IMG/VR virus record: IMGVR_UViG_3300042383_000546 | Location: 20,230-84,229 of that record | Length of the DNA stretch: 64,000 nt | Source: a virus | Direction: 5' to 3' (one strand) | Shown: piece by piece, positions 1 to 64,000 of the stretch | Position numbering within the stretch: the first letter of the stretch is position 1 | Layout of the letters: every line of letters begins with the position of its first letter | Notes under the pieces: model-generated | What the model was told of the DNA's origin: nothing | What the model saw: the letters and a program-made list of their open reading frames with translations, nothing else | Databases searched by the model: none | Position numbers and translations under genes: made by a program

Positions 1-2
1 CT

Positions 3-2648
3 CCGCAAGTAAGCGTAAATAAAGTAGAGCTACTCAAAAATGATTTTGAAATAAAGGTAGTAGAGTATAGCTTTTTAGCCTATCAGTTTGTGGTGCAAAG
101 AAATAGAATAATTGACCTTGTAGGACTTGATAACTTTTACTCTTTAAGTGGAGACAAATCAGGAATGCTTAAAAAAATCATTGAAGACTATTCTCCTGAT
201 ATTATATCAATGGAGGAGTTTCCTGAAATGTTTATGGATAAAGCCATAGCAGATTGGATATACTTATCTGATAGGAAATACAAGATTTTTGAAACCACCC
301 ATGACAGTAGCTTTAACCCAAAGAACAAAATTTATACCCCTGACGAATTTGTCTTTGTAAGTGCTTACAATTCACTTATGTATAATCAGTTTAATGTTCC
401 TGCTTCGGTTGTGCAATATCCCGTAGACTATACAGAGAGGAATAAAGTAAAAGCTAGAGAGCAACTTGGGCTAGAACATGATTACAAGCACATTGTGGTG
501 ATTGGTCTTTTTACCCCTCGTAAAAATCAAAAATACTCTTTTGAACTAGCTGAAAAACTATCTGACTATAAAGTTAAGTTTCATTTTATTGGCAATCAGG
601 CTGAAAACTTTGCATTTTATTGGAAACCTTTAATGGATAAAAAACCTGATAATTGTATTGTTTGGGGGGAAAGGTCAGACACAGAAACCTTTTTACAAGC
701 TGCAGACTTATTTCTATTCACTTCTAAAGGTGATAAGGGGAATAAAGAATTAAATCCGTTGGTAATTCTTGAAGCTGCAAAATATCAAGACCTTCCAAAG
801 CTCATGTACAATTTAGACGTATATCTAAACAAGTATAATAATAAAACTGACTTTAATCTACTGTCAGGTGATACGTTACAAGACGTAGATAAAATAAAAG
901 CTCTTACAAGCCCTTCAAATTTGTATGGTTCAAATGAGGAACTTATCGTTTTAGGTACTTACCCAAATCTTAAAAGCAGGGTACAACTAACAAAGGACAC
1001 CATCAAAAGCCTGAAAGTCACAGGTAGAGACGTATTACTTATTTCTCATTTACCTGCTGATACTGAAACCCAAAACTTAGTAGAGCACTATATCTACGAT
1101 AAGTACAACCCATTAACTCACCACTCTTATTATACAAGATTTTTTAGAAACACAGATGACTATTACGCTGAAATAAATATCAATGGACTTAAATATAGCA
1201 ACCAATCTCTTTGTGTTTATACCAATTTGATAACTGCAGCAAAGTACGCAAAGCAGATGGGCTACAAAAGGTTCTTTTATACAACCTATGACGTAATCTT
1301 ACATGAGAAAGATTTTGATATTATAGAAGATAGTTACAAGTCTGTGCAAAGTAGCAAAGGGGCTTTTTTAGGAACTTTAGATACACCATTTGGAAAAGGC
1401 ATACAAACCAATGGAATGACATTTGACGTAGATTATTTTCTACAGGCTTTTGAAGATGTACGCACCCCTGACAAATACAATGAGCTTTGTGAGAGAGTTG
1501 GAGCACAGAACTTTTTAGAAGACTTTTTAATAAAAGTAATCACAAACAATAATTCAAATAATGAAGTAACGCTCATTCATAATCAGGAGCAGACGCTTTT
1601 AAAACATAGTGGTTTAGGTGTTGCTTCTAACTCTGAATACTATTCTATTTTACCAATTGTTCGAAAACAGAACAATTTTATGTTCTATTTCTATACATAT
1701 AATGTAGATGACAGAAAGCTAAAAATTAGCATAGATAGTAAGAATTTCAATTATATGAAAACCATCGAAATAAGTAAGACAAATGAAGCTATGCAAGAAT
1801 TTGTTTACTCAGGTGAAGAGGTTCTAGTAACCTTAGAGTTTTATGATGGTGAACAGATTTACAAAAAGGAGCACTACAAGATAAATGAAGAGACGTTACC
1901 AAAATATAGCAATACAGGACATTTCAAGTGGAACAAAAGACCAAAAATAAAATTAGTACACCTTCAAACTACTAGAAACGATGAAAAAGAACAAAAAAGC
2001 AGAGAGCAACTCCAAAAGGTTAGAGAGTATGGGTGGGAATATATCTTGCACACCAATACACCATACACAGACTTGCCACCTAAACACAACTGCCAAAGAC
2101 CCGATTGTGTTTCATACGAACTCTTCGATGAACCAACTATTCAGCGTATCGGAACTGCACTTTGCCCCTCGCATTTTGGTTGTTACTTAGCTTTCAAAGA
2201 AGCTATTTTAACTGAATTTGAAGATTGTGACTATTTAATGGTTTGTGAAGGTGATTGCAAAATAGAAATACCAATAGAAGATTTTATCAAAACAGTAGAA
2301 TCAACTTGTCCGACTATCACTGATAACAACGTAGGCTATATGTCTTATGGTGACAAAGCTACGCTTGAACATGGGTGGCTGCAATCCCCTGTGGTTAGAG
2401 AAATACCTAATCAAGACTTAATTTACATTACAAATCACATTATAGGGCTTCAGTGTATAATGTTTCCAATCAATATAAAAAAATGGCTGAAAGAAAAATT
2501 AAGAACACATTCATGGGACGCTTCTGATATGTTCTACAATTCGGTATTCGTTAATTCGCCTTATAATATGGCAATACTGCATAAAAGAATAACATCACAA
2601 TTTGATGGATATTCAACTATTGACAGAACTAATAAAACATTTTTATGA
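3..2648 (+). CDS. Multidomain glycosyltransferase (GT4-like N-terminal domain, central domain, GT25/GT-A-like C-terminal domain), 5'-truncated
   Basis: Frame is open from position 3, so the true start lies upstream of the window. GT-B motifs GLFTPRKNQ, ADLFLFTS and ELNPLVILEA; C-terminal HFGCYLAF...MVCEGD resembles GT25. Confidence 0.8.
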   Translation, partial: PQVSVNKVELLKNDFEIKVVEYSFLAYQFVVQRNRIIDLVGLDNFYSLSGDKSGMLKKIIEDYSPDIISMEEFPEMFMDKAIADWIYLSDRKYKIFETTHDSSFNPKNKIYTPDEFVFVSAYNSLMYNQFNVPASVVQYPVDYTERNKVKAREQLGLEHDYKHIVVIGLFTPRKNQKYSFELAEKLSDYKVKFHFIGNQAENFAFYWKPLMDKKPDNCIVWGERSDTETFLQAADLFLFTSKGDKGNKELNPLVILEAAKYQDLPKLMYNLDVYLNKYNNKTDFNLLSGDTLQDVDKIKALTSPSNLYGSNEELIVLGTYPNLKSRVQLTKDTIKSLKVTGRDVLLISHLPADTETQNLVEHYIYDKYNPLTHHSYYTRFFRNTDDYYAEININGLKYSNQSLCVYTNLITAAKYAKQMGYKRFFYTTYDVILHEKDFDIIEDSYKSVQSSKGAFLGTLDTPFGKGIQTNGMTFDVDYFLQAFEDVRTPDKYNELCERVGAQNFLEDFLIKVITNNNSNNEVTLIHNQEQTLLKHSGLGVASNSEYYSILPIVRKQNNFMFYFYTYNVDDRKLKISIDSKNFNYMKTIEISKTNEAMQEFVYSGEEVLVTLEFYDGEQIYKKEHYKINEETLPKYSNTGHFKWNKRPKIKLVHLQTTRNDEKEQKSREQLQKVREYGWEYILHTNTPYTDLPPKHNCQRPDCVSYELFDEPTIQRIGTALCPSHFGCYLAFKEAILTEFEDCDYLMVCEGDCKIEIPIEDFIKTVESTCPTITDNNVGYMSYGDKATLEHGWLQSPVVREIPNQDLIYITNHIIGLQCIMFPINIKKWLKEKLRTHSWDASDMFYNSVFVNSPYNMAILHKRITSQFDGYSTIDRTNKTFL

Positions 2649-3667
2649 AAGTAATTCAAGTGATTTCAGGTCATCTACCAATAGAAAACACAGGCAACAG
2701 AAAATGGGGTGCGGTTGAGCTTATTCAATCTGAATATCAAAATGGTTTAAGAAATTTAGGTGTAGAATGTGAAATAAAATGGCTCAATGAAGTGCCTACT
2801 GATGAGAATGTTATACCGCATATTCATGTTGCAAATCTTTGTATTGAAGCTCAAAAAATGGGTATTCCTTATATCTATTCTAACCATGACCATACTTCAG
2901 TGCACTATGGCAAAGGTAGTTGGCTTTATAACCAACAGCTAGAAGCTATTAAAGGTTCTGTTTTTTCAATCTGCCATGCTGAATCAGTTATGGACTTTTT
3001 TGATTCTACAGATAAGCTATTTTATTTGCCTCATGGAGTAGATACTAAATACTATATCCCAAATAAATACCCTGTAACTGAAAAGAAGTTACTGATGGTT
3101 GCTGCAAATGGGATGGCAGGTGACTATAATTTGGACAGAAAAGGTTTTAGATTAGGTATTGAGGCTGCAAGAAAACTAGATTTACCAATTACGATTGTAG
3201 GTACAGAGGCTAATGCTAAATTCTTTGAATTGAATAGTGACCTATTAAAGTACGATAAACTGACTGTAGATGCCACTAACCCAACGGAAGACAGAAAGCT
3301 ACAATACTTTCATGAGCACAGCATTTTCCTTCACCCCTCTTATCTTGAATTTGGCAGCCCTAATATTACCCTTTTAGAGTCTTGGGCTTGTGGTTTACCC
3401 ATAGTGGGCTCTTATGATGGTAGTAGACACATTGAAGGTTTGCAGATTTTAAAAGCACTTAGTGTAGATGAGATTTGTTCAAAAATTGAATATGTGTATG
3501 ATAACTATGAAACTATCAGAAATAAAATGCTAGTAAACAAAGACATACACGATTGGTCTACCATAGTTGGCTATTTAAAAAAGATGTACGAAGCCTATGA
3601 AGTTATTGGTATTCAAGATACAAGTGAGGAGGTTAAAACAAAGTACTTAAACATATACAACCGATAA
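2645..3667 (+). CDS. GT4-family glycosyltransferase
   Basis: WGAVELI, PHGVD, RKG and IFLHPS..EFGSPNITLLESWACGLPIV motifs. Confidence 0.85.
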   Translation: MKVIQVISGHLPIENTGNRKWGAVELIQSEYQNGLRNLGVECEIKWLNEVPTDENVIPHIHVANLCIEAQKMGIPYIYSNHDHTSVHYGKGSWLYNQQLEAIKGSVFSICHAESVMDFFDSTDKLFYLPHGVDTKYYIPNKYPVTEKKLLMVAANGMAGDYNLDRKGFRLGIEAARKLDLPITIVGTEANAKFFELNSDLLKYDKLTVDATNPTEDRKLQYFHEHSIFLHPSYLEFGSPNITLLESWACGLPIVGSYDGSRHIEGLQILKALSVDEICSKIEYVYDNYETIRNKMLVNKDIHDWSTIVGYLKKMYEAYEVIGIQDTSEEVKTKYLNIYNR

Positions 3668-3668
3668 A

Positions 3669-4742
3669 ATGATTAAATACAACCTGCACCATGTAAATGG
3701 TCTTTTCTTTGAGATTAAAAGTGACGGAGGTAAAAACCTAAACTACAATGTTACGTTCACTGACAACAGCTCTAATAAGGTTATTTATGAAACTTCTTTA
3801 AAGCCAAATATGTGGTCTAGGCTAGATAAGAGGTATTTGACTGATGTAACTATAGAAGTAAAGTATAACAACAGAACCATAGAAAAAGTAAATATACTAG
3901 AGCATTTTAAGGGAAAAAAGGTATTTATATGCTTTGAGAGTAAGAGCTTGGGTGATACTTTGGCTTGGATTCCTTACTGTGAGGAGTTTAGAATAAAGTA
4001 TAAATGTGAGGTAATTGTTTCTACTTTCATGAACTCTTTATTTGAAAAATCATATCCTGAATTAAAGTTTGTTGGTAGAGGTGTAGTGGTGGAAAATATT
4101 GCAGGTATGTTTGAGCTAGGTTGGTTTTATGATAAGAATAAAGAGCCTAAGCACCCTGTGACTATTCCCTTACAACAAGCTGCCACTAATATTTTAAGAT
4201 TAGAATACAAAGAGGTAATACCCAAATTAGACTTTACTCCAAAAGAAAGACCTATTGAGCAGAAATATGTCTGTATTTCAATACACAGCACAGCTCAGTT
4301 AAAATATTGGGACTATTGGCAGGAGCTAGTCGATTGGCTAGTATCTGAAGGGTATAAGGTAGTAGAAGTATCAAAAGAAGTATCAGAGCTAAATAATCTA
4401 ACAGAAATTTTAGATAAAAGTCTACCCTCTGTTATGAATTATTTGCACCACGCTGAATTTTACATTGGACTTAGCTCAGGAATTTCATGGCTCTCTTGGG
4501 CTATGCAAAAGAAAGTATTTATGATTGCTAATTTTAGCACCAAAGACCATGAGTTTCAAACGGACTGCATAAGAATAACAGATGAATCAGTCTGTCATGG
4601 CTGTTGGAATAACCCTGCTTTCCGCTTTAACAAGGGTGATTTTTTTTGGTGTCCCCTAAATGAAGACACTCCACAGGCTTTTGAGTGCCATAAATCTATT
4701 AGTGCTCAAAGGGTAATTGATGAAATAAAAAAAGCGGGTTAA
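3669..4742 (+). CDS. TibC/Aah-like (autotransporter) protein O-heptosyltransferase
   Basis: SLGDTLAWIPY, YIGLSSGISWLSWA and the Cys cluster CHGCWN...WCP...FECHKSI typical of this family. Confidence 0.8.
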   Translation: MIKYNLHHVNGLFFEIKSDGGKNLNYNVTFTDNSSNKVIYETSLKPNMWSRLDKRYLTDVTIEVKYNNRTIEKVNILEHFKGKKVFICFESKSLGDTLAWIPYCEEFRIKYKCEVIVSTFMNSLFEKSYPELKFVGRGVVVENIAGMFELGWFYDKNKEPKHPVTIPLQQAATNILRLEYKEVIPKLDFTPKERPIEQKYVCISIHSTAQLKYWDYWQELVDWLVSEGYKVVEVSKEVSELNNLTEILDKSLPSVMNYLHHAEFYIGLSSGISWLSWAMQKKVFMIANFSTKDHEFQTDCIRITDESVCHGCWNNPAFRFNKGDFFWCPLNEDTPQAFECHKSISAQRVIDEIKKAG

Positions 4743-4756
4743 ATACCCGCCTTCTC
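4728..4756. terminator. Possible bidirectional hairpin at a convergent gene junction
   Basis: GCGGGT-taaat-ACCCGC stem at 4734-4750 with an A-run on the left, overlapping both stop codons. Confidence 0.5.
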
Positions 4757-5632
4757 TTGTTTCTTTATAGATTCTATAATTTCATCTGCATTAAAGATTT
4801 CCTCTTCATTATTGTAAGGAAACTCCTCAAGTAGTCCTATAATATTGAATTTGCTAAATACTGATGCTTTTAAATCAGGTTTTACAGTAAATGGAGCTGC
4901 TAAGATGTTATCATGAAGCTCATAACCAAATACCTTTGGGGTATTAGCTATCCAACAAACAGTAGATTTTTTATTAAGTGCAGCAGCAGTATGTTGTAAG
5001 AAGCTGTCCATAAATAACCTTTTCTCACTCATTTCACAAAGAACTGCCATTCCTTTAAAGTTGTCAGTAACAGAGAAAGTGCCTTCAAAACCAACTTGGT
5101 CTTCTCTTCTAGCATGAATGATATTGTATTCATTTGCAAAAGCACGAATTACTTTATCTACAATATGTCTTGGAATATCTCTAGCCCATGAATATTTTAG
5201 CTCCTGACCTGCAGCACCACCATTGGTTTGAATAAGCATGATTGGTTTGTCAGAGTAGTATTTCTGCTTGAAAAAGGTTCTTTCTCTTTCATTTATGATT
5301 ACTTCAGGCTGCTCTCCGTCATAAGGCACATCAAACATTTTGCACCAAGTTTCAATCAAATGCTCTTTACAAAGGATATGCTCAGTAACATTGTATGGCT
5401 CATTTGCCATAACTAGAACATCCTGATTTTCGATATACTTAGAATAGAAATAGGCTTCTTGACCAAAGCCAAAAGCCATATCTACATCTTTACTATTAGA
5501 AAATACTTCAGGGTAACCTGTAAGTACGATTAACTTGTCAGATGGGTATTTTTTCTTAATTGCTTTACAAACAGCAGTGGCAGTGATTGATTTACCGATT
5601 CCACCTGAGATGGAAAAAATGATGTTTTTCAT
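4739..5632 (-). CDS. GT9-like (ADP-heptose type) glycosyltransferase
   Basis: GGIGKSI..TAV, YPEVF and MDSFLQHTAAAL.K.STVCW...P..FGY pattern of the GT9 fold. Confidence 0.7.
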   Translation of the reverse strand: MKNIIFSISGGIGKSITATAVCKAIKKKYPSDKLIVLTGYPEVFSNSKDVDMAFGFGQEAYFYSKYIENQDVLVMANEPYNVTEHILCKEHLIETWCKMFDVPYDGEQPEVIINERERTFFKQKYYSDKPIMLIQTNGGAAGQELKYSWARDIPRHIVDKVIRAFANEYNIIHARREDQVGFEGTFSVTDNFKGMAVLCEMSEKRLFMDSFLQHTAAALNKKSTVCWIANTPKVFGYELHDNILAAPFTVKPDLKASVFSKFNIIGLLEEFPYNNEEEIFNADEIIESIKKQEKAGI

Positions 5633-5655
5633 GATTATTTTTTAATTATTAAGGT

Positions 5656-6051
5656 TTAAGCCTTTGTTGTAGTACTTGTAGTAGAACTCGTTGTAGGAGC
5701 TGCTGTTGTTGTACTAGTAGTTGTAGACGTTGTTGTAGGTGGCACATACGCAAGTACTGCTTGAGCAAGGTCATCTAATAATTGTTGGTCTAAGTCTGCA
5801 GCTTGTACTCTAAATGATTGAGCATTTGGTTCATTAGGAAGCCAATCTGAGAATAGCTCATAGAAGTTATTGATTGCATGGTAAGTCTTTTGACCTGCAT
5901 AACCTTCAGGTCTTTTACTCCATACGCTGTCTACTACTAAATCTGCTAAGTCTTTTACTGCAGAATAAGGTGCTTGTACATTTTGGGTATCAGAAATAGC
6001 TTGAACTGTTCCAAAACCGAAGATGTGTAGTGTGTTCCAAGGGTTTGCCAT
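5656..6051 (-). CDS. Hypothetical protein with C-terminal Thr-rich tract
   Basis: 131 aa; PPTTTSTTTSTTTAAPTTSSTTSTTT. Confidence 0.7.
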   Translation of the reverse strand: MANPWNTLHIFGFGTVQAISDTQNVQAPYSAVKDLADLVVDSVWSKRPEGYAGQKTYHAINNFYELFSDWLPNEPNAQSFRVQAADLDQQLLDDLAQAVLAYVPPTTTSTTTSTTTAAPTTSSTTSTTTKA

Positions 6052-6097
6052 TGTTTTTATTTTTATGATTGTAAATTTAGTATTTTTTTATTGATTA

Positions 6098-6586
6098 TTA
6101 ACAAGGGAATGTACTAATAATATTACCGCTATTATCTACTTGATAGCTGTCTGCACCTGCTCCTTGAGAATACCACAAGTTTCCACCCGCAACAGGAGTT
6201 ACTCCACAGCCACCTGACACATAAAGTATTGTAGGGGCTAAAGCGTTATCAGTATCAAACAATGTTAAAGTATTGAAATGGTCGCATGGGTTTACATTGT
6301 TAGGATATAAGAATAATTGCTGACAAGCTGCTGTTGTCGTAGTGGTTGTTGTACTAGTAGTTGGTGGGGGTTGTAAATTTGATTTTACGACTAGTTGATT
6401 TGAAGCCTTACTTGCATATGGTCCATAAGCTGTATCAATATATACATAATAGTCAGCATCAGCTTTTGTAATCTGCTCTGTGCTTACAGGGATGGTATTT
6501 TTTAAGGCAAATACCCCTGTAGTTACAGCATCTTGAAGATTGTTAAAAGATATACATTGATTATTTGCTATACCTGCCCAACTCAT
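6098..6586 (-). CDS. Putative virion/fibre-associated protein with Thr-rich linker
   Basis: 162 aa; translationally coupled to the fibre gene; PPPTTSTTTTTTT linker. Confidence 0.6.
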   Translation of the reverse strand: MSWAGIANNQCISFNNLQDAVTTGVFALKNTIPVSTEQITKADADYYVYIDTAYGPYASKASNQLVVKSNLQPPPTTSTTTTTTTAACQQLFLYPNNVNPCDHFNTLTLFDTDNALAPTILYVSGGCGVTPVAGGNLWYSQGAGADSYQVDNSGNIISTFPC

Positions 6587-9500
6587 TACGCTTCGTATTT
6601 TTTAAGTTTCTCTTCTAATTTAGCTATTCTTTCCTCTAGTGTCATCATTTTATAGATATGCACCTGATGGTAGTCTACGTTCAATTTACCTTTTTCATCT
6701 GTTCTTACAGTGTCAGGAAGTATCTCTTGTACGTTTTGTGCTGAATATCCAATATTGATTCTACTACTATCACCTTCTTTCCATTTGAAGTAAATAGGAT
6801 TGATATTATCAAATGAGTTTACTCTACAATGAATGTCTTTAAGTCTTTCATCAGAAGATTCAAAATATGCTTGTGCCCACATACAAGATATAGCACAGAA
6901 GTTATTCCAATAGAATGTGCTTGAACAACCTCCTGTAAAACAAACACCACCACCACCTGAATATGCACCTGATACTGTAACATTTTTACCACCTAAAATT
7001 GCAGAGTAGATTCCTGATACTGTATTACCATTACCTCCTCCTACAAAAGAATGACATCCTGATGATGTATTAGAAAGACCACCACTTACAGTAGAGTAAA
7101 AATTTGATGCTATATTACCATTACCTCCTCCTACAAATGAACACGAACCTGATGCTGTATTAGTACGTCCTCCTGCTACTACTGAAGTATTACCTGATGC
7201 TGTATTTACACATGCACCTCCAACAACAGACATATAACCTAAGGCACTATTATTATAGCCTCCTGAAACTGTACTATAAGCAGCACACGCTCTGTTGTTA
7301 ATACCCCCTGCAACTGTATCTGCTGTATTTAAAGCACAGTTTGTACCACCTCCACCTACTGTAGCTCTATCTCCTGAAGCTAGGTTTCCAAATCCTCCTG
7401 ATACAGTAGCCCTTGTTGCTGTTGCAGAATTTGCACATCCACCACTTACAGTAGAAAAAGTACTTGATGCTGTGTTTGAAACACCACCTCCAACAAATGA
7501 ACGGTCACCTGAAGCTGTATTAGTATCACCACCTCCAATTGTTGCTCTATAACCACTAGCAGTATTTAAAAATCCACTACCTACAAATGCGTTATACCCT
7601 GAAGCTGTATTTGCGTTTCCTCCTGCAACTGTAGCACCACCTCCACACGCTTTATTATTTACACCACCTCCTATTGAACCAAATCCTGCACAAGTAACAT
7701 TACCTTGTCCACCTGATACAGTAGAACAAGCTCCTGAAGCTGTATTAGACAATCCACCTCCAATTGTAGCTGATGCTCCTGAAGAAGTATTAGACTGACC
7801 ACCACCTACAGTAGATTTATTACCACTTGCTACGTTTAAAGCACCACCTGCTATTGTAGCATCATAAGTACCACTTGATGTGTTTGTATAACCGCCACCA
7901 ATTGTACCTGTAATTGATGAAACTAAGTTGTTATGTCCACCTGCTATTGTAGTAAATCCTGCACAAGCTCTGTTGTTATATCCTCCACTAACTGTTGAAC
8001 AAATACCAATAGCTGAGTTTAATTTACCTCCACTAACTGTAGATTGTCCGCCTGAAGCTGTATTTAACTGACCACCACCTACTGTTGAGTGTGCCCCTGA
8101 TGCTGCGTTTTGTTGACCGCCTCCAACAAAAGAACAAGCTCCTGATGCTGTATTACTACGTCCACCTGCTGCAACTGAATCACTACTTGAAGCAGTAACA
8201 TCATATCCACCTCCTACAAATGACCATGAACCTGAAGCTAAGTTGCTATAACCTCCACTAACTGTTGATGTATCACCACAAGCTATGTTTACAACACCAC
8301 CTGATACAACGCTATGAGCTGCTGATGCTAAGTTTTGTCTACCACCTACTACAGAATATACTCCACTTGCAGTGTTATTACAACCTCCCCCTACAGAAGA
8401 AAAACATCCTGATGCTGTGTTAGATTGACCACCACCAACAGCTGACCTACTTCCTGAAGCTGTGTTAGATTGACCTCCTCCAACAAAAGAATAATTACCT
8501 GAAGATGTGTTTAAATATCCACCTGTAATAACTGAGTTTCTTCCTGTTGCTGTACTTGATTCTCCACTTAATACAGATGAATAATAATTTCCTGATGCTG
8601 TATTATTATATCCTCCACCTATAACGTGCAATCCGCATCCACAGGCTCTATTTAAATTCCCTCCACCAATAGATGAATCTCTTCCTGATGCAGTATTGCA
8701 AAGCCCTCCTCCTATTGTAGAACAAGCTCCTGAAGCAGTGTTTATAAATCCACCTGAAATTGTAGAAGATTCGCCTGATGATGCATTTGCGTATCCTCCT
8801 GATACTGTTGCAAAAGTTGCACACGCTCTATTATTTCTACCACCTGCTACTGTTGAGTTAGTAGAATTAGCTACGTTTACACATCCTCCACCAATAAAAG
8901 AAAATGCTCCTGAAGCAGTATTATTTTGTCCACCTGCTACTGTAGAATTAGTAGCACTTGAAACATTATATGAGCCGCTTACTGTTGAAGCACCACCTGA
9001 TGCTGTATTTGCCCTACCTCCTCCAATAGCTGAACAACCTCCTGAAGCTGTGTTTGAACGTCCACCTGCAACAATTGCAACAGCCCCTGAAGCTAAGTTA
9101 TATAAACCACTAAGTGAACCTGATTCATTACCACAAGCACAATTATATAAACCCCCACCTACTGTGGTATTATTACCAAAAGCAAGATTTGATAAACCTC
9201 CTCCTACAAATGCTCTACAACCTGATGCTGTATTATTTACACCACCTACTACAACTGTATGACCACCTGATGATGTGTTGGTTTGACCTCCTCCAATAGT
9301 AGAACAAGCACCTGATGATATATTACTAATACCACCTCCTATGGAAGAATATCCCCCTGAAGATGTGTTACATTTACCTCCTGATATTGTGCTCGTACCT
9401 GCAGGAGCATTGTTGCTTCTACCTCCTCCAATTGTGACATAATATCCTGATGCTGTATTAGAAGTTCCCCCTGCAATCAATCCTCCATACTGACTACTTA

Positions 9501-12500
9501 ATGTATTGCCTTGACCACCTCCAATTGTACTATAAGCATTTGCTCCAATTACACAGACAATATTATTACTTCCACCCCCTATAGTTGAAAACCCACCTAA
9601 TGCTGAGTTATTTTGTCCTCCTCCTATTGTAGATACTGTTCCTCCTGCTCTATTCTGAAATCCTCCTCCTATTGTAGATAATTGACCTGCTGCATATAAA
9701 GTTGTAGGAGCAACTGAGAAAAACCCATTAGCACTCCATGTACCACCACTTGTATTATTACCAACTCCTCCTGCTATTGTTGCTCCTGCTGTACAAGTTG
9801 TTGCTGTGGCACAATATAATATATTACAAACACCACCTCCTATAAAACCATCATTACCATTTACGCAGTTTTTATAACCACCTGATATAGTAGATGAATA
9901 ACCTTCTGATTTATTACAAAATCCACCACCTGAAAATCCATAAGTATTAGATGCACTATTTAATCTACCTCCAACTATAGCTGACCTTTGTCCTCCTGCA
10001 ATATTTACATAACCTCCACTTACTGTAGATTGGCTTCCATTAGCTTGGTTACCATAGCCACCACTTACTGTAGTTCCACTTCCTGTTGCTCTATTTCCAC
10101 AACCTCCACCTACAAAAGAACAAGCTCCTGATGCTGTGTTACTCCACCCCCCACTTACTGTAGCCCTACAAGCACAAGCAACATTACCACCGCCCCCACT
10201 TACTGTTGCATGGTCAGTAGTAGCAGCATTTGCGTATCCACCACCCACTGTAGCAGCATAACCTGATGCAGTGTTTCCACCACCACCACCTACGCTACCT
10301 CTATATCCTGAGGCTGTATTTGCACGTCCTCCTGCTATTGTTGAATAGTTGCCTGAAGCTGTACCTGAATTACCACCACCAACTACTGCTCTGATTCCTG
10401 AAGCTGCATTTGATGAACCGCCTCCAACAAAACTTCTTGCTCCTGATGCACTATTACCACTACCACCTACAACTATACCTTGATAACCACTTGCAGTGTT
10501 ACCATAACCACTACCAATAAATGCATATTGTCCACTTATTGTATTTTCTCTACCACCACCTATAAATGATTTTCCGTTTAGAACACAGTTTCTAAGACCT
10601 GAACCAATACCTGAATAAGCATCTGCTGTTACACAGTTACATATACCACCTGAAATATTTGAATATGCTACTGTTACTATATTGCAACTACCACCACTTA
10701 CAATAGAACTATATCCTGAAGCAGTATTAGTAAATCCTCCAACAACACTTGCATAAGCATTAGTTGCTCTATTCTGAAATCCTCCTCCTATGAAAGAAAG
10801 ACATCCTACATTTACTTTAGTAGGAGCTACTGTCCATCCATTTGAACCATTCCAAGTACCACCACAAGTGTTATTTCCAAGACCTCCTGCTATAACAGAA
10901 TACCCTGAACAGTTTTGTGCTGTTGAATGACAAATACTATTGCAATAACCACCTGATATTGTAGAATACCAAGAAGAAGCTGAATTAACAGCACCACCAC
11001 CAACTGTAGAAGATGCTTGTGAAGATGTGTTATATACACCACCTCCTATAGTTGATTGTATACCTGAAGCTGCGTTATTGCTGCCACCACTTACAGTTGA
11101 ACAATTAGCTGAAGCTGTATTAGCTCTACCACCTAATACTGATGCAGAACATCCTGAAACTACACTACAATATCCACCTCCAATAAAACCAAATATACCT
11201 GCTGAACAAATACAGTTGACTTCACCACCTGCAATAGTTCCTGATGCACCTGTAACTGTATTTAATAAACCACCACCTATGGTAGACCTTGTTCCTGCTG
11301 CTGTATTACTACATCCACCTAAAAGAGAAGAAGCATATCCACCTGAAACTGTATTTCCACAACCACCACCTAAAAAAGACATACATCCTGAAGCAACGTT
11401 ATTTGTACCGCCACCAACTATTGCAAATGGAGCTGACGCAGAATTGGAAGCACCACCTGATACAGTGGCTGCTCTACATCCTGTAACAGTATTATTTGCA
11501 CCTCCTCCAATTGTAGCATCATAAGTTCCTGATGCTGTATTTCTATATCCACCTGAAACAGTACTTGTTATTGCTATGGCAGCATTACAATGTCCACCTC
11601 CTACAAAAGAATAATTACAAACTCTATTCAAATAACCTCCACCTATTGTTGAACAAAGTCCACAAGCTGTATTAGAAAGACCTCCTGCAACAACTGCAAA
11701 TCCATTACTTACTGTGTTTGCTTGACCACCACCTACAAAAGAACAAGCTCCTGAAGCTGTATTTGAGCATCCTCCACCAACAAAAGAACGAGCACCTGAA
11801 GCAGCATTACCTATACCATTTCCTACAAAAGAATATTCTCCTGAAGCAACATTATTTACACCTGTTCCTATAAAAGATACGTTACCATTTGCTGTATTTG
11901 CACCACCATTACCTATGAAAGCATAATAAGTACCACTTGCTGTGTTATTATTACCTCCAACAACTATATTATAAGCAGTTCCACCAATTGTATTGCTTAA
12001 ACCTGCAAGATTACCCGTATATGTTCCTGTTGCACTATTACTTACACCACATCTTACAGAAGAACAACCCCCTGCTCCTAAAACGATTACAGCACCAACA
12101 CCTGAAGAACCACTAGAACCACTTGAACCATTCGTTCCTGAGCTGCCACTAGTACCTGAGCTTCCTGATGAGCCACTTGAACCACTTGTGCCTGAACTTC
12201 CTGATGAGCCACTTGACCCACTTGTACCTGACGAACCACTCGTACCTGAACTTGCACTCGTACCTGACGAGCCACTAGTCCCTGAATTTCCACTAGTACC
12301 ACTTGACCCTGATGAGCCTGAGCTACCTGATGAGCCTGAAGTTGCACTCGTTCCACTGCTGCCACTAGTTCCTGACGAACCACTTGAGCCACTAGTTCCT
12401 GACGAACCATTTACCCCTGAAGTACCTGACGAACCACTAGAGCCTGAAGTTGCAGACGTACCTGAGCTACCACTAGTGCCTGACGTTCCATTTTCACCTG

Positions 12501-15027
12501 CAGTGCCTGAGCTTCCACTTGACCCACTAGAGCCCGAAGTTGCTGACGTACCTGAGCTACCATTTGCCCCTGAAGTGCCTGACGAACCATTTGTTCCTGA
12601 CGAACCTGACGAGCCATCAGTTCCTGACGAGCCACTCGTTGCAGAAGTACCTGCACTACCCGAAGTAGCTGAAGTACCTGATGAGCCATCCGTTCCACTG
12701 CTGCCATTCGTTCCTGAAGTGCCTGAGCTACCTGAAGTTGCTGACGTACCACTTGAAGCTGACGTACCACTAGAAGCACTCGTGCCTGAGCTACCATTTG
12801 TACCACTAGTGCCATTCGCCCCTGAAGTACCTGACGTACCACTTGGAGGGTTAAATGTCGTTTGAGCGTATGAGTAGTTACTCGTACCCTCTGTATAAAA
12901 AGTCAAAGTCTTACTAGAACCACCATCGTGTTCTGCATAAATTTGACAATAAAGCCTGTCTGTTGCGTTTAATGCGGTTTGACCTAAAAATAAGTCTGTA
13001 AAAAACTCTTTGATTACACCTGATGCCATAGACTCAGTGTCTAGGTTTGTAGTGCCTAAAAGAGTTGAAACACCACCTGTTGTGTAACTATAAAGTTCTA
13101 TGTCTATAGCTACGTTTGCATTTGTATCAATAGAAAAGTGTGTTACCCAAGCCCAATTCCCTGCAGGAATACTTGTGAAGTTTGGAACACCTGAATCAGT
13201 TGCAAAAGTAGCAATCAGCGTTCTTACATTTTGATTACTTGTAACCGTAACAGTTGTTTCCCCTGTTGTTGTACCAATAGGAGACCATTGTTTATATGTA
13301 GGACTGCCAAAAGCAGAATTTGTATTTAAAGACTGATTTAGATAGTATACTAGACCACCTGCAACACCACTCACACCACTTGTACCTGTTGTACCTGAGC
13401 TTCCTGATGATGCGGACGTACCACTTGACGCACTTGTACCTGAGCTGCCTGAAGTTGCAGACGTGCCACTAGTACCTGATGAGCCTGAGCTACCATCCGT
13501 ACCATTTGTACCTGACGAACCTGAAGTTGCAGAAGTACCACTTGATGCACTTGTACCTGAGCTTCCACTTGAACCACTCGTGCCACTCGTACCTGTTGTT
13601 CCTGATGAGCCTGAACTTGCTGAAGTACCTGAGCTGCCACTTGAACCACTAGTGCCCGAACTTGCAGAAGTACCTGACGAACCATCAGTACCTGAGCTTC
13701 CATCCGTACCTGCCGTACCTGCAGTGCCTGACGAACCACTTGATGCAGAAGTTCCTGAACTGCCTGAAGTACCTGCCGATGCACTCGTACCTGAAGTGCC
13801 ACTTGAAGCACTCGTACCTGACGAACCATCAGTGCCTGAGCTACCATCAGTGCCTGAGCTCCCATCCGTACCACTAGTGCCTGTAGTTCCTGAAGAACCT
13901 GAACTAGCACTCGTTCCTGATGAACCACTAGAGCCTGACGTTGCAGACGTGCCTGACGTTCCTGCAGTACCTGAAGAGCCTGAACTAGCACTCGTGCCCG
14001 AAGAACCACTTGAACCTGAAGTCCCTGAGCTACCTGATGAGCCACTTGACCCTGAAGTTGCAGATGTTCCACTACTTGCAGACGTACCACTACTTGCACT
14101 CGTTCCACTAGAACCTGACGTGCCTGATGTCCCTGCCGTACCCGAAGAGCCACTTAGACTCTTTTGGTTCATAATAGCAGTGGTATTATTTATCTTTATA
14201 TATACAGGGTAAGCATCACCGACAGCGGGAGGGGTTACTGATAAGTTATTCAAACCACTTGGGTCAAAATATAGTACATCTCCCACGTTACCAACAAGAG
14301 TAGGTAAGCCACTTACGATACGACCAACGGGTCTTACACGAAGATTACCATTTTCAGGGGTATCAGCAGAAGTGACCATACCCGCTATCTGAACGATATT
14401 GGGCTCTAAAGTAGAAGTTACTTTTACAAATTTTCCTGAGCTATCTATTTTAACAAAGTCACCAACGGCAATACCTGAATAAGTATCGTCATCGGGGTCA
14501 ATGCAAAAAAAGTCAGTTATATAGTTTCTGAATCTAAACCTATCATGTAGGTCATTTAGCCAATTGGATAAGTCTCCGATTTGGCTTCTAATTTGTTCTG
14601 TTGCTACAACAATAGGTAGCCCATCGTCACCTAATCTAAAAATAACACCTACGAAACCTTCAGGTGGGAAGTTATTTCCCATTGAGGTGTTATCAACAAT
14701 AAGATTATAAAGGTCTACGTCTTGTAGAATTACGGTACAGCTTGTATTAAACTCACCGCCAATATTAGATATAGCATTAATGCGGTAGCAGTTACCATTT
14801 GGTAAGCCAAGCCACATTCCAACTTCAATATTTGTAGAAGTATAGTAAAGAGGTGGAGTAGTATCGTAACTACTCGTCTCTTGTATTTCAATAGTTAAAT
14901 CACATTCAAAAGTGAATGGAGAGCCATTCCAAGGACTAAGTGCATTTACATAGGTCGATACTACACTTGTAGAACCGAAGTTTATACTTGCAGGTATTGT
15001 AATAGGTGGTTTTATCAAACTCGCCAT
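6586..15027 (-). CDS. Giant trimeric spike/fibre adhesin (2813 aa) with C-terminal peptidase S74 intramolecular chaperone
   Basis: Two SGSSGTS tracts; about 1700 aa of ~14-residue GGxxN repeats (YadA/Hep-Hag head-like); C-terminal SSDERLKDI...IGYSAQNVQEILP...LNVDY plus coiled coil. Confidence 0.85.
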   Translation of the reverse strand: MASLIKPPITIPASINFGSTSVVSTYVNALSPWNGSPFTFECDLTIEIQETSSYDTTPPLYYTSTNIEVGMWLGLPNGNCYRINAISNIGGEFNTSCTVILQDVDLYNLIVDNTSMGNNFPPEGFVGVIFRLGDDGLPIVVATEQIRSQIGDLSNWLNDLHDRFRFRNYITDFFCIDPDDDTYSGIAVGDFVKIDSSGKFVKVTSTLEPNIVQIAGMVTSADTPENGNLRVRPVGRIVSGLPTLVGNVGDVLYFDPSGLNNLSVTPPAVGDAYPVYIKINNTTAIMNQKSLSGSSGTAGTSGTSGSSGTSASSGTSASSGTSATSGSSGSSGSSGTSGSSGSSGTSASSGSSGTAGTSGTSATSGSSGSSGTSASSGSSGTTGTSGTDGSSGTDGSSGTDGSSGTSASSGTSGTSASAGTSGSSGTSASSGSSGTAGTAGTDGSSGTDGSSGTSASSGTSGSSGSSGTSASSGSSGTTGTSGTSGSSGSSGTSASSGTSATSGSSGTNGTDGSSGSSGTSGTSATSGSSGTSASSGTSASSGSSGTTGTSGVSGVAGGLVYYLNQSLNTNSAFGSPTYKQWSPIGTTTGETTVTVTSNQNVRTLIATFATDSGVPNFTSIPAGNWAWVTHFSIDTNANVAIDIELYSYTTGGVSTLLGTTNLDTESMASGVIKEFFTDLFLGQTALNATDRLYCQIYAEHDGGSSKTLTFYTEGTSNYSYAQTTFNPPSGTSGTSGANGTSGTNGSSGTSASSGTSASSGTSATSGSSGTSGTNGSSGTDGSSGTSATSGSAGTSATSGSSGTDGSSGSSGTNGSSGTSGANGSSGTSATSGSSGSSGSSGTAGENGTSGTSGSSGTSATSGSSGSSGTSGVNGSSGTSGSSGSSGTSGSSGTSATSGSSGSSGSSGSSGTSGNSGTSGSSGTSASSGTSGSSGTSGSSGSSGSSGTSGSSGSSGSSGTSGSSGTNGSSGSSGSSGVGAVIVLGAGGCSSVRCGVSNSATGTYTGNLAGLSNTIGGTAYNIVVGGNNNTASGTYYAFIGNGGANTANGNVSFIGTGVNNVASGEYSFVGNGIGNAASGARSFVGGGCSNTASGACSFVGGGQANTVSNGFAVVAGGLSNTACGLCSTIGGGYLNRVCNYSFVGGGHCNAAIAITSTVSGGYRNTASGTYDATIGGGANNTVTGCRAATVSGGASNSASAPFAIVGGGTNNVASGCMSFLGGGCGNTVSGGYASSLLGGCSNTAAGTRSTIGGGLLNTVTGASGTIAGGEVNCICSAGIFGFIGGGYCSVVSGCSASVLGGRANTASANCSTVSGGSNNAASGIQSTIGGGVYNTSSQASSTVGGGAVNSASSWYSTISGGYCNSICHSTAQNCSGYSVIAGGLGNNTCGGTWNGSNGWTVAPTKVNVGCLSFIGGGFQNRATNAYASVVGGFTNTASGYSSIVSGGSCNIVTVAYSNISGGICNCVTADAYSGIGSGLRNCVLNGKSFIGGGRENTISGQYAFIGSGYGNTASGYQGIVVGGSGNSASGARSFVGGGSSNAASGIRAVVGGGNSGTASGNYSTIAGGRANTASGYRGSVGGGGGNTASGYAATVGGGYANAATTDHATVSGGGGNVACACRATVSGGWSNTASGACSFVGGGCGNRATGSGTTVSGGYGNQANGSQSTVSGGYVNIAGGQRSAIVGGRLNSASNTYGFSGGGFCNKSEGYSSTISGGYKNCVNGNDGFIGGGVCNILYCATATTCTAGATIAGGVGNNTSGGTWSANGFFSVAPTTLYAAGQLSTIGGGFQNRAGGTVSTIGGGQNNSALGGFSTIGGGSNNIVCVIGANAYSTIGGGQGNTLSSQYGGLIAGGTSNTASGYYVTIGGGRSNNAPAGTSTISGGKCNTSSGGYSSIGGGISNISSGACSTIGGGQTNTSSGGHTVVVGGVNNTASGCRAFVGGGLSNLAFGNNTTVGGGLYNCACGNESGSLSGLYNLASGAVAIVAGGRSNTASGGCSAIGGGRANTASGGASTVSGSYNVSSATNSTVAGGQNNTASGAFSFIGGGCVNVANSTNSTVAGGRNNRACATFATVSGGYANASSGESSTISGGFINTASGACSTIGGGLCNTASGRDSSIGGGNLNRACGCGLHVIGGGYNNTASGNYYSSVLSGESSTATGRNSVITGGYLNTSSGNYSFVGGGQSNTASGSRSAVGGGQSNTASGCFSSVGGGCNNTASGVYSVVGGRQNLASAAHSVVSGGVVNIACGDTSTVSGGYSNLASGSWSFVGGGYDVTASSSDSVAAGGRSNTASGACSFVGGGQQNAASGAHSTVGGGQLNTASGGQSTVSGGKLNSAIGICSTVSGGYNNRACAGFTTIAGGHNNLVSSITGTIGGGYTNTSSGTYDATIAGGALNVASGNKSTVGGGQSNTSSGASATIGGGLSNTASGACSTVSGGQGNVTCAGFGSIGGGVNNKACGGGATVAGGNANTASGYNAFVGSGFLNTASGYRATIGGGDTNTASGDRSFVGGGVSNTASSTFSTVSGGCANSATATRATVSGGFGNLASGDRATVGGGGTNCALNTADTVAGGINNRACAAYSTVSGGYNNSALGYMSVVGGACVNTASGNTSVVAGGRTNTASGSCSFVGGGNGNIASNFYSTVSGGLSNTSSGCHSFVGGGNGNTVSGIYSAILGGKNVTVSGAYSGGGGVCFTGGCSSTFYWNNFCAISCMWAQAYFESSDERLKDIHCRVNSFDNINPIYFKWKEGDSSRINIGYSAQNVQEILPDTVRTDEKGKLNVDYHQVHIYKMMTLEERIAKLEEKLKKYEA
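6960..12090 (-). repeat. Coding repeat: ~42-bp (14-aa) S-x-[VI]-x-G-G-x-x-N-x-A-S-G units
   Basis: Visible in the translation and as recurring 'ccacc...cctgatgc' DNA. Confidence 0.9.
12100..12845 (-). repeat. Coding repeat: Ser/Gly/Thr tripeptide tract 2
   Basis: (SGS/SGT/SAT/NGS)n, 9-bp periodicity. Confidence 0.9.
13365..14155 (-). repeat. Coding repeat: Ser/Gly/Thr tripeptide tract 1
   Basis: (SGS/SGT/SAS/DGS)n, 9-bp periodicity. Confidence 0.9.
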
Positions 15028-15035
15028 ACATCAGA

Positions 15036-15782
15036 TTAAACTTTTGCGAAGAAATAGATTGTCATAGTAGAAGCACCTACTGTAGCATATCCTGCCAAAG
15101 TACCCGATAAACTATAAAAAGTTACTGTAGTATACCCGCTATCTTGGAACATAGAATAGTTACCTGTGGTGTTACCCGTAAAAGTTCTTGTAAGCACATT
15201 CGCTCCATTGACACCATTTGTCCACGCACTTGTAATTACATTCCCTAATGGATGACCAATAGTAAACTGACTTCCTGAATCAATTGTAAATGACCAACCT
15301 GCTGCACCAATTAAACTTGTACCTACAGGGTCTGTTGCACTTGCTACACTATCTAAAGCACCATTCACAGTATTGATTACAACCGTAAATGTTTTCAAAG
15401 TACCCGCTGCACTCACACCGCTAGTACCTGTAAGACCTGAGCTGCCTGAAGTTCCTGAAGAACCTAAAGCACTCGTTCCTGAAGAACCTGCTGTTCCTGC
15501 TGTGCCACTTACCCCTGAACTTCCTGAAGCACCTGAGCTACCACTTGAGCCACTACTTCCGCTTGAAGCAGACGTACCGCTAGTGCCTGTAAGACCTGCA
15601 GTGCCTGAGCTACCTGAACTTGCAGAAGTGCCTGAGCTGCCACTAGTACCCGAAGTACCCATACCCGAAGTACCACTTGTACCAAAGGTTTGACCACTAG
15701 TACCTGAAGAGCCCGAAGCTCCACCTCCACCGCTACCGCCTGAAGTAAACCCAAAATAGTCTGTGCCTAGAAAGTTGCTCAT
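15036..15782 (-). CDS. Ser/Gly/Thr-repeat virion protein (short fibre-like) with beta-rich C-terminus
   Basis: Same SGTSG repeats as the fibre; adjacent and co-oriented. Confidence 0.7.
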   Translation of the reverse strand: MSNFLGTDYFGFTSGGSGGGGASGSSGTSGQTFGTSGTSGMGTSGTSGSSGTSASSGSSGTAGLTGTSGTSASSGSSGSSGSSGASGSSGVSGTAGTAGSSGTSALGSSGTSGSSGLTGTSGVSAAGTLKTFTVVINTVNGALDSVASATDPVGTSLIGAAGWSFTIDSGSQFTIGHPLGNVITSAWTNGVNGANVLTRTFTGNTTGNYSMFQDSGYTTVTFYSLSGTLAGYATVGASTMTIYFFAKV

Positions 15783-15792
15783 TATAATTTAT

Positions 15793-16191
15793 TTACACTT
15801 TTATTAATTCAGTTAGATATACCTCTTTAACAAATTTACCTGCATTAAATAGAAAGAATCTGCACATTTCGTCATCTTCTTTATCTAAATAAACACAGAC
15901 ATCAACTTGTTCGCTACCCAACTCCTCTTTAAATCCGTTTAAGAACCCTATGATATGTGGGGGAACAAAAACTGTATACCCTTTCAAATCAAATTTTACG
16001 TTCAAAATATCTTTTAAACTAACCTCTTTTACAGGTTGGTTATTGTAACACACTTTATATCCTTCCTCCTCTTCGCCTTTAAGATACAACATTAAAGACA
16101 CTTCACTTTCCTCTTTTTTTGATTCTGCAGCATATCTTTTTATGCCTTTACAGAATATTTTTGTTGCTTCACTGATAATGAAATCTTGCAT
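15793..16191 (-). CDS. Hypothetical protein
   Basis: 132-aa ORF in operon. Confidence 0.7.
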   Translation of the reverse strand: MQDFIISEATKIFCKGIKRYAAESKKEESEVSLMLYLKGEEEEGYKVCYNNQPVKEVSLKDILNVKFDLKGYTVFVPPHIIGFLNGFKEELGSEQVDVCVYLDKEDDEMCRFFLFNAGKFVKEVYLTELIKV

Positions 16192-16222
16192 TTTTATGGT
16201 TTTTTTTTGTGTAAGAAAATAT

Positions 16223-16501
16223 TTATGACTTCGATATAACTATTTCCGCTATGTCCCCTGATGTACCCGCATCAATCGTAACTCCGTCAATCGGGTTAGA
16301 TACAACCGATGCTGTGATTGTAACACCTTGTCCTTCGTTTAAGGTTACAGGGTCAGAAGCAATACCTTGAAATGTACCGCTACCTGCTACTGTTATTGTA
16401 CCTAAACGACAAATAACGCTTAGTCTCACTGCATTGTCTGATGCAGCTACTGATAAGCTATCATTGGTAAGGGTGTATGTCCAAATGTTAGTTGCTCCCA
16501 T
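16223..16501 (-). CDS. Small beta-rich putative virion protein
   Basis: 92 aa; T/S/V/I-rich alternating pattern. Confidence 0.55.
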   Translation of the reverse strand: MGATNIWTYTLTNDSLSVAASDNAVRLSVICRLGTITVAGSGTFQGIASDPVTLNEGQGVTITASVVSNPIDGVTIDAGTSGDIAEIVISKS

Positions 16502-16505
16502 TTTA

Positions 16506-16994
16506 TTATTTTATTAAGTTCTTAAAATTATTTTTATACTCAAAAGGTATGGTTGTCTTTATAAATCCACTTTCCACCTTCACATAGCCTTTTGCCTCAA
16601 AAGTCATATCTTTTGCTGCAATAGTCAGTGTTACTAAATTCACTAAATTACCTAGAACAAGTCTAGGGTCAAAGCTAAATCTATACGTTGCATCTGTAGT
16701 CTTTGCAGGTAAAACAACTATATCTTTCACATCGTTTACGTTACCTACTTTGATACCATTGATAGTAAAATCAAGATACATTTCCTTAATGGTAGCCTCT
16801 ACATTTGAAGCGTTATAGATTCTATTAGTAATGTCCAAAGATATGTTATCCATAGATATTTTAACAACTTTAAGACCTACTACTTGATAAGTAATATCCT
16901 TTAAGAAGTTAATCTGCTGCTTATAATAGCGAACAAGGGCATAACCTATTACGGCTAACCCTGATATTACTAATAGTGGTTTTAAATTTTTCAT
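16506..16994 (-). CDS. Membrane-anchored LEA_2/WHy-like protein
   Basis: N-terminal TM; IYNASNVEATIKEMYLDFTINGIKVG pattern. Confidence 0.6.
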   Translation of the reverse strand: MKNLKPLLVISGLAVIGYALVRYYKQQINFLKDITYQVVGLKVVKISMDNISLDITNRIYNASNVEATIKEMYLDFTINGIKVGNVNDVKDIVVLPAKTTDATYRFSFDPRLVLGNLVNLVTLTIAAKDMTFEAKGYVKVESGFIKTTIPFEYKNNFKNLIK

Positions 16995-17593
16995 TTCTTG
17001 AAAATTAACGCAATTACTACGAGTGCACCTATGCCAATTCCACCGTAAATTAATAAATTTTTGTTTACTCCACCTACAGTTTTTGTATCACCTCCCATAT
17101 CAAGACCAACTAAATCACCTTTTGCTTTGTTCACGCTAGTATCTGATACGGTTGTAAGGGTATCTAAGAGGTCTTTCCTTTCTTTTTCTTTCTTTTCGGC
17201 TTCAGCTTTATTTACGCAATCATACTGATTTCTAAGCATTTTTGCATTAGCTTCTGCCTCAATTGCAAACTTTCTTTGAATAGGTAATTCAAAAGCATTA
17301 CTTGAAGCCATGAGCTTTGTAATTCTTTCTCTTTCTACCATAGCGTCTTGAAGTAGTAAATCAATACCTCCACAGGTTTTTGTATCATATCTAGCCCACT
17401 TTGCTTTAGCGTCTTTCTCTACTTGAGCAATAGACTCTTTACGCTTTTTGCTACCAAATAGGCTATAAAACTGCTCTTCACCTGTAAAACAAGCATATCC
17501 ATTAGTTTTTTCGTCTACAAAGCATCTGTCGTTACCTACTCTTGAAGGAGCTAGAGCACTAAGCTCATTATTTTCAATCATGTCTATAGCCAT
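16991..17593 (-). CDS. Putative virion membrane protein (C-terminal anchor)
   Basis: LLIYGGIGIGALVVIALIFKK end; contains FTGEE motif. Confidence 0.65.
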   Translation of the reverse strand: MAIDMIENNELSALAPSRVGNDRCFVDEKTNGYACFTGEEQFYSLFGSKKRKESIAQVEKDAKAKWARYDTKTCGGIDLLLQDAMVERERITKLMASSNAFELPIQRKFAIEAEANAKMLRNQYDCVNKAEAEKKEKERKDLLDTLTTVSDTSVNKAKGDLVGLDMGGDTKTVGGVNKNLLIYGGIGIGALVVIALIFKK

Positions 17594-17602
17594 AACCTTA
17601 TT

Positions 17603-18112
17603 TTATATTGTGTATTTAATCTTTTTAGCAGCCCAATCCTTATTTATGTTACTTACTCTATAAGAGGTTAAGCCAAAATATTCGTTACCTAATTCCTTCT
17701 TAACATAAGTCAATAAGTCCATTTTATCACCCACAGGTATACCAAAAGCATAGTCCTGACGGCTACCAAATGATTTAATGAGTTTGGCAACATCTAGGTC
17801 ATTTTTCATTTTTTTCAATGAATCTTGAACTGCAGCATAGTCATCACCAACGGCAAATCTCATGCTATTGTATATAGTATTAGCCAAAGTATCATATGTG
17901 CTATCGGGATAACTAGCCTTTTGAAATCTTTGTAGATTTGAAATTTCGCTGTTTATGTTTCTACCTAGTTCAGCGTTTCTTTTTGCCTCTTCCGAAGGAA
18001 ATACAATCGTGTAAAGTTTCTTACCAACGAAAAATAGGGCTGCAGCACCGCCAACTACAACGATACCTTTAGCCCATTGAGGTAAATCTTTATAATACTG
18101 ATATACTTTCAT
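17603..18112 (-). CDS. Membrane-anchored protein with possible annexin-like repeat
   Basis: N-terminal TM; LANTIYNSMRFAVGDDYAAVQDSL...DLLTYVKKEL. Confidence 0.55.
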   Translation of the reverse strand: MKVYQYYKDLPQWAKGIVVVGGAAALFFVGKKLYTIVFPSEEAKRNAELGRNINSEISNLQRFQKASYPDSTYDTLANTIYNSMRFAVGDDYAAVQDSLKKMKNDLDVAKLIKSFGSRQDYAFGIPVGDKMDLLTYVKKELGNEYFGLTSYRVSNINKDWAAKKIKYTI

Positions 18113-18122
18113 AATATTTTTT

Positions 18123-18377
18123 TTATCTTACTGCCCTACCACCCTTAGTATTAATAGTTTTACCATTATACTCAAATGTAGGTATATTGTTTTTTGCTGC
18201 TTTAGACCAAACTCTTAAAAAAGCCATGTCAAACTTTTTAAGGTCTTCTAACGTTCCCGTACTAGCGTCCGCTTTTTTGATTGCTCTAGCATAAGCATTT
18301 TTAGAGAAATACATATAGTAAGCTCCATAAGCTACTACTGCGTAAAGACCAACGTAAAAAACTAATTTTTTATTCAT
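18123..18377 (-). CDS. Small membrane protein
   Basis: N-terminal TM. Confidence 0.65.
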   Translation of the reverse strand: MNKKLVFYVGLYAVVAYGAYYMYFSKNAYARAIKKADASTGTLEDLKKFDMAFLRVWSKAAKNNIPTFEYNGKTINTKGGRAVR

Positions 18378-18386
18378 AACTTTTTT

Positions 18387-18911
18387 TTATATATACCTAA
18401 ATTTATATCCGCTACAAGATTTAGATACACCTCTTAAATTCTGACTTATTGCAGTAGCAGAAACACCAAATTCTTTAGATGTTTCTTTTATGCCATTACA
18501 AAATCTAATATGATTACCTTTTAAATCCATTTGCTCAAATTTAACTCTTAAAAGTAATCCGTTTTTACTTGTATCAATTAATTTATTTTTTATGGCATGG
18601 ACAATTTGCTCTCTATGAGTAGCCCATTCTAAATTTTCAACTCTATTGTCTTTCTTATTACCATTAATATGATTCACAGTTGGTTTTCCATCAGAATTTT
18701 CTATAAATGCTTCAGCAACTAACCTATGAGCAAAAACTAATTTCACACCATCTTCATTTCTAATTTTACATTTTATATAGCCTCTAACATTAGTACCATT
18801 AACTTTTACCCAATTGCCCTCAAGGTTTTTTTGACATAAAGATTTACTATATACATTTCCATGAATATCTACCTTATAGTTCGGGTATTTGTATACAATT
18901 TTGTCTTCCAT
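18387..18911 (-). CDS. HNH homing endonuclease (NUMOD4-HNH-NUMOD1 type)
   Basis: HRLVAEAFIEN..KPTVNHINGNKKDNRVENLEW; C-terminal NUMOD1-like helix; more AT-rich than neighbours. Confidence 0.9.
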   Translation of the reverse strand: MEDKIVYKYPNYKVDIHGNVYSKSLCQKNLEGNWVKVNGTNVRGYIKCKIRNEDGVKLVFAHRLVAEAFIENSDGKPTVNHINGNKKDNRVENLEWATHREQIVHAIKNKLIDTSKNGLLLRVKFEQMDLKGNHIRFCNGIKETSKEFGVSATAISQNLRGVSKSCSGYKFRYI

Positions 18912-18918
18912 CTTATAA

Positions 18919-19722
18919 TTAATTGCCTGAAGCGTAAACGTCTTTAATATTATATTCAGCTATATAGTCCTTAATAAACTTATCGATGATTTGGTATCTT
19001 ATTTTATTTTCGGGACTAGGAAACCCTATAAATGTTTCTCCAAATGCAGCATAAGCCTCCTTGATTGGATAGCCTAAGCCTAAATATATTGTAAGACCGT
19101 TTAAGTCTGCTTCAGTTTCGTTTGCTATATCACTATTCACATAGTAGTGGCTAAACTCATGGAGTAAAATTGCCATTCTCATAGGAATAGTAAAAGGCAC
19201 AAAGGCTTCCTGAGAAACTTGTATTCTACCATTTTTTGTGCTGATACGAGCAGGTGTAGCCATTTTCTGACCTTTACTGCTAATAATAAAAGGTAAATAT
19301 TCAATTTTGAAATTACCTGCAGCACTTACATAATCTTTTTTAGAAGATAACGAACCTGCATTATAACAGAACTTTTGAGCAAAAGCAACGAAGTTTCTTA
19401 CAAGTGGAGTGTCCATTTTGGTTTTACCCAAAGTAATATCTAGCTCCTCTCTTTTTACTTCTAGTACTTCAAAAGTAGGGTCTTCACCCTTTTTCTTATT
19501 ACCATTCTTTTCATTATAGATGTCCAAAATACAAGTGTTTGGAGCTAAAGGCATCCTAACATATAATTCTTGAGTTCCATCTATTGTTTTAGTTCTATTG
19601 GTAAAATAGGTATTAGCCTGACCCTTATCATACACCTTTAATACAATAACTTGAGGACTAGTCGTTTTCACTACTACCTTCACTTTGCAGGGGGCAAATC
19701 TCGTCCACAGGTTATATTGCAT
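18919..19722 (-). CDS. Zinc metallopeptidase (HExxH), candidate virion maturation protease
   Basis: ILLHEFSHY...ETEADLNG zincin motif; located in the structural operon. The role is inferred. Confidence 0.7.
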   Translation of the reverse strand: MQYNLWTRFAPCKVKVVVKTTSPQVIVLKVYDKGQANTYFTNRTKTIDGTQELYVRMPLAPNTCILDIYNEKNGNKKKGEDPTFEVLEVKREELDITLGKTKMDTPLVRNFVAFAQKFCYNAGSLSSKKDYVSAAGNFKIEYLPFIISSKGQKMATPARISTKNGRIQVSQEAFVPFTIPMRMAILLHEFSHYYVNSDIANETEADLNGLTIYLGLGYPIKEAYAAFGETFIGFPSPENKIRYQIIDKFIKDYIAEYNIKDVYASGN

Positions 19723-20017
19723 CAGTATACAATGGGGTTTTTATTTTATCAGGATTTATACGACTTCTACGTTTTTGAGACTCCATAGCTTTTTCTTTTA
19801 CCGCCTTACTAGCTTGTACGGGAGGTAACACAACTTCAAAATCTCTTAAAAAAGCATTCGTATACTTTGAAGATTCTACGTTTGTAGCATCAGCAATAAC
19901 TTCTTTTACTTCAGCGTCTGTCATTAAACTAGCAGAAGGTTTTTTGAAACCTCTGTAATATAAGTGAGCAGCAATACCGCCTACTAAAACTCCAATAAGT
20001 ACATCACCTATTTTCAT
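19712..20017 (-). CDS. Small membrane protein
   Basis: N-terminal TM. Confidence 0.65.
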   Translation of the reverse strand: MKIGDVLIGVLVGGIAAHLYYRGFKKPSASLMTDAEVKEVIADATNVESSKYTNAFLRDFEVVLPPVQASKAVKEKAMESQKRRSRINPDKIKTPLYTDAI

Positions 20018-20018
20018 A

Positions 20019-20318
20019 TTATTTCTTTTTCATGATTTGACGAGCTACTACAGCTAACAAAATAATACCACCCACGATATATAAAGTCTTTACAGGCATT
20101 CCTAAAACTGTTTTTCCCATGTCTTTTTCTTTAGTTTTAAATTTATTTAAAGTTAAATTAATTTCTTGATTTAACCCATCATTCAAAGGGAAAATCCCTT
20201 TTGTTTTTTCTCTTGTAAGCCACTCAGAGAAATTGAGTGTACCGCCATCTTCTTTGTAAATTTTGAAAAGCTGATTTGCGGTTAGTGTCTTGTCCAAATC
20301 AATTTGACTTTCTGCCAT
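20019..20318 (-). CDS. Small membrane protein (C-terminal anchor)
   Basis: LYIVGGIILLAVVARQIMKKK. Confidence 0.65.
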   Translation of the reverse strand: MAESQIDLDKTLTANQLFKIYKEDGGTLNFSEWLTREKTKGIFPLNDGLNQEINLTLNKFKTKEKDMGKTVLGMPVKTLYIVGGIILLAVVARQIMKKK

Positions 20319-20326
20319 ATTTATGT

Positions 20327-20776
20327 TTATTTTTTGAATAAGTACAAAGAAGAAGCAAAACCTATCATGTTATTACCATCTTCAGAAACTTGATACCAAC
20401 CTGCAACCTGAGAAGGACTGCCGTAAAGGGTACTTCCGTTTGCTATCTTCTTCACTATTTCAGACTTTGCACTTGGGGTCTTTCTAATATTTAGATTACT
20501 ACCTAGTGTTTTAACCTGAAGGGCTTGTTTTGAGCCTGTGTTTAAGAATAAAGCAGCTAATGGATTTGTAAGTGCTAGATTAGCAGATACAAGTGCCTTT
20601 TTTTGCTCATCTGTTAATTCAGTAGATGTTGAAGCTGTAGGGTCAATAGTTATAGTTTCTCCTTCAACTTTTGGAGCATCTTTTTTGCCGAATAGCTTTC
20701 CTCTAAAAGCATAGAGTAAACCACCTACAGCTAATACACTTGCAACCCCGATTAATATTTTTGTATTCTTTTCCAT
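20327..20776 (-). CDS. Membrane-anchored bacterial SH3 (SH3b) domain protein
   Basis: N-terminal TM; LNIRKTPS..SEIV...GWYQV...GFASSLYL. Confidence 0.8.
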   Translation of the reverse strand: MEKNTKILIGVASVLAVGGLLYAFRGKLFGKKDAPKVEGETITIDPTASTSTELTDEQKKALVSANLALTNPLAALFLNTGSKQALQVKTLGSNLNIRKTPSAKSEIVKKIANGSTLYGSPSQVAGWYQVSEDGNNMIGFASSLYLFKK

Positions 20777-20777
20777 T

Positions 20778-21179
20778 TTATTTGTGTTCTATTAGTAATT
20801 CACCTAATACTTCTATTCTACCAACCTTTTTTTGAAAGTCAATTTGCCCGATACTCATGTCCTGAATACCATTATTTACTTCACTAATCAAACCTTTAAG
20901 TTCCTTTTCAGCTTCAGCAAAATCTAATTTTCCTTCAGCAGCACTTTTATAGTAGGGCTCTTTGACATCAAAATGATAGTAAGTCAGCATTGATAGTCCA
21001 CCTTTTTCTTTAGCGTTTTCTGCAATCTTCATAGCACCCTCTCCCCTTTTTTTAGAGAAGTCTTCAAGTTGTTTGTCTGTGCTCTGAGTACTCTGCTTTT
21101 TATTTTTATTCATAATTAAATAGGTTAAGCCCAATAGACCTAACCCACCTAATATGAATACTTTTGTGTTTTGTTCCAT
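20778..21179 (-). CDS. Membrane protein
   Basis: N-terminal TM. Confidence 0.65.
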   Translation of the reverse strand: MEQNTKVFILGGLGLLGLTYLIMNKNKKQSTQSTDKQLEDFSKKRGEGAMKIAENAKEKGGLSMLTYYHFDVKEPYYKSAAEGKLDFAEAEKELKGLISEVNNGIQDMSIGQIDFQKKVGRIEVLGELLIEHK

Positions 21180-21406
21180 TATTCTTCTACTTTAGGTAGT
21201 AATAACTGAGATACCAAACCACCAATAATAGCTCCTATAAACGCTGAAGAGACTAAATTGTACTGACGAGAATAACCTATTAAAAGACCACCTGCCATTC
21301 CAATAAAGCCTCCTGTTATAGTGCCTTTTGTTTTTTTCAAAGCCATACTATCAGACTTTGATTTAAGCTCTTTAGCTTTTTGTAATAGTTCTGATGCTTC
21401 AGCCAT
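21179..21406 (-). CDS. Two-TM glycine-zipper-like membrane protein
   Basis: GGFIGMAGGLLIG and AFIGAIIGGLV. Confidence 0.65.
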   Translation of the reverse strand: MAEASELLQKAKELKSKSDSMALKKTKGTITGGFIGMAGGLLIGYSRQYNLVSSAFIGAIIGGLVSQLLLPKVEE

Positions 21407-21417
21407 TTTTTATTTTT

Positions 21418-21519
21418 TTATTTTTGACCGCTCTTCCAACTTCTAGAAACTACATAAACAGTAACACCTAGTGCTACAAGTCCTAAAGCATACGCTAGTA
21501 AATTTTTTCCGTTTTTCAT
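21418..21519 (-). CDS. 33-aa single-TM protein (not in ORF track)
   Basis: MKNGKNLLAYALGLVALGVTVYVVSRSWKSGQK; fills the operon gap. Confidence 0.7.
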   Translation of the reverse strand: MKNGKNLLAYALGLVALGVTVYVVSRSWKSGQK

Positions 21520-21522
21520 TTT

Positions 21523-21921
21523 TTATGGATTGAATTGTGATAAAATCGTTTTTCTAGGTCTATTCTTTGGTGCACATCTACAAGCATCTTGGATATTTGT
21601 AGGAGCACCGCCCGTTGCATTCATAAACATTGGTGCACCAACACCTCTGTCATAAATGTTAGGTATTAAATTCTGAGAACTCATGTAAATTGGAGGTTTA
21701 ACACCACTACCCAAAGCACTAACGGTTACAGGGTTTGCAGTTAAACCACTTGATGGCTGCTGAGGTGGAGGTTTAAGGTCAGGAATACCTACAATGATTG
21801 GAGGATTTTCATTTTTTAAATCTGAAACCTTAACTTCTTTTTTCTTACTATAATATCTTAAAGCAAGTATAGTTGCTACTATCCCCGCTCCAAACCATAG
21901 TATTTTATTATCTGTTGCCAT
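21523..21921 (-). CDS. Membrane protein, Pro-rich
   Basis: N-terminal TM. Confidence 0.65.
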   Translation of the reverse strand: MATDNKILWFGAGIVATILALRYYSKKKEVKVSDLKNENPPIIVGIPDLKPPPQQPSSGLTANPVTVSALGSGVKPPIYMSSQNLIPNIYDRGVGAPMFMNATGGAPTNIQDACRCAPKNRPRKTILSQFNP

Positions 21922-21923
21922 GA

Positions 21924-22625
21924 TTAGTTAGTTTTTTTAGCTTTTACAATAAGGTATATAGCTGTGATTGCTACTAACACACCCGCACCAATTATGATGT
22001 AAGTGGTAGCACTAGTTTTCTTACTAGGTGTACCCATGTTTGCTCTTAGCTCATCTTGTTGTGCTTGTAAGGCTGCAGCTTGATTACTAATGTTATTGGC
22101 ATCAGCTTGAGTCTTGTTATTGATTTTATTTAAACCAATTTGAATACCTGCATTGATTGTATCTTGACTAGTAAGTGCTTTACCAATGTTTGCTAATAGT
22201 AAACCTACTCCTGTCTTTCCTTGAGGATTGTCGGCTGTAACTCTACTTTGTTTTTTAGCAGCAGCAGCTTGAGCAGCAGCAGCTTTTTTTGCAGCTCTTT
22301 CAGCAGCAGTCATATTATAAAAATCATCTGCTCCTGTGAATTGAAAATCGTCAATCCCTGTAAATCCAAAATCCTGTGAGCTACCAACAAATGATAATGT
22401 TTCACCTGCCTCTTTAACTTTTTCTGTTAGAAAAGTAGACAACTCATTTTTGAAGTTTGGACTTTTAGCTGAAGCCATAAGTACGGCAATAGTAACTTCT
22501 TTGTCAGAAGGATTGTTACCTACTACAACTCCGTTTCTTTTAAGTAATCTAACTAGACCATCTTTATCAGTAACTACAGCGTATGATAACGCTTCTTCTG
22601 TTACTTGTAGTGCACTTACTGCCAT
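21924..22625 (-). CDS. Putative virion membrane protein (C-terminal anchor) with tandem FTGxDD motifs
   Basis: FGFTGIDDFQFTGADDFYN; C-terminal TM. Confidence 0.7.
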   Translation of the reverse strand: MAVSALQVTEEALSYAVVTDKDGLVRLLKRNGVVVGNNPSDKEVTIAVLMASAKSPNFKNELSTFLTEKVKEAGETLSFVGSSQDFGFTGIDDFQFTGADDFYNMTAAERAAKKAAAAQAAAAKKQSRVTADNPQGKTGVGLLLANIGKALTSQDTINAGIQIGLNKINNKTQADANNISNQAAALQAQQDELRANMGTPSKKTSATTYIIIGAGVLVAITAIYLIVKAKKTN

Positions 22626-22640
22626 GTTATTTTAATTTAA

Positions 22641-22946
22641 TTATTTTTTATTTACATAATACGTTACACCATAAATAGCTAGTGTAATACCAATTACCCA
22701 TGCCCATTTTTGCCCTTTAGACATTCTTACACCAAATAAGCCTTCAACTTCGCTTACAGGATTGCTTGGGTCATTTGGCAAAGGTGCACCTTCCATAGTT
22801 TTTTTATCCTGTGGTGGTGGTGGTGAAAATTTGCTTTCATGCCTTTTCATGCAATCTTCAAAACTGCTATATTTACTTTTATCGTAACCATAGTTACAAT
22901 ATTGAAATTTTGCCTCTGCTGCGTTTTGTGGTGCTCGTAAAGCCAT
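22641..22946 (-). CDS. Membrane protein (C-terminal anchor)
   Basis: WAWVIGITLAIYGVTYYVNKK. Confidence 0.65.
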   Translation of the reverse strand: MALRAPQNAAEAKFQYCNYGYDKSKYSSFEDCMKRHESKFSPPPPQDKKTMEGAPLPNDPSNPVSEVEGLFGVRMSKGQKWAWVIGITLAIYGVTYYVNKK

Positions 22947-22951
22947 TATAA

Positions 22952-23374
22952 TTATTTTTTAGTTGTTATGATAGCGAAAGCAATTAATACCGCTCCTGCA
23001 AACATTAACATACCTGTTTCCGAAGTTAATTTTTTATTGTCAGCAACTTGTTGTGCTGCTTGAGCTTGAAGCTGACCTGAGAAATTCATGTAAGATTCAA
23101 GAATATTTTTATTTGGATTTGAAGCGGTACAAGTACAGCCATCAGGCTTTTTACCATACTTCTTCTCGAAGTAGTCCATGAACAATTCTTTGTCAGGGTT
23201 ATTTTCGATAATTTCCATTAATACGGGTTCGCCCTCGTAGGACACGAGTTGCTGTAAAACCGAAGAAAGAGGTTGGTCTCTGTCAAATTCGTAGCCATGT
23301 CTATGTGCCAACGATTTCACAAAATATGGATTCGCTGCAGCGGTGTATGCGTATATGTTTACATTACTCGACAT
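22952..23374 (-). CDS. Membrane protein (C-terminal anchor)
   Basis: C-terminal TM followed by KK; start probably at MSSNV. Confidence 0.65.
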   Translation of the reverse strand: MSSNVNIYAYTAAANPYFVKSLAHRHGYEFDRDQPLSSVLQQLVSYEGEPVLMEIIENNPDKELFMDYFEKKYGKKPDGCTCTASNPNKNILESYMNFSGQLQAQAAQQVADNKKLTSETGMLMFAGAVLIAFAIITTKK

Positions 23375-23400
23375 GATATGCAATTTAATGAATTAAAAGT

Positions 23401-23448
23401 AAAAAAGGGCGAAGCTGATATAAAATCTGCTTCAGCCCTTTCTTTTTT
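23401..23448 (-). terminator. Intrinsic terminator downstream of the capsid candidate
   Basis: AAAGGGC-GAAGC...GCTTC-A-GCCCTTT stem; the flanking A-run reads as a U-tract on the minus strand. Confidence 0.75.
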
Positions 23449-23465
23449 ATTTTATACCGCTAGAA

Positions 23466-24164
23466 TTAACGAGCAGCAGGTCTGATAATCTTTGGACTAC
23501 CGTATTGCTTAGAAACAGGGTCTCCGTTTAAGCCACGAGCAATATTGATGTTATCAGAAGGGTAGAATTGGAACTGAACACTTGAACTTGCGAACATAGT
23601 GAAAGTCAATTTAGTGAAGCCATCGATACGGAAAGGTTGTTTCAATTCGATAACACCACTTTGGTTCTGATAAGGGTCAATTACAGGTGTCAAGATTTTA
23701 ACAGCTTGGTTACCGTTAGCGTCTTGAGTAGTTAAAGTAATCGGTTGTAACACTTGACTTGTTGTACCATTTACAGAAGAAATCAAAGTAGAACCGATTG
23801 TGAAAGGGCTTACACTTGATTGGTTAAGTAAGTTGTAATAAGTTGTGTTAGAAAGGTTAGACGTAATGGTTACGTTGTTTACAGTTAAAGAACCTGCAGA
23901 GAAACCTGCATTGTTCAAGTAAACGTAAGCACCAAATACATCTACAGATACTGCAGCGTTTGAAGCGTTAGATACTGTGATGATGTAAGGCTGAGACTTC
24001 ATCATACCTGCTGATGCCATTGGAGCTACTGCAGGTGCTGCGTCAGCAGCGAAGAAATTGTCTGCCCCTGTAAAATAGGTTTCGTCTGCGAAACCATCTA
24101 CACCAATAAACTGCTCGTTAATAGAGCGGTTAGCTTGTTGTAAGTACTTTTGAATACTAGACAT
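23466..24164 (-). CDS. Candidate major capsid protein (jelly-roll-like, 232 aa)
   Basis: Beta-strand-rich; downstream of the packaging ATPase and a small TM gene; followed by a strong terminator; C-ending codons (AAC, TTC, TAC, GAC) suggest high expression. The fold is inferred. Confidence 0.55.
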   Translation of the reverse strand: MSSIQKYLQQANRSINEQFIGVDGFADETYFTGADNFFAADAAPAVAPMASAGMMKSQPYIITVSNASNAAVSVDVFGAYVYLNNAGFSAGSLTVNNVTITSNLSNTTYYNLLNQSSVSPFTIGSTLISSVNGTTSQVLQPITLTTQDANGNQAVKILTPVIDPYQNQSGVIELKQPFRIDGFTKLTFTMFASSSVQFQFYPSDNINIARGLNGDPVSKQYGSPKIIRPAAR

Positions 24165-24221
24165 TGTGAATTAATTTATTTTTTTTAAAAATTTGTTTGT
24201 TTGTAGTTAGTTCCTTATGAA

Positions 24222-24329
24222 TTAAGCACCAATCTTAGCTTTGTCAAGCAACGGCTTAACTGCTAACATATAAAGGGCTACACCCGCTGTTACTACTAAA
24301 ACTTTACCTGCAAGAGATTTGAAGTCCAT
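24222..24329 (-). CDS. 35-aa single-TM protein (not in ORF track), candidate packaging-vertex membrane protein
   Basis: MDFKSLAGKVLVVTAGVALYMLAVKPLLDKAKIGA, between the ATPase and the capsid candidate. Confidence 0.7.
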   Translation of the reverse strand: MDFKSLAGKVLVVTAGVALYMLAVKPLLDKAKIGA

Positions 24330-24505
24330 TTTTTTCTAATTTAATTTTTTAAGAATAATTGTGTATCAACTGAATACAGATTCAAATGACATATCAAACC
24401 TATGTACTTAATTTTAATTGATAATTAAATCTAATTAGTTTGTTTACTACAATCGTTTGTAGCAAAACGAGGTAATTTGATACTTTATATTACGTTTATT
24501 TGTAG

Positions 24506-24542
24506 CAAAAAAAATCCCCAATAGAATTAACTATCAGGGATA
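24506..24542 (-). terminator. Possible terminator after the ATPase
   Basis: ATCCC.AATAG...CTATC.GGGAT imperfect stem with an A-run that reads as a U-tract on the minus strand. Confidence 0.45.
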
Positions 24543-24564
24543 AACAAAAAACTCAACACAGAAA

Positions 24565-25386
24565 CTATCCTATATACTGAGCAAGTAGCCTTCTTTTAAC
24601 TTCAGCTCTTGCCGTATTATCATTATATTTTTTCTTATTCTTTTCGTCTTTGAGCACCAAATAAGGATTTGTAAGAGCTCTAAAGTTTTCGCTAATATAT
24701 TGCTCTACTGCATCTTCAATCATTTCTTGGCTATAGTTACCTCTGATGTTTGATTCGTCCATGTCCACATAACAGTAAAACCTCTTGTTGCCTGAATCGT
24801 ACTGAGTGTTTACCATGATTTCGGCAATACGCATATACTCAAACTTATCAGGGAATTTATTTTTATGCCTTTCAACTGATTCGACATTCTTATGAAATCT
24901 TAATTGGTTTAGATTACCCCAAAGTTTAGTAACAATTCTGCCAATAGACTGATAAGACAGAATAATGTCTAAGCCAACGTGACGATTGGTAGCAATAGCA
25001 CCAACTAAATCAGAAGGCATATGGTCACCGATAAATTTAGAAGGGTCTTCAATGACCAAAAGTCCATTTTTAAAAGTGCTTAATACATAGAACAAAGCCT
25101 GAGCCCATTCGTCTAGTGTCATTCTAGTTCCGTTGGGGTGGAAAGGTCTTATCCTTCTAACTTCTACATGAGGGTGAACAGTAAAAAGACCTACGTCATT
25201 AAGCGACAAAGCTCTGATTCCAAATACTCCATACTCATCGTTTACGTCCATTACAAGAGCCTTACGACCTTTAATGCCATGATAAGGGTCTCCTTCTACA
25301 TATTTGTTTATGGTAATCATGTGAGCCCAAGTTTTTCCCACACCTTTTTTACCAACTGCTGCCATCAATAAAGGTTCTCTTCCCAT
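24565..25386 (-). CDS. FtsK-HerA superfamily genome packaging ATPase (A32/PRD1 P9-like)
   Basis: Walker A GKKGVGKT at the N-terminus, Walker B LLVIED, Arg-finger/Gln motif NRHVGLDIILSYQS; 273 aa; no nuclease domain. Confidence 0.85.
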   Translation of the reverse strand: MGREPLLMAAVGKKGVGKTWAHMITINKYVEGDPYHGIKGRKALVMDVNDEYGVFGIRALSLNDVGLFTVHPHVEVRRIRPFHPNGTRMTLDEWAQALFYVLSTFKNGLLVIEDPSKFIGDHMPSDLVGAIATNRHVGLDIILSYQSIGRIVTKLWGNLNQLRFHKNVESVERHKNKFPDKFEYMRIAEIMVNTQYDSGNKRFYCYVDMDESNIRGNYSQEMIEDAVEQYISENFRALTNPYLVLKDEKNKKKYNDNTARAEVKRRLLAQYIG

Positions 25387-25388
25387 TT

Positions 25389-25676
25389 CTAATTTTTTGT
25401 TTCTTTAAGTGCCATTTCTATTCTGTAAGAATCGTACACTTTTGAAAATGATATTCTTCTGATAGTAGTATCACACATAGCAAAGTCATACTCAATCTTC
25501 ATAAAGTTTTCTTTCTTTATAAAAATCGGGATAACCTTACAATCCTCTACATAAATGATAAAATCGTCATCGTTTTCAACAGGGAAATAGATTTTTTCTG
25601 CCTCTTTATCAAAGACACGAATAACACTCATTATCCTCTGCTTAAACTCAATCCACTCAGGGCTTTTAATTCTCAT
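25389..25676 (-). CDS. Hypothetical protein
   Basis: 95-aa ORF in operon. Confidence 0.6.
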   Translation of the reverse strand: MRIKSPEWIEFKQRIMSVIRVFDKEAEKIYFPVENDDDFIIYVEDCKVIPIFIKKENFMKIEYDFAMCDTTIRRISFSKVYDSYRIEMALKETKN

Positions 25677-25677
25677 T

Positions 25678-26805
25678 TTAATCTAGTCCTTGCATTTGTG
25701 GATTTGGTTTCTCTTTCCCGTCTTTGTCCGTTTCTCTCAAAATTATTGCTTCAGCTATTTCACTTTCGTCAATGTTATTGATATAATCTTTTGGTCTACG
25801 ACCTCTTTTACCACCTGTCTTTCTACTTTTCATAGCCTCTTGATATGAGCTATTGCCACCATTTGCTTTTGCTGCATTTTCACTCCAAATCTTCTCCTTA
25901 GCTCTTTGTTCCATGAGCTTTGCTTTACCCGTTGAAGGAACTTTGTGTTCCGTTACAGTTGAGTTTATTACCGCCTCATTTGAGTTGAAATTATCAAACT
26001 CTTGAGTTGCTTCATAAGTTGGTGTAGGTGTCGGGGTTGGTGTAGGCTTTGGTGCAGATGGTTTAGGTGTTGGTACAGCCCCGCTAGATTTAATAGCTGC
26101 AGTATTTTCTACTAAAGCATTAATCAAATCATTTGCAGTAGATTTCATTTGATAAATGAGAACACTCTTAACTGCAATATCTTTACCAAAAGCAAAGAGT
26201 ACATACTGCTCATCAGTCATACCCGCACCTCTTTTTTCTAGTATTCTTACTAGTGGAGGTTTAACGTCTTTTTTGAACTCTTTAGAAACAACTAAAGTGT
26301 CTTTTGTTTGGTTGTTAAACTCTTCAATAAACTCACCTGCAGAAATAGTAGAACCATCTGCCGTTGGCACTTGAATAGATAAATCTAATTCACCTTCAGC
26401 TTGAAGTTTTTTAATTCTTTTTTCAGGAATTTTCAGGAACATATTTCCCCATGAGTTGATTTGCTCATAGGTATCTAATATGATTGTAGCTAAGTGTTCT
26501 GCACCTGCTTTCTTTTCTGCATCAGTTGCTTGATTCATGGCAGGGTTTACAGGAGCTGATTCGTTTCTACGATTACCTCCACCGCCACCATCACCGCCTA
26601 GCATATCGTATGGGTTATCTCTAGTATTTATTGACTGAGGTTGAAAAGAAGGCTCAGGAATAATAGTAGATAATCGGTCTTGAGAAACAAAACCTGTTGG
26701 CTGACTATATGGTTTATCATTTACGTTGTCACTAAAGGGCATAAACTCCCTTTTAGGTTCTGTAAATGTTTGCTGATTTTGTTGCTGTTCAGTCTGATTT
26801 TCCAT
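25678..26805 (-). CDS. Hypothetical protein (Pro/Thr linker) upstream of the ATPase
   Basis: 375 aa; PTPTPT tract. Confidence 0.7.
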   Translation of the reverse strand: MENQTEQQQNQQTFTEPKREFMPFSDNVNDKPYSQPTGFVSQDRLSTIIPEPSFQPQSINTRDNPYDMLGGDGGGGGNRRNESAPVNPAMNQATDAEKKAGAEHLATIILDTYEQINSWGNMFLKIPEKRIKKLQAEGELDLSIQVPTADGSTISAGEFIEEFNNQTKDTLVVSKEFKKDVKPPLVRILEKRGAGMTDEQYVLFAFGKDIAVKSVLIYQMKSTANDLINALVENTAAIKSSGAVPTPKPSAPKPTPTPTPTPTYEATQEFDNFNSNEAVINSTVTEHKVPSTGKAKLMEQRAKEKIWSENAAKANGGNSSYQEAMKSRKTGGKRGRRPKDYINNIDESEIAEAIILRETDKDGKEKPNPQMQGLD

Positions 26806-26810
26806 GATGG

Positions 26811-27230
26811 TTATTTGTTTAATAGTATTTTATCTAGTTTGTCTTTTATTTTTAAATAGGGTATATCCGATTTGTACTTAGGGTTCAAAGACTCAATCAG
26901 AATTTTGTATTTACTGATATTGGTCTTATGCCTAGATATGAAAATGGTATCACTAATATCTCTTATAGTCATACTTTTATAAAGATAGTAAACGCAAAAA
27001 CCCACCGCAAACTTGTTATCACCTCTAGCGTACTTAGCATACAGCAAAGATTCTACGTCCATGCTAAATGCCTGTGAAACTGAGTTTAATACCAAATTTA
27101 TGTATGGGTCATCAAAAGAGGTTACTTGACCATCTTCTATTGTGAGAGCAGCCATTGTTTTGTCATATCCATTTTTCTTAAAATAGCTGACAAAAGTCTC
27201 AAGAGCTGTAAATGTATTATCAAGATTCAT
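26811..27230 (-). CDS. DnaA C-terminal-like HTH DNA-binding protein
   Basis: VSQAFSMDVESLL...R...CVYYLY..MTIRDIS...HKTNI pattern. Confidence 0.5.
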   Translation of the reverse strand: MNLDNTFTALETFVSYFKKNGYDKTMAALTIEDGQVTSFDDPYINLVLNSVSQAFSMDVESLLYAKYARGDNKFAVGFCVYYLYKSMTIRDISDTIFISRHKTNISKYKILIESLNPKYKSDIPYLKIKDKLDKILLNK

Positions 27231-27247
27231 GGTTATTTTTTATTGAA

Positions 27248-27272
27248 CAAATGTATTTATTTTATCTCAAAT
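27248..27272 (-). promoter_or_regulatory. Bacteroidota-type -7 promoter element
   Basis: Minus strand reads TTTG...TACATTTG (TAnnTTTG) about 18 bp upstream of the 27230 start. Confidence 0.45.
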
Positions 27273-27674
27273 TTACCAACCTGAAATTATATTTTTTAAT
27301 TTACCGCCATTTTGTTTAAACCACTCTTTGCCTATCACTCTTAGCTTTACATCAGGGTGATATTTAGCCATCCTTTTAATCTTTGTTGCTGACTTTGCAT
27401 CCATGTAGCCCTTTATTTCAATCCATTCCTCTGAGCCACTAGGAAAAATGACCATAAAATCAGGTTTATAGTTATTTGTTCCCCTCTTTATTGCCTCAAA
27501 CCAAAAGGTCTTAGGTTCGTGCTGCCATTCAATTATATGACCATGCTTTTTCATAAACTCCAAATACAAAGCATATCTATATTCCCATCTGCTTCTATAA
27601 AAGTTTCTTTTACCACCAATTTCAGCCCAATCTTGTTTCCAAGTGGACTTACCGTCTTTTAAGTGTATTTGCAT
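27273..27674 (-). CDS. PD-(D/E)xK endonuclease (resolvase/DUF1064-like)
   Basis: RSRWE...YKPDF...WIEIKG. Confidence 0.8.
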   Translation of the reverse strand: MQIHLKDGKSTWKQDWAEIGGKRNFYRSRWEYRYALYLEFMKKHGHIIEWQHEPKTFWFEAIKRGTNNYKPDFMVIFPSGSEEWIEIKGYMDAKSATKIKRMAKYHPDVKLRVIGKEWFKQNGGKLKNIISGW

Positions 27675-28315
27675 TATAGTCCGTATCTAGCTTTGAAATC
27701 TCTGTCTTTTATGATAGTTTCAACACAATAAAGTGAGAAATCGTTATCTGAAGGATAGTGAAGACCCAAATAAATTCTTGAGTATTCAATGTCCTTAGCC
27801 AAAGAATCAAAATAGCCAAACTTCTCAGGGAAGTGATTGCCTAGTACATGGCAAATCAAGGCTGCCTGAAATGTATGACCTGCAGGATATGAGGGTGTTT
27901 CAGCCGAAACTGAACTAAAAGGGAATAGTTTTAATTTGTAGTGCTGTGCTAACTGATAAGGTCTTGGACGCTGAAAATGGTACTTTAATTTAAGTATCAC
28001 AGGCAGACTTTCGTCTATTAGACTATCTACTAGTTCTATGCCTTTGTCCCCTAGTTCCTGATTTATAATAACACTAGCAAATATTCTTTCAATAGAAGGG
28101 TCGTATGACCTATATCTTTTGAGAGCCTCTTCGTCAGCTTTTACATCACCGATATAATCTACTACTTCGTTTAATTCCTCTCTAGTAGCTTTTGAGCTAT
28201 TCAAAGGGAAACCAAACTTGATTAATTGAGGCAAATGTTTATCTAAAGGGCTTTCAACCTCTAAATAAGGTAATTGCCTTTGTGTTGGATTGCCATAGGT
28301 TATAGAATCAAGCAT
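27674..28315 (-). CDS. PAP2 / vanadium-haloperoxidase-like phosphatase
   Basis: KYHFQRPRP, PSYPAGH and SRIYLGLHYPSD (the three PAP2 motifs). Confidence 0.9.
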   Translation of the reverse strand: MLDSITYGNPTQRQLPYLEVESPLDKHLPQLIKFGFPLNSSKATREELNEVVDYIGDVKADEEALKRYRSYDPSIERIFASVIINQELGDKGIELVDSLIDESLPVILKLKYHFQRPRPYQLAQHYKLKLFPFSSVSAETPSYPAGHTFQAALICHVLGNHFPEKFGYFDSLAKDIEYSRIYLGLHYPSDNDFSLYCVETIIKDRDFKARYGL

Positions 28316-28349
28316 AATTGTTTATGGTTATTTTGTGTTTTTATATTTT

Positions 28350-28778
28350 TTATTTTTTTACCCACCTGTTAGGTCTGTATACCGTTTGTACCGCTTGTAA
28401 ACCATTTCCTCTTGATTCGGGAGCAGTAAATTTATAAACTCCAAATTGAGTAGTTAAAGTATCACCTAACGTTGGTTTACCACCTACTGAATACTTTTTC
28501 ATGGCAGCACTTTCAAAGGCTAAAACCTCTTCTTTGCTATCCATCATACCACCATAAAGATTACTAAATACCCTATTTGATGGAATTACAGATGGTTCTC
28601 TACTAGGTAGCTTAATACCTCCACCTCCACTTCTAACTACTTCTTCGTAAGTGAGACCGCCTCTATTATCTTGAGGCTGAGTAACTACACCTTGACCTTT
28701 TTGTCCTCTCATCTTGTAGACATAAAATGCTACTGCACCTAAGCCTAAAGCAATTAGAATCTTTTGATTTGTTGTCAT
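28350..28778 (-). CDS. Membrane protein
   Basis: N-terminal TM. Confidence 0.65.
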   Translation of the reverse strand: MTTNQKILIALGLGAVAFYVYKMRGQKGQGVVTQPQDNRGGLTYEEVVRSGGGGIKLPSREPSVIPSNRVFSNLYGGMMDSKEEVLAFESAAMKKYSVGGKPTLGDTLTTQFGVYKFTAPESRGNGLQAVQTVYRPNRWVKK

Positions 28779-28994
28779 TTATTTTCTGTTTTTCAAGTAA
28801 TTATTTCCGTTGTATATAAGTGTAGAAAGTCCTAAAATGAATAAACCAACCCTTATTGGATTGGATAAACTCTTTTGACTAGCTACATAAAAACAAAAGG
28901 GTGAAATTACAAATACGTCTACAAGTCTTATCTGCTGAACAGATAAAAATGGACTATAAGTTGTACTAGTTTCTTTTTTTGTCATATTATCCAA
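28779..28994 (-). CDS. Small two-TM protein
   Basis: RLVDVFVISPF...LFILGLSTLIYNGNNY. Confidence 0.6.
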   Translation of the reverse strand: MDNMTKKETSTTYSPFLSVQQIRLVDVFVISPFCFYVASQKSLSNPIRVGLFILGLSTLIYNGNNYLKNRK

Positions 28995-29376
28995 GTCTCA
29001 TAACGGGTCTTCTGCCTCTTGAGCCTGAAGCGTTTACTTCTGCTGTTTTCTTTGCAGCAAGAGCAGCACTTTCCAACTTACCGATTCTTTCAATCACGTC
29101 ATTGTAAGCACTCTTTTCCATAGCCATCATGAGCCTGAAATATTGAATAGCATAAATACCAACACCCACTATCAAAGCAGACACAGATACCTCTACTACG
29201 TTAATATCACCAAACCAAGCTCTGATACCGCCACCACTTGTTGTTTCACCGCCTTCTGCCATAGCAGGTGCAGGTGTAGGAGCAGGAGCAGCCATAGGCA
29301 TGGGAGCTGCTGCAGGTGCAGGAGCGGGTGTGCTTACGGGTGCAGGAGGGGCACTATTTTCTATTGTTGTATTCAT
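28987..29376 (-). CDS. Membrane protein with Pro/Ala N-terminus and MAEGG motif
   Basis: APAPA tract, MAEGG, central TM. Confidence 0.65.
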   Translation of the reverse strand: MNTTIENSAPPAPVSTPAPAPAAAPMPMAAPAPTPAPAMAEGGETTSGGGIRAWFGDINVVEVSVSALIVGVGIYAIQYFRLMMAMEKSAYNDVIERIGKLESAALAAKKTAEVNASGSRGRRPVMRLG

Positions 29377-29377
29377 T

Positions 29378-29941
29378 TTAATCTTTTTTCTTTTTAGCTA
29401 CTAAGTAAATGCCTAGTGCAACGAGTAGTAACCACCAATAACTCTTCTTTTTCTCAACAGGTGCAGCATCTTCACTACCACCGCCTCCACCACCGCCCAT
29501 AGGTCTAATTCCTAGATTGGTTGAAGGTAAAATAGGAATAACGGGAATTGCAGGGACTACTACGTTTGTATCAGGTTTTGGAGCTGCCGTTGTAGTACTA
29601 GTAGTTGTGCTAGTCGTACTATCTTCAGGTCTATTACAATACCTTTGAAACATATCATAAGCAGCCATTGTTTCATTAGGAGTTGCTGCCCCACCGCCAT
29701 TTGTAGAAATAAACGTTGCTAAATCGGCACAAAAGGTAGGAGAGCCAAGTTGAGGTAACTGCATACGAGAACCCGTACCGCCACCTAGATTGTCTTTAGT
29801 TGTATCGTTGGGATTTGATGGGTCACCTTCTAAGCCCACAAATTCAGACTTACCCGTACCAATATCATAAGAGTGATTTCGAGGTTTTACGAATTTATCT
29901 TCTCCCTCAAATACAATGACCTTTTCTTTCCTTTTTGCCAT
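29378..29941 (-). CDS. Membrane protein (C-terminal anchor) with Thr tract
   Basis: STTSTTTSTTTAAP; YWWLLLVALGIYLVAKKKKD. Confidence 0.7.
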   Translation of the reverse strand: MAKRKEKVIVFEGEDKFVKPRNHSYDIGTGKSEFVGLEGDPSNPNDTTKDNLGGGTGSRMQLPQLGSPTFCADLATFISTNGGGAATPNETMAAYDMFQRYCNRPEDSTTSTTTSTTTAAPKPDTNVVVPAIPVIPILPSTNLGIRPMGGGGGGGSEDAAPVEKKKSYWWLLLVALGIYLVAKKKKD

Positions 29942-29946
29942 AATGC

Positions 29947-30066
29947 TTATTTTAATTGGGCTGCAGCTCTTTTAATAGCGTCAGTCCATTTTTCCCCTTG
30001 TTTGCGGATTTTCTTAGCCAATTTAGCAATATCTGCTACATTGATTTTCTTTTTAGCTGTTGCCAT
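29947..30066 (-). CDS. 39-aa basic protein (not in ORF track), candidate DNA-condensing core protein
   Basis: MATAKKKINVADIAKLAKKIRKQGEKWTDAIKRAAAQLK. Confidence 0.65.
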   Translation of the reverse strand: MATAKKKINVADIAKLAKKIRKQGEKWTDAIKRAAAQLK

Positions 30067-30084
30067 TTTTATATTTTTTAGTGA

Positions 30085-30192
30085 TTATTGACCACTTTTC
30101 CAAGCAGAACTGATTACTCTTACGGTTACATAAAGAACCAATAAACTTAAACCAACTCCTACTGCTGTAGATACGATACCTTTCTTTTCCAT
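30085..30192 (-). CDS. 35-aa single-TM protein (not in ORF track)
   Basis: MEKKGIVSTAVGVGLSLLVLYVTVRVISSAWKSGQ. Confidence 0.7.
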   Translation of the reverse strand: MEKKGIVSTAVGVGLSLLVLYVTVRVISSAWKSGQ

Positions 30193-30264
30193 GATTTTTA
30201 TTTTTTAGATTTAAAAATAAGTTGTATAAAATTAGCAATTATTTCTAATTACCTATATTTTTTT

Positions 30265-30786
30265 TTATTTAGCTGTCACGTTTCCACCAAAGCTGCCTTT
30301 ACCTCCAAAGAAAGCGTCATCCCAAAAGGTTTCTTCGTTTCCTGTGAATGGTTTGTACTCAAATACGTCAAAACCTGCACTTTGAGGTATATCCCACACC
30401 TTTTTAGCTATTGCATCTTCATTACCTGTAAATGAGTGTACATCGTCTTTATTCCTTAGTATTTTGTCTACTAAGCCTCTTTTGAGGATTTCTATTCTGT
30501 CAAAATAACGCTGCCCGTTTGGCTGAATAGAAGTACCGAACCTTACACCCCAATCATAAGCTATAAGATAACTAGACTCACCTCTAAGCACAAATGGCTT
30601 ACCATTTATTGTTAAATAAGCAATTCCCTTACTATAGTCAATGCTATCAATCGTAATCTTAGGAGACCATATGTTGTTTTTATAAAAGGTGTAAAGACCA
30701 AAAACAGCCACAACACCTGTAGATATTGCTGCTATCCTTAGAAATGTACTATTTGCTTTGCTTAGTTTACTTGTTAAATCTGACAT
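30265..30786 (-). CDS. Membrane protein with two FTGNE motifs
   Basis: Start reassigned to MSDLT to avoid overlap with the endolysin; N-terminal TM. Confidence 0.65.
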   Translation of the reverse strand: MSDLTSKLSKANSTFLRIAAISTGVVAVFGLYTFYKNNIWSPKITIDSIDYSKGIAYLTINGKPFVLRGESSYLIAYDWGVRFGTSIQPNGQRYFDRIEILKRGLVDKILRNKDDVHSFTGNEDAIAKKVWDIPQSAGFDVFEYKPFTGNEETFWDDAFFGGKGSFGGNVTAK

Positions 30787-30787
30787 A

Positions 30788-31387
30788 TTAAGCCATTGTT
30801 GAATGAAATGAATCGAAATGTTTTTGACGGTCAGCCAATCCAATGACCCCGCCATTAACTCGTTTGGTTACTGCAAGTACAACTTCGTGACCATGACCCT
30901 TATCACAAATATCCCATAATTTGTTGGTATGGAAGAAAAAAGCTGCACTCATAAGTGGGTATTTTGTGGCAACTAAATCAGGATTTGCCAAAATATCGTC
31001 TTCTACAAACTTATCAAAAGCTGTATAATTATTCTTTCCTGTAAGTTGGATGTAGCCACGACCTCTAAATTTGTAGCCATCACCACTAGCTTCGTCACCA
31101 TTACCCATACGGTTGCCATACACCTTGTTTGCAATCTTTTCAGGCTGTCTAGCATACTTTGCAGCTAGTTCAGTTGTCGGAAAATATTTAGGGAATATCT
31201 TACGAAGTCCGTCTGCTGAGTAGTTTAGGTTTTCTTTTGTAAACTTAAAATGACCACTTTCATGACCGCATTGAGCCAAGAAGTGACACAACCTCAAAGG
31301 ATTGGTCACACCAAACTTTTCCATAATTGCAGGTATTTCGTCTAATACTGCCTGTGGTAACTTTGTTCCTAATTTTGAAATATCCAT
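30788..31387 (-). CDS. GH19 (chitinase-like) endolysin
   Basis: HFLAQCGHES, ENLNYS, FRGRGYIQLTGKNNY, VTKRVNGG. Confidence 0.92.
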   Translation of the reverse strand: MDISKLGTKLPQAVLDEIPAIMEKFGVTNPLRLCHFLAQCGHESGHFKFTKENLNYSADGLRKIFPKYFPTTELAAKYARQPEKIANKVYGNRMGNGDEASGDGYKFRGRGYIQLTGKNNYTAFDKFVEDDILANPDLVATKYPLMSAAFFFHTNKLWDICDKGHGHEVVLAVTKRVNGGVIGLADRQKHFDSFHSTMA

Positions 31388-31388
31388 G

Positions 31389-31859
31389 TTATTTAATTTG
31401 TGAGAATGCAAAAAATGTAAGAAAAGCGAATAGTATACTATTTAGTCTGTGAAGTTTTAGTTCAAATTCTGTGCTTTTCTCATACTTATTATATATCTCG
31501 ATGTTTTTATAATACCTATTTTTATAATCGTTCAGCGTGTCAAGATTAACTCTGTTTTGTGCTGTAAGCCTTTCTTTTAGTGCGTAGTAGTCAATTTTCT
31601 GTGTGTTTATTTGCCTATTAATTGACGCTATGCTATCAGTATATCTTTCTACATACTTTTTAAAAGTAAGTATAGAGTCTGACTTTATAAAAGACTGCTT
31701 TTCAAGTGAATCAATCATGGTATTGATTGCCCTACCTTGTTTCAGGGTAAGAACAATAACACTATCATTCCCCAATTTTTTAACTACCTGCCCCTTTAAT
31801 AGAGAAGGGCTTACTATCGTCAATGCTATTAGCAGAGTCAAGTTTAGCTTTAGTTTCAT
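31389..31859 (-). CDS. Signal-peptide coiled-coil protein, spanin-like
   Basis: Signal peptide plus C-terminal hydrophobic segment; overlaps the upstream gene; in the lysis cassette. Confidence 0.5.
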   Translation of the reverse strand: MKLKLNLTLLIALTIVSPSLLKGQVVKKLGNDSVIVLTLKQGRAINTMIDSLEKQSFIKSDSILTFKKYVERYTDSIASINRQINTQKIDYYALKERLTAQNRVNLDTLNDYKNRYYKNIEIYNKYEKSTEFELKLHRLNSILFAFLTFFAFSQIK

Positions 31860-32112
31860 TTAATTGGGTTTTTAATTGATTTACTTCACTTTTTAATGTC
31901 GTTATCTTGTCGGCTGCTTTATCGACTATTTCATTAGCCTTCTGTGCAGCCTTTTGCTGTATCTCACCATTCTTACTCACATTTTTGTTTGCGTTTTCAA
32001 TCATGTCGTTAAACTCCAAATCCTTTTTAGTTTCCTCAGTAGGATTTTGAGCACTAATCAATCCACATGACATACTCATGCCGATAAAACAAACAATCAA
32101 TAGATTTTTCAT
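31780..32112 (-). CDS. Exported/lipoprotein-like coiled-coil protein, spanin-like
   Basis: MKNLLIVCFIGMSMSCG (possible lipobox) plus coiled coil. Confidence 0.5.
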   Translation of the reverse strand: MKNLLIVCFIGMSMSCGLISAQNPTEETKKDLEFNDMIENANKNVSKNGEIQQKAAQKANEIVDKAADKITTLKSEVNQLKTQLNETKAKLDSANSIDDSKPFSIKGAGS

Positions 32113-32113
32113 T

Positions 32114-32458
32114 CTACGGATTTTTAATCTTATTTAATGATTCAAGCATTTCAAATCTTGCACTAGAAGATGCGTTAGAACTATCGAGACTCCTGATAAC
32201 AATAGTTTTCAAAGAGTCCCTGTATTCTAATTTATCTATTCGTACATTTTGCTGTACCGAATTATTTTCAAATATCTTTTTAAGGTCTACATAAACATAA
32301 GCTATGCCTGTAACAGCCAAGAATGCTATTGCTGCCGTTGGCTTTTTGGCAAACTCCTTAAAGCTAATTGGCATTTTAATAGCCCCTGTTGCTGCCTCCA
32401 CTACGCTAGAAGTCTTCTTTCTAACGGGTGCTTTTCTAGTACTTACTGCTTTTGCCAT
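32114..32458 (-). CDS. Single-TM protein (holin/lysis-associated), paralog A
   Basis: FKEFAKKP...IAYVYVDLK...RIDKLEYRDSLKT. Confidence 0.6.
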   Translation of the reverse strand: MAKAVSTRKAPVRKKTSSVVEAATGAIKMPISFKEFAKKPTAAIAFLAVTGIAYVYVDLKKIFENNSVQQNVRIDKLEYRDSLKTIVIRSLDSSNASSSARFEMLESLNKIKNP

Positions 32459-32463
32459 GTCGT

Positions 32464-32781
32464 TTATTTATACGCTGTTATAAAAGCTATTTTATTCATT
32501 TGTTCGGGCTTTATAAGAGCCAAACCGCCCTTTTGCTCCAAGTATTGAACTTTGGTAGTCAAAGACGCTACAGAGCTATCACAATGCCTTATATGCTCAG
32601 TTTTTATGCTGTCTCTATATTCGAGCATTGTTATTCTCTTATCCTGACTATCTGTGTATTTATGAAATGTACCTTTCATATCTGCATAAACGTACACTAT
32701 ACCCATAAGCACAATAAATAGCATAGCTACTATTGGGTTTTTTGCGAATGTTTTGTAGTCCATCGGAGATTTAACTTCCAT
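32464..32781 (-). CDS. Single-TM protein (holin/lysis-associated), paralog B
   Basis: YKTFAKNP...IVYVYADMK...RITMLEYRDSIKT. Confidence 0.6.
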   Translation of the reverse strand: MEVKSPMDYKTFAKNPIVAMLFIVLMGIVYVYADMKGTFHKYTDSQDKRITMLEYRDSIKTEHIRHCDSSVASLTTKVQYLEQKGGLALIKPEQMNKIAFITAYK

Positions 32782-32801
32782 TATTCCTCAGTTTTAGGTT
32801 C

Positions 32802-33551
32802 TTATTTCTTTTTGCCATCCTCTTGAGTGGCATATTTAATACCCATAATTGTTCCAACTATCGAAAAAGCGTTTGTCAGCAACACACTAAACATATTACT
32901 CCAAGTAGAGCCAATTATTTGTGTGTCTTTTCCCGTTATCATAGCCAACCAATATAAAATAGTTGTTACAAGACCAACTCCAATTATAACAGATAAAGCA
33001 ACTTTAACAATAGTTTTTATTAACTCACTTTGACTTTTTTTAATCATCACATCCAAATCATTCAAAGCAGCGTTCTTTTCTATTTCTATTGAATTTTTAA
33101 GTTTTTCAGTGTTATCTAATTGATTTTTCAACTCTTTTGAAAGTTGGTCTATTTCTTTTTTGCTATTGACATTTTCAGTTATGTCAGTAGCAATTTTCAT
33201 TATTTTAGTTATAGTGTTGTTTTCATCGAATATAGGATTGTAAGTTGCTTGTAAATAAATAGCACTACCATCCATTTTCCTTCTTTCAAACTCTCCTTCA
33301 AAGAACTTACCACTTCTTAGTGTTTCCCAAAACTTTTTATACTCTTCTGACTTTGAATATTCGTAACTAACAAATATGCTATGATGTTTTCCTACAAGTT
33401 GTTTGTGGTCTTCATCTTCATATCCCATAGCACTTAAAAATATTGAGTTCATACCCAATATGTAACCATCAAGGTCAAAATATATAATAGCATTACTCCT
33501 ATTTATTGCCTCTAGCCTACTTAGTAACTCTTCCTTTGATAGGTTTCTCAC
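32802..33551 (-). CDS. PAS/PAC-domain protein with two C-terminal TM helices
   Basis: AINRSNAIIYFDLDG...GKHHSIF...FWETLRSG..FEGEFER...LQATYNPI...KIATDIT (chemoreceptor-type PAS). Confidence 0.85.
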   Translation of the reverse strand: MRNLSKEELLSRLEAINRSNAIIYFDLDGYILGMNSIFLSAMGYEDEDHKQLVGKHHSIFVSYEYSKSEEYKKFWETLRSGKFFEGEFERRKMDGSAIYLQATYNPIFDENNTITKIMKIATDITENVNSKKEIDQLSKELKNQLDNTEKLKNSIEIEKNAALNDLDVMIKKSQSELIKTIVKVALSVIIGVGLVTTILYWLAMITGKDTQIIGSTWSNMFSVLLTNAFSIVGTIMGIKYATQEDGKKK

Positions 33552-33553
33552 AA

Positions 33554-33823
33554 CTAATTTTCCTCAGTTTTAGGTTCTTCGGATTTTGCTAAATTCTTAT
33601 TACCAAAAATGGCTTCTGCCCCTGCAATTCCGAGACAGCCAAACGTTGTATACATCAAGCCATTAAATACGATTGGCTCAATCACGAACTCTTTGCGGAG
33701 AGCACCTGTTACTACGTCTGTTAAGCCATAAACAATCATAGTTACAAATGATATAAAACCCACAACTGTTTTAGGGTTAATATCACTTTTGTCAGAAAAC
33801 ATTTTAATCAAAAACTGCTTCAT
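33554..33823 (-). CDS. Two-TM holin-like protein
   Basis: Two hydrophobic segments; start MKQFL. Confidence 0.55.
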   Translation of the reverse strand: MKQFLIKMFSDKSDINPKTVVGFISFVTMIVYGLTDVVTGALRKEFVIEPIVFNGLMYTTFGCLGIAGAEAIFGNKNLAKSEEPKTEEN

Positions 33824-33827
33824 ATAG

Positions 33828-34136
33828 TTAATTTTTATTTTCAACCGATTTTTTCGTACCAAAATAGTACGAGAATATTAGTAATACCAATGTCTTAATC
33901 AGGTCAAAGAGTTGTTTATCTTGTTCGTCATCTAAGAGTTTAATCTTAAATGCAATAATCTTATCTACGACCCAAACACCAACAAGGGCTGTAAATACAA
34001 GTAAAATAAATCTTACAAGTATCTCTTGCGTATCATTGGCGAACATTTTGTTCACGAAATACAAAGAGGATATGATAAATGCTAGTCCTAAAAGAACTGC
34101 AAAAATCATGACATATTGGTTATTCGAGCTAAACAT
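33828..34136 (-). CDS. Three-TM holin-like protein
   Basis: Three hydrophobic segments ending IFSYYFG. Confidence 0.55.
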   Translation of the reverse strand: MFSSNNQYVMIFAVLLGLAFIISSLYFVNKMFANDTQEILVRFILLVFTALVGVWVVDKIIAFKIKLLDDEQDKQLFDLIKTLVLLIFSYYFGTKKSVENKN

Positions 34137-34164
34137 TAGTAATTAAAATTAAGTATATTTTCGG

Positions 34165-34446
34165 TTACCATAAAATTTTGTCTGCGTAAAAACCTGCACT
34201 CCCTCTAACGTGCCTGTCCTTTTCGTGCCTCATTTTATATGCCTTTCTCCTTCTTTTTGCGAACTCAAGACCTTTTTTCTGTTTCCACAAATGAAAGTCA
34301 TTCATTCCCAAAGCTCCGATTGAGGCTATCTTTTCACCTTTGGCATTAAAAACATCAACCTTCTTGCCTTTTACGGTAGAAGGTTTAATGCTTACTCCGA
34401 GCCTCTTGGCTGCAGTGTAACTTGCTTTTGATATTTTATATGCCAT
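34165..34446 (-). CDS. Tlr6F/DUF5754-like basic protein
   Basis: ST.KGKK..V...G..G..DF...RR..Y..RH...SAGFYA..ILW (family pattern recalled, not searched). Confidence 0.7.
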   Translation of the reverse strand: MAYKISKASYTAAKRLGVSIKPSTVKGKKVDVFNAKGEKIASIGALGMNDFHLWKQKKGLEFAKRRRKAYKMRHEKDRHVRGSAGFYADKILW

Positions 34447-34449
34447 AGT

Positions 34450-34956
34450 CTATTTGTCTTTCAAAACTACCCTGCCAAGCGTCACTAGAGCTATCACTCC
34501 ACCTAAAGCCCACCAAACCCAATCTGAACTTTGCTCTTTCTCAATTGCAGGTGCAGGAGTGGGAGTTGGGTCAGGTGTCGGAGTGGGTGCAGGTGTCGGG
34601 GCAGGAGCGGGAGTGGGTACAGGGGGTGTAAGTCCACCTTTTGCAGCCAAATCCTTCTTTGCCTTTCCTTCTAGCATTCTAGCTGTGTTAGCAGCGTAAA
34701 CATCTTTATTTTTAAACCAAAGATTTACTTTACCTACTAGAACGTCATCAGCGTCTTCTACTAGTTTTTGTAATTCCTCTAGTTCTTCTCTTAATTCCTC
34801 TTTGTCTTCGTCATCTACGTCATTGAAATCATTTTGTATGTCTACAAGTGATTCATACTGAGTGTAAAAGTCTTTAATGGCTTTTTTGATTGGCTGTGAC
34901 ATTTGTTCTTTGTCAATGCCTAGTTCTTGGATTTTTTGCTCGAATTTGATGTTCAT
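34450..34956 (-). CDS. Membrane protein (acidic coiled coil, PTPA linker, C-terminal anchor)
   Basis: WVWWALGGVIALVTLG. Confidence 0.7.
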   Translation of the reverse strand: MNIKFEQKIQELGIDKEQMSQPIKKAIKDFYTQYESLVDIQNDFNDVDDEDKEELREELEELQKLVEDADDVLVGKVNLWFKNKDVYAANTARMLEGKAKKDLAAKGGLTPPVPTPAPAPTPAPTPTPDPTPTPAPAIEKEQSSDWVWWALGGVIALVTLGRVVLKDK

Positions 34957-34986
34957 TTTGTTTTATTTTATTGGTTATGTTTTGAA

Positions 34987-35700
34987 TTATAGTGCTTTGT
35001 CCTTATAGATAAGTGCTAAAAACCCGTCTAGACCTAACATTTTAAGTAAATAGCCTCTACTTTCAACAGGTACAGAAGACATTTGTGACAGCGTTGTACT
35101 ATCTATTGGTTCTAAGATTGCTTTTGTTCCTTTACTGATTGCTCTGTTGTAAGCTCCTGCATTGTAAGCAACCATAGCTTTATTAAGCTGACCTCCTGAA
35201 AGAATTGTAGTAAATCTTTCTAAAAGCCATCTTAAAATCATTGTACCTGCCATTACGTTGAAATTAGCATCTCTTTGTAGATTAGACAAAATACTACTTC
35301 TAAGACCTGCCGTTAAGGTTTTAGCCTTTAATAAATCAGGAACTCTTTGATTTAAAAGATTAACACTCTCTTGAGGTAATGGGCTATCGACTTCGCTTCT
35401 CCATTTTCTAGCCACTTCGTATATAGCCGTTGGTGTTACTTGCATAAGACCTGTAGCTTGAAACCTATTAGGAGCTGCCATAGTACCGCCACTTTCAGTA
35501 CCAATAAATCCGATAATCACACCAACAGGTATTTCATACAAAGTAGCCCATTTCTCTATGATTTTACCGTAGTTAGAATTAATCTGTTGAATCATTTTTA
35601 TGTTAGCAGCCTTAACTGATGGGGTGCTGTAATTATAAGTCCCTGCCTTAAATGAAGTTTTAATATCAGGAACTTTTAAAAATATCTTGGAGTAAGCCAT
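34987..35700 (-). CDS. Lytic transglycosylase (SLT, GH23)
   Basis: TESGG, ATGLMQV, AYNAG motifs. Confidence 0.9.
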   Translation of the reverse strand: MAYSKIFLKVPDIKTSFKAGTYNYSTPSVKAANIKMIQQINSNYGKIIEKWATLYEIPVGVIIGFIGTESGGTMAAPNRFQATGLMQVTPTAIYEVARKWRSEVDSPLPQESVNLLNQRVPDLLKAKTLTAGLRSSILSNLQRDANFNVMAGTMILRWLLERFTTILSGGQLNKAMVAYNAGAYNRAISKGTKAILEPIDSTTLSQMSSVPVESRGYLLKMLGLDGFLALIYKDKAL

Positions 35701-35710
35701 CTATATAATT

Positions 35711-35857
35711 TTAAGCGTCTTTGTTATCGTCTTCTACTTCAATGGTAAAAGAACCTTCTTTAATCTTTGTAGTGTTTTTCTTAGCTACAATTTTAGTGTA
35801 AGCAAAGTAGCCTAAACCTAAGATTGCAAGACCGATTACGATGTTTTTTAAATTCAT
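35711..35857 (-). CDS. 48-aa single-TM protein (not in ORF track)
   Basis: MNLKNIVIGLAILGLGYFAYTKIVAKK... Confidence 0.7.
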   Translation of the reverse strand: MNLKNIVIGLAILGLGYFAYTKIVAKKNTTKIKEGSFTIEVEDDNKDA

Positions 35858-35858
35858 T

Positions 35859-36440
35859 TTATTTCTTTTTTATGTACAAATATATTCCAAGTCCTAATAG
35901 TAAAATGCCTAAACCTAGCCCTTTCTTGTTTTTTCCCACAAATTCCACTATTTGTGCCCTTAGCATTCGTGCTTTTAGACCTCCCGCATATTCAGATATT
36001 TCCTTTTCTGCTTGAGGTGTACCATAAGCTCCAAAACCATAGTATCTTCTCTTTTTAAGTAGTCTTGAAAACTCCTCAGGTGTTTTTGCATTTTTCAGTT
36101 GCTCAGGGGTTACACCACCCATAGTCTTACTATAAAGCCTAACTATTTTATCGGTAGCACTATCCTGAACTGAGCGGAACTTTGCATAGTGGTCTGAGTT
36201 TTTGCATTCACCACCACTTCTGCAAGATGCACTCCTTTCGTTTGTAGGTGCAAGTGTACCTCTAGTAGCTAACGGCTGACCAATGAATTTCATACCGCTA
36301 GTATTGTTATTTGCTTTGAATACTGCTGATGTATAGTTAGCACTCTCAAAACGAGCTTGTCCTACCACAAACTTAGCTGCAGTAGGAGTAAAGCCCTGTT
36401 TAATAGCGGTATCGTATATTATTTGGTCGTAGTTAGCCAT
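35859..36440 (-). CDS. GH73/glucosaminidase-like muralytic enzyme with C-terminal membrane anchor
   Basis: QARFESANY...NNTSGMK...YAKFRS; C-terminal TM followed by KKK. Confidence 0.7.
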   Translation of the reverse strand: MANYDQIIYDTAIKQGFTPTAAKFVVGQARFESANYTSAVFKANNNTSGMKFIGQPLATRGTLAPTNERSASCRSGGECKNSDHYAKFRSVQDSATDKIVRLYSKTMGGVTPEQLKNAKTPEEFSRLLKKRRYYGFGAYGTPQAEKEISEYAGGLKARMLRAQIVEFVGKNKKGLGLGILLLGLGIYLYIKKK

Positions 36441-39400
36441 TATTTTTTCTTTTTAGCCATTTTCTCTTTTAACTGAGCCATCCTAGAGCCAACGATTCTT
36501 TGAGCTGATTCTTTAGCCTCTGCCTTTGAGTAACTCTTACCATAGTCCTTTTGAACTTGAGGTGCTACTTTTTTACGCTTTAGTAAAGACTCCTGAACAG
36601 ATTTTACTTTGTCAGCAAATTTTACTTTGCCACCTGAAGACATTTTTTCATTAACATACCAATCATATTCTATTTGTGGTTTTACATCTAATCCCTTTTC
36701 ATCTTTTAGTATAAAAGTTGCTCCTTTTTGATATTTTGACATTCTAATTATTGATTCCCATTCTTTGTCAGTTATTTTACTTCTTGGAACTCCTAATATA
36801 GTTATATCTTCTCTTGTAATTTCACCACCTTTAGCCATGTAGCCACCATCTTTGTAAAAATTCCCTGTTTTAATATTTTCAAAGTTTTTCTCTAAAGACT
36901 TTTTAGCTAGTTCTAGTGAAGAATAGCTACCTGCATATAGTCTATGATTTGAGTCATATACATTTCCGTCATCTTTGTGATAAAAGAATTTTCTACCCTC
37001 AACTTCAAAAGGCTGACCACCTTTTCTTGTCATACCACCTTTTGCCATTTTGGATTCAAAATTGTCCATAATCATTTTCAAAGTATCTCTCTTACCGCTA
37101 TAGTTTCTTGGCATTCTAGCGTGTATACCATTAATCTTAAATATTTGTACATCAACTTCTTTAGTACCTACAAACATTTTTAATTGTACGTCTTTACCAT
37201 CAACTTCTTCACTAATAAAATGCCACTTATTTGGCTCTTTCATGGCATCTTTCACCTTTTTTTCAAATGAGTCAGTTACTCCACCATCAGCCATTTGTTT
37301 TTTACCTAAAATTTGAGATAATTTTTCTTCTACTCTTTCCCTTACAACACTATCATGTACTCCTAAAACTTCATAAGGGTTATTACCTTGACCCGTTAGA
37401 GCCCAAAATCCTCTGAATGTCATTGTATCATTTATTTCTTTACCTAAATCATCGGTTGGATAATTTTTAATATACCAATCTTTAATTTTCATACCACTTC
37501 TAGCACCTTTAGGCATTACTCCACCTTTAGCCATTTTGTAATCAACTTTGACCCAATCTTTATTTGCTACTTTACCTTCTGCACCATACATTCCTTCAAA
37601 GAACTCTTTATCATTATCATCGTATTTGAAATATACTTTTCTAAACTTTCCATCATCAATTTTAGTTATTTTCAATTTCCCAAAACCTTTACGTTCATAA
37701 ACATCACCTACTTTTACTTCACCACCTTTAGCCATGTAGCCACCTTTCTCTAACATTGGTTCTATTTGCTTAGGATAATTGTTTTCAGGATAACTTTTTA
37801 CTAATCTTGCATAACCATCTATTTCTTCTTTAAGTTGCTCTTTAGTGCCATTATCCCCTTCAGAACCAACTTTTCTTAAATTTTCAGTTGGTTGCATACC
37901 ATCCGTATCTAATCTTACTTCATATTTATCTGAAAGGTAACCATCGTATATACCAATAATAGTACCATATCTCTCATTATCAACATCCCAAACAATTTCC
38001 CCTAATTTAAAATCATCAGAAGTTTGTTTTGAGTAATCTAATGAACCACCTTTTAATGCTGAATTTTTAACATAAACACCATCTAAAATATCTGAGCCTT
38101 TTAGCTTCAATGATTTATTATTCAGAGTTACCATTAACTCTTTAATATCTTCGTTTGGTATATATGTACTTGGAACTTTACCACCTTTAGCCATTTTACC
38201 TTCTGCTCTAAATTTTTCTAATAATGTATCAGGTAAAGGATTATCTAAATAATCAATATATCCTTTTGCAGATTCTATTTGCTTTTCTTTAGACATACCC
38301 ATAGATTTTTCTCCTGTTGGTTTACTTTCGTCTAAATCAATAATAAATCTAGTTCCTCTATTTGGGTTTAAAACCTCAATTACACCATTGTTGTTATTCT
38401 CTACAATACCATAACCTTTATAAATTTCTAAAATGGTATCTCCTATTTGAAAACCATGAATAAGCATACCTCCTAATTCCATTTCACCACCATCTTCAAA
38501 GAAACCGAATAGTTTAGTTTCTTTTGGTTTGCCACCTTCAAAATCTTCCAAATCTTTGTATACTGACTTCTGACCATCAGTAAATAGGAATTTACCTTTG
38601 TTTTCGCCTGAGTCTATTTTACCTATGAACTTGAACTCTTCACCGCTTTTGTCTCTATACCAACGTCCTGCAGTCATGCCACCTAAAGCATATAAACCAC
38701 CTTTTTCAGCTTTTTCCATTCTTACAGCTATTTCTTTAAGGTGCTGAGGTACGAAAGAGAATAAGTTAATTGACATTTCAGCTCTATAATTGTAAATAGA
38801 CGCACTCATAATGTCACTAACAGCTTCATAGAAGTTAGCGTCATCTGTGCCTGAATTTTCTACTACTTGTTTCTCGATTCCGAATAAACCATCTACATAT
38901 TTAGCACATCTTGCTAAACTCTCTTTTTCACTTTCTTTTGCGTTCTGCATGATTTCCATAGCAGATTCAAACTCTTTTACTGCAGTTCCGCAGATGTCAA
39001 AGTTTTCTGTTTGGTAACCGAATACGTCAATATTCTTTCCTGAACCGAAGTGTGCAGGTACTTTACCCCCTTTAGCCATTTTAGGCTTCAATTTGCCTTG
39101 TTCTACATAAGCATCAAATGAATTTTTAGATATACATTTTAAAATTGAATCATCTTTTTTGTAAAATAAGCAAACCTCATCATCTATACCTAATGATGAG
39201 TCTTTAATATAAACTTCCTCTTCACCCATCATATAGGAATTTCCTACTTGACCACCATCAGCCATTCTATATCCTTTACCTGATTTAGCAAAATCAACGA
39301 TTTCTTTTGCGTATTGATTGTCTTTATTTCCTGATACTGCTGTTGCAAAGTCAGATGCAGTTATCATTCGTCTACCAAGTCCTTGCATAATATTTGACAA

Positions 39401-42400
39401 ATCTGATTCTGTTAAGTTGTTTTCGTCTGAAAATCTTTCGACTCCTGACTTTCCTACACCTGTCATGGATGAAATCTGTTCTATAGTCAAATCTTTAATA
39501 CTTTTCATAGTTTTTGTTTTTCCACCATAAGCCATGTAGCCACCTTTCTCATAACGAACATTACTCAATAAATTGTATGCTATTTGTAAATCTTCATCAG
39601 CATAATTTGTTCCTGATTTTTCTTTAATTCTACGAGAAAAGTCTTCAAAGGAATTACCTGTTGCGTAAATATCATTCTCATAAGCAAAGTCTGCAATTTT
39701 TTCTGAATCACTTAATTCAATAGATTTTTTGATGTTGTCAGCTAAACGATGGTAACCCTCCATTCTTAACAAGTACTCGAAAGCTCCTGCTATTCCATTA
39801 CCATCCCAACCTGAATTTTGAGAAACTTTTACTGCAAAATCTCTAGTCTTTGCATCACCATGCCAATATTTAGAGTCGTATTTCTCGTTGATAGCATCAA
39901 ACTTTACTTTAAATTCAGGGTCGCTTGGACTTGGATAATCAGGTTTAACCGCAATTTCAGGTTTTTTTTCCAATATGCTAACTAGCTTTCTTGCTGCATC
40001 GTGATAATTGGCATCAGTAAAGGCATCTACGGCAGCTTGAGCCATAATTAATTCATAATCTGCACCTAATTTTTTAGGGGTTAAACCCTTTTGTGAAGCC
40101 ATTTTTCTGACTGCCAAATTTAATTCACCACCTTCAGCATAATTCATATTATTATTTTTTAATTCGTTTTCAGATTTAATATTTCCACCATAAGCCATTT
40201 TTTTGAAAGGATTGCCCTTTGGAAGAGCTTTATCTCTTAATCTTTTTAATCTAATATCGTGAAGTTTTTTAGCTAATTTATTCAATGATTCAATTTCATA
40301 TGATAAATACTCTATATGACCTGAATCTTGACTTTTTTCATCTAATAGTTTTTTTAGTTCTGATTGATATTCGTCTCTCTTTTTGATTGCACTATTCATA
40401 TCTTTTTCAATCTGCAAATCTATATCTTCATCAGTTTTACCCCCATCAGCCATTTTTTTATAACTTTCAACATCATACACAATTTCCAAGTCTTTCTTTT
40501 CTACTCTTACTATTGGAGGGTAAGCCCATTTTTTGTCTTCATTCAGAACTCGAATATCTATTTGTTCATCATCAGAAAATTTTTCAATATCTTCTTGAAT
40601 AACAACATATAATTGATTTGGGTCTTCATCGGGAAGTGGGTTTTTAATGATTACAATATCACCTATTTTTAATTTACCACCTTTAGCAAATCTTAATACT
40701 TCTTTATCATTTGCATTTGAACCTCCAAAAGATGTTGTTAAGTTGGTTTTTATTCCATCTTCCCATAATATCTCTTGACCTTTAATAGTTCCATGATAAT
40801 ATTCACCATTACCTAAATTCATTCTAATTTTATCCCCATTGGTAAGGTCTTTGTATTTAGTACCATAACCTATGTTTCTTCTTAAAATCCAATTACCTTT
40901 TGTTGAACCACCTTTAGCAAATTCATCAGCATTTTCCAAAATGGAAGTATCTAAATGCTTAATAGCCTCACTAAACCCACCTTTATATTCGTGTTGTTTA
41001 ATACCTTGTAAAGTGAAAGTATCTAATATATCTTGTTTTAATGGCTCTAAAGACTTACTAATCTTTTTTACTTCATACTGAAATGGCTCTTTTCCAAAAC
41101 CAAAGGTAATTGAAGCTGTTGCACCATCTTGCTTGTATGTGTAATCATAAGAGTCTTTATCGGACAATGTTAGTTTTACTGTCCTTTTTGTTTTTCCACC
41201 TTTTTCCATATATTGTTTATCTATATTAGACAATTTTATTAATAGTGTTGCGTAACTTTTGCCACAATCAATGTAAGTGAATTTGCCTTCCTCTTTCTCA
41301 ATAACAATTGATAAGTCACCCTCTAAACCTACTTGAATATTAACTTTTTCAGATAAGTCTATTTGTGCATCAGTATCGTAATCAGCCTCATGCAATTTGA
41401 CAACCTTATATCCCAAACTTTCTAAAGAATTGGCTATCTTTTTGGCTTTATCATTTGCAAAGTCTATATCTTGTTCCATGTCATCATAAATGTCCCCACC
41501 ATCAGCCATTTTATCTGCTGAATAAGAGTTGTATAATTCTACAAAGTAAGGTTTAGGATATTTTTTATATGCTTTGTTGTAAGCGGAATCACGAGCTGTA
41601 GCTCTTACCTTAAATTCTTTCTTTTCTATAATTTTATCGTCCTCATCTCTTAGTATAGCCTTAAACTCATATATCATAGGAGCTTTTTTAACAGCTCCAC
41701 CTTTAGCCATAGTTTCGTTAGGTGCAGATACTAATTTCCAATTTTCCCAAACATATCCATAAGGTTTAACCCAACCATAGTCTTTTTTGTAAAAGCTGTC
41801 TTTACCGTCAAAGAACGCATCTACTTTGTCTTTGCTATGAATTAAATCTTTTAACTCTTTATACTTTGATTTATCAACAATGTTAATCATAGAATAAATA
41901 GGCATATCCTTTGCTTGTTTGATTTTGAAGCCTTTTTCTCCTAATTTCTTTTGGCTTTCTACATACTCTTTAGCATCACTTTCATTATCGTACATTTCAA
42001 CAACACGAGGTACTGACTTACCATTATTGAACCTAGTAAAGAAAACCACATATTTTTTGCTTACCTCACCACCTTTAGCATATTTATTGTTTTCCCACTT
42101 GCTCCAATCAACTGCATTGATTAAATCTTGCAGACTTTCAAACCATTGTGTATCGTATGCACTACCCTCTAATTTAACGGCTTCAGTTTTTCTGCTTTTA
42201 ACAAATCTTTGAACAGCTATGGATTTTCTTCCCTCGTCAGTTGGCTCAAGCACCTCTTTGAATATAATAATATTTCCTTTTTTCTTTAAGATAGCCTCTT
42301 TCTTTGCGTCTGTTAAAATTCCACCATCAGCTAAATAAGGCTTTTTAGACGTTTGTTTATCTGTACGATTGGCTCTCATTTCATAGTAAACTTTACCTGT

Positions 42401-42721
42401 TTTTGAAATACGCTTTCCTGCAGGTAAGGACTTCCTATCACCATCTCTAGCAATATTATCCTTCTTTCTTTCCTCTTTTGCAGGGGCTTTAGCAGGTGTT
42501 TTTTTAGCCACAGACTTTTTAGCAGCCTTAATTTTTTCAGCTACTTTAGATACTTTTTTAGTTTTTACGGCTTTTTTTTCAGCAGCCTCCATTTCCTCTA
42601 ATTCTTTTTCAAGTTTAGATTTTTGTGCCTTCAATGGAGCTATCAAATTAGAAGGGGTAGCCTTACTTTTTATGCCGTTTTCTAATTTATCTATTTTAGC
42701 TTTAAGTTCCTGCTTTGTCAT
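36440..42721 (-). CDS. Giant modular polyprotein-like protein (2093 aa) punctuated by [MFYL][AE]xGG motifs
   Basis: About 27 motif copies separate mutually unrelated 50-190-aa segments; basic N- and C-termini. Confidence 0.85.
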   Translation of the reverse strand: MTKQELKAKIDKLENGIKSKATPSNLIAPLKAQKSKLEKELEEMEAAEKKAVKTKKVSKVAEKIKAAKKSVAKKTPAKAPAKEERKKDNIARDGDRKSLPAGKRISKTGKVYYEMRANRTDKQTSKKPYLADGGILTDAKKEAILKKKGNIIIFKEVLEPTDEGRKSIAVQRFVKSRKTEAVKLEGSAYDTQWFESLQDLINAVDWSKWENNKYAKGGEVSKKYVVFFTRFNNGKSVPRVVEMYDNESDAKEYVESQKKLGEKGFKIKQAKDMPIYSMINIVDKSKYKELKDLIHSKDKVDAFFDGKDSFYKKDYGWVKPYGYVWENWKLVSAPNETMAKGGAVKKAPMIYEFKAILRDEDDKIIEKKEFKVRATARDSAYNKAYKKYPKPYFVELYNSYSADKMADGGDIYDDMEQDIDFANDKAKKIANSLESLGYKVVKLHEADYDTDAQIDLSEKVNIQVGLEGDLSIVIEKEEGKFTYIDCGKSYATLLIKLSNIDKQYMEKGGKTKRTVKLTLSDKDSYDYTYKQDGATASITFGFGKEPFQYEVKKISKSLEPLKQDILDTFTLQGIKQHEYKGGFSEAIKHLDTSILENADEFAKGGSTKGNWILRRNIGYGTKYKDLTNGDKIRMNLGNGEYYHGTIKGQEILWEDGIKTNLTTSFGGSNANDKEVLRFAKGGKLKIGDIVIIKNPLPDEDPNQLYVVIQEDIEKFSDDEQIDIRVLNEDKKWAYPPIVRVEKKDLEIVYDVESYKKMADGGKTDEDIDLQIEKDMNSAIKKRDEYQSELKKLLDEKSQDSGHIEYLSYEIESLNKLAKKLHDIRLKRLRDKALPKGNPFKKMAYGGNIKSENELKNNNMNYAEGGELNLAVRKMASQKGLTPKKLGADYELIMAQAAVDAFTDANYHDAARKLVSILEKKPEIAVKPDYPSPSDPEFKVKFDAINEKYDSKYWHGDAKTRDFAVKVSQNSGWDGNGIAGAFEYLLRMEGYHRLADNIKKSIELSDSEKIADFAYENDIYATGNSFEDFSRRIKEKSGTNYADEDLQIAYNLLSNVRYEKGGYMAYGGKTKTMKSIKDLTIEQISSMTGVGKSGVERFSDENNLTESDLSNIMQGLGRRMITASDFATAVSGNKDNQYAKEIVDFAKSGKGYRMADGGQVGNSYMMGEEEVYIKDSSLGIDDEVCLFYKKDDSILKCISKNSFDAYVEQGKLKPKMAKGGKVPAHFGSGKNIDVFGYQTENFDICGTAVKEFESAMEIMQNAKESEKESLARCAKYVDGLFGIEKQVVENSGTDDANFYEAVSDIMSASIYNYRAEMSINLFSFVPQHLKEIAVRMEKAEKGGLYALGGMTAGRWYRDKSGEEFKFIGKIDSGENKGKFLFTDGQKSVYKDLEDFEGGKPKETKLFGFFEDGGEMELGGMLIHGFQIGDTILEIYKGYGIVENNNNGVIEVLNPNRGTRFIIDLDESKPTGEKSMGMSKEKQIESAKGYIDYLDNPLPDTLLEKFRAEGKMAKGGKVPSTYIPNEDIKELMVTLNNKSLKLKGSDILDGVYVKNSALKGGSLDYSKQTSDDFKLGEIVWDVDNERYGTIIGIYDGYLSDKYEVRLDTDGMQPTENLRKVGSEGDNGTKEQLKEEIDGYARLVKSYPENNYPKQIEPMLEKGGYMAKGGEVKVGDVYERKGFGKLKITKIDDGKFRKVYFKYDDNDKEFFEGMYGAEGKVANKDWVKVDYKMAKGGVMPKGARSGMKIKDWYIKNYPTDDLGKEINDTMTFRGFWALTGQGNNPYEVLGVHDSVVRERVEEKLSQILGKKQMADGGVTDSFEKKVKDAMKEPNKWHFISEEVDGKDVQLKMFVGTKEVDVQIFKINGIHARMPRNYSGKRDTLKMIMDNFESKMAKGGMTRKGGQPFEVEGRKFFYHKDDGNVYDSNHRLYAGSYSSLELAKKSLEKNFENIKTGNFYKDGGYMAKGGEITREDITILGVPRSKITDKEWESIIRMSKYQKGATFILKDEKGLDVKPQIEYDWYVNEKMSSGGKVKFADKVKSVQESLLKRKKVAPQVQKDYGKSYSKAEAKESAQRIVGSRMAQLKEKMAKKKK

Positions 42722-42758
42722 TGTGGGTAAAATTTGTATGTAAATTTAGTAATATTTC

Positions 42759-45260
42759 TTATACCAATAACTTTAATGCCTCTAAAGTATCTTCAGCGTC
42801 CTTATCACCCGTTTCAGCTAATATTTCTAAAGCAGCTATTGTTTCTAAGATTTCCTCTCTTGTAGCTTCAGCTTCAGGTTCGGGTTCTATGTCTTCAGGC
42901 TCAGGGACAACAACAGTAGGTGGAGGCTCTTGGGCTATCGGAACTACTGCCTTTTGCTCTTCTAGTTTGGTTTCCATTTCGTCTACAGAAGGCTCTACAA
43001 CCTGAGCTACCAATTCGTCATTTTTAACGAAATCTACAACCTTTTCTCCACCTTTCTTTTTGTCCACAACCATACCTAGACCTGTTTCCCCGCTTTTTCC
43101 TTTGTAGTCTATGTATTGGTCTTCTCTAATATCTGAAGGTGGAACGAAGTCACCTATTCCGTATTTACGCTTTGCAACCTCAACGATTTTTTCCATAAAA
43201 GTGCCAATGTATTCTAGCTCCTTTCCTGCAGGATAAGGTCTTTGGTAGCCTTCGGCAATAATATCTTCCATAGGAATATCAGCCACTAAGTAGTTACTAA
43301 CTCTGTCTGCATCAAATAACTTTTTTAGAATCCATGTTTCCCAAGAACGAGCAAACAGCTCCACAGCACTTGTCCAATATTTAGTTCTACGAACACCGCC
43401 AATTATGTATCTTTTATACTTAACTGTAGGGTCTAAATAGACATATTGAAAGTAGGAATAGGCTGTTTTATGGTATAAATAGCTAGTTTTTAGCTTCATT
43501 GGTATTTCATAGCTTTCAAGTCCGAACTGCTTGATTATGTAGCCAAATACCTTTACTTGTCTAGGAAGTTGTGCTTCTTCTACTACTGCAAAATCGTCTA
43601 AATCAAGCTCATTAATAGTCTCTTCAATTGTTGCTTTGATTTCTATTGATTTAGATACCCACCTTCTTTGTTGAGCATTCCAAACGCTGTAAGTAGGCAC
43701 TTCTTCAACTTCCTCAGCCTTAAATTTCATAGGAACTCTAGGAGTATATAAGTCATTACCCTTATAAATAAAGCTGAATAGCTCTTTAAAAAGAGTTTTC
43801 AATTCAGAATCAGGGCTGTAACCTTCAGAGGCAAACTGATTGGTTGCTCTTTGTTGGTCTAGCTCCACTATTACGTTGTCAAAGTAGTGACCCCACTCGT
43901 GAGCCACAGACCCGTCACCATTACTTTTAGTAAGGTTAATATCTTTTGTTTGAGGAAAATAGGCTGCAGCGTGTCCTTTACGTCCTTTTGCCCCGAAAGC
44001 TATCTTTAACTTACCTAGCTGATTTGCTTTTTTGATGTCAATATTTATGATTTCAGCCATGTCGCTGATGGCAGCTAAGAAGTGTTTTGTATGCTCCTTA
44101 CTCCACTTATCGTCTACATATTGACCATAATTCACAGCAGAAAAGCCAAACTTATTAACAACTTCTGCAGGTGTGATTTCAGGTATCTTGTAGCCTCCTG
44201 TTCTTTTAATGTAAGAAAGGGGTGCTTTTGTGTTAATAGCTTGTTCTTTAGGAGCAGCAGTTTCTTTCTTTGTTTCGTCCTTTGTTTCAGGCTTTTCAAA
44301 CCATGACCAATCATTAGGTCTTGGAGCTGAATTAGTAATTTTAGTTGCAAAATTCGCTTTCTCCCTAGTTATTTTTCCCTCTAAAAACTTAACAGCGAAA
44401 TCTCTGAATTTCTCTATATCAGCCTTATATAATGGTTTTGCATAAGAACTAATCTGCCATTCTCTGTCCATAGCCGATAAGAGTTGTCTTTTATCCATTT
44501 TTTGATATTCAGCTACCCTTTCCTGATTAGCAGTTACGAACTTAAATTCTCTTTCTTTAATTGCTGAAATTAACTCAATAGATTTCTCTTCGCTTATTGG
44601 CTCTTTTTCTTGAGCTTCAATCCAAATAACTTTTGCAGCATCACTACGTCTAAACAACATATTTTCAAATCTTGAACCAAAAAGTTCATTGATTATTTTG
44701 TCTACAAGACTGTAACTATACATAAAAGCTGACCTAATATTTCTGTTCTGCTTTAAGGATTCCTCTATGGCTTTCTTGGTATCTTCGTCTGCAGTAGCAT
44801 AGTCAGGGTTAAAAAATGTTTCAATAGCTTGAGGCATTTTCATTTCCCTATAGTAATCAGTTAAGGTTCTTATTTCTTCTACATTAAAACAAGCATCTAG
44901 CTTATTTTGAAGGTTCTCTAAAAAGAGTACATAGCTCTTACGCATACCCTTTTCGTCTTTAGGTCTTGTAGGAACAGCCTCTCTTATCTTTACTTTTAAA
45001 AACGCTGCACCCGAAGTAACACCATTGTCCTTTTGGGCTTGTACGTCAATCGGTGACCATACGTTGTCCTTCTTAACCATGTTATATGCCATTACAGCAT
45101 CGTCCTCTAAGTCAGTTAGGACTTTGGAATTGATTAACCGAAAGGCTGCTTTTTCCTTTTTAGTCTGTGCTACACGACCAATATCTTTGAACTCTCTATT
45201 AGATTGCTTTTCTTGTAGCCTTTGTTCTACCTGTTCCTTTATTTGATTTAAGTCAGCCAT
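42759..45260 (-). CDS. Large polyvalent protein with LPD1-like zincin domain
   Basis: FGFSAVNYG...AFGAKG...VAHEWGHYFD...YWTSAVELFARSWE...YP. Confidence 0.75.
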   Translation of the reverse strand: MADLNQIKEQVEQRLQEKQSNREFKDIGRVAQTKKEKAAFRLINSKVLTDLEDDAVMAYNMVKKDNVWSPIDVQAQKDNGVTSGAAFLKVKIREAVPTRPKDEKGMRKSYVLFLENLQNKLDACFNVEEIRTLTDYYREMKMPQAIETFFNPDYATADEDTKKAIEESLKQNRNIRSAFMYSYSLVDKIINELFGSRFENMLFRRSDAAKVIWIEAQEKEPISEEKSIELISAIKEREFKFVTANQERVAEYQKMDKRQLLSAMDREWQISSYAKPLYKADIEKFRDFAVKFLEGKITREKANFATKITNSAPRPNDWSWFEKPETKDETKKETAAPKEQAINTKAPLSYIKRTGGYKIPEITPAEVVNKFGFSAVNYGQYVDDKWSKEHTKHFLAAISDMAEIINIDIKKANQLGKLKIAFGAKGRKGHAAAYFPQTKDINLTKSNGDGSVAHEWGHYFDNVIVELDQQRATNQFASEGYSPDSELKTLFKELFSFIYKGNDLYTPRVPMKFKAEEVEEVPTYSVWNAQQRRWVSKSIEIKATIEETINELDLDDFAVVEEAQLPRQVKVFGYIIKQFGLESYEIPMKLKTSYLYHKTAYSYFQYVYLDPTVKYKRYIIGGVRRTKYWTSAVELFARSWETWILKKLFDADRVSNYLVADIPMEDIIAEGYQRPYPAGKELEYIGTFMEKIVEVAKRKYGIGDFVPPSDIREDQYIDYKGKSGETGLGMVVDKKKGGEKVVDFVKNDELVAQVVEPSVDEMETKLEEQKAVVPIAQEPPPTVVVPEPEDIEPEPEAEATREEILETIAALEILAETGDKDAEDTLEALKLLV

Positions 45261-45262
45261 GA

Positions 45263-48200
45263 TTATTTGAAATTAGATTTACCAAATTGTGATTGCATAA
45301 TTCTAGCGTCTTCGTCTTCGTCTCCATCTATAAAACCACCCATAGCATAACTTTTTTGAGGTATTTTGTTCTTTACAAGTGCTATTGCAGGTTCTAGTTC
45401 CCTTTCTGTGCTAATATTTTTGATTGAAATTGCTTTGTCCTTAAAGTATTTGATTAATTCCTCAAAAGTAAGGTGTTTATCCTCCATTTTAGACTGAAGC
45501 GGACTTTTAGGCTTGTTTACAAGGTTTACTCCGTCATCTGAAAACGACACCACTTCCCATTGGTCATTACCACCACTTGAATAAACTATTGTACCTACAG
45601 CTAACATAGGCATACCATCTGATAGTCCTAAATCGTCTGCAGTTATGTAGTGCTCGTTTACCATCATTTCCTCCATTTCAGGCTCTATTTCAACTTCAAC
45701 CTCTACTTCTACTTTAGGGAATAAATGATTTTTAAGTTCTGTTTGGTAGTCAGTTTCCCCACCTTCAGCCATTTTATTATTGTATTTTAAAATTATTTGT
45801 GGGTTTGAGCCCAAATAATCATAATACTCACTACTTAATTTTTGATTATATTGATTTTCAATATCCTTTTTAGTGTTTCCGTAAAATTCATCAATAGTTG
45901 TTTCAAATTTTTGTTCAATTTTTTCTACACCATCAGGTAAGCCAAATATTTCCCAATTTAACTTTTGCTCTTTTGTAGGTTTTATTAAACTATCGTTTTT
46001 ATAGTATTCAGTAGCATTTTCTATATGTATTAATTCTGCAGACAGCTTTCCTTTCACTTTTCCACCTTTACCAAATTTTGCGACTTTCTTTAATTTAATT
46101 GAATATTGTGCGTGTCCTGTATTTTGGTTGTATTCCATATTTACTGAATCGGCATCGAAAAATTCAGCACTTGAAGTAGCCTCTTTATGTAATTTTTCAG
46201 CCATGCTTGTCGTATAATTCTCATCAAGTCCAATAATTAAAGAATTTGAATCTTCATCAATATAATAAAACTTTATAGGCTGTACCTTCTTTATAAATAT
46301 TTCTATTTTTTGAGCTAAAAGTTGATTTGTTAATGAGTGTAAATCACCTGTAATTCCACCTTCAGCCATAGAATGTTTACAACCGCATGAGCTTACTATT
46401 TCATGGTCTTTCATCATTTTGCCACCATACTTGTATTCTTTGCCACTTGTATAAATACTTTCAGGAATATCCCCGCCATCAGCAAAAGAGACACCTCCAC
46501 CGCTTTCATTTATTTTTGAAAGGATTTCCCTGTTGGTCATCATTTTACCTTCAAATTCACGCTTAGTATCGTCAGAAACGGCATTACGAGTAATAACCAC
46601 CTCACCCCCCTCCATTTCTAAAGGTTGGTTAGTTGATTTGTTTACAGCTTTGATACCGCCTTCGCTATGTCTTTTACCAACTAAAACACCGCCAACGTTA
46701 CCGCTGCCATGTGAGAAGTAGTCTTTTACGCTTTTATCGTCAGGGTTTATTTCACCACCTGCTTTATAGTAACCACCTTTTTCCATTTTGTTATTTTTAT
46801 GTTTTCTAACCATAAAGCCATTTGGCAATAATTCAAAGCCAAACTTCTCATAGTAAGATATTAGGTATTCTCTAGTTATTTTTTCCTTTTTAGCTTCATC
46901 CTTTATTTTATTGTGTCGAGGTATCGGCTCTAAATAAACATCTATTTCGTTCTTATCTGCTAATTCTAAAAGCTCCTTTAGTTTTTCTTTGCCATCTACA
47001 CTTTCGTACCTTTTCTCAAAAAGGTCTAAAATCACATGATTATCCTCACTTGACATTTTACTGAACGCATTTGGTATTGATACCATTATGGTCATCTTAT
47101 CCGATACACCACCTTTATACCAATCTTGGTATTCTTTGTAAAACTCTGTAACACCCCCATTAGCCATTTTATTTTGGATTTCCATGTAGTCTAATCTTTC
47201 AATTATTTCGTTTGCCTGTCTTATGGGCTTTATTGATTTGTAAATCAGAGCTTTGTTAAATAGTGAATTATCTAGTAAATCCCCCTTAGCCATTTTATTT
47301 TGGCTTTCCATGTATTCTAGTTTCTCATAGTAGTCAATCATTTCGTCTAAATGCTGTAAAGCAATAGTTTCCTGAACGATTGGGTTATCTGAGTGTTCTG
47401 ATTCTGTTTTCATACCCTTTCTGAGCTGCTCTTCGGCATAATCTAAAGGAACGTCCTTTTCTTTGGCTATTTGCTCAATAGTCTTTGAAGGCTTAAATAA
47501 TTCAAGACCTAACTCCATTTTCATTAAATCGTGCTGAGAAGGTATTTCCATACCCATTTCAGCAGTAGTTTTACCATTAAGTATATCTTTTATCTTTCTC
47601 TCTTGTCTTTCGATTCTATTTTTCAAGTCATAGGTATTATAATCTTTATAAACGTCAATACCCATTTCTTTTAATCTATTTTTTATATATCCGTCTTTAG
47701 GACACTCCAATCTTTCTTTGTCATTTGGGTCATCACCAAGACAAACGGAATCCCCGATTATAAACTTATATCCCCTAAAACCGCCCTCTTCTATTCTGAC
47801 TTCAGGTATACCTTTGGCAACAATTTCAGCTATGGCATCGGCTTTTTCTTTGGCTTTTGCCTCAATAATAGATAGTTGGAGTTTTTGTTTTGCTAGTGTT
47901 TTAGCTGCATTTGACAAGTTGGGGAAAGAAGATTTTTGAGCTCTGTCAGTATAACCTAATAAAATAGGAACTGAATCAGAACTTACCACTTTCAAATCAC
48001 CATTTGGCATTTGTATTGTGTACTTATGTACTATATCCCTTCCCGTTTCAGCACTTATGTCTGCCTGTGTCCAATCAGATACTCTTTTTGAAATAGCTTC
48101 ACCTTCTGATTTAGTAAATGAAGTGTCCCATTGAAATGACCATGTATAAGAAATAAGTTTAGCTCCATTTAAGCCTACTAATGGTGGGTCAAAAACTATT

Positions 48201-49363
48201 GTTTCCATAGGTCTGAATCTACTACTTGCACTTACAACTTTACCAAAATCAGTAGCACCACCATCTGCATACCTTATATCAGGATTTTTGGAATCAAAGG
48301 TAGTGTTTGTGCCATCTGCAAGTTTGATTTGATTTGATTGAAAAACACAATAATAGTCGTTACCATCTTCGTTAGGAACTCTAAACCCGTCATATTCTTT
48401 AGATATTTTAGGAGTATATTCATCAGTTACATACATATTTTTTATATTCAAAAAACATTGTAAATTTTTATCCCCCCAAATATGTCTCACTGAAAAATAA
48501 AATCTTGGTTCAATTTTCCTTAAACCATATTGTTTAGTATACTCATCGAATTCTTCGTCAGTTCTATTTCCTCTAAATTCTTTAATAGCTTTGCCATTAA
48601 CATATTCAACTGCATATGGCATAAATTCATAGAATAAATCTCCGCTTGTTCCATGATACACTACTAACGGCTCTCCGTTTTCGTCTACAACCTTTGAGGC
48701 ATTTTCGGGGTCATTTTCCCAATCCCCAAACCATGATTTGAACTCAGGGGTACGGACTAAATGCCATTGTTCGTGATTTAGATTGCTTGGCTTACCATTT
48801 GGAGCTAAATGCTTTGACATATCCCCGCCTAAGTGATACTCACCAATCGGTTCAGGGTCATAAAATGTTCTGTTATCAAACCCGCATTTGTGACAAATGT
48901 ATTTATCAGATTCATCAGAATCAGAGGTATTCCAATGCCACCCACAATTAACGCAAGTGATTTCTTGACCTACAGAACCGCCTTTTTCCATTAAGTCATC
49001 GTCCTGAACGTATGCAGCTTTAACCTGCTGACCTGCCTTCTTTTTAAGGAATTTATTTACTCTTGCAAATCCCCATGCTTGTCTGCTATTTGGAGCTCCA
49101 CCTGTAATTGTAGGTCTGTGAGAAGTAGAATAAGCACCCATACCTCTACGCATAACTGCTTTTAGGGTTGCAACGCTTACCTTATTTTTTGGGTGACTTT
49201 CGTTGTAATCTTTTGCCTTTTGGCTTAAAGTACCTAATATGCTTTCACTTAGTTCAATTCCTTTGGCTGAGGCTTTAGAACTAGCACTTCCGACCTTGTT
49301 TTTGTCAGAGCCATAAATTCTGTCTTTTTTAGGAGCAGGGGTTTTTGATAGGCTTTTCGGCAT
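45263..49363 (-). CDS. Polyvalent protein (1366 aa): DUF5824-like, Zn ribbon, ADP-ribosyltransferase (ART-PolyVal), DUF5661-like, GNAT-like and HxxGG/EGGE domains separated by xxxGG motifs
   Basis: RRGMGAY..SHRP..WGFARVN; CVNC..CHKC; FKSWFGDW..GEPLVVYHGT..NQIK; QLRKG..ESEH..IALQHL.E..DYYEKL; YYEKFGF. Confidence 0.8.
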   Translation of the reverse strand: MPKSLSKTPAPKKDRIYGSDKNKVGSASSKASAKGIELSESILGTLSQKAKDYNESHPKNKVSVATLKAVMRRGMGAYSTSHRPTITGGAPNSRQAWGFARVNKFLKKKAGQQVKAAYVQDDDLMEKGGSVGQEITCVNCGWHWNTSDSDESDKYICHKCGFDNRTFYDPEPIGEYHLGGDMSKHLAPNGKPSNLNHEQWHLVRTPEFKSWFGDWENDPENASKVVDENGEPLVVYHGTSGDLFYEFMPYAVEYVNGKAIKEFRGNRTDEEFDEYTKQYGLRKIEPRFYFSVRHIWGDKNLQCFLNIKNMYVTDEYTPKISKEYDGFRVPNEDGNDYYCVFQSNQIKLADGTNTTFDSKNPDIRYADGGATDFGKVVSASSRFRPMETIVFDPPLVGLNGAKLISYTWSFQWDTSFTKSEGEAISKRVSDWTQADISAETGRDIVHKYTIQMPNGDLKVVSSDSVPILLGYTDRAQKSSFPNLSNAAKTLAKQKLQLSIIEAKAKEKADAIAEIVAKGIPEVRIEEGGFRGYKFIIGDSVCLGDDPNDKERLECPKDGYIKNRLKEMGIDVYKDYNTYDLKNRIERQERKIKDILNGKTTAEMGMEIPSQHDLMKMELGLELFKPSKTIEQIAKEKDVPLDYAEEQLRKGMKTESEHSDNPIVQETIALQHLDEMIDYYEKLEYMESQNKMAKGDLLDNSLFNKALIYKSIKPIRQANEIIERLDYMEIQNKMANGGVTEFYKEYQDWYKGGVSDKMTIMVSIPNAFSKMSSEDNHVILDLFEKRYESVDGKEKLKELLELADKNEIDVYLEPIPRHNKIKDEAKKEKITREYLISYYEKFGFELLPNGFMVRKHKNNKMEKGGYYKAGGEINPDDKSVKDYFSHGSGNVGGVLVGKRHSEGGIKAVNKSTNQPLEMEGGEVVITRNAVSDDTKREFEGKMMTNREILSKINESGGGVSFADGGDIPESIYTSGKEYKYGGKMMKDHEIVSSCGCKHSMAEGGITGDLHSLTNQLLAQKIEIFIKKVQPIKFYYIDEDSNSLIIGLDENYTTSMAEKLHKEATSSAEFFDADSVNMEYNQNTGHAQYSIKLKKVAKFGKGGKVKGKLSAELIHIENATEYYKNDSLIKPTKEQKLNWEIFGLPDGVEKIEQKFETTIDEFYGNTKKDIENQYNQKLSSEYYDYLGSNPQIILKYNNKMAEGGETDYQTELKNHLFPKVEVEVEVEIEPEMEEMMVNEHYITADDLGLSDGMPMLAVGTIVYSSGGNDQWEVVSFSDDGVNLVNKPKSPLQSKMEDKHLTFEELIKYFKDKAISIKNISTERELEPAIALVKNKIPQKSYAMGGFIDGDEDEDARIMQSQFGKSNFK

Positions 49364-49459
49364 TGAGAAAACTTTTTTTGAAAAATAAGGAAAAAATTTG
49401 TATAAAATTAGTACTTATATTTGTATCTCAATATTTTTTAACCCCAAAATTCAAAAATC

Positions 49460-49576
49460 ATGTTTCAAGGATTTTTCGACATTAAAAGCGACAAGTGGCT
49501 TGGTGGTGTTAATGTACACAATACATTAGCTCTAATCGGCATTGGCTACCTAGTAGTTAAGGCTTGGAAAAAGTAA
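49460..49576 (+). CDS. 38-aa single-TM protein (not in ORF track), divergent from the polyvalent genes
   Basis: MFQGFFDIKSDKWLGGVNVHNTLALIGIGYLVVKAWKK; TATATTTG at ~49416 upstream and hairpins downstream. Confidence 0.6.
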   Translation: MFQGFFDIKSDKWLGGVNVHNTLALIGIGYLVVKAWKK

Positions 49577-49610
49577 TTGCTCCCCTGTGGGGGCTGACTT
49601 TCGCAGAATA

Positions 49611-49646
49611 GACCCGTTTTTCGAGAGATTGACGGGTTTATTTTTT
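49611..49646 (+). terminator. Terminator-like hairpin
   Basis: GACCCGT...ACGGGTT followed by a T-run, at a convergent junction. Confidence 0.55.
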
Positions 49647-50877
49647 ACCCTAACCTCTTAATATCGTCTGAGAATCCTTTTGATATTGAATGCCAATCTA
49701 GACTCTTAACATACTTCAAAGCCTTTTCTTTTATCAATTTTTGGTCTAGTGCGTTACTACGCTTATCTTTATCTACCTGACTAATCACTTCGGCTATTTC
49801 ATAGATATTACACTTCCAACGTATGATATTATCAATATTGTGAACGTCAGGGGATAGTTCCTCTAAATAGTAGCACCTTTCACCACTCTTACCCCCTAAT
49901 TCTCCAAAAGAAGTGTGTCTAGGCATAATTACGGGTGTACAAGTTGCCATAGCCTCCGTAACTGTAAGTTCCCAACCCCCACCTGTTGCTGTGGTGATAA
50001 AGCAATCTGAGGCATTATATATCTTATTAAGGGTTTCTACACTAGCTCCTTTATTGTAATCTTCTTCAGAAGGAAACATATAATCTACACCCTCTACAAG
50101 TGGAGTTTGCTGCATTACCCTCTTTAAGTCCCAACCTAAAGGGTCTTTTGGATTCATGTGCAGATATAAAAATGCGTTTTCGTTAAATTGCTTCTTGTAT
50201 TCCAAAAAGCCAAATATGGTTGTAGGTATATCCTTTCTAGGTTGATTTCTATTGATATTCGTAACAATAAACTTATCAGAATTGCTACCAAAATATCTAT
50301 TCCTGAATACTTGAATTTCAATTTCAGGCATGAGAAAGAAGTCTTTCGTGTTTGTACCATGTGGCACAACCTTCACTTTTCCCTTCAAATCAGGTCTTTG
50401 AATAAGCACCTCTTTACGTCCAAATTCTGTGTAAGTAGCTAGAACGTCAAAAAATTCAAGTCCAACACATAGGTTTGGTACAAGTGTAGAATCTACAGGA
50501 AAATACAATATTGATTTAAAATTTGGCTTATTAGCTAGTCTCTTTTCCTCTTTAAACTTCTTTAAGTGAGGTACTAAACCAATAGTAACACCCAAGTCTT
50601 GAAGTATAAATAATACGTCATAGTCATTATCAAGTACTGATTTAAGGAAGGTATATCTACCAAAATCGTCCTTTTGATTGTCCGTAAGTTTAGCTGAAAT
50701 AATACGAGTTCCGTCCTCTTCTGTATAAGGGTCTCCAAAATAGTTAATGGCTACAATATCGAACTGAGCCTGAGCTCCTAATTGCTTTTTCCAATTCTGC
50801 ATTAAATTCTTTGATACAGATGCAAACCCCGTAAAGCAGTTGTAATCAAAAAGGCAAAGTACTTTTATTTGTTTCAT
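49645..50877 (-). CDS. GT4-family glycosyltransferase
   Basis: TGFASV, PHG, NRNQPRKD, GGGWELTVTEAMATCTPVI. Confidence 0.85.
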   Translation of the reverse strand: MKQIKVLCLFDYNCFTGFASVSKNLMQNWKKQLGAQAQFDIVAINYFGDPYTEEDGTRIISAKLTDNQKDDFGRYTFLKSVLDNDYDVLFILQDLGVTIGLVPHLKKFKEEKRLANKPNFKSILYFPVDSTLVPNLCVGLEFFDVLATYTEFGRKEVLIQRPDLKGKVKVVPHGTNTKDFFLMPEIEIQVFRNRYFGSNSDKFIVTNINRNQPRKDIPTTIFGFLEYKKQFNENAFLYLHMNPKDPLGWDLKRVMQQTPLVEGVDYMFPSEEDYNKGASVETLNKIYNASDCFITTATGGGWELTVTEAMATCTPVIMPRHTSFGELGGKSGERCYYLEELSPDVHNIDNIIRWKCNIYEIAEVISQVDKDKRSNALDQKLIKEKALKYVKSLDWHSISKGFSDDIKRLG

Positions 50878-50914
50878 GTTTATTTTTTGTAAAGTAATTA
50901 ATTTTAATTGTTTT

Positions 50915-51640
50915 TTACGGTATTAAATTTGAATCTAAATATGATACCAAAGTTCCTTCATTTAAATAAAATGGATATTTGTTAGCAGCTTTACTCCTAC
51001 AAAATCCGTTCATATAAGTCATCCTATCCTGTGGGGACATATTCGGCTCACTGCCATGTACAATCTTTACAGACCAAATCAATACACTTCCTTTTGTTGC
51101 AGTATACTTTGTACCTTTTCTACCTTCTCTATTGAATATTCTAAGATTTGAAGGAGGCTCAATTATTGATTCTTTATGTGAGCCATCTATAAACTCTATT
51201 GCTCCATTTTCTTCAGTTATGTCATCTACAGCTATGATTGTCTGAAAATAGTCATCCTCTACGTCTTCGTTGAAAATATTTGACTCTCTAAACATGATGT
51301 CCTGATGCCATGCGAATTGGTCATTATCACCTGCCTCTCTGAAATATATTTGATTATTAATTTGTCTAACGTCTTGTCCAATAAACTCTTTAACTAAGTT
51401 TACCATTCTGTCATCTACCCTTATCTTGTTTAGATACGAATTACATAAAGCAGGGAAAAATATTAGACTTCTTTTATTATAAGCGGTCTGTGATGGTTGG
51501 TGTGGATAGCCTGAATTTGTAATATCTATATCATTTACGCTGTATGCTTGTCTTTTAATTTCAGAACACTCTTCAGATGTGAAGACATTAGGTATTACGA
51601 CAATTCCATTTTTCTTGTATAGGTCTTTGTATTTTTCCAA
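50915..51640 (-). CDS. PhyH-family 2OG-Fe(II) dioxygenase
   Basis: YKKNGIVVIPNVF, WHQD, DDITEENG...GSH, VHGS. Confidence 0.88.
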   Translation of the reverse strand: MEKYKDLYKKNGIVVIPNVFTSEECSEIKRQAYSVNDIDITNSGYPHQPSQTAYNKRSLIFFPALCNSYLNKIRVDDRMVNLVKEFIGQDVRQINNQIYFREAGDNDQFAWHQDIMFRESNIFNEDVEDDYFQTIIAVDDITEENGAIEFIDGSHKESIIEPPSNLRIFNREGRKGTKYTATKGSVLIWSVKIVHGSEPNMSPQDRMTYMNGFCRSKAANKYPFYLNEGTLVSYLDSNLIP

Positions 51641-51661
51641 AGTAATTAATTTTAATTGTTT

Positions 51662-52441
51662 TTATCTATGGCAAAAAGCACCACAACTTACCTCTTTTTT
51701 CAATGATTTGTATAGTTTTTCAATATCAGGAAACATTAATTTTTCGTTTTCGCAATCAATCATTAAATCCCTGAGCCTCTTTCCATTACCCATAATTGAG
51801 TAGAATTTTTTTCTCTTGTCTTGTATTTTCTCTTCAAATTCCAAAACTTCCATAAACTCATTATAGTTCAAATGGAACATAGCTTTGTACTCTTTTTCAC
51901 TTTTGAAGAAACACATTCTACAACCCCCTCTCATCATATAAACAGGGAAGTTTGGGTGCATACCATGTTGTTTTAAGATTTCCTCACAGTCATTCCTATC
52001 GTAACCATCTGCAATCAAAGGATAACTATATTTCACATTTGGCATAGCCTCTAAACTACCTGTTCTTCCTTGTTCATCAAAATTAAACCCAATCATTAAC
52101 TCACATTCTCCTTGCTCCTTTAAGTATTTATCTATGGGTGCTGCTTTGAAATAATTGGTACAAAACCTCATTTGTTGGCTTGGCATAACTTTACAAGCTA
52201 CTATCAAGTCCTCTAAACTTGTATATAGCTCATTTTTATACATTTTGCCACCTAGTATTCTAACTAAATTGAAATCACCCCTATGAAAGTCTTTAAGATA
52301 TTGTTCTACTTTATCTATTCTTTCATACATTTCTTTATGTTCTGCACCTGTATCACACCAAATGGCAGTTGCTCCTTTTCCGTATAGGAGACACATGGTA
52401 GTGCTTTCAACACCGCCACTAAACGATATATACTTTTTCAT
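51662..52441 (-). CDS. PAPS-reductase-family (PP-loop) protein
   Basis: ISFSGGVES, DTGAE, RFCT..FK, RGGCRMC. Confidence 0.85.
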   Translation of the reverse strand: MKKYISFSGGVESTTMCLLYGKGATAIWCDTGAEHKEMYERIDKVEQYLKDFHRGDFNLVRILGGKMYKNELYTSLEDLIVACKVMPSQQMRFCTNYFKAAPIDKYLKEQGECELMIGFNFDEQGRTGSLEAMPNVKYSYPLIADGYDRNDCEEILKQHGMHPNFPVYMMRGGCRMCFFKSEKEYKAMFHLNYNEFMEVLEFEEKIQDKRKKFYSIMGNGKRLRDLMIDCENEKLMFPDIEKLYKSLKKEVSCGAFCHR

Positions 52442-52444
52442 GGT

Positions 52445-52624
52445 TTAATTGGTTTTTTTCTGTAAGGCATATGCCAAATCTATGATTGTTTTTTCTATTT
52501 CATCAGGGTCATATCCAACTCCAATACAAGCTGCAAGAAAGCTCTCGAACAAATCGTTTAGGTCTGCATCAGGCTTTTTTATAGTAACTGAGCTATCAAA
52601 AGTTTCTATTGTGATTGTACCCAA
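52445..52624 (-). CDS. 59-aa hypothetical protein, TTG start (not in ORF track)
   Basis: MGTITIETFDSSVTIKKPDADLNDLFESFLAACIGVGY...; directly follows the junction repeat. Confidence 0.6.
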   Translation of the reverse strand: MGTITIETFDSSVTIKKPDADLNDLFESFLAACIGVGYDPDEIEKTIIDLAYALQKKTN

Positions 52625-52635
52625 AGTAATTAATT

Positions 52636-52824
52636 TTAATTGTTTTGTGCTAAATATCTTTTGTATGCTCTTTCGTATGCCTCTCTATTAAATTCTTCAA
52701 AGACATTCTCTTCATTTACACAATTCTCATAAGTCAGATAAAATACATCGTGGTCTCTTGTATACAGATATATTGTTCTTCGTAAAAAATTGTCTTTCAA
52801 ACTTACTTGGTATATAGTGTCCAT
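52636..52824 (-). CDS. Hypothetical protein
   Basis: 62 aa; stop codon lies inside the junction repeat. Confidence 0.55.
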   Translation of the reverse strand: MDTIYQVSLKDNFLRRTIYLYTRDHDVFYLTYENCVNEENVFEEFNREAYERAYKRYLAQNN

Positions 52825-53240
52825 TACCTAAAAATTAAATAGCCACCGCCAAGTCCTGCAATAAAAGTTCCCCATTTTGCAAGTTTCTGCCTTCTAGCTA
52901 TACTCCTTTGAAGTTTATACTTTTGGTCTAGGTTATCTAGCATCTTTTTGTAATTATCTATTGTATCTTCAAAACTCCACATCATTTTATTGTTAAGAGC
53001 ATCCTTTTCCCTCAAAAAAGTTATTATTGAGTCTTTTAGAACGATACGACCTTCAAGTAGGTTTACTTTCTGATTGGTTAAGTCAAGCTCCTCCTTTACT
53101 AGTTTACCCTGCTCTATTTTGACAATAGCAGCCTTTAGCTGTGAATTAGGCAGACAAGTTACTGAGTCATTTGAGGTCTGAGAAATACCTCGAAATGCTG
53201 TCAGAATTGTAATTACGAACAATATCTTTAGCTTTTTCAT
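52824..53240 (-). CDS. Signal-peptide coiled-coil protein with C-terminal TM, spanin-like
   Basis: Signal peptide, coiled coil, WGTFIAGLGGGYLIFR; overlaps its partner gene. Confidence 0.5.
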   Translation of the reverse strand: MKKLKILFVITILTAFRGISQTSNDSVTCLPNSQLKAAIVKIEQGKLVKEELDLTNQKVNLLEGRIVLKDSIITFLREKDALNNKMMWSFEDTIDNYKKMLDNLDQKYKLQRSIARRQKLAKWGTFIAGLGGGYLIFR

Positions 53241-53538
53241 ATTTTGGTTTTATGTCATTTATCTTTTTGTCTATAGCAGAAACCTTACTTATCAGCTCTC
53301 TTTCCATACATTCTATGGTCTCAATCTGCTTTTGCCTCTCTATAAGCTGTAGGGAAATGGAATCCCTTTCAGCCTTATAAAAGTCATTTTTACGGAGTAG
53401 ACTATCATTAATCTTCTCAATTTGTTTAATTTTATTTTTCAGGTCTTTAGTTCCTGTGTCAAATAGTCCAACGTACCCAATAACTACTATAATGATTACT
53501 AGGACGTAGGTAAGCCAATTTTGTTTTAATTTATTCAT
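53167..53538 (-). CDS. N-terminal TM coiled-coil protein, spanin-like
   Basis: TM plus heptad pattern. Confidence 0.5.
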   Translation of the reverse strand: MNKLKQNWLTYVLVIIIVVIGYVGLFDTGTKDLKNKIKQIEKINDSLLRKNDFYKAERDSISLQLIERQKQIETIECMERELISKVSAIDKKINDIKPKYEKAKDIVRNYNSDSISRYFSDLK

Positions 53539-53759
53539 AGTGTCTCTTCTTTTAAGGAATATAGCTCAACTGCTACCTTTTCGTCAAATTCATCTACAAA
53601 TTTCGTGCTGATTTTCTCATTTTCCATTCTTATTTGAAAGTAGGAAAACGGTTTATCCCCGAAAAAGTACTTTATGTATACAGCAGATTTCTCTACTATA
53701 TTACAGATAGTGCAGGTAGCAAGTCTGTTATTTATATTTATTTTTAATGTCCTCACCAT
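53535..53759 (-). CDS. Hypothetical protein
   Basis: 74 aa in operon. Confidence 0.5.
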   Translation of the reverse strand: MVRTLKININNRLATCTICNIVEKSAVYIKYFFGDKPFSYFQIRMENEKISTKFVDEFDEKVAVELYSLKEETL

Positions 53760-53937
53760 AAATAGCGTTGTGTTTTAACATCAATTCTCCTATTACGATA
53801 TTAGTACTTATTCCGAATAAAATCAAAAATGTAAAGTTCATTTCAGAAAGATAAGCCTTTTTGAAGTACGTTAAAATTAGGTAGGTACAGATAACCACTA
53901 TATTAAATACAAATAGGGCTATTAGAAAATATTTCAT
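53728..53937 (-). CDS. Two-TM protein
   Basis: Two hydrophobic segments. Confidence 0.5.
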   Translation of the reverse strand: MKYFLIALFVFNIVVICTYLILTYFKKAYLSEMNFTFLILFGISTNIVIGELMLKHNAIYGEDIKNKYK

Positions 53938-53942
53938 TTTGA

Positions 53943-54629
53943 TTATTTTGTGTTTGTGTCTATTGATATAACCACCGCTTCAGAAATTCCCTTTTCCTCT
54001 TTATTGTAAGGGACTGTATATACCTCTTCATTTGGCATTCCACCCCACTTTTTGATAAAGAGCTCCTTATTGTTTATGTAATTACCTAAAAGAGGGTCTT
54101 TAAGTATGGTTTGGGAGTTTAGGTAGACATCGGGGTTTAGGTCATCTTCGTATTTGATTTTGACACCTGCTAGTTTCATTCTGTAGGCATAGTCGTTATC
54201 TTCAAAATAGCACTTTTCAAAGTCTTCGTCAAACTTACCAACTGAGTCGTAAATTGACTTTCTAAGCACAAAAGAAGACCAATTATAAGCGGAACGGCAA
54301 ACCTGAAAGGTATTGTCATTTCCTTTTTTAAGCATCTTTTTTATTATGTCTTCGTCCTTTTGTAAGATTACGTCATCATTTAGAATCAAAAAGTTAGTTT
54401 CCCCGAAGTAAGAGGCATATGCAATCAGGCAGTTCCAAGACCTTGCTACTCCCATTGGTTCAGGGAATCCTAATATGGTAACATTTGGATTTGAGCTACC
54501 TAGCTCCTGCTTACCGCTGTCTACTACGATAATTCTAGTACTTGGATAGGCTTTCTCATAGTGGTCTAACGCTTGAACTAAAAGGTCTTTCCTATTAATT
54601 GTAGGAATAAGGATGCAGAAATTACTCAT
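53943..54629 (-). CDS. GT2-family glycosyltransferase
   Basis: ILIPTINR, VVDSG, LILNDD, FDEDF..YFEDND. Confidence 0.88.
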   Translation of the reverse strand: MSNFCILIPTINRKDLLVQALDHYEKAYPSTRIIVVDSGKQELGSSNPNVTILGFPEPMGVARSWNCLIAYASYFGETNFLILNDDVILQKDEDIIKKMLKKGNDNTFQVCRSAYNWSSFVLRKSIYDSVGKFDEDFEKCYFEDNDYAYRMKLAGVKIKYEDDLNPDVYLNSQTILKDPLLGNYINNKELFIKKWGGMPNEEVYTVPYNKEEKGISEAVVISIDTNTK

Positions 54630-54638
54630 GGTTTTGTT

Positions 54639-55256
54639 TTAGTATTTATTAAAATTTTCTCTATGTCTTCTATAATATAATAGCCCCTGACTTACATGGC
54701 TTACATTTGCTCCTGCCACTTTTAGTTTATTCCAAAGGTTCAGGTCTTCATCAGTTCTAGGTGAAGTTCGGTTATGTTCATATCCCCCTACGCTTAAAGC
54801 CAATTTTACGTCATACATCATACTTCCATGATGCTGACCCTTCCTTGACCAATACCAATCCCCAAAGTGAAGATTTACCTCTCTTGGATAAAACGTCCGA
54901 ATTTCGTCTCTGAGCTCACCCGTTACCACTATGTCACAAACTATTACGTCTGTCTTCTCTTTAGATAGCTGCTCTAGGGTATCAGGTCTAAGCCAATTAT
55001 CAGCTCCAACAAAAATAACCATATCTGTCGTAACTCTCTCTAACATATCTTGAAAATTTGCCACTACACCCAAATTATTTTCTCTAAGTACAAATTCTAC
55101 TTCGGGGTATATTTTAATTAGATGCTCACAATCCCCTGCTCCGTCATCTACGAAAAGAATCGTATTGAATTTCTTAGTCTGACATAATACGGATTCTATA
55201 CAATTAGCTGCCAAGTGACCATAATGGTATGAGGCTATTACACAAGTATATGTCAT
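54639..55256 (-). CDS. GT2-family glycosyltransferase
   Basis: CIESVLCQT, VDDG, GADNW, VGGY..EDLNLW, YYRRH. Confidence 0.88.
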   Translation of the reverse strand: MTYTCVIASYHYGHLAANCIESVLCQTKKFNTILFVDDGAGDCEHLIKIYPEVEFVLRENNLGVVANFQDMLERVTTDMVIFVGADNWLRPDTLEQLSKEKTDVIVCDIVVTGELRDEIRTFYPREVNLHFGDWYWSRKGQHHGSMMYDVKLALSVGGYEHNRTSPRTDEDLNLWNKLKVAGANVSHVSQGLLYYRRHRENFNKY

Positions 55257-55513
55257 AATTTATCAATTATTGTTCTTACCTGTTTCCAATGGTCTGAGTC
55301 AATACCATGTTTTAATAGCTCTCTATTATATGATTCAGCAATATATTTAGCCATATCCTTAACAGCCCTATCAATATTAATTTCAGGTATTAAGTTTAAA
55401 TTATGAGGGAAACATCCCCATGTACCTGTTTGAATTATAGACCTACAATCTCTTAATAAGATTAAAGCATCTTGATTAGGTGTAAATTCCATGTCATTCT
55501 GTTTCATTGTCAT
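55253..55513 (-). CDS. Hypothetical protein
   Basis: 86 aa in operon. Confidence 0.55.
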   Translation of the reverse strand: MTMKQNDMEFTPNQDALILLRDCRSIIQTGTWGCFPHNLNLIPEINIDRAVKDMAKYIAESYNRELLKHGIDSDHWKQVRTIIDKL

Positions 55514-55763
55514 GATATTGTAAGTATTGATTATAGGCTTTAGGGTTCTCGTTCTTTAAGTGCTCTAATGAATTAAGGATTCTGTCCATTTTCTTATTAT
55601 TAATATAAAGCTCATGGGCTAAAGAATCTACTATATCATTTTGATTATGGATAGTTTTCTTAATCTCTCCGTTCTGTAACGCTAATACGATAACTCCTAC
55701 AAAAGCTATTGAGGATAAAAGAAGTACCCAAAGTACATTTTCTATTTTTTTTAATATTGTCAT
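55494..55763 (-). CDS. Single-TM protein
   Basis: N-terminal TM. Confidence 0.55.
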   Translation of the reverse strand: MTILKKIENVLWVLLLSSIAFVGVIVLALQNGEIKKTIHNQNDIVDSLAHELYINNKKMDRILNSLEHLKNENPKAYNQYLQYHDNETE

Positions 55764-56272
55764 AGGTATGGTCTGTAAATTTTATAACACCAATCTTGTT
55801 CAGAGGGGTTTTGACTACCTTGAGTTACACTCCAAGCCATTTCATATCCCGCCTCTTTAACGCAATCTATTACTAAATTATTGAATTTTCCATAAGGATA
55901 GGCAAAAAATCTCATTGGGAAAGGAGGGGTTATTTCCTGCATGATTTCACTTCTGCTGAGTTTGGTAAGGTCGGGGTGGGAAAAGGTATGCCAACCGATT
56001 TCAAAGTCTAAAGTGTCACGCATTTCGTAAATTTCGTCCCATGTGCAGTACTGCTCTAATTTGGGTACATGAGCTAAATCAAACTTGTTGTCCTTTCCTA
56101 CATAATCACCCATTACAAATAAAACACCCCTTTTACCAACCAAAGTGTCTCTATTGTCGTATACGTTTTTATAGATTCCGTCAAATCCTATCAGGTCGTT
56201 ACAAGCTAGTATCTGCTCCCTAGTGTGATAGTTCGAGTGGTTTTCAGTTCCAATATTGTGTGCTAGTACCAT
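55760..56272 (-). CDS. NodB-like polysaccharide deacetylase
   Basis: FD, EIGWHTFSHPDL, FAYPYG. Confidence 0.85.
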   Translation of the reverse strand: MVLAHNIGTENHSNYHTREQILACNDLIGFDGIYKNVYDNRDTLVGKRGVLFVMGDYVGKDNKFDLAHVPKLEQYCTWDEIYEMRDTLDFEIGWHTFSHPDLTKLSRSEIMQEITPPFPMRFFAYPYGKFNNLVIDCVKEAGYEMAWSVTQGSQNPSEQDWCYKIYRPYL

Positions 56273-56751
56273 TATCTTATTTTATAAAGAGTTGTTCTTT
56301 GGGTAAATTCCCTATAATTAAAATTAATTGTTTTTATTGATTCTCCAAAATCATAATCTATAAGCCATTCTGCTATACCTGATATTAGGATATGCTTACT
56401 GCTGCATTTCATTATCATATCGTAAATAGCTTTGTGGTCATACTGAGGGTAAAGCGTTCCCGTACTGACTACTAGGTCGAATTTCCCTTCAGGTCTAGTT
56501 ACAGCCTTTACTATTTGGGGTAATCTAGACATAGCGTTATCTGATAGGTCAAGACCAAATATTTCTGCTGCAGGTAGCTTTTCAGTTACAAAGCCTTCGC
56601 CACAGCCAATATCTATTGCCCTTTGATATAAAGGTTCGTCTTCTAGAAGTCCTAATATAAAGTCCCTTCTTTTAAAATCTTCAGGGTTTGAGAAATACCC
56701 CCATTGGTCAGGTTTGTCATACCAACGCTCTAAATCTTCTTTTGTCTGCAT
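56272..56751 (-). CDS. Class I SAM-dependent methyltransferase (NodS-like)
   Basis: PDQWGY, AIDIGCGEG, GLDLS, FDLVV. Confidence 0.8.
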   Translation of the reverse strand: MQTKEDLERWYDKPDQWGYFSNPEDFKRRDFILGLLEDEPLYQRAIDIGCGEGFVTEKLPAAEIFGLDLSDNAMSRLPQIVKAVTRPEGKFDLVVSTGTLYPQYDHKAIYDMIMKCSSKHILISGIAEWLIDYDFGESIKTINFNYREFTQRTTLYKIR

Positions 56752-56761
56752 ATAATTAAAA

Positions 56762-56968
56762 TTAATTGTTTTTTGTTAATAAGGTTTTTACTACTTCTTT
56801 CATTTTAGGAGGTATTCTAGTTGTACATTCCCAAAAAGGAAGTCCTAACGTTTTGGCATTCTTTAATTCAAAGTATATGATTTGGGGTATCTGTGATTTA
56901 GAAGAATGGAGCTTTATATTAGCCTCAACAAGCTCATTTATGATTTCTTTTTTTAATTCGGTCTTCAT
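56762..56968 (-). CDS. Hypothetical protein
   Basis: 68 aa. Confidence 0.5.
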   Translation of the reverse strand: MKTELKKEIINELVEANIKLHSSKSQIPQIIYFELKNAKTLGLPFWECTTRIPPKMKEVVKTLLTKNN

Positions 56969-56969
56969 A

Positions 56970-57296
56970 CTAGAATAAAGGTATTTGTTGAAACTTGTCT
57001 TTTTCTAAAACTATTTCCTGAGCTATTTGTCCCCCTTGTTGCTGTCTTTGTTCCCATTCCTCACCCCTTAATTCAGGATTGTGCTCTTGTATCTTTCTCC
57101 ATATCCTAGATATAGTCTGTGGGTTAGTTAGCTTATATGAGAATAGAGCGTCATAGTAATCAGGCTTACTTATTCCCCAAGTCATCATTTCAATGTCATG
57201 GACTTGTTTTACGACTAGCATCCAATTATCCCTTGATTCTTTGTTGTTTGTTAAAATGCTAAAAGTCATTCTAGATATATAACCTTTGTTCTGCAT
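56970..57296 (-). CDS. Hypothetical phage protein
   Basis: SRDN...TISRIWRKIQEHNPELRG. Confidence 0.65.
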   Translation of the reverse strand: MQNKGYISRMTFSILTNNKESRDNWMLVVKQVHDIEMMTWGISKPDYYDALFSYKLTNPQTISRIWRKIQEHNPELRGEEWEQRQQQGGQIAQEIVLEKDKFQQIPLF

Positions 57297-57317
57297 AGTA
57301 ATTAATTTTAATTGTTT

Positions 57318-58565
57318 TTAGAATAATGTTATTTGAGTTTTTAATGGCAGGATTCTCTTTTCCGCTATTTTGCAATATTCCTCACTCATTTCACTTCCTA
57401 TGTATTTTCTATTCCTTCTAAGACAAGCTACTGCTGTGCTGCCCGTTCCCATAAATGGGTCATAAATAATTCCTTTTTCAGGGCAACCTGCTATTATAGG
57501 TTTGTGAATTAGGTCTTGGTTGTAAGAGGCATAGTGCTTATCAGATGTTGGTTTGGTAGGAATATCCCAAAAGTCTGCAACGTCTCCACTATTTTTACCT
57601 TTAGGATTGTTTTCCTTTAGCCCTGATTTTAGACTGATTTCAGTCATTTGGTCATCATACTTATCGTCAAATTGTAAGATTTCTTTGAGGGTAGACCAAT
57701 CTTCTGCCGAAGGGTAACTACCATTCTTTTCAAACCAATGATGAGGGGCTTGAGTTCCGAATACATTTTCTATTTGCTGTATTGTCAAACCAACTTCATT
57801 TCTAGCGTTAGATAAATATTGCCTAAGTTCTTCGTGTGGTGGCAAATCCCTTACCTCTACTACTAAATTTCTAAAATCTTTGTCTAATACAGAGTATTGA
57901 GGTTTTACCCCTTTCGATTGTCTATACCCTACTAAATCTCTTGTAATATCACCTTTGTTACCTGTAAAATCATATTCATATCTTTTTAGGCTTTCGGCTT
58001 TTACTTTATCCCTTATACCATCTAAGTCAAAATAATATTCAGTTGATTTAGTCATAAAGAAAAAATATTCATGCTTTTTACTGAACCTATCAGTTACAGA
58101 CTCAGGCATACCATTTCTTTTAGCCCATATAATGTCATTTCTCATTATCCAACCCCTTTCTATACAACCTATTGCAAATCTGTGAGGAATTAAAAGAAGG
58201 CATTTACTTGGTAATCTTATATCATTCTTGCCATTAGGAGCAGGTTTCAAGCTCTTATTGTATTTTTTGTACGTTTCCCTTTCTTGCTCAATTTTATGAC
58301 CTCCACCTGTACCATTGTAAGAATCCCCTAAATTTATCCAAACTGTACCTGATGGTTTTAACACCCTATATATTTCGTCCATCATTTCCCATAGGTGTTC
58401 TAGGTATTCTTGAAATGTAGGTTCTAAACCCCATTGACCTTCATAGCCATAGTCTCTAAGTTGCCAATATGGAGGGCTAGTAATGACACAATCTAAAAAG
58501 TCATTCGGCATACGCTTCAATGTATGTAAGCATGGCTCTTTATATATCTTATCTAATTCAATCAT
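57318..58565 (-). CDS. Beta-class amino DNA methyltransferase (probably N4-cytosine) with internal HTH-like insert
   Basis: TSPPY near the N-terminus; DPFMGTGS near the C-terminus. Confidence 0.92.
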   Translation of the reverse strand: MIELDKIYKEPCLHTLKRMPNDFLDCVITSPPYWQLRDYGYEGQWGLEPTFQEYLEHLWEMMDEIYRVLKPSGTVWINLGDSYNGTGGGHKIEQERETYKKYNKSLKPAPNGKNDIRLPSKCLLLIPHRFAIGCIERGWIMRNDIIWAKRNGMPESVTDRFSKKHEYFFFMTKSTEYYFDLDGIRDKVKAESLKRYEYDFTGNKGDITRDLVGYRQSKGVKPQYSVLDKDFRNLVVEVRDLPPHEELRQYLSNARNEVGLTIQQIENVFGTQAPHHWFEKNGSYPSAEDWSTLKEILQFDDKYDDQMTEISLKSGLKENNPKGKNSGDVADFWDIPTKPTSDKHYASYNQDLIHKPIIAGCPEKGIIYDPFMGTGSTAVACLRRNRKYIGSEMSEEYCKIAEKRILPLKTQITLF

Positions 58566-58593
58566 GGTTTTTTTTTAATAAAAGTAATTAATT

Positions 58594-60021
58594 TTAATTG
58601 CTTTCTTGGTTTATTATGATATTGTTCATTTGCTCAATAGCCTTAAATATCTGATAAGCTACCTGAGGTACTATTGCGTTTCCCCCTGCTTTGAGTGATT
58701 CTTTTCTCCATTTAGAAAAGGTAATTCCGTCCAATCTTTCGGAAAGCCCATCATTTCCATTACAAAGCGGGTATTGAGTTGGGAAGTCTTCCCACGAGGT
58801 GTTTTGCATACTTCGTGCATTTGGTTTACTAAACTGCTCCCCATTTGCATTTTCGGATTGCCTCTCGTACACCCCCCGTTCTTGTCCGAAGCTGTTGGAG
58901 TTTTCAGCATACCCTTCCATTCTATTGACTCCTGATAGGTCATCTTGTAGTCTAATTCCTTCGGCACTTGATAGTGTTTCTTGATTTCCATCCAATCCTC
59001 TATTGTCGGATAACTGAACCATGTTATGTCCTTTCTGTACCAATGTTCGACTTTCGTTAGCTTTAGATTTGTCTTTTCTGCTAACTCTTTGTGTGTTCCT
59101 ATTGTTACTATCCATTCCAAAAACTCTTTCTGTGTCGGTAGCTTGGTTCGTTTCATAAACTCCTTTGATGCTAGTTCCTCCGCTAGTTCCATATTGTCCC
59201 TCAGTAATTCTATGTGAACCGCATCCGTTAAGGTCTTTTGAATCTGCTGACCTGAACTTCTCATTGTTGCTCCCATTAGCATTTTGGCTGCTCCCGTCAT
59301 GTCTCCGTTCTTGCTGCTGTCCATACAAGTCGGGGTAGGTAGCATTTTCTTTGTCCATCCTGAATTGTGTTCTAAATGCCTTAGACTGTAATCGTTCTCT
59401 CTTACTGTACTCACAAAGTCCGATGCTTGTGGAGTCGGTAGTAGTTTTTGTCTTGCTAGTTTCGTTAAACTCATTTGATTTTCTGTCGGAGAGCCTGACA
59501 TCTTCGTTCCTTCTGAGGCTAATGGCGTTGGCAGCATTGTATGCAACGAACCATATTCTCTCTCTTTTATGCGGGGCATTGACACTTGCAGCAGGAATAA
59601 TAAACGGTTGGACTTCATATCCTTCCCTTTCCAAGTCATCGCACACCTCGTGGAATACCATTCCCCCTCCCCAACTAACAAGTCCACGAACATTCTCGCC
59701 AATAACCCATGTGGGTTGTATTTCTTTAATAGCTCTAAGCATCTCAGGAAAGAGATGTCTTTCATCGGCTTTCCCTTTTCTAAGTCCTGCTGTTGAGTAA
59801 GGTTGGCAGGGGAATCCACCTGTAATGATGTCAATGTTTCCTCTGTGAATAGAGAAGTCTGTTTTGGTAATGTCATTGTAACTAATTGAATTTGGAAAAT
59901 GATGTTTTAATACTTTTTGACCGAAGGGATTCCACTCACAGTGAAATACGTTTTCCCACCCCATCCATTCCGCTGCTAAATCAAATCCCCCGATTCCACT
60001 AAATAAACTACCGTGTCTCAT
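58594..60021 (-). CDS. C5 cytosine DNA methyltransferase, large (alpha) subunit
   Basis: SLFSGIGG (I), GGFPCQ (IV), ENV (VI), RERIW (VIII), GNAIVP (X); start reassigned to MRHG. Confidence 0.92.
   Translation of the reverse strand: MRHGSLFSGIGGFDLAAEWMGWENVFHCEWNPFGQKVLKHHFPNSISYNDITKTDFSIHRGNIDIITGGFPCQPYSTAGLRKGKADERHLFPEMLRAIKEIQPTWVIGENVRGLVSWGGGMVFHEVCDDLEREGYEVQPFIIPAASVNAPHKRERIWFVAYNAANAISLRRNEDVRLSDRKSNEFNETSKTKTTTDSTSIGLCEYSKRERLQSKAFRTQFRMDKENATYPDLYGQQQERRHDGSSQNANGSNNEKFRSADSKDLNGCGSHRITEGQYGTSGGTSIKGVYETNQATDTERVFGMDSNNRNTQRVSRKDKSKANESRTLVQKGHNMVQLSDNRGLDGNQETLSSAEGIRLQDDLSGVNRMEGYAENSNSFGQERGVYERQSENANGEQFSKPNARSMQNTSWEDFPTQYPLCNGNDGLSERLDGITFSKWRKESLKAGGNAIVPQVAYQIFKAIEQMNNIIINQESN
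58671..59876 (-). CDS. Nested alternative-frame C5 methyltransferase subunit (beta-like)
   Basis: 401-aa ORF inside the alpha gene; repeated LPTP units; motif-IX-like QLNTRFVMEMMGFPKDWT. Confidence 0.7.
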   Translation of the reverse strand: MTLPKQTSLFTEETLTSLQVDSPANLTQQQDLEKGKPMKDISFLRCLELLKKYNPHGLLARMFVDLLVGEGEWYSTRCAMTWKGKDMKSNRLLFLLQVSMPRIKEREYGSLHTMLPTPLASEGTKMSGSPTENQMSLTKLARQKLLPTPQASDFVSTVRENDYSLRHLEHNSGWTKKMLPTPTCMDSSKNGDMTGAAKMLMGATMRSSGQQIQKTLTDAVHIELLRDNMELAEELASKEFMKRTKLPTQKEFLEWIVTIGTHKELAEKTNLKLTKVEHWYRKDITWFSYPTIEDWMEIKKHYQVPKELDYKMTYQESIEWKGMLKTPTASDKNGGCTRGNPKMQMGSSLVNQMHEVCKTPRGKTSQLNTRFVMEMMGFPKDWTELPFLNGEKNHSKQGETQ

Positions 60022-60031
60022 ATAATTAATT

Positions 60032-60889
60032 TTAATTGTTTTTGAAATAAGAGACGTGAACTTTTTTAAGTAGCTGTATGATGTCAGTTTCATCGAACTT
60101 CTTACATACGATATACTCCCTAGCATATTTCTTACGTTTCTCTTCAGGGTTTTGGTCTGAGGAGGTTTGCTTAATACCTCTTAAAACGCTTTCCATATTA
60201 CGTTCCTCTTTCTCCTTTCTGATTTTAACGTCCCCATAGTTTAGAGCCTCTTCTATTTCCTCTTTGGTTGGGTTTACCTGACCTGTAGTCTTCATCCATT
60301 TGTATATTGACTCCTGAGTGTCCCAAAATGTATTGTTTTCTTTATAGGACTCATAAATAGATATTAAGTACTCTTTGAAGACCTGACACTTGTATTCAGC
60401 GGTTACTTCTGTTTTAGTATCTAAATCCCGTCTACTTTCAAATCTTTGCTTGTTATAGGCAATTTCATTTACTAGCTGCATCTTTCTAGCTTCATAAGAC
60501 TGCATACACTTGGATATATAGAAGGCAGATATATTCTTTTGGGTTACGAACCCTACATCTATTTTCCCACCTATTGACCAATTCATAGCGGTTTTGATGT
60601 CAGCCAAAGTGAACTTACCAAAGTTGTCATAAATGAATTGACAGATAACCACTAGCTCTGCCTGAGTGGAATCATTGGTTACTCCTAATAAAAGTCTCCA
60701 TTGAGCCATAACTTTTACAAGTTCAGCCATGTCATCGGCATCATAGTTCATTATCTTTTTCTCTGAGAAGGTTCTAGCTACAACTAGCTCATCGTCTGTT
60801 TTTATCCAACTTCCAATTAAAACGTTGGGCTTTTGCAACGCTATCTGAGAGTTTACTGATTGTGTCTTTTGGAGTTCTTGGTTGTTCAT
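60032..60889 (-). CDS. Putative replication-associated protein (helicase-loader-like position)
   Basis: Overlaps and follows the Phg_2220_C-like gene; function inferred from context only. Confidence 0.45.
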   Translation of the reverse strand: MNNQELQKTQSVNSQIALQKPNVLIGSWIKTDDELVVARTFSEKKIMNYDADDMAELVKVMAQWRLLLGVTNDSTQAELVVICQFIYDNFGKFTLADIKTAMNWSIGGKIDVGFVTQKNISAFYISKCMQSYEARKMQLVNEIAYNKQRFESRRDLDTKTEVTAEYKCQVFKEYLISIYESYKENNTFWDTQESIYKWMKTTGQVNPTKEEIEEALNYGDVKIRKEKEERNMESVLRGIKQTSSDQNPEEKRKKYAREYIVCKKFDETDIIQLLKKVHVSYFKNN

Positions 60890-61121
60890 TTAGGTATTTT
60901 GTGAATTTTTGTCCAAATAGGGTTTGTGGTCTTATATACTGTTCGTATTCCGTTCCTTTCCATTGTGCTACTTTAAGTAAGGTTACTTTTTTGAAGTCTT
61001 CTAAAGTGTGCCCTTTCTCAATTAAGGCTTTAATTAGATTTTGAGCTTCAGCGTAGTTAAAGGCATTTTGGGTTTGGGTTTTGAAATAGTCGAGTATCAG
61101 GTTTATATCCTCTATACTCAT
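60789..61121 (-). CDS. Phg_2220_C-like replisome-organiser C-terminal domain protein
   Basis: EDFKKV..K..QW....QYIRPQTLFGQKFTKYLNE. Confidence 0.75.
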   Translation of the reverse strand: MSIEDINLILDYFKTQTQNAFNYAEAQNLIKALIEKGHTLEDFKKVTLLKVAQWKGTEYEQYIRPQTLFGQKFTKYLNEQPRTPKDTISKLSDSVAKAQRFNWKLDKNRR

Positions 61122-61354
61122 AGTATATCAGTTATAGGTACGTCTAATGCGTCAGCAAACTTCTTAGCTGTATCTAGCTTTGCTATAGGTCTAAAACCAC
61201 TACAAATATTAGATAGGTTGGTAAGAGCTATGAAGTAGCCTGTTCTTTCAAATAGGATTTCAGCAAATTCCCTTTGCGTCATTTTCCTCTCCTTTAGGAT
61301 TTGCCCCAACTTACTTCTAGTATAGGGTTTCTGTTTCTTTTGTGTTTGTTCCAT
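61118..61354 (-). CDS. XRE-family HTH regulator
   Basis: LKERKMTQREFA...LSNICSG...KFADALDV; start reassigned to MEQTQ. Confidence 0.8.
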   Translation of the reverse strand: MEQTQKKQKPYTRSKLGQILKERKMTQREFAEILFERTGYFIALTNLSNICSGFRPIAKLDTAKKFADALDVPITDIL

Positions 61355-61409
61355 TAGTAATTTATTTTGATTGCAATTTATTTTAATTATACTAATTTTT
61401 AATTGCTTT

Positions 61410-61706
61410 TTATCCCCAATTAATTTTAGCCTCTCTGAATGTAGTAGTAGTACCTTCAAAAGTCCCTTCTACTATTTCGAAATCTACAACTGTATCGTAA
61501 TCTTCATTAGTAAGCCTTCCTGCATCTTCTCTACAAACGACTATGCTACTTGCAGCTCTATCAAGATTTGTTCTATCTAAAACAAATATTAAGCCATCGT
61601 CTGACGATATTGAACCATTCGCATACTTATGGTCATTTCCATGTGGATAGGTTATAGTCCAATAGGCTGCACCTGTACCTGCCGTTCTTTTTAATATTCC
61701 TTTCAT
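61410..61706 (-). CDS. Hypothetical early protein
   Basis: 98 aa; follows the junction repeat. Confidence 0.6.
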   Translation of the reverse strand: MKGILKRTAGTGAAYWTITYPHGNDHKYANGSISSDDGLIFVLDRTNLDRAASSIVVCREDAGRLTNEDYDTVVDFEIVEGTFEGTTTTFREAKINWG

Positions 61707-61728
61707 GTAATTAATTTTAATTGTTTTT

Positions 61729-61980
61729 TTAGTCTTTAGTTAATTCAGCCATTTTAGCGTTCAGGTGAGTTAATAGGTCTACCATAAAATCGGTTTTGCC
61801 ATGCAGCCTATTTATTTCATACTGCTCAATAATTAAATCAGCAAAGTGCTCAGGGCTATTTGGTATTTCGTCCTTTCTCCTTTCAAGAAGGATAATCTCA
61901 CCTGATATAATATGTTTTTGCTTTTGGCAGAAATTATAGATACTCTCTGCAAAATGATACAGCTTTTCTTTATCGGTCAT
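61729..61980 (-). CDS. Hypothetical early protein
   Basis: 83 aa; flanked by junction repeats. Confidence 0.6.
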   Translation of the reverse strand: MTDKEKLYHFAESIYNFCQKQKHIISGEIILLERRKDEIPNSPEHFADLIIEQYEINRLHGKTDFMVDLLTHLNAKMAELTKD

Positions 61981-61991
61981 AGTAATTAATT

Positions 61992-62414
61992 TTAATTGTT
62001 TTCGTCAAATAAGATTTCACTACCGTTTACTTTGGTCACAGGGTTATTATACTCCAATTTATATTGGAGGAACAAGCTCAACATCTTTTCATACGATTCC
62101 TCATGCTCCTTTTCAGTAAACTTGACATCAACATCCTTTAATTCAGCCCTATCCCAAATAGCAAAAACGTATTGAGTCTTTACTTCCAACCTATTAGTTA
62201 CGGTAGGTTTAATTCTTTTCTCTAACCTTAATTTTTCATAACTATTGATAATAGATATTTCAACAGGCACATATACTTCTTTGTTCTTTTTGTACCATTG
62301 AGTAGCCCAAGTATCATTTTCAAAATGTTCTGAGTCTACATAAGTATCGTCTACTTTAAATGTGTAACGATAATAATTGCTTGAAGTGCTAGATTTTTCT
62401 AATTTGAAGTTCAT
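61992..62414 (-). CDS. Hypothetical early protein
   Basis: 140 aa. Confidence 0.6.
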   Translation of the reverse strand: MNFKLEKSSTSSNYYRYTFKVDDTYVDSEHFENDTWATQWYKKNKEVYVPVEISIINSYEKLRLEKRIKPTVTNRLEVKTQYVFAIWDRAELKDVDVKFTEKEHEESYEKMLSLFLQYKLEYNNPVTKVNGSEILFDENN

Positions 62415-62432
62415 GGTGTTTGTTTTTATGGT

Positions 62433-62660
62433 TTAAAAATATTTAGGGAAATCGGATTTATGACCAATATGGATAAAAGAATCCCGTTGGAACGTATGGG
62501 GTAGCTTTTGGAAGACATCCCCCTTTGAAGTAATAAAGTATTCGCTGCCACCTAGTGTATTAAACACATCTAGGGCATCTTTTGGCATTCCATAGCCGAA
62601 GGTGAAAACGTTGGTTGCTGTACGCTGAAGGTACTTGCGTGTTAAGATTTTAGCTTTCAT
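62433..62660 (-). CDS. Hypothetical early protein
   Basis: 75 aa. Confidence 0.55.
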   Translation of the reverse strand: MKAKILTRKYLQRTATNVFTFGYGMPKDALDVFNTLGGSEYFITSKGDVFQKLPHTFQRDSFIHIGHKSDFPKYF

Positions 62661-62671
62661 GGTCTTATTGG

Positions 62672-62905
62672 TTATTTGGTGATTATTTCAAAAGTGTAGT
62701 TACCGCTTTTATCAGCTCTTGTAAATAGTTGTAATAAACCCTGAGCCTCATTTGTATTTTGGAGCTGTGCATCACTTTCATGACCCCAATGCTCTGACTG
62801 ACCTAAAGCACCCAAGTCTATGTAACCTACAAAGTATCGTACTTGATTTAGATAGTTTTGATTGGAAGATTTGATTCTAGTTCTTTTGATAACGTAGTTT
62901 TTCAT
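62672..62905 (-). CDS. Hypothetical early protein
   Basis: 77 aa; first gene after the non-coding region. Confidence 0.55.
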   Translation of the reverse strand: MKNYVIKRTRIKSSNQNYLNQVRYFVGYIDLGALGQSEHWGHESDAQLQNTNEAQGLLQLFTRADKSGNYTFEIITK

Positions 62906-64000
62906 GGTTTAAATGGTTTTAGAATATAAAAATACTAAATTCTCATTACTAGCAATAACAAATCTGTTAAAATTTTGTTAAAGAATACTAAATGCTATTA
63001 ACAAGTCATCATTTTTAGATAGTGGGAGCTCCAAAAATAATTCCTGTTTTGCTACTTCGCACAGAAACGGCTCAAATTTCCATTCAATTTCCCGACCTAA
63101 CAAAATACCCCACTTGTAGAATAAAACGGAAATTCCCGCCTATAAAGTGGTCAGCAATCACCATTCACCACCCACCGCCACATTCCACAACCCGAAAACC
63201 CCCACAAATCCACTCCTCCACCTATTTGAGCTCATCCCCCCTCACTCCTCAATCTATTGGAGGACTTCTCGATACCCATAACCCACCATAACCCCATAAA
63301 CCCCCATAAAATCCATTTTAAGCCCCATACAGCCCATTTATCCCATAACCCTATACTTTCTATTCCCCTGAGCTATTGACAGGCTCTATACCCCTTAAAA
63401 AAAAGAAATCCCACCATAGACATGGCAGGACTCTTGTGACAACTAAAAAAACTCTAAGTATGAATATGACCAAATCAAAGATACCCATTTTTTCCATACT
63501 AGGCACTAGGCACTAGGCATTAACCCCACTATCTAGGCACTAGGCATTTGACCTACCATAAAACCATATACCCCCAACGTTCCGTAGACTCTAACTATTG
63601 ACAGGCTCTCCTCTGTGTATACCTTTCTTTCCTTCCACCCTCCGAACCTCCCTTCCCTCTCTTTTAACTCAGTCACTCCTTATGCTAGAACTCCACCTCC
63701 CTTTCTTTCTATAGGTATTCTTTTACTTGCATTGTAAACCCTACACTCCCCTGACCTCCTATAACCCATACACCCTAACTAACTACTAGAACTCTATTCC
63801 TGATTACTGACAGGCTCACTAGAGGTTACTCCCTTCCCTTCAATAACACCACCCCTTTATTTCTGACGAAATATCTTATACCTACTATTTTTTTTTACTT
63901 ACCTACTTATTTATCCTATTAATTCCTTTTAACTAGTAATGAGTTTTAATTATAATGAATATTAATTACTAATAACTATTTACTTAATATAATTGTGTAG
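62906..64000. other. Non-coding, strand-skewed region with short repeats (possible origin or terminus)
   Basis: C-rich/G-poor + strand; CTATTGACAGGCTCT at 63373 and 63595, TGACAGGCTC at 63808; ACTAGGC tandem at 63498-63547; ACCCCATAA-like repeats. Confidence 0.6.

Follow-up and report, generated by a model that had tools for sequence, protein, structure and literature searches.

Our sequence, structure-model and comparative data suggest that positions 15036-36440 of the 64,000-nt window (the whole stretch of DNA that was analysed, itself part of the 84,229-bp virus record IMGVR_UViG_3300042383_000546, of which 20 kb lie outside it) are most likely the particle-building, or morphogenesis, module of an uncultured 84-kb dsDNA freshwater bacterial virus of the tailless, membrane-lined type, a reading that as a whole we consider probable. 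The record is classed as linear and 90% complete, the 84,229-bp genome has a GC content of 36%, and every gene in the region lies on the minus strand. All that the initial annotation had listed here (the ATPase, the 35-aa gene, the 232-aa gene with its terminator, the transmembrane proteins and the absences) is present in the sequence, and its reading as a large tailless membrane virus stands as regards the kind of ATPase, the single jelly roll and the missing TerL, portal and HK97 genes, with the tailless, icosahedral and lipid-containing nature of the particle a matter of interpretation. We infer virion shape, membrane and the coat role of the 232-aa protein from gene content, and membership of the Varidnaviria is likewise what ATPase, gene order and fold class together suggest. 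We found no description of this lineage in the literature, and its genome is about twice that of SSIP-1, the largest membrane-containing tailless phage checked.

The putative packaging ATPase and local gene order

The centre of the region is formed by the following features:
24565..25386, minus strand: 273-aa FtsK-HerA-type ATPase, putative genome-packaging motor (Walker motifs, AF2 model, fold and profile matches)
24514..24541, minus strand: terminator-like hairpin and T-run just 3' of the ATPase gene (11 pairs, then TTTTTTTGCT)
24222..24329, minus strand: 35-aa single-pass membrane protein between ATPase and coat candidate (hydrophobic segment at residues 8-24)
23466..24164, minus strand: 232-aa single jelly-roll protein, candidate major coat protein (AF2 model, position, conservation)
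23399..23442, minus strand: intrinsic terminator after the coat-candidate gene (-22.4 kcal/mol, z -5.7, then UUUUUUACUUUU)
22952..23383, minus strand: 143-aa tail-anchored membrane protein, conserved core (C-terminal hydrophobic segment; 56/73 loci)

The 273-aa ATPase was found in 73/73 related loci and has the Walker A motif GKKGVGKT and a Walker-B-like LLVIED, and its AF2 model (pLDDT 91.0) supports assignment to the B204/P9 viral packaging kind. With this model all Foldseek ranks 1-15 were STIV/STIV2 B204 (E 4e-9 to 8e-8), the first non-B204 match following at E 3.6e-6, and the alignment with STIV2 B204 (4kfr_A) gave a VIA Z of 18.3 (rmsd 2.5, 187/204 residues aligned), against 16.1 for both HerA and DndH-C, 15.3 for VirB4, 12.8 for TrwB, 11.4 for Zot and 10.7 for FtsK. 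The model is thus nearest to B204, in agreement with the A32/P9-type enzyme first proposed, and stands farther from the conjugation and Zot ATPases. Residues 219-273 add some 55 C-terminal helical residues beyond the B204 match. At the profile level the ATPase aligned with the P23-77 ORF13 ATPase over 184 columns (hhalign prob 88.1, E 3e-6), compared with prob 4.4 for a P-loop protein of this genome used as a control; with PRD1 P9, PM2 P9 and SSIP-1 gp40 the Walker A region alone aligned (prob 9.4, 20.2 and 8.5, respectively). The ATPase itself matched no Pfam or PHROG family, and PF01935 (HerA central domain) was found on 7/120 of its homologues among the matches listed.

The terminator-like hairpin at 24514..24541 sets the ATPase gene apart from the transcription unit that follows. 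The 35-aa gene that follows, previously noted as a transmembrane gene 3' of the ATPase, indeed has one hydrophobic segment and was detected by tblastn in 13/73 related loci; the corresponding place is taken by P7 (34 aa) in PM2, and by gpi and P20 in PRD1. The strong terminator noticed behind the 232-aa gene is a hairpin with a U-run, as stable a fold being reached in 0/200 shuffles, and was skipped by a simple terminator scan because its loop exceeds 8 nt. The resulting order of ATPase, 35-aa membrane gene, 232-aa jelly roll and membrane proteins equals P9-P7-P2 of PM2 and P9-gpi-P20-P3 of PRD1, and is close to ORF13-ORF14-VP15-VP16-VP17 of P23-77.

The 232-aa jelly-roll protein

The AF2 model of the 232-aa protein (mean pLDDT 84.7) is an eight-stranded beta sandwich spanning about residues 55-225, with residues 18-34 below pLDDT 50, in keeping with the beta-rich protein with a disordered leader and the single rather than double jelly roll that had been expected. 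Its best fold match had Z 5.8 with rmsd 10.6, the matches being generic jelly rolls, and nucleoplasmins, TNF-family ligands, Ena pili and a channel domain scored the same. Among the best 50 entries of a wide fold search about 20 were virus capsid or penton chains (Z 4.2-5.8; PR772, PBCV-1, PM2, FLiP, phiCjT23, STMV, PRD1 P3 and STIV A223), the top VIA row being a 124-residue PR772 chain of the size of penton P31. The fold searches gave no specific capsid neighbour, and a profile of the protein reached prob <=0.5 against PRD1 P3 and P31, PM2 P2, P23-77 VP16 and VP17, and five SSIP-1 structural proteins. Jelly-roll domains of this sort build fibre heads too.

The family is large (525 relatives in 90% clusters, 549 among 50% representatives), and the gene was found in 62/73 related loci, with one full-length copy 0.4-3.5 kb from the ATPase in 5/5 near-complete records, each of which carries at least one short paralogue. 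In the present genome a true shorter paralogue lies about 30 kb away, at genome positions 13359-13856 (hhalign prob 97.6, E 3e-12), and one relative has 6 copies of the domain family, among them a tandem form at a distance from the ATPase gene. A 333-aa ORF considered as a related protein proved unrelated, and neither it nor a 335-aa ORF is conserved in the relatives G003 and G001; the 232-aa protein is the one beta-rich protein of a suitable size that is conserved.

In four freshwater RNA libraries from four studies the depth of contigs over the 232-aa gene was 121, 221.6, 29.5 and 145; in these runs the values for contigs over the 375-aa gene or the ATPase were 11.6, 4.7-5.7, none listed and 2.85. 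The ratio to neighbouring core-gene contigs of 5-78x hints at high expression, with the limit that these contigs are 88-95% relatives and not the present strain and that, by the source tool's own warning, contig depth cannot rank genes. A second deep RNA bin lies at 28006-28672.

Membrane proteins, enzymes and fibres

In a crude Kyte-Doolittle scan 28/48 minus-strand ORFs of at least 33 aa in 15036-36440 had a hydrophobic segment, against 11/69 ORFs elsewhere. The segment was single in 22 of the 28, and in 11 ORFs of the region the last one lay <=12 residues from the C-terminus, mostly before K-rich ends, figures that bear out the more than 20 small single-TM proteins, many tail-anchored with a lysine end, described earlier. 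The 143-aa protein is also conserved in G003 and G001. Further features in and beside the region are:
25678..26805, minus strand: 375-aa conserved core protein with Pro/Thr linker and basic C-terminus (71/73 loci)
27674..28315, minus strand: 213-aa PAP2-superfamily phosphatase, conserved core (PF01569 E 1.9e-9; 68/73 loci)
18919..19722, minus strand: 267-aa HEFSH-motif protein, possible zincin-type maturation protease (motif read in the translation; 54/73 loci)
34165..34446, minus strand: 93-aa basic conserved core protein (57/73 loci, median identity 58%)
34987..35700, minus strand: 237-aa lytic transglycosylase (PF01464 SLT E 1.6e-12; 30/73 loci)
35859..36440, minus strand: 193-aa glucosaminidase with C-terminal membrane anchor (PF01832 E 3.1e-7)
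30788..31411, minus strand: 207-aa GH19-type muramidase/chitinase-like enzyme (PF00182 E 6.1e-7)
16506..16994, minus strand: 162-aa protein, N-terminal membrane anchor and LEA_2-like beta domain (PF03168 E 2.7e-5, just under the cut-off)
15036..15782, minus strand: 248-aa collagen-like (G-x-x repeat) protein with beta-rich C-terminal head (PF01391 E 3.7e-7; 'tail fiber' PHROGs)
6586..15027, minus strand: 2813-aa collagen-repeat fibre with C-terminal S74 intramolecular-chaperone domain, putative host-recognition fibre (Collagen, Peptidase_S74)
36440..42721, minus strand: 2093-aa protein (no Pfam or PHROG family)

In L090, L091 and L094, which are chromosomal relatives, the 375-aa gene likewise adjoins that of the ATPase; its product matched no Pfam or PHROG family, and the Atlas automatic taxa of its relatives are mostly Uroviricota. 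No hydrophobic segment was found in the PAP2 protein by the Kyte-Doolittle scan, so that its substrate need not be a lipid. The 267-aa protein, possibly a zincin-type maturation protease to judge from its motif, had no Pfam or PHROG match, and the 93-aa protein no Pfam match. The glucosaminidase has a hydrophobic segment at residues 173-189 and ends in IKKK, and the transglycosylase annotation is common to PRD1 P7 and P23-77 ORF31. The LEA_2-like protein occurs in 24/73 loci and is conserved in G003 and G001. Beyond the left edge of the region, the 2813-aa fibre matched Collagen in 8 stretches (E 9.5e-44) and Peptidase_S74 at residues 2725-2774 (E 2.6e-6). The 2093-aa gene adjoins genes for LPD1 and ART-PolyVal polyvalent proteins (42759-49363; PF18796, PF18760), and the genome also encodes RecT, HNH, methylases and PAPS reductase.

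Search for tailed-phage genes

Pfam scans of 49 proteins of the genome gave no terminase, portal or HK97 capsid, and PHROG scans of 30 gave no match to a family of terminases, portals, capsids, sheaths, tubes or tape measures. Six-frame searches with eight Pfam models for terminase, portal and HK97 capsid covered near-complete records of 84-102 kb: PF03354, PF04860, PF05065, PF17289, PF04466, PF05133 and PF03864 matched 0/5 records and PF03237, searched on the present record alone, 0/1, with all controls matched. The absence of these genes that had been reported for the window therefore extends to the record's remaining 20 kb and to four to five near-complete relatives. Of the ORFs of at least 400 aa, two encode methylases, one the fibre and three giant proteins that are polyvalent or unknown; the others are a 410-aa glycosyltransferase and an 898-aa glycosyltransferase-like ORF (outside the family scans), and no unexplained ORF of the genome is terminase-sized. 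The only tail-labelled matches were the collagen-repeat 'tail fiber' PHROGs of the 248-aa protein. A secondary 'head closure' PHROG match (E 2.6e-9) of the 133-aa protein at 27273-27674 is outscored by resolvase/endonuclease families (3.3e-18); in Pfam this protein is DUF1064/TnsA-like. Pfam scans gave no relaxase or other conjugation family.

Relatives and host

The core is conserved and collinear in 84.7-kb and 101-kb relatives, and related records cluster at 84-102 kb as viruses that CheckV rates 90-100% complete. Distant relatives sit in Flavobacteriales chromosomes, and the jelly-roll gene is also found in L091 and L094. ATPase relatives on contigs >200 kb have 35-39% identity, and 4/5 belong to Flavobacteriales, among them the isolate Fluviicola chungangensis MAH-3; Shine-Dalgarno motifs precede 5/114 ORFs, below the 11% in-gene background. 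With both observations in its favour, the host proposed at the outset, probably a member of the Bacteroidota, is plausible.

Proposed particle and alternatives

We think it probable that the virus forms a tailless particle in which a protein shell covers a virus-modified lipid vesicle, as in PRD1, PM2, P23-77 or SSIP-1. The 232-aa protein would build the shell and its shorter paralogue the vertices or a second capsomer type, the observations behind this step being fold, paralogy, conservation and adjacency to the ATPase, and the small proteins with membrane segments, roughly 28 in number, mostly single-pass and in many cases tail-anchored, would line the internal membrane. The B204/P23-77-like ATPase would dock at one vertex and pump the genome into a preformed particle through a conduit to which the 35-aa product and other tiny membrane proteins would belong; here the observations are fold, profile match and PRD1/PM2-like gene order. 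Collagen-like fibres with the S74 chaperone may serve host recognition, membrane-anchored and soluble peptidoglycan hydrolases entry and lysis, and the HExxH protein possibly the processing of structural proteins.

Several observations run against this proposal, namely polyvalent proteins and S74-bearing collagen fibres, both common in tailed phages, the PHROG 'tail fiber' label of the 248-aa protein and Uroviricota taxa of the 375-aa relatives, the generic jelly-roll matches, and the alignment of the PRD1, PM2 and SSIP-1 ATPases at Walker A alone. A tailed phage (Caudoviricetes) with hallmark genes diverged past profile detection and the small ATPase in another role would also account for RecT, HNH and methylases beside the LPD1/ART proteins, and for the 'head closure' match. 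We nevertheless consider it very improbable, since that match is outscored, eight hallmark models found nothing in six frames (seven on five records, one on this), 0/30 PHROG-scanned proteins matched a structural hallmark, no ORF of at least 400 aa is unexplained and the conserved core consists of a B204-like ATPase and a jelly roll. Slightly less probable again is a virus or mobile element without a shell (a pleomorphic vesicle type, or one using vesicles or a HerA/VirB4-like translocase) with the jelly roll as a surface or fusion-spike domain: HerA, DndH-C and VirB4 do score near B204, membrane proteins abound in the region, smaller relatives lie in bacterial chromosomes and the coat role is that of a candidate, but the ATPase has the minimal one-domain B204 size and aligns over nearly its full length with a virion packaging ATPase, the gene order is that of three icosahedral membrane phages, the related records are near-complete viruses and conjugation families are absent from the Pfam scans.

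Unlikely, too, is a tailless membrane particle that uses the 232-aa protein at its vertices, as a spike head or for decoration, with a shell made of some unrecognised protein, for example 2093-aa products or the 375-aa protein. The generic fold matches of the 232-aa protein include fibre-head-like TNF/C1q and penton-sized chains, the P31-sized PR772 chain heads the VIA rows, and six copies in one relative with a tandem form off the ATPase is a pattern more usual for accessory proteins; against this, no other conserved beta-rich protein has a fitting size, and the 232-aa protein occupies the coat-gene position of PRD1, PM2 and P23-77, has its own terminator and the deepest RNA-library contigs, and keeps a full-length copy beside the ATPase in all five records.

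Comparison with known systems

STIV and STIV2 (Turriviridae) have in B204 a minimal one-domain FtsK-HerA-type enzyme like the present ATPase, with 16-19% identity and without the extra C-terminal residues, but their host is archaeal, their genomes are far smaller and their coat is a double jelly roll. PRD1 (Tectiviridae) and PM2 (Corticoviridae) share with the present virus the succession of ATPase, tiny membrane gene(s), coat gene and a run of small membrane proteins, as well as virion peptidoglycan hydrolases; they differ in genome size (14,927 and 10,079 bp against 84,229 bp), in P9 enzymes that align at Walker A alone and, for PRD1, in a protein-primed polymerase, none being seen here. Their coats are described in PMC6356626 as double jelly rolls.

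In P23-77, a Thermus phage (Matshushitaviridae, Helvetiavirae), the ATPase is likewise followed by small ORFs and coat genes, and both viruses have a transglycosylase and a PAPS reductase. Its coat is described in PMC4958249 as built of single jelly-roll proteins. However, its genome has 17,036 bp, its two coat genes VP16 and VP17 are adjacent instead of one full-length gene with a short paralogue 30 kb off, and its coat proteins show no profile similarity to the present candidate (prob 0.1-0.5).

That characterised internal-membrane genomes are smaller, as originally stated, holds throughout, 84,229 bp being 1.9x SSIP-1 and far above PRD1, PM2 and P23-77. SSIP-1 (43,788 bp, circular, GC 57% against 36%) has ATPase and coat profiles without sequence relation to those here, and the two viruses share only PAPS reductase (E 4.75e-9) and a weak SLT match. 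Yet SSIP-1 infects a host related to Bacteroidota, encodes a giant structural protein (gp43, 2319 aa) like the giant protein here, and is likewise depleted in Shine-Dalgarno motifs (3/58 ORFs).

Organization of the putative structural module

The window covers bases 20230-84229 of one IMG/VR virus record of 84,229 bp. This record is of the linear class, is about 90% complete by CheckV and has a GC content of 0.356, and our analysis also took in the 20 kb that precede the window. Nearly all genes between 4739 and 63676 are carried on the minus strand, and the features most relevant to the module at 15036-36440 are as follows:

24565-25386, minus strand: 273-aa ATPase (Walker A motif GKKGVGKT; LLVIED resembles a Walker B)
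24541-24514, minus strand: terminator-like hairpin between the ATPase gene and a 235-bp spacer
235-bp spacer, minus strand: after the hairpin 24541-24514 and before the gene of the 35-aa protein
24222-24329, minus strand: 35-aa protein with a single hydrophobic segment
23466-24164, minus strand: 232-aa protein, candidate coat, after the 35-aa gene
30788-31411: GH19 enzyme of the module
34987-35700: SLT peptidoglycan hydrolase of the module
35859-36440: tail-anchored glucosaminidase of the module

The 232-aa gene is followed on its 3' side by a hairpin and U-run with a folding energy of -22.4 kcal/mol (z -5.7), which none of 200 shuffled sequences equalled. By a crude hydrophobicity scan, 28 of the 48 minus-strand ORFs of the module contain a membrane-like segment, against 11 of 69 outside it; 22 of these 28 have a single segment, and in 11 it lies no more than 12 residues from the C-terminus, mostly preceding a lysine-rich end. 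The initial annotation had described this gene order, the strong terminator and the many small membrane proteins, and the coordinates, folding energy and ORF counts show that description to be accurate. The module also encodes a conserved PAP2-superfamily phosphatase (27674-28315) in which we detected no membrane segment, so that a lipid substrate is a possibility only.

Several further genes lie in or near the module. Among the structural genes is one for a 249-aa protein (32802-33551) whose N-terminal part is a PAS domain (E 2.8e-12) and whose C-terminal part has two membrane segments. The 101-kb relative encodes it at 70% identity; sensor domains are unusual in virion modules. A homing endonuclease of the HNH_3/NUMOD type is inserted among the structural genes at 18387-18911, a GIY-YIG-like ORF is found upstream (19541-20218 of L001, the 20 kb before the window), and an HNH homologue also adjoins the tandem jelly-roll gene of a 102-kb relative (locus L076). 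Beyond the module three giant proteins are encoded consecutively at 36440-49363, of 2093 aa (no family), 833 aa (LPD1) and 1366 aa (ART-PolyVal, DUF5661, DUF5824). Genes for glycosyltransferase, sulfotransferase, APS-kinase-like, PAPS-reductase and PhyH dioxygenase proteins (90-5632, 49645-54629 and L001 9063-19537) form a large set around fibre genes rich in Ser, Gly and Thr, suggesting that the virus encodes its own glycan or sulfate modification.

Replication and recombination functions outside the module include RecT, an initiator-like fragment and methylases; no DNA polymerase was seen in the gene content and no tRNA genes in the 64-kb window. We found no direct or inverted terminal repeat on the contig. 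Genome bases 1-114, which begin 20,229 bases before the window, recur exactly, in reverse complement, at genome 83325-83438 (window 63096-63209), an internal copy that lies 791 bp from the right genome end. In a relative (G003), bases 440-489 recur in reverse complement as the final 50 bases. Because the end sequences recur inverted inside them, both contigs end exactly at an inverted repeat, in keeping with a circular map in which repeats flank a short, possibly invertible segment. Iteron-like direct repeats are found in this segment at 63373, 63595 and 63804, and at 63506/63533.

The ATPase resembles virion packaging enzymes

The ATPase itself matched no Pfam or PHROG family, and since a profile of 24 homologues matched nothing useful among PDB sequences (best E 0.061, a ClpB match at the Walker A only) a fold search was needed. 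Among the matches listed, PF01935 (HerA central domain) was found on 7 of 120 ATPase homologues. When an AlphaFold2 model (42-row alignment; pLDDT 91.0, pTM 0.86) was searched with Foldseek, ranks 1-15 were all B204, the packaging NTPase of STIV and STIV2 (E 3.8e-9 to 7.8e-8), and behind them came F1 ATPase (3.6e-6), the Zot N-domain (4.3e-6) and HerA (1.4e-5). B204 was likewise the best match when 48,161 chains were compared with the structure aligner VIA-align (Z 18.3, rmsd 2.5, 187 residues aligned of a 204-residue chain), about 2 Z units ahead of HerA and DndH-C (both 16.1), which were followed by VirB4 (15.3), TrwB (12.8), Zot (11.4) and FtsK (10.7). A grouping with the Zot or conjugation ATPases, which the initial annotation had named, in combination with a non-jelly-roll fold, as evidence against its reading, was thus not seen.

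At the profile level, the ATPase aligned almost end-to-end with ORF13 of P23-77, a putative packaging ATPase (hhalign probability 88.1, E 3e-6, 184 columns). With PRD1 P9, PM2 P9 and SSIP-1 gp40 only the surroundings of the Walker A aligned (probabilities 9.4, 20.2 and 8.5, the first two being comparisons of a profile with a single sequence), and a P-loop control from the same genome reached 4.4. Based on the fold scores together with the ORF13 alignment, the ATPase belongs to the FtsK-HerA superfamily and is closest to virion packaging enzymes. It also shares with viral packaging ATPases an adjoining candidate coat gene, here with a small membrane gene between the two, and we infer that it would use ATP to package the genome into procapsids.

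A large family of predicted single jelly-roll proteins

Homologues of the 232-aa protein form a large, unnamed family, with 525 proteins at E <=1e-3 among 90%-identity clusters, on contigs of up to 84 kb, and 549 representatives at the 50% level, of which 258 fall below 1e-10. The AlphaFold2 model (79 diverse rows; pLDDT 84.7) consists of an N-terminal helix (residues 3-17), a low-confidence acidic linker (18-54) and a beta sandwich of eight main strands at about 55-225. Foldseek found no match to this model in the PDB at E <=0.001, the best matches above that value being the coats of STMV and comoviruses, TNF and nucleoplasmin, and the five matches at E <=0.001 in BFVD all had TM <=0.30 and mixed annotations, a result that points to the generic fold only. 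With VIA-align the model scored Z 4.2-5.8, which by the aligner's guidance indicates a common arrangement and no more, against a 124-residue PR772 chain, PBCV-1, PM2, FLiP, phiCjT23, STMV, PRD1 P3 and STIV A223; nucleoplasmins, Ena pili and a channel domain scored equal to the capsid chains. Jelly-roll proteins dominate the fold matches overall. Coat chains of the P23-77 type or of other Helvetiavirae were absent from the best 50 rows of each VIA search, an absence that is no evidence of difference. In hhalign comparisons the 232-aa profile showed no similarity to the coats and pentons of the phages PRD1, PM2 and P23-77 (probabilities 0.1-0.5 for the P23-77 pair VP16 and VP17), nor to any of five structural proteins from SSIP-1. 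The initial annotation had expected a single jelly roll on the grounds that the protein is too small for a double one, and the fold class agrees with that prediction, as the model is one eight-stranded beta sandwich with generic jelly-roll matches.

We found that this family has additional members within the viral genomes. A true paralogue of the 232-aa protein is encoded by a 165-aa ORF at genome 13359-13856, some 6.4-6.9 kb ahead of the window (hhalign probability 97.6, E 3.2e-12; the 98 aligned columns take in the DPYQ and DG-x-T/S-x-LTF motifs). Each of the five near-complete records has such a short paralogue, of 156-169 aa and about 30 kb from the full-length gene; a place for it at the vertices, or in a second type of capsomer, is speculative. 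In the database, P0258 (397 aa) and P0379 (456 aa) each carry two complete tandem jelly-roll copies. No locus for P0379 was found in the viral contigs. A P0258-like protein of 397 aa is encoded at L076 10001-11194 in the 102-kb relative (G005), where the jelly-roll family is expanded to six domain copies overall. We considered whether this tandem form might be the main coat of that virus and rejected it, and regard it as an extra paralogue, because the same genome also encodes an ordinary 233-aa form near its ATPase. A 333-aa ORF next to the short paralogue was likewise rejected as a hidden double jelly roll, being unrelated to the jelly-roll profile and not conserved in the 84.7-kb and 101-kb relatives.

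Gene order, conservation and expression suggest a coat role

The local order in this genome runs from the ATPase through the tiny membrane gene and the 232-aa gene to a run of small membrane proteins. It is the same as in PM2 (P9, the 34-aa P7, coat P2, P3, P4, P8) and in PRD1 (P9, gpi, P20, coat P3, P22 onward), and close to that of P23-77 (ORF13, ORF14, VP15, coats VP16 and VP17). Using tblastn on 73 related IMG/VR loci that had been found through the ATPase, we detected the 232-aa gene in 62, the neighboring 375-aa gene in 71, PAP2 in 68, the 93-aa gene in 57, the 143-aa tail-anchored gene in 56 and the HExxH gene in 54. All five near-complete records (84-102 kb) have exactly one full-length copy of the 232-aa type, which lies 0.4-3.5 kb from the single ATPase gene, and whole-genome comparison with the 84.7-kb and 101-kb relatives showed the conserved core to be collinear.

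Contigs of four freshwater metatranscriptome runs from four studies were compared with 16000-35999. Contig depth over the 232-aa gene was 121, 221.6, 29.5 and 145, and among the contigs listed over the 375-aa gene or the ATPase it was 11.6, 4.7-5.7, none and 2.85 in the same runs; the deep contigs end at 24233-24379, in the spacer that follows the terminator of the ATPase gene. The higher depth is a hint of expression, given that RNA contigs cannot rank genes, that DNA may occur in RNA libraries and that these contigs are from relatives at 88-95% identity and not from this strain. A second deep bin was seen at 28006-28672 (depth 73, 257.8 and 126.2 in three of the four libraries and 7 in the fourth), which runs from the last part of the PAP2 gene into the first part of that for a 142-aa N-terminally anchored protein; in some relatives a joint skips 28344-28986.

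Taken together, these data make it probable that the region is the structural module of a large, tailless and membrane-lined phage, which would pair a packaging ATPase like those of B204 and P23-77 with a coat from a new single jelly-roll family. This large, tailless, membrane-containing virus is also what the initial annotation had proposed, and it is the best available reading. Folds, homologies, gene order, conservation, habitat and the lack of recognizable tailed-phage hallmarks are shown by the data, whereas particle shape, lipid, coat role, packaging mechanism and host are inferred; for an internal membrane the hydrophobic segments in 28 of 48 ORFs are indirect evidence.

Alternative interpretations

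Were the shell formed by a different protein, the 232-aa protein would have some other role. Folds unconnected with capsids match the model as well as capsid chains do. A homotrimer prediction for residues 50-232, run without controls, gave scores of 0.00 and 0.13 where the mark is 0.42, and weighs on neither side. Comparison of this genome with the 84.7-kb and 101-kb relatives revealed no second ORF of coat size that is both conserved and beta-rich, and the upstream 333-aa and 335-aa ORFs are not conserved in either; we therefore consider a different shell protein unlikely. That the locus belongs to an element which forms no shell at all seems to us very improbable. The chromosomal relatives described below, which look like much smaller resident elements, lean towards it, but the viral records combine an ATPase closest to virion packaging enzymes with the gene order of known membrane phages.

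A divergent tailed phage is likewise very improbable, although several results point to one. Collagen-type 'tail fiber' PHROGs match a 248-aa protein (best 3.1e-10), a Peptidase_S74 domain terminates the 2813-aa collagen fibre, the Atlas automatically assigns most relatives of the 375-aa protein to Uroviricota, and a 'head closure' PHROG matches a 133-aa protein (27273-27674) at 2.6e-9. The last protein, however, matches a Holliday-junction-resolvase PHROG better (3.3e-18) and is DUF1064/TnsA-like in Pfam. Six-frame searches with eight models (Terminase_6N, TerL_ATPase, Terminase_6C, Terminase_3, Phage_portal, SPP1_portal, Phage_capsid and Phage_cap_E) gave no matches at E <=1, the first in this record and the other seven in five records, while the control genomes were matched. 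Pfam scans of 49 proteins and PHROG scans of 30 proteins of this genome were also negative for terminases, portals and capsids, and for sheath, tube and tape-measure families. The only ORFs of at least 400 aa are the fibre, the three giant proteins, a glycosyltransferase of 410 aa, a pair of DNA methylases and an unscanned ORF of 898 aa, which leaves no room for an ordinary large terminase or portal and a small probability for very divergent forms. The initial annotation had named terminase, portal or HK97 capsid genes elsewhere on the contig as grounds for abandoning its reading, and neither the rest of the contig nor the relatives have yielded any (0 of 5 records for seven models, 0 of 1 for the eighth).

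Habitat and probable host

Of the sampled words, 64-100% were present in each of fourteen DNA runs, all from different coded studies, whose labels read lake water, freshwater or simply 'metagenome'; four of the runs may represent the source sample. Alignment of the ATPase against 185,579 species genomes gave 26 loci, 13 with Bacteroidota labels and the others spread across a wide range of phyla, for the most part on short MAG contigs and possibly mis-binned virus. Of the five loci on contigs longer than 200 kb, four are from Flavobacteriales (Crocinitomicaceae, two Parvicellaceae chromosomes and the isolate Fluviicola chungangensis MAH-3) and the fifth is labelled Glaciecola amylolytica. The jelly-roll profile matches 16 of the 26 loci, including those of Fluviicola and Glaciecola. 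Because these two, although labelled as different phyla, share about 75% DNA identity over the core and have similar GC (36-37% each), we treat the Glaciecola label with caution.

In the chromosomal relatives a 375-aa-like gene adjoins the ATPase, and in Fluviicola and Glaciecola a jelly-roll gene lies within 8 kb as well; as noted, these look like much smaller resident elements. The Fluviicola locus (L091, MAH-3 contig8, about 1-11000) and the 'Glaciecola amylolytica' THG-3.7 chromosomal locus (L094, about 1-11000), both from cultured bacteria, encode the ATPase at 38-39% identity, the 375-aa-like protein and a jelly-roll protein of 238-240 aa. Both also have AbiC-like, PLD-like and DUF6908 genes.

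Shine-Dalgarno use is rare in Bacteroidota, and the depletion in this genome fits: Shine-Dalgarno-like tetramers precede 5 of 114 ORFs (with uncurated starts), against an in-gene background of 11%. The corresponding counts are 7/98 and 2/140 in two relatives, 3/58 in SSIP-1, 5/24 in PRD1, 5/18 in PM2 and 4/20 in P23-77. The Bacteroidota -7 motif TAnnTTTG occurs 49 times on the minus strand against 41 expected, and twice within 4,730 intergenic bases, which is about chance; one copy is 66 nt upstream of the operon of the 35-aa and coat genes. These counts do not serve as evidence on the host. The earlier assignment to 'probably Bacteroidota' is reasonable in view of the four Flavobacteriales loci on long contigs and the Shine-Dalgarno depletion, and is short of proof.

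Comparison with known tailless phages

Similar to the Helvetiavirae, the candidate coat would have a single jelly-roll core, as the model predicts one eight-stranded sandwich at residues 55-225. Helvetiavirae build mixed capsomers from a small and a large coat protein with adjacent genes, the barrels standing perpendicular to the shell; here one full-length gene lies by the ATPase and the short paralogue is about 30 kb away. A double-barrel coat as in the Bamfordvirae (Tectiviridae, Corticoviridae and kin) was not found, since the candidate has one barrel, two-barrel tandem proteins are confined to extra paralogues of a relative, and there is no other conserved ORF of suitable size. SSIP-1, which two papers place in the two-coat-protein, single-barrel group (PMC6356626, PMC4958249), showed no core homology when both profiles were searched against its 38 proteins (hmmsearch best E 0.43; hhalign probability <=8.5). 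Like the module with its peptidoglycan hydrolases, PRD1 and P23-77 encode transglycosylases and lysozymes, with P23-77 VP29 annotated as virion-associated, and a PAPS reductase is also found in P23-77 and SSIP-1. Neither 5 kb of the DNA nor the ATPase or the 232-aa protein had a match among 50,697 public phage records, and in full-text literature, whose coverage leaves out most subscription journals, we found no description of a tailless phage lineage of such size.

For Varidnaviria, a single-protein, single-barrel shell has long been proposed as the simple state from before shells of two proteins or double barrels. It is conceivable, although we hold it to be doubtful, that these 65-102-kb freshwater viruses are an undescribed lineage of high rank (order or above), tailless and membrane-lined, in which one single jelly-roll protein by itself makes six-barrel capsomers, and that they are part of the unexplained non-tailed particles of natural waters, mislabelled as tailed by automatic pipelines. 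If the structural reading is true, the coat protein family would be unlike any known, and automatic pipelines would be filing such genomes under tailed phages; the small relatives in cultured Fluviicola chungangensis MAH-3 offer a possible laboratory handle.

Size is a further difference from known systems. Preplasmiviricota genomes are described as below 50 kbp (PMC11071308), and abstracts give about 30 kbp for Sphaerolipoviridae and 16-19 kb for Simuloviridae. PRD1 has 14,927 bp, PM2 10,079 bp, P23-77 17,036 bp and SSIP-1 43,788 bp (size and topology from its GenBank record), against 84,229 bp here, 1.9 times SSIP-1, and 101-102 kb in relatives. Known tailless membrane phages have small genomes, the records compared here being of 10, 15, 17 and 44 kb, and, if the reading is right, an 84-102-kb lineage would roughly double the size range of this tailless, membrane-lined architecture in bacteria.

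Follow-up and report, generated by a model that had tools for sequence, protein, structure and literature searches.

The window analysed here, 64 kb from the 84-kb, approximately 90% complete record of a lake-water virus, contains an open reading frame of 2093 codons, P0001, which is encoded on the minus strand and is as real as the sequence-only reading had it. P0001 itself matched no Pfam family and no PHROG family. ORF833 lies between it and a second motif-bearing ORF of 1366 aa, and a glucosaminidase-like gene and an SLT lytic transglycosylase gene are found downstream (Table 1).

ORF833 has 178 homologues and carries none of the motifs described below. Its model (pLDDT 80.8) matched the catalytic domain of lethal factor with a Z-score of 10.7 (rmsd 4.2, 184 residues aligned), and the two His and the Glu of its HExxH, together with the Asp three residues downstream, are invariant in 50 sequences. 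This HEWGHYFD segment agrees with the phage-type MPTase as described in the main text of Iyer, Burroughs, Anand, de Souza and Aravind (2017; PMC5512222) on the polyvalent proteins of phages and conjugative elements.

Judging by the domains of its neighbours and homologues (ART-PolyVal, LPD1, LPD11, DUF5824, DUF5661 and Zeta toxin), P0001 probably belongs to the polyvalent class. Like the proteins treated in the main text of PMC5512222, it is a giant many-domain viral protein encoded near ART-PolyVal, LPD1 and a zincin-like MPTase, and its homologues have LPD11 and Zeta toxin. The cocktail of effectors that the sequence-only reading had inferred for P0001 fits this class by way of ART-PolyVal, Zeta toxin, LPD1 and LPD11. 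The polyvalent proteins of that main text have 2 to 15 domains each, whereas P0001 has about 21 very small modules. Mosaicism is noted there. The main text nowhere uses 'linker', 'glycine', 'GG motif' or 'boundar', and the uniform junction peptide, its conservation in DNA and the exchange of cassettes are therefore undescribed in it.

Table 1. Features of the locus in window coordinates; all are on the minus strand.
Feature	Coordinates	Remarks
SLT lytic transglycosylase gene	34987..35700	downstream; PF01464; PHROG endolysin or lytic tail protein
Glucosaminidase-like gene	35859..36440	downstream; PF01832
P0001, 2093 aa	36440..42721	polyvalent-type cassette-array protein (probable), 21 modules
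N-terminal conserved module, residues 1-134	42320..42721	coiled-coil, Lys/Ala-rich
Module 7 cassette, 225 nt	40682..40906	between FAKGG601 and FAKGG678
Central conserved module with leading joint, residues 1215-1348	38678..39079	beta-hairpin and four-helix bundle, pLDDT 96-98
Module 14, residues 1349-1412	38486..38677	small beta domain, block pLDDT 73-92
C-terminal Lys-rich tail, residues 2027-2093	36443..36643
Doubled joint, copy 1	36821..36847	longest exact intragenic repeat (27 nt), family D3
Doubled joint, copy 2	37718..37744	second copy of the 27-nt repeat
All 26 P0001 motifs	36629..42334	listed below by first residue
LADGG130	42320..42334
YAKGG214	42068..42082
MAKGG338	41696..41710
MADGG405	41495..41509
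MEKGG505	41195..41209
FAKGG601	40907..40921
FAKGG678	40676..40690
MADGG757	40439..40453
MAYGG842	40184..40198
YAEGG861	40127..40141
YEKGG1057	39539..39553
MAYGG1063	39521..39535
MADGG1153	39251..39265
MAKGG1215	39065..39079
AEKGG1338	38696..38710	near-variant
YALGG1344	38678..38692
FEDGG1408	38486..38500
MELGG1414	38468..38482
MAKGG1510	38180..38194
LEKGG1657	37739..37753
MAKGG1663	37721..37735
MAKGG1730	37520..37534
MADGG1810	37280..37294
MAKGG1892	37034..37048
MAKGG1962	36824..36838
MSSGG2027	36629..36643	near-variant
ORF833, 833 aa	42759..45260	zincin-like metallopeptidase and LPD1
HEWGHYFD, ORF833 residues 454-461	43878..43901	HExxH, Asp three residues downstream
ORF of 1366 aa	45263..49363	second motif-bearing polyvalent protein; DUF5824, ART-PolyVal, DUF5661
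MEKGG125	48977..48991	1366-aa ORF
YADGG365	48257..48271	1366-aa ORF
MANGG733	47153..47167	1366-aa ORF
MEKGG860	46772..46786	1366-aa ORF
FADGG960	46472..46486	1366-aa ORF
MAEGG999	46355..46369	1366-aa ORF
MAEGG1198	45758..45772	1366-aa ORF
YSSGG1261	45569..45583	1366-aa ORF
YAMGG1339	45335..45349	1366-aa ORF

The junction motif and the modules of P0001

The strict pattern [MFYL][AE]xGG occurs 24 times in P0001, whereas in 2000 composition-preserving shuffles it averaged 0.42 occurrences and never exceeded 3. With the two near-variants the count is 26; the sequence-only reading had counted about 27. The protein has 32 GG dipeptides in all. A six-frame translation of the window contains the motif 34 times, with 32 of these copies in P0001 and the 1366-aa ORF (8-9 copies), all in one common minus-strand frame. 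The doubled junctions reported previously are four (1057/1063, 1338/1344, 1408/1414 and 1657/1663), and a fifth, YKDGG-Y-MAKGG, spans residues 1957-1966. The consensus joint peptide between modules is [KY]-[MYF]-[AE]-[KD]-G-G-x-[VMLTI]. Its substitutions are chemically conservative (M/Y/F, A/E, K/D and a hydrophobic second residue after GG), therefore selection on the peptide is indicated, and a role in DNA alone leaves these substitutions unexplained.

Each ATG-led motif had also been proposed to be an internal translation start for a separate small protein. ATG does lead 16 of the 26 motifs, and AAA precedes 8 of those 16, as was claimed. However, the first residue is M in only 43% of joints across the family and Y, F or L in 33%, and neither TAT nor TTT can initiate. 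Ala in the joint is encoded by GCT in 86% of cases, whereas a crude, uncurated set of gene starts with Ala in second place uses GCA 36, GCT 15 and GCG 3 times. As initiation also leaves the GG and the downstream hydrophobic residue unexplained, we consider it very improbable.

Splitting P0001 after every motif yields 21 segments, each 62-196 aa long; the sequence-only reading had reported about 22, with lengths of 50-190 aa. They show no similarity to one another at BLASTP E<1e-5, as that reading had described them. Modules 5 and 6 were grouped into one cluster only by loose single linkage and fell apart under strict criteria. The N-terminal module, which has no Pfam match and no PDB sequence match, is also the first module of 33 other long homologues, and relatives L002-L004 and L007 encode it on its own as 'gene A'; its invariant columns are R92, D93, R96, K97, G102, K103, G109, Y112, Y113, E114, R116, N118, R119 and D121. 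Module 14 also follows DUF2958 in shorter motif-bearing proteins, and the Lys-rich tail is common to many shorter motif proteins of the DUF2958 type.

An AF2 model of residues 1205-1520 shows two confidently folded modules, the central one and module 14, whereas module 15 stays below a pLDDT of 60. Model residues 1-11, 137-141, 194-239 and 304-316 have pLDDT <50, and each of the four joints lies wholly or partly within these stretches. For the two modules modelled with confidence, compact independent folds with the motif in the linkers were thus found as anticipated. A structure search with the central module returned generic helical-bundle matches only. At E<=1e-3 this module is represented 133 times, small motif-free proteins included, and the motif is absent from 54 of the 57 new representatives of <=300 aa. 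Homologues of a module hence do occur as standalone genes, another expectation of the sequence-only reading.

Homology between relatives breaks at the joints

Every one of the 50 long homologues is a mosaic and carries 9-27 strict motifs, and 84 of the 90 shorter ones have at least 2. We compared 6259 BLAST HSPs among 51 proteins, counting a position within 8 aa of a motif as a boundary. Internal HSP starts (n=5183) lie at a boundary in 65.5% of cases and internal ends (n=5982) in 54.5%, compared to 19% and 18%, respectively, for random positions, with peaks exactly at the motif M and directly after GG. None of the 17 Pfam domain hits contains a motif, and in 11 of 15 cases the gap from the domain end to the next motif start is 0-11 aa. 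The joint thus lies in interdomain linkers, and homology between relatives begins and stops there.

Clustering of the 834 segments gave 281 clusters. Among the 34 proteins that share the N-terminal module there are 34 distinct module strings, and no relative has more than 10 of the 21 modules of P0001. Where two proteins have at least four modules in common, the order differs in 235 of 504 pairs, so module sets vary in every relative and module order varies in nearly half of the comparable pairs. Different sets and orders behind one motif were what the modular claim had predicted, and it survived the findings that would have spoken against it, as neither colinear, invariant arrays nor motifs inside domains were found.

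Such boundaries could also arise if the motif were a structurally favoured hinge and its DNA had no role. Recombination would then be random, and viable mosaics would be expected to break at linkers without any DNA signal because recombinants elsewhere are lost to selection. The position of the joint in low-confidence linkers agrees with this, as does the fact that GCT, GGT, AAA and GAT outnumber their synonyms in these genomes.

The joint is conserved at synonymous sites too, however. In 15 ORFs from 8 viruses, the motif Ala codon is GCT in 98 of 114 cases (317/675 outside the motif) and the first Gly codon is GGT in 117 of 145 (474/902 outside); the P values for these counts overstate independence because motif copies and homologous modules share ancestry. 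The bias is present in each virus separately. It is far above that of the same dipeptide contexts outside motifs ([MFY]A[KD], GCT 58%, n=102; [KD]GG, GGT 68%, n=53) and of other residues conserved at >=90% (AAA 31/54, GGT 11/21, GCT 11/16, GAT 6/14). The second Gly shows no codon bias, and the synonymous signal ends at the third base of its codon. The joint DNA consists of a 14-nt core (direct-repeat family D1) that extends to 27-39 nt where it is doubled. With up to one mismatch, ATGGCTRAWGGTGG occurs 16 times against 0.09 expected, always in P0001 or the 1366-aa ORF. Neither this conservation nor a role of the joint as a recombination boundary had figured in the sequence-only reading.

A blastn comparison of the window with relative L005 gave three homologous blocks, each bounded by joints. 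It also gave isolated islands, 26-39 nt long and 88-100% identical, that coincide with doubled joints whose surroundings are otherwise unrelated. Copy 2 of the 27-nt repeat, for instance, belongs to a joint that is 100% identical over 32 nt to an L005 joint in a non-homologous context. A hinge without a DNA role accounts neither for the codon bias and its end point nor for near-identical islands between unrelated flanks, and the bulky hydrophobic residue is atypical of a plain flexible linker. We therefore regard it as unlikely.

In contig X10 from a lake metagenome, the 225 nt of module 7 are replaced in frame by 201 other nucleotides, with flanks of at least 255 nt on each side. This is a natural variant in which one cassette is replaced exactly from joint to joint. 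The lake-metagenome contigs show four joints in all, this replacement being one of them, with all eight ends within 3 nt of a motif. Contig breakpoints fall this close to a motif in 12 of 18 cases versus 8.5% at random, a comparison whose P value overstates independence for the same reason. Three of the four joints have short sides (23-41 nt) and may reflect just the common joint sequence. Assemblies are prone to break at repeats.

Possible functions of the joint

Viral polyproteins and polyubiquitin are cut after Gly-Gly by adenain, ASFV pS273R, coronavirus PLpro and deubiquitinases, and P0001 similarly repeats xxGG at the unit boundaries of what may be a multi-unit precursor. Following the sequence-only reading, the joint could be a site at which a viral, host or in cis protease releases the individual effectors from the string, either ahead of packaging or following entry. 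The peptide lies in exposed linkers of low pLDDT and is conserved at five to eight positions, as a cleavage site would be, and the modules are small separate proteins elsewhere. The motif-free ORF833, with its invariant HExxH and Asp and its lethal-factor-like fold, lies between the motif ORFs, and zincin-like peptidases are proposed in the main text of PMC5512222 to process polyvalent proteins. The pentapeptides that the sequence-only reading had named for lambda gpH are indeed there, as two [FY]ATGG copies (FATGG733 and YATGG778), each followed by an aromatic residue as in P0001. They lie in the C-terminal region, at the end where gpH is trimmed. Unlike in P0001, just these two are present; they sit in a tail rich in Gly, outside the Pfam domains TMP_2 and Tape_meas_lam_C, and bound no modules. 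No homology between the two proteins was found.

Against processing, the approximately 90% complete record contains no match to Peptidase_C5, C48 or C39. The adenain consensus (M/I/L)XGG, moreover, has its hydrophobic residue one position closer to GG than the joint does. The clan CE analogy is not supported. The zincin and the motif fail to co-distribute. An ORF833-like gene is present in none of the records of five motif-bearing relatives (46-75% complete by CheckV; one with terminal repeats), and at L011-L013 and L015, which have an ORF833 homologue (~25-35% identity), the large neighbours carry 0-1 motifs. HExxH occurs in 3 of 158 motif proteins versus 1 in shuffles, the conserved central module is not a Cys protease, and processing leaves the synonymous-site conservation unexplained. 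We regard it as possible but less likely than not. The interpretation of the sequence-only reading is, overall, partly supported.

The peptide might instead bind, multivalently, either a host factor or something viral (the capsid, the membrane or a genome-delivery part), for example in packaging. It is conserved, exposed, multivalent and common to two or three proteins of the locus, but it has no known partner, and binding explains neither the boundary function nor the synonymous conservation, which makes it quite unlikely.

On balance we lean, with modest confidence, towards P0001 being a polyvalent protein of the phage type, organised as an in-frame array of cassettes whose joint acts as a linker and at the same time as a site of recombination. 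Some 21 small modules, each folding independently, would be strung between the conserved N-terminal module, the central pair and the Lys-rich tail. The joint DNA would serve as the substrate for short-homology, frame-preserving recombination, and the peptide it encodes would double as a flexible hinge. The 14-nt core is short for homologous recombination, and only the doubled joints reach 27-39 nt. The cassette-array reading and cleavage at the joint are compatible.

Collagen-like repeats are exchange points in the host-range proteins of Streptococcus thermophilus phages, and the Borrelia vls cassettes are flanked by 17-bp repeats. In these systems, as in P0001, short conserved in-frame DNA repeats flank and delimit the exchanged segments. 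The P0001 repeat, in contrast, parts whole unrelated domains rather than variants of one domain, with as many as 27 copies in one gene, and neither a silent cassette store nor a dedicated recombinase was seen. Virion-packaged effectors include the T4 internal proteins and Alt, the P1 Dar proteins and the N4 virion RNA polymerase. Those of P1 and N4 also appear in the main text of PMC5512222. Like them, P0001 is proposed to enter with the DNA and act at once on the host; they are single proteins, each carrying its own signal for targeting or processing, whereas packaging of P0001 is putative.

By analogy with the polyvalent class, the string may be delivered, or made early, as a multi-effector acting on the host. 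Co-infecting or co-resident relatives would re-assort its cassettes with domains and reading frame intact, and such swapping at joints would resemble a built-in re-dealing of a deck of host-directed proteins.

A protein array with one standard joint

P0001, the product of a long ORF on the minus strand of the window, is punctuated by a short peptide, [MFYL][AE]xGG, which together with its DNA is called the joint here. The sequence-only reading of the ORF as a string punctuated by this motif is borne out: P0001 contains 24 strict copies, whereas 2000 shuffles average 0.42 and never exceed 3, and 26 joints once the near-variants AEKGG1338 and MSSGG2027 are counted. Its description of the intervening segments as small and mutually dissimilar also holds, as cutting P0001 after each joint leaves 21 segments of 62-196 aa with no similarity to one another at E<1e-5. 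Outside P0001 and the second motif ORF, which lies upstream of it, the six frames of the 64 kb contain just 2 more motif matches. The 1370 GG dipeptides of 51 family members give the logo [KY]-[MYF]-[AE]-[KD]-G-G-x-[VMLTI], and about 23% are doubled joints of the form GG-Y-MAKGG. In phage lambda (NC_001416, locus L016), the tape measure protein encoded by gene H has FATGG at 733 and YATGG at 778 in its Gly-rich C-terminal region, both outside the domains TMP_2 and Tape_meas_lam_C.

The parent IMG/VR virus record has 84,229 bases and is about 90% complete according to CheckV; the GC content of the window is 36%, and near-identical DNA occurs in 24 metagenome runs from lake water or freshwater. 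No terminase, portal or HK97-type capsid was named by PHROGs among 29 other ORFs of the window or by Pfam among 19 of those. The methyltransferases and the PAPS-reductase-like gene (see table) probably serve DNA modification. To our knowledge, a sensor domain such as PAS is unusual in phage.

Features of the window discussed in the text
Feature	Position	Strand	Remarks
P0001 ORF	36440-42721	-	2093 aa
Central module of P0001	38678-39079	-	residues 1215-1348, with leading joint
MADGG-type joints (examples)	41495-41509, 40439-40453, 39251-39265, 37280-37294		Asp form contains GATGGTGG or GATGGGGG
ORF833	42759-45260	-	833 aa
HEWGHYFD	ORF833 residues 454-461	-	HExxH, Asp three residues downstream
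Second motif ORF	45263-49363	-	1366 aa; 8 strict joint copies, 9 including YSSGG
Fibre protein gene	6586-15027	-	2813 aa; collagen triple-helix repeats, C-terminal Peptidase_S74 chaperone domain, about 100 short Gly-rich repeats of type xxS[TF][VI]xGG
Glycosyltransferase-like genes, five	3-4742, 49645-50877, 53943-54629	+, -, -	one, family 9 heptosyltransferase-like, adjoins the giant fibre gene
PAS protein gene	32802-33452	-	216 aa; clear PAS domain (PAS_3, E 4e-12)
N6/N4 and C5 DNA methyltransferase genes, PAPS-reductase-like gene	57318-60126, 51662-52441	-	

When the 51 proteins were compared all against each other, the resulting 6259 BLAST HSPs had 65.5% of their 5183 internal starts and 54.5% of their 5982 internal ends within 8 residues of a motif (19% and 18%, respectively, for random positions), with modes at the first motif residue and directly after GG. 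As far as alignment goes, this shows that homology between relatives stops at the motif, part of the clustering being expected because the motif itself is shared. Domain limits agree with the claim that the motif lies outside domains: it is contained in 0 of 17 Pfam matches in eight motif proteins, and in 11 of 15 matches the next motif follows the domain end by 0-11 residues. An LPD11 domain of 69 residues sits between two motifs with 3 and 4 residues to spare.

The expectation that the segments are compact, independent folds was upheld in part. In an AlphaFold2 model of residues 1205-1520, built from a 61-row alignment, the central module is predicted to form a hairpin and four helices (pLDDT 96-98) and module 14, which comprises residues 1349-1412, a small beta domain (pLDDT 73-92). 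Each of the four joints falls wholly or partly in stretches with pLDDT below 50 (model residues 1-11, 137-141, 194-239 and 304-316). The model is poor for module 15, which has few homologues.

The central module also bears on the proposal that modules have standalone homologues, and here the proposal found support. At E<=1e-3, a library of 1.84 billion proteins yielded 133 representatives, the shortest of 61 aa and the longest of 2271 aa. Among the new proteins of up to 300 aa, 54 of 57 are free of the motif, although some may be contig-end fragments; among the 64 longer ones, 31 have at least 4 motifs and 18 have none. Since the small proteins do not carry it, the joint belongs to the multi-module strings and not to the module. 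The family (proteins P0143-P0263) is widespread, has a conserved start, HFGGGxNIxVFGYxTxxFDIC, followed by helices, and occurs by itself in proteins of about 130-220 aa and as a part of large ones, whether or not these have the joint. Neither Pfam nor PHROGs includes the family, and a PHROGs search with ten of the small proteins gave nothing. Foldseek against the PDB returned nothing at E<=0.001, a wide VIA search gave generic helical bundles only (best Z 8.3), and the matches in BFVD (best E 1.8e-4) were uncharacterised phage proteins. Residues C1244 and H1327 are invariant in 34 close homologues. A papain/UCH-like Cys protease was nevertheless rejected, as the columns conserved to at least 90% in 48 sequences of the wider family do not include the Cys, and the predicted fold, a beta-hairpin with a four-helix bundle, also speaks against it.

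Class membership and shuffling among relatives

Neither P0001 nor its parts had a significant match in Pfam, in PHROGs or, by sequence, in the PDB; the ESM Atlas gave no usable lead, and tblastn against a phage collection left P0001 unmatched. A search for related loci with P0001 alone found 0, whereas the alignment used as query found 7. The evidence for its class comes from its surroundings. The second motif ORF carries DUF5824, ART-PolyVal and DUF5661, and ORF833, located between the two array genes, carries the Pfam domain LPD1. The two genes downstream of P0001 encode a glucosaminidase and an SLT transglycosylase, and this position is the context for a possible delivery with the DNA or in the virion, as proposed for the class. 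Some homologues of P0001 contain LPD11, ART-PolyVal, Zeta toxin or DUF2958. In the abstract and passages of Iyer et al. (2017, PMC5512222), MPTase, ART and LPD domains are hallmarks of polyvalent proteins, and the phage-type MPTase has an Asp three residues after HExxH. ORF833 has this arrangement, and all four residues (H, E, H, D) stay the same throughout 50 homologues. Its model (pLDDT 80.8) is predicted by VIA-align to resemble a zincin: residues 166-520 match the catalytic domain of lethal factor with Z 10.7 and rmsd 4.2 over 184 aligned residues, and the next unrelated rows, at Z<=7.9, are about 3 Z units lower. Foldseek alone found nothing for this model at E<=0.001. P0001 itself has none of the signature domains, which are linked to it through the adjacent ORFs with ART-PolyVal, LPD1 and MPTase; its 21 dissimilar segments, two of them modelled as separate domains, in a virus record fit the many unrelated domains of the class. 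Because neighbours and homologues carry the hallmark domains, we assign P0001 to the polyvalent proteins, a known class of which it is a member.

The protein database contains 50 long homologues (1155-2226 aa), each with 9-27 strict motifs, and 90 shorter ones, of which 84 have at least 2. The best local alignments span just 3-50% of P0001, and hence all homologues are mosaics. In six related viral loci (L002, L003, L004, L006, L007 and L008), the array is split into two or three smaller genes. Where both were seen, gene A consists of the N-terminal module (residues 1-134 in P0001) and cassettes, and gene B of DUF2958, module 14 and cassettes, with a Lys-rich tail as in P0001 (residues 2027-2093) in 4 of 5 copies examined. 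Judging from this gene content, P0001 looks like a fusion of the two. The record of one relative has inverted terminal repeats.

Splitting the 51 proteins at the motif produced 834 segments, which under strict criteria form 281 clusters. No two of the 34 proteins with the N-terminal module have the same module string, and module order differs in 235 of the 504 pairs having at least 4 modules in common. P0001 shares at most 10 of its 21 modules with any relative, and a fixed place is kept only by the N-terminal module, the central group and the tail. The prediction that relatives would have the same motif with different module sets or order is thus confirmed, and the alternative of a colinear and invariant protein fails because both sets and order vary. 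Hence, P0001 is very probably a modular polyvalent protein that has been shuffled at the joint.

Rearrangement was also seen among natural variants, which were mapped on contigs of four lake runs at identities of at least 95%. In one run, X10, there are four rearrangement junctions, and each of their 8 ends is no more than 3 nt away from a motif. The best-supported variant has the 225 nt between FAKGG601 and FAKGG678 replaced by 201 other letters, both lengths being multiples of three, with flanks of at least 255 nt. The other three junctions have short sides of 23-41 nt and may merely mirror the shared joint sequence. Among ten loose contig ends, the distance to a motif is at most 3 nt for 4 and at most 20 nt for 8. 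Taken together, 12 of 18 breakpoints are within 3 nt of a motif (8.5% at random), which is supportive and not conclusive because contigs often end at repeats and branch points in assembly.

The joint at the DNA level

The joint is also a repeat in DNA. It appears as a 14-nt direct repeat, family D1, with 15 copies, and the pattern ATGGCTRAWGGTGG has 16 matches where 0.09 are expected. A blastn comparison of the P0001 gene with its homologue in L005, a locus syntenic with the window, gave three homologous blocks with both limits at joints, and eight matches of 26-39 nt with 88-100% identity that are doubled joints in unrelated flanks. The longest exact repeat within the P0001 gene is a doubled joint of 27 nt. 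In the Asp-form joints, GATGGTGG appears similar to the octameric Chi sites of E. coli and Haemophilus.

Codons at joint residues and elsewhere in 15 motif ORFs from eight viruses
Residue	Codon	Motif	Elsewhere
Ala	GCT	98/114	317/675
First Gly	GGT	117/145	474/902
Lys	AAA	57/62	1306/1695
Asp	GAT	35/37	666/929
Second Gly	GGT	62/145	474/902

The codon choice at the joint is biased in each virus, except that the second Gly, by the counts in the table, has no enrichment of GGT. Tripeptide context does not explain the bias because the same contexts outside motifs use GCT in 58% (n=102) and GGT in 68% (n=53) of cases. Nor does the bias follow from conservation alone because the codons at other conserved residues, admittedly in small numbers, are less biased (AAA 31/54, GGT 11/21, GCT 11/16, GAT 6/14). 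With these controls, neither an effect of neighbouring codons nor selection for translation accuracy is supported. The alternative in the sequence-only reading, that the motifs could be internal translation starts, is unlikely. Only 43% of the family joints begin with Met, and Ala as the second residue of crudely called gene starts is encoded by GCA in 36 of 54 cases, whereas the joints use GCT. We lean slightly towards the reading that the joint DNA is a recombination substrate.

Cleavage at the joint and implications

The sequence-only reading had P0001 cut, or targeted, through the motif and pointed to the Gly-Gly sites of clan CE proteases, an analogy that was not supported. The record, about 90% complete, has 0 matches to Peptidase_C5 and Peptidase_C48 at E<=0.1, the two clan CE families covered by the search. 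The consensus of the clan CE Gly-Gly site is (M/I/L)-X-G-G, with a hydrophobic residue three places before the cut; in [MYF]-[AE]-[KD]-G-G, the hydrophobic residue would precede a cut behind GG by four places. PF03412, the C39 peptidase of double-glycine leader systems, likewise had 0 matches here; the control was matched in 7 of 14 genomes.

This leaves ORF833, for which a role as joint protease is a possibility. Its family has 178 matches and a mean column identity of 47% over 50 homologues, and among the best 120 of the 178 matches, 105 metagenomic proteins are 45-60% identical over 540 aa. The zincin-LPD1 gene is among the most conserved of the locus; the flanking arrays are hypervariable. 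A match to ORF833 was present in 0 of 5 records of motif-bearing relatives (46-75% complete, one with inverted terminal repeats). The large neighbours of its homologues in four other loci (L011-L013 and L015, about 25-35% identity) have 0-1 motifs, and HExxH occurs in just 3 of 158 motif proteins. In view of this poor co-distribution with the motif, ORF833 was rejected as a dedicated joint protease. Cleavage thus lacks specific support, as ORF833 and the motif do not co-distribute and the record has no match to C5, C48 or C39. That the joint is a cleavage site as well, which would be compatible with its being a recombination substrate, appears somewhat doubtful.

The literature on domain shuffling and linkers, on the relevant Pfam families and on membrane-containing viruses with polyvalent proteins yielded no description of this joint. 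No relevant paper was among the matches listed for the motif strings. For PMC5512222, the comparison covers the abstract and passages, outside of which lie supplementary alignments that could show the motif. Within this literature, we could not find described any series of small cassettes linked by a single standard joint that is kept in peptide as well as DNA and at which relatives exchange cassettes.

A phage or plasmid is believed to bring polyvalent proteins into the cell as its first weapons. We know of no account of how their domain repertoires diversify. The repertoire described here is made of standard-sized cassettes and one standard joint, in peptide and DNA, and its natural variants differ by whole cassettes. 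About 280 module clusters with unassigned function from 51 proteins form a catalogue of prime candidates for host takeover and anti-defence, and since the joint gives the module boundaries, each module is accessible to cloning and testing. Should the joint drive the exchange, it would provide a rule for shuffling domains without frame loss that is simple, general and open to engineering; if it is also a cleavage site, it would represent a new protease specificity. One could go further and picture a programmed, dual-purpose "domain shufflon", in which the joint DNA (14-39 nt), with the Chi-like GATGGTGG in its Asp form, would be a dedicated recombination hotspot through which the virus population continually redistributes more than 250 small effector cassettes in frame, and the joint peptide would be the point at which cleavage releases single effectors from the delivered string. 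We consider this combination rather improbable. If true, it would amount to an exon-shuffling-like combinatorial evolution of the anti-host arsenal in a prokaryotic virus.
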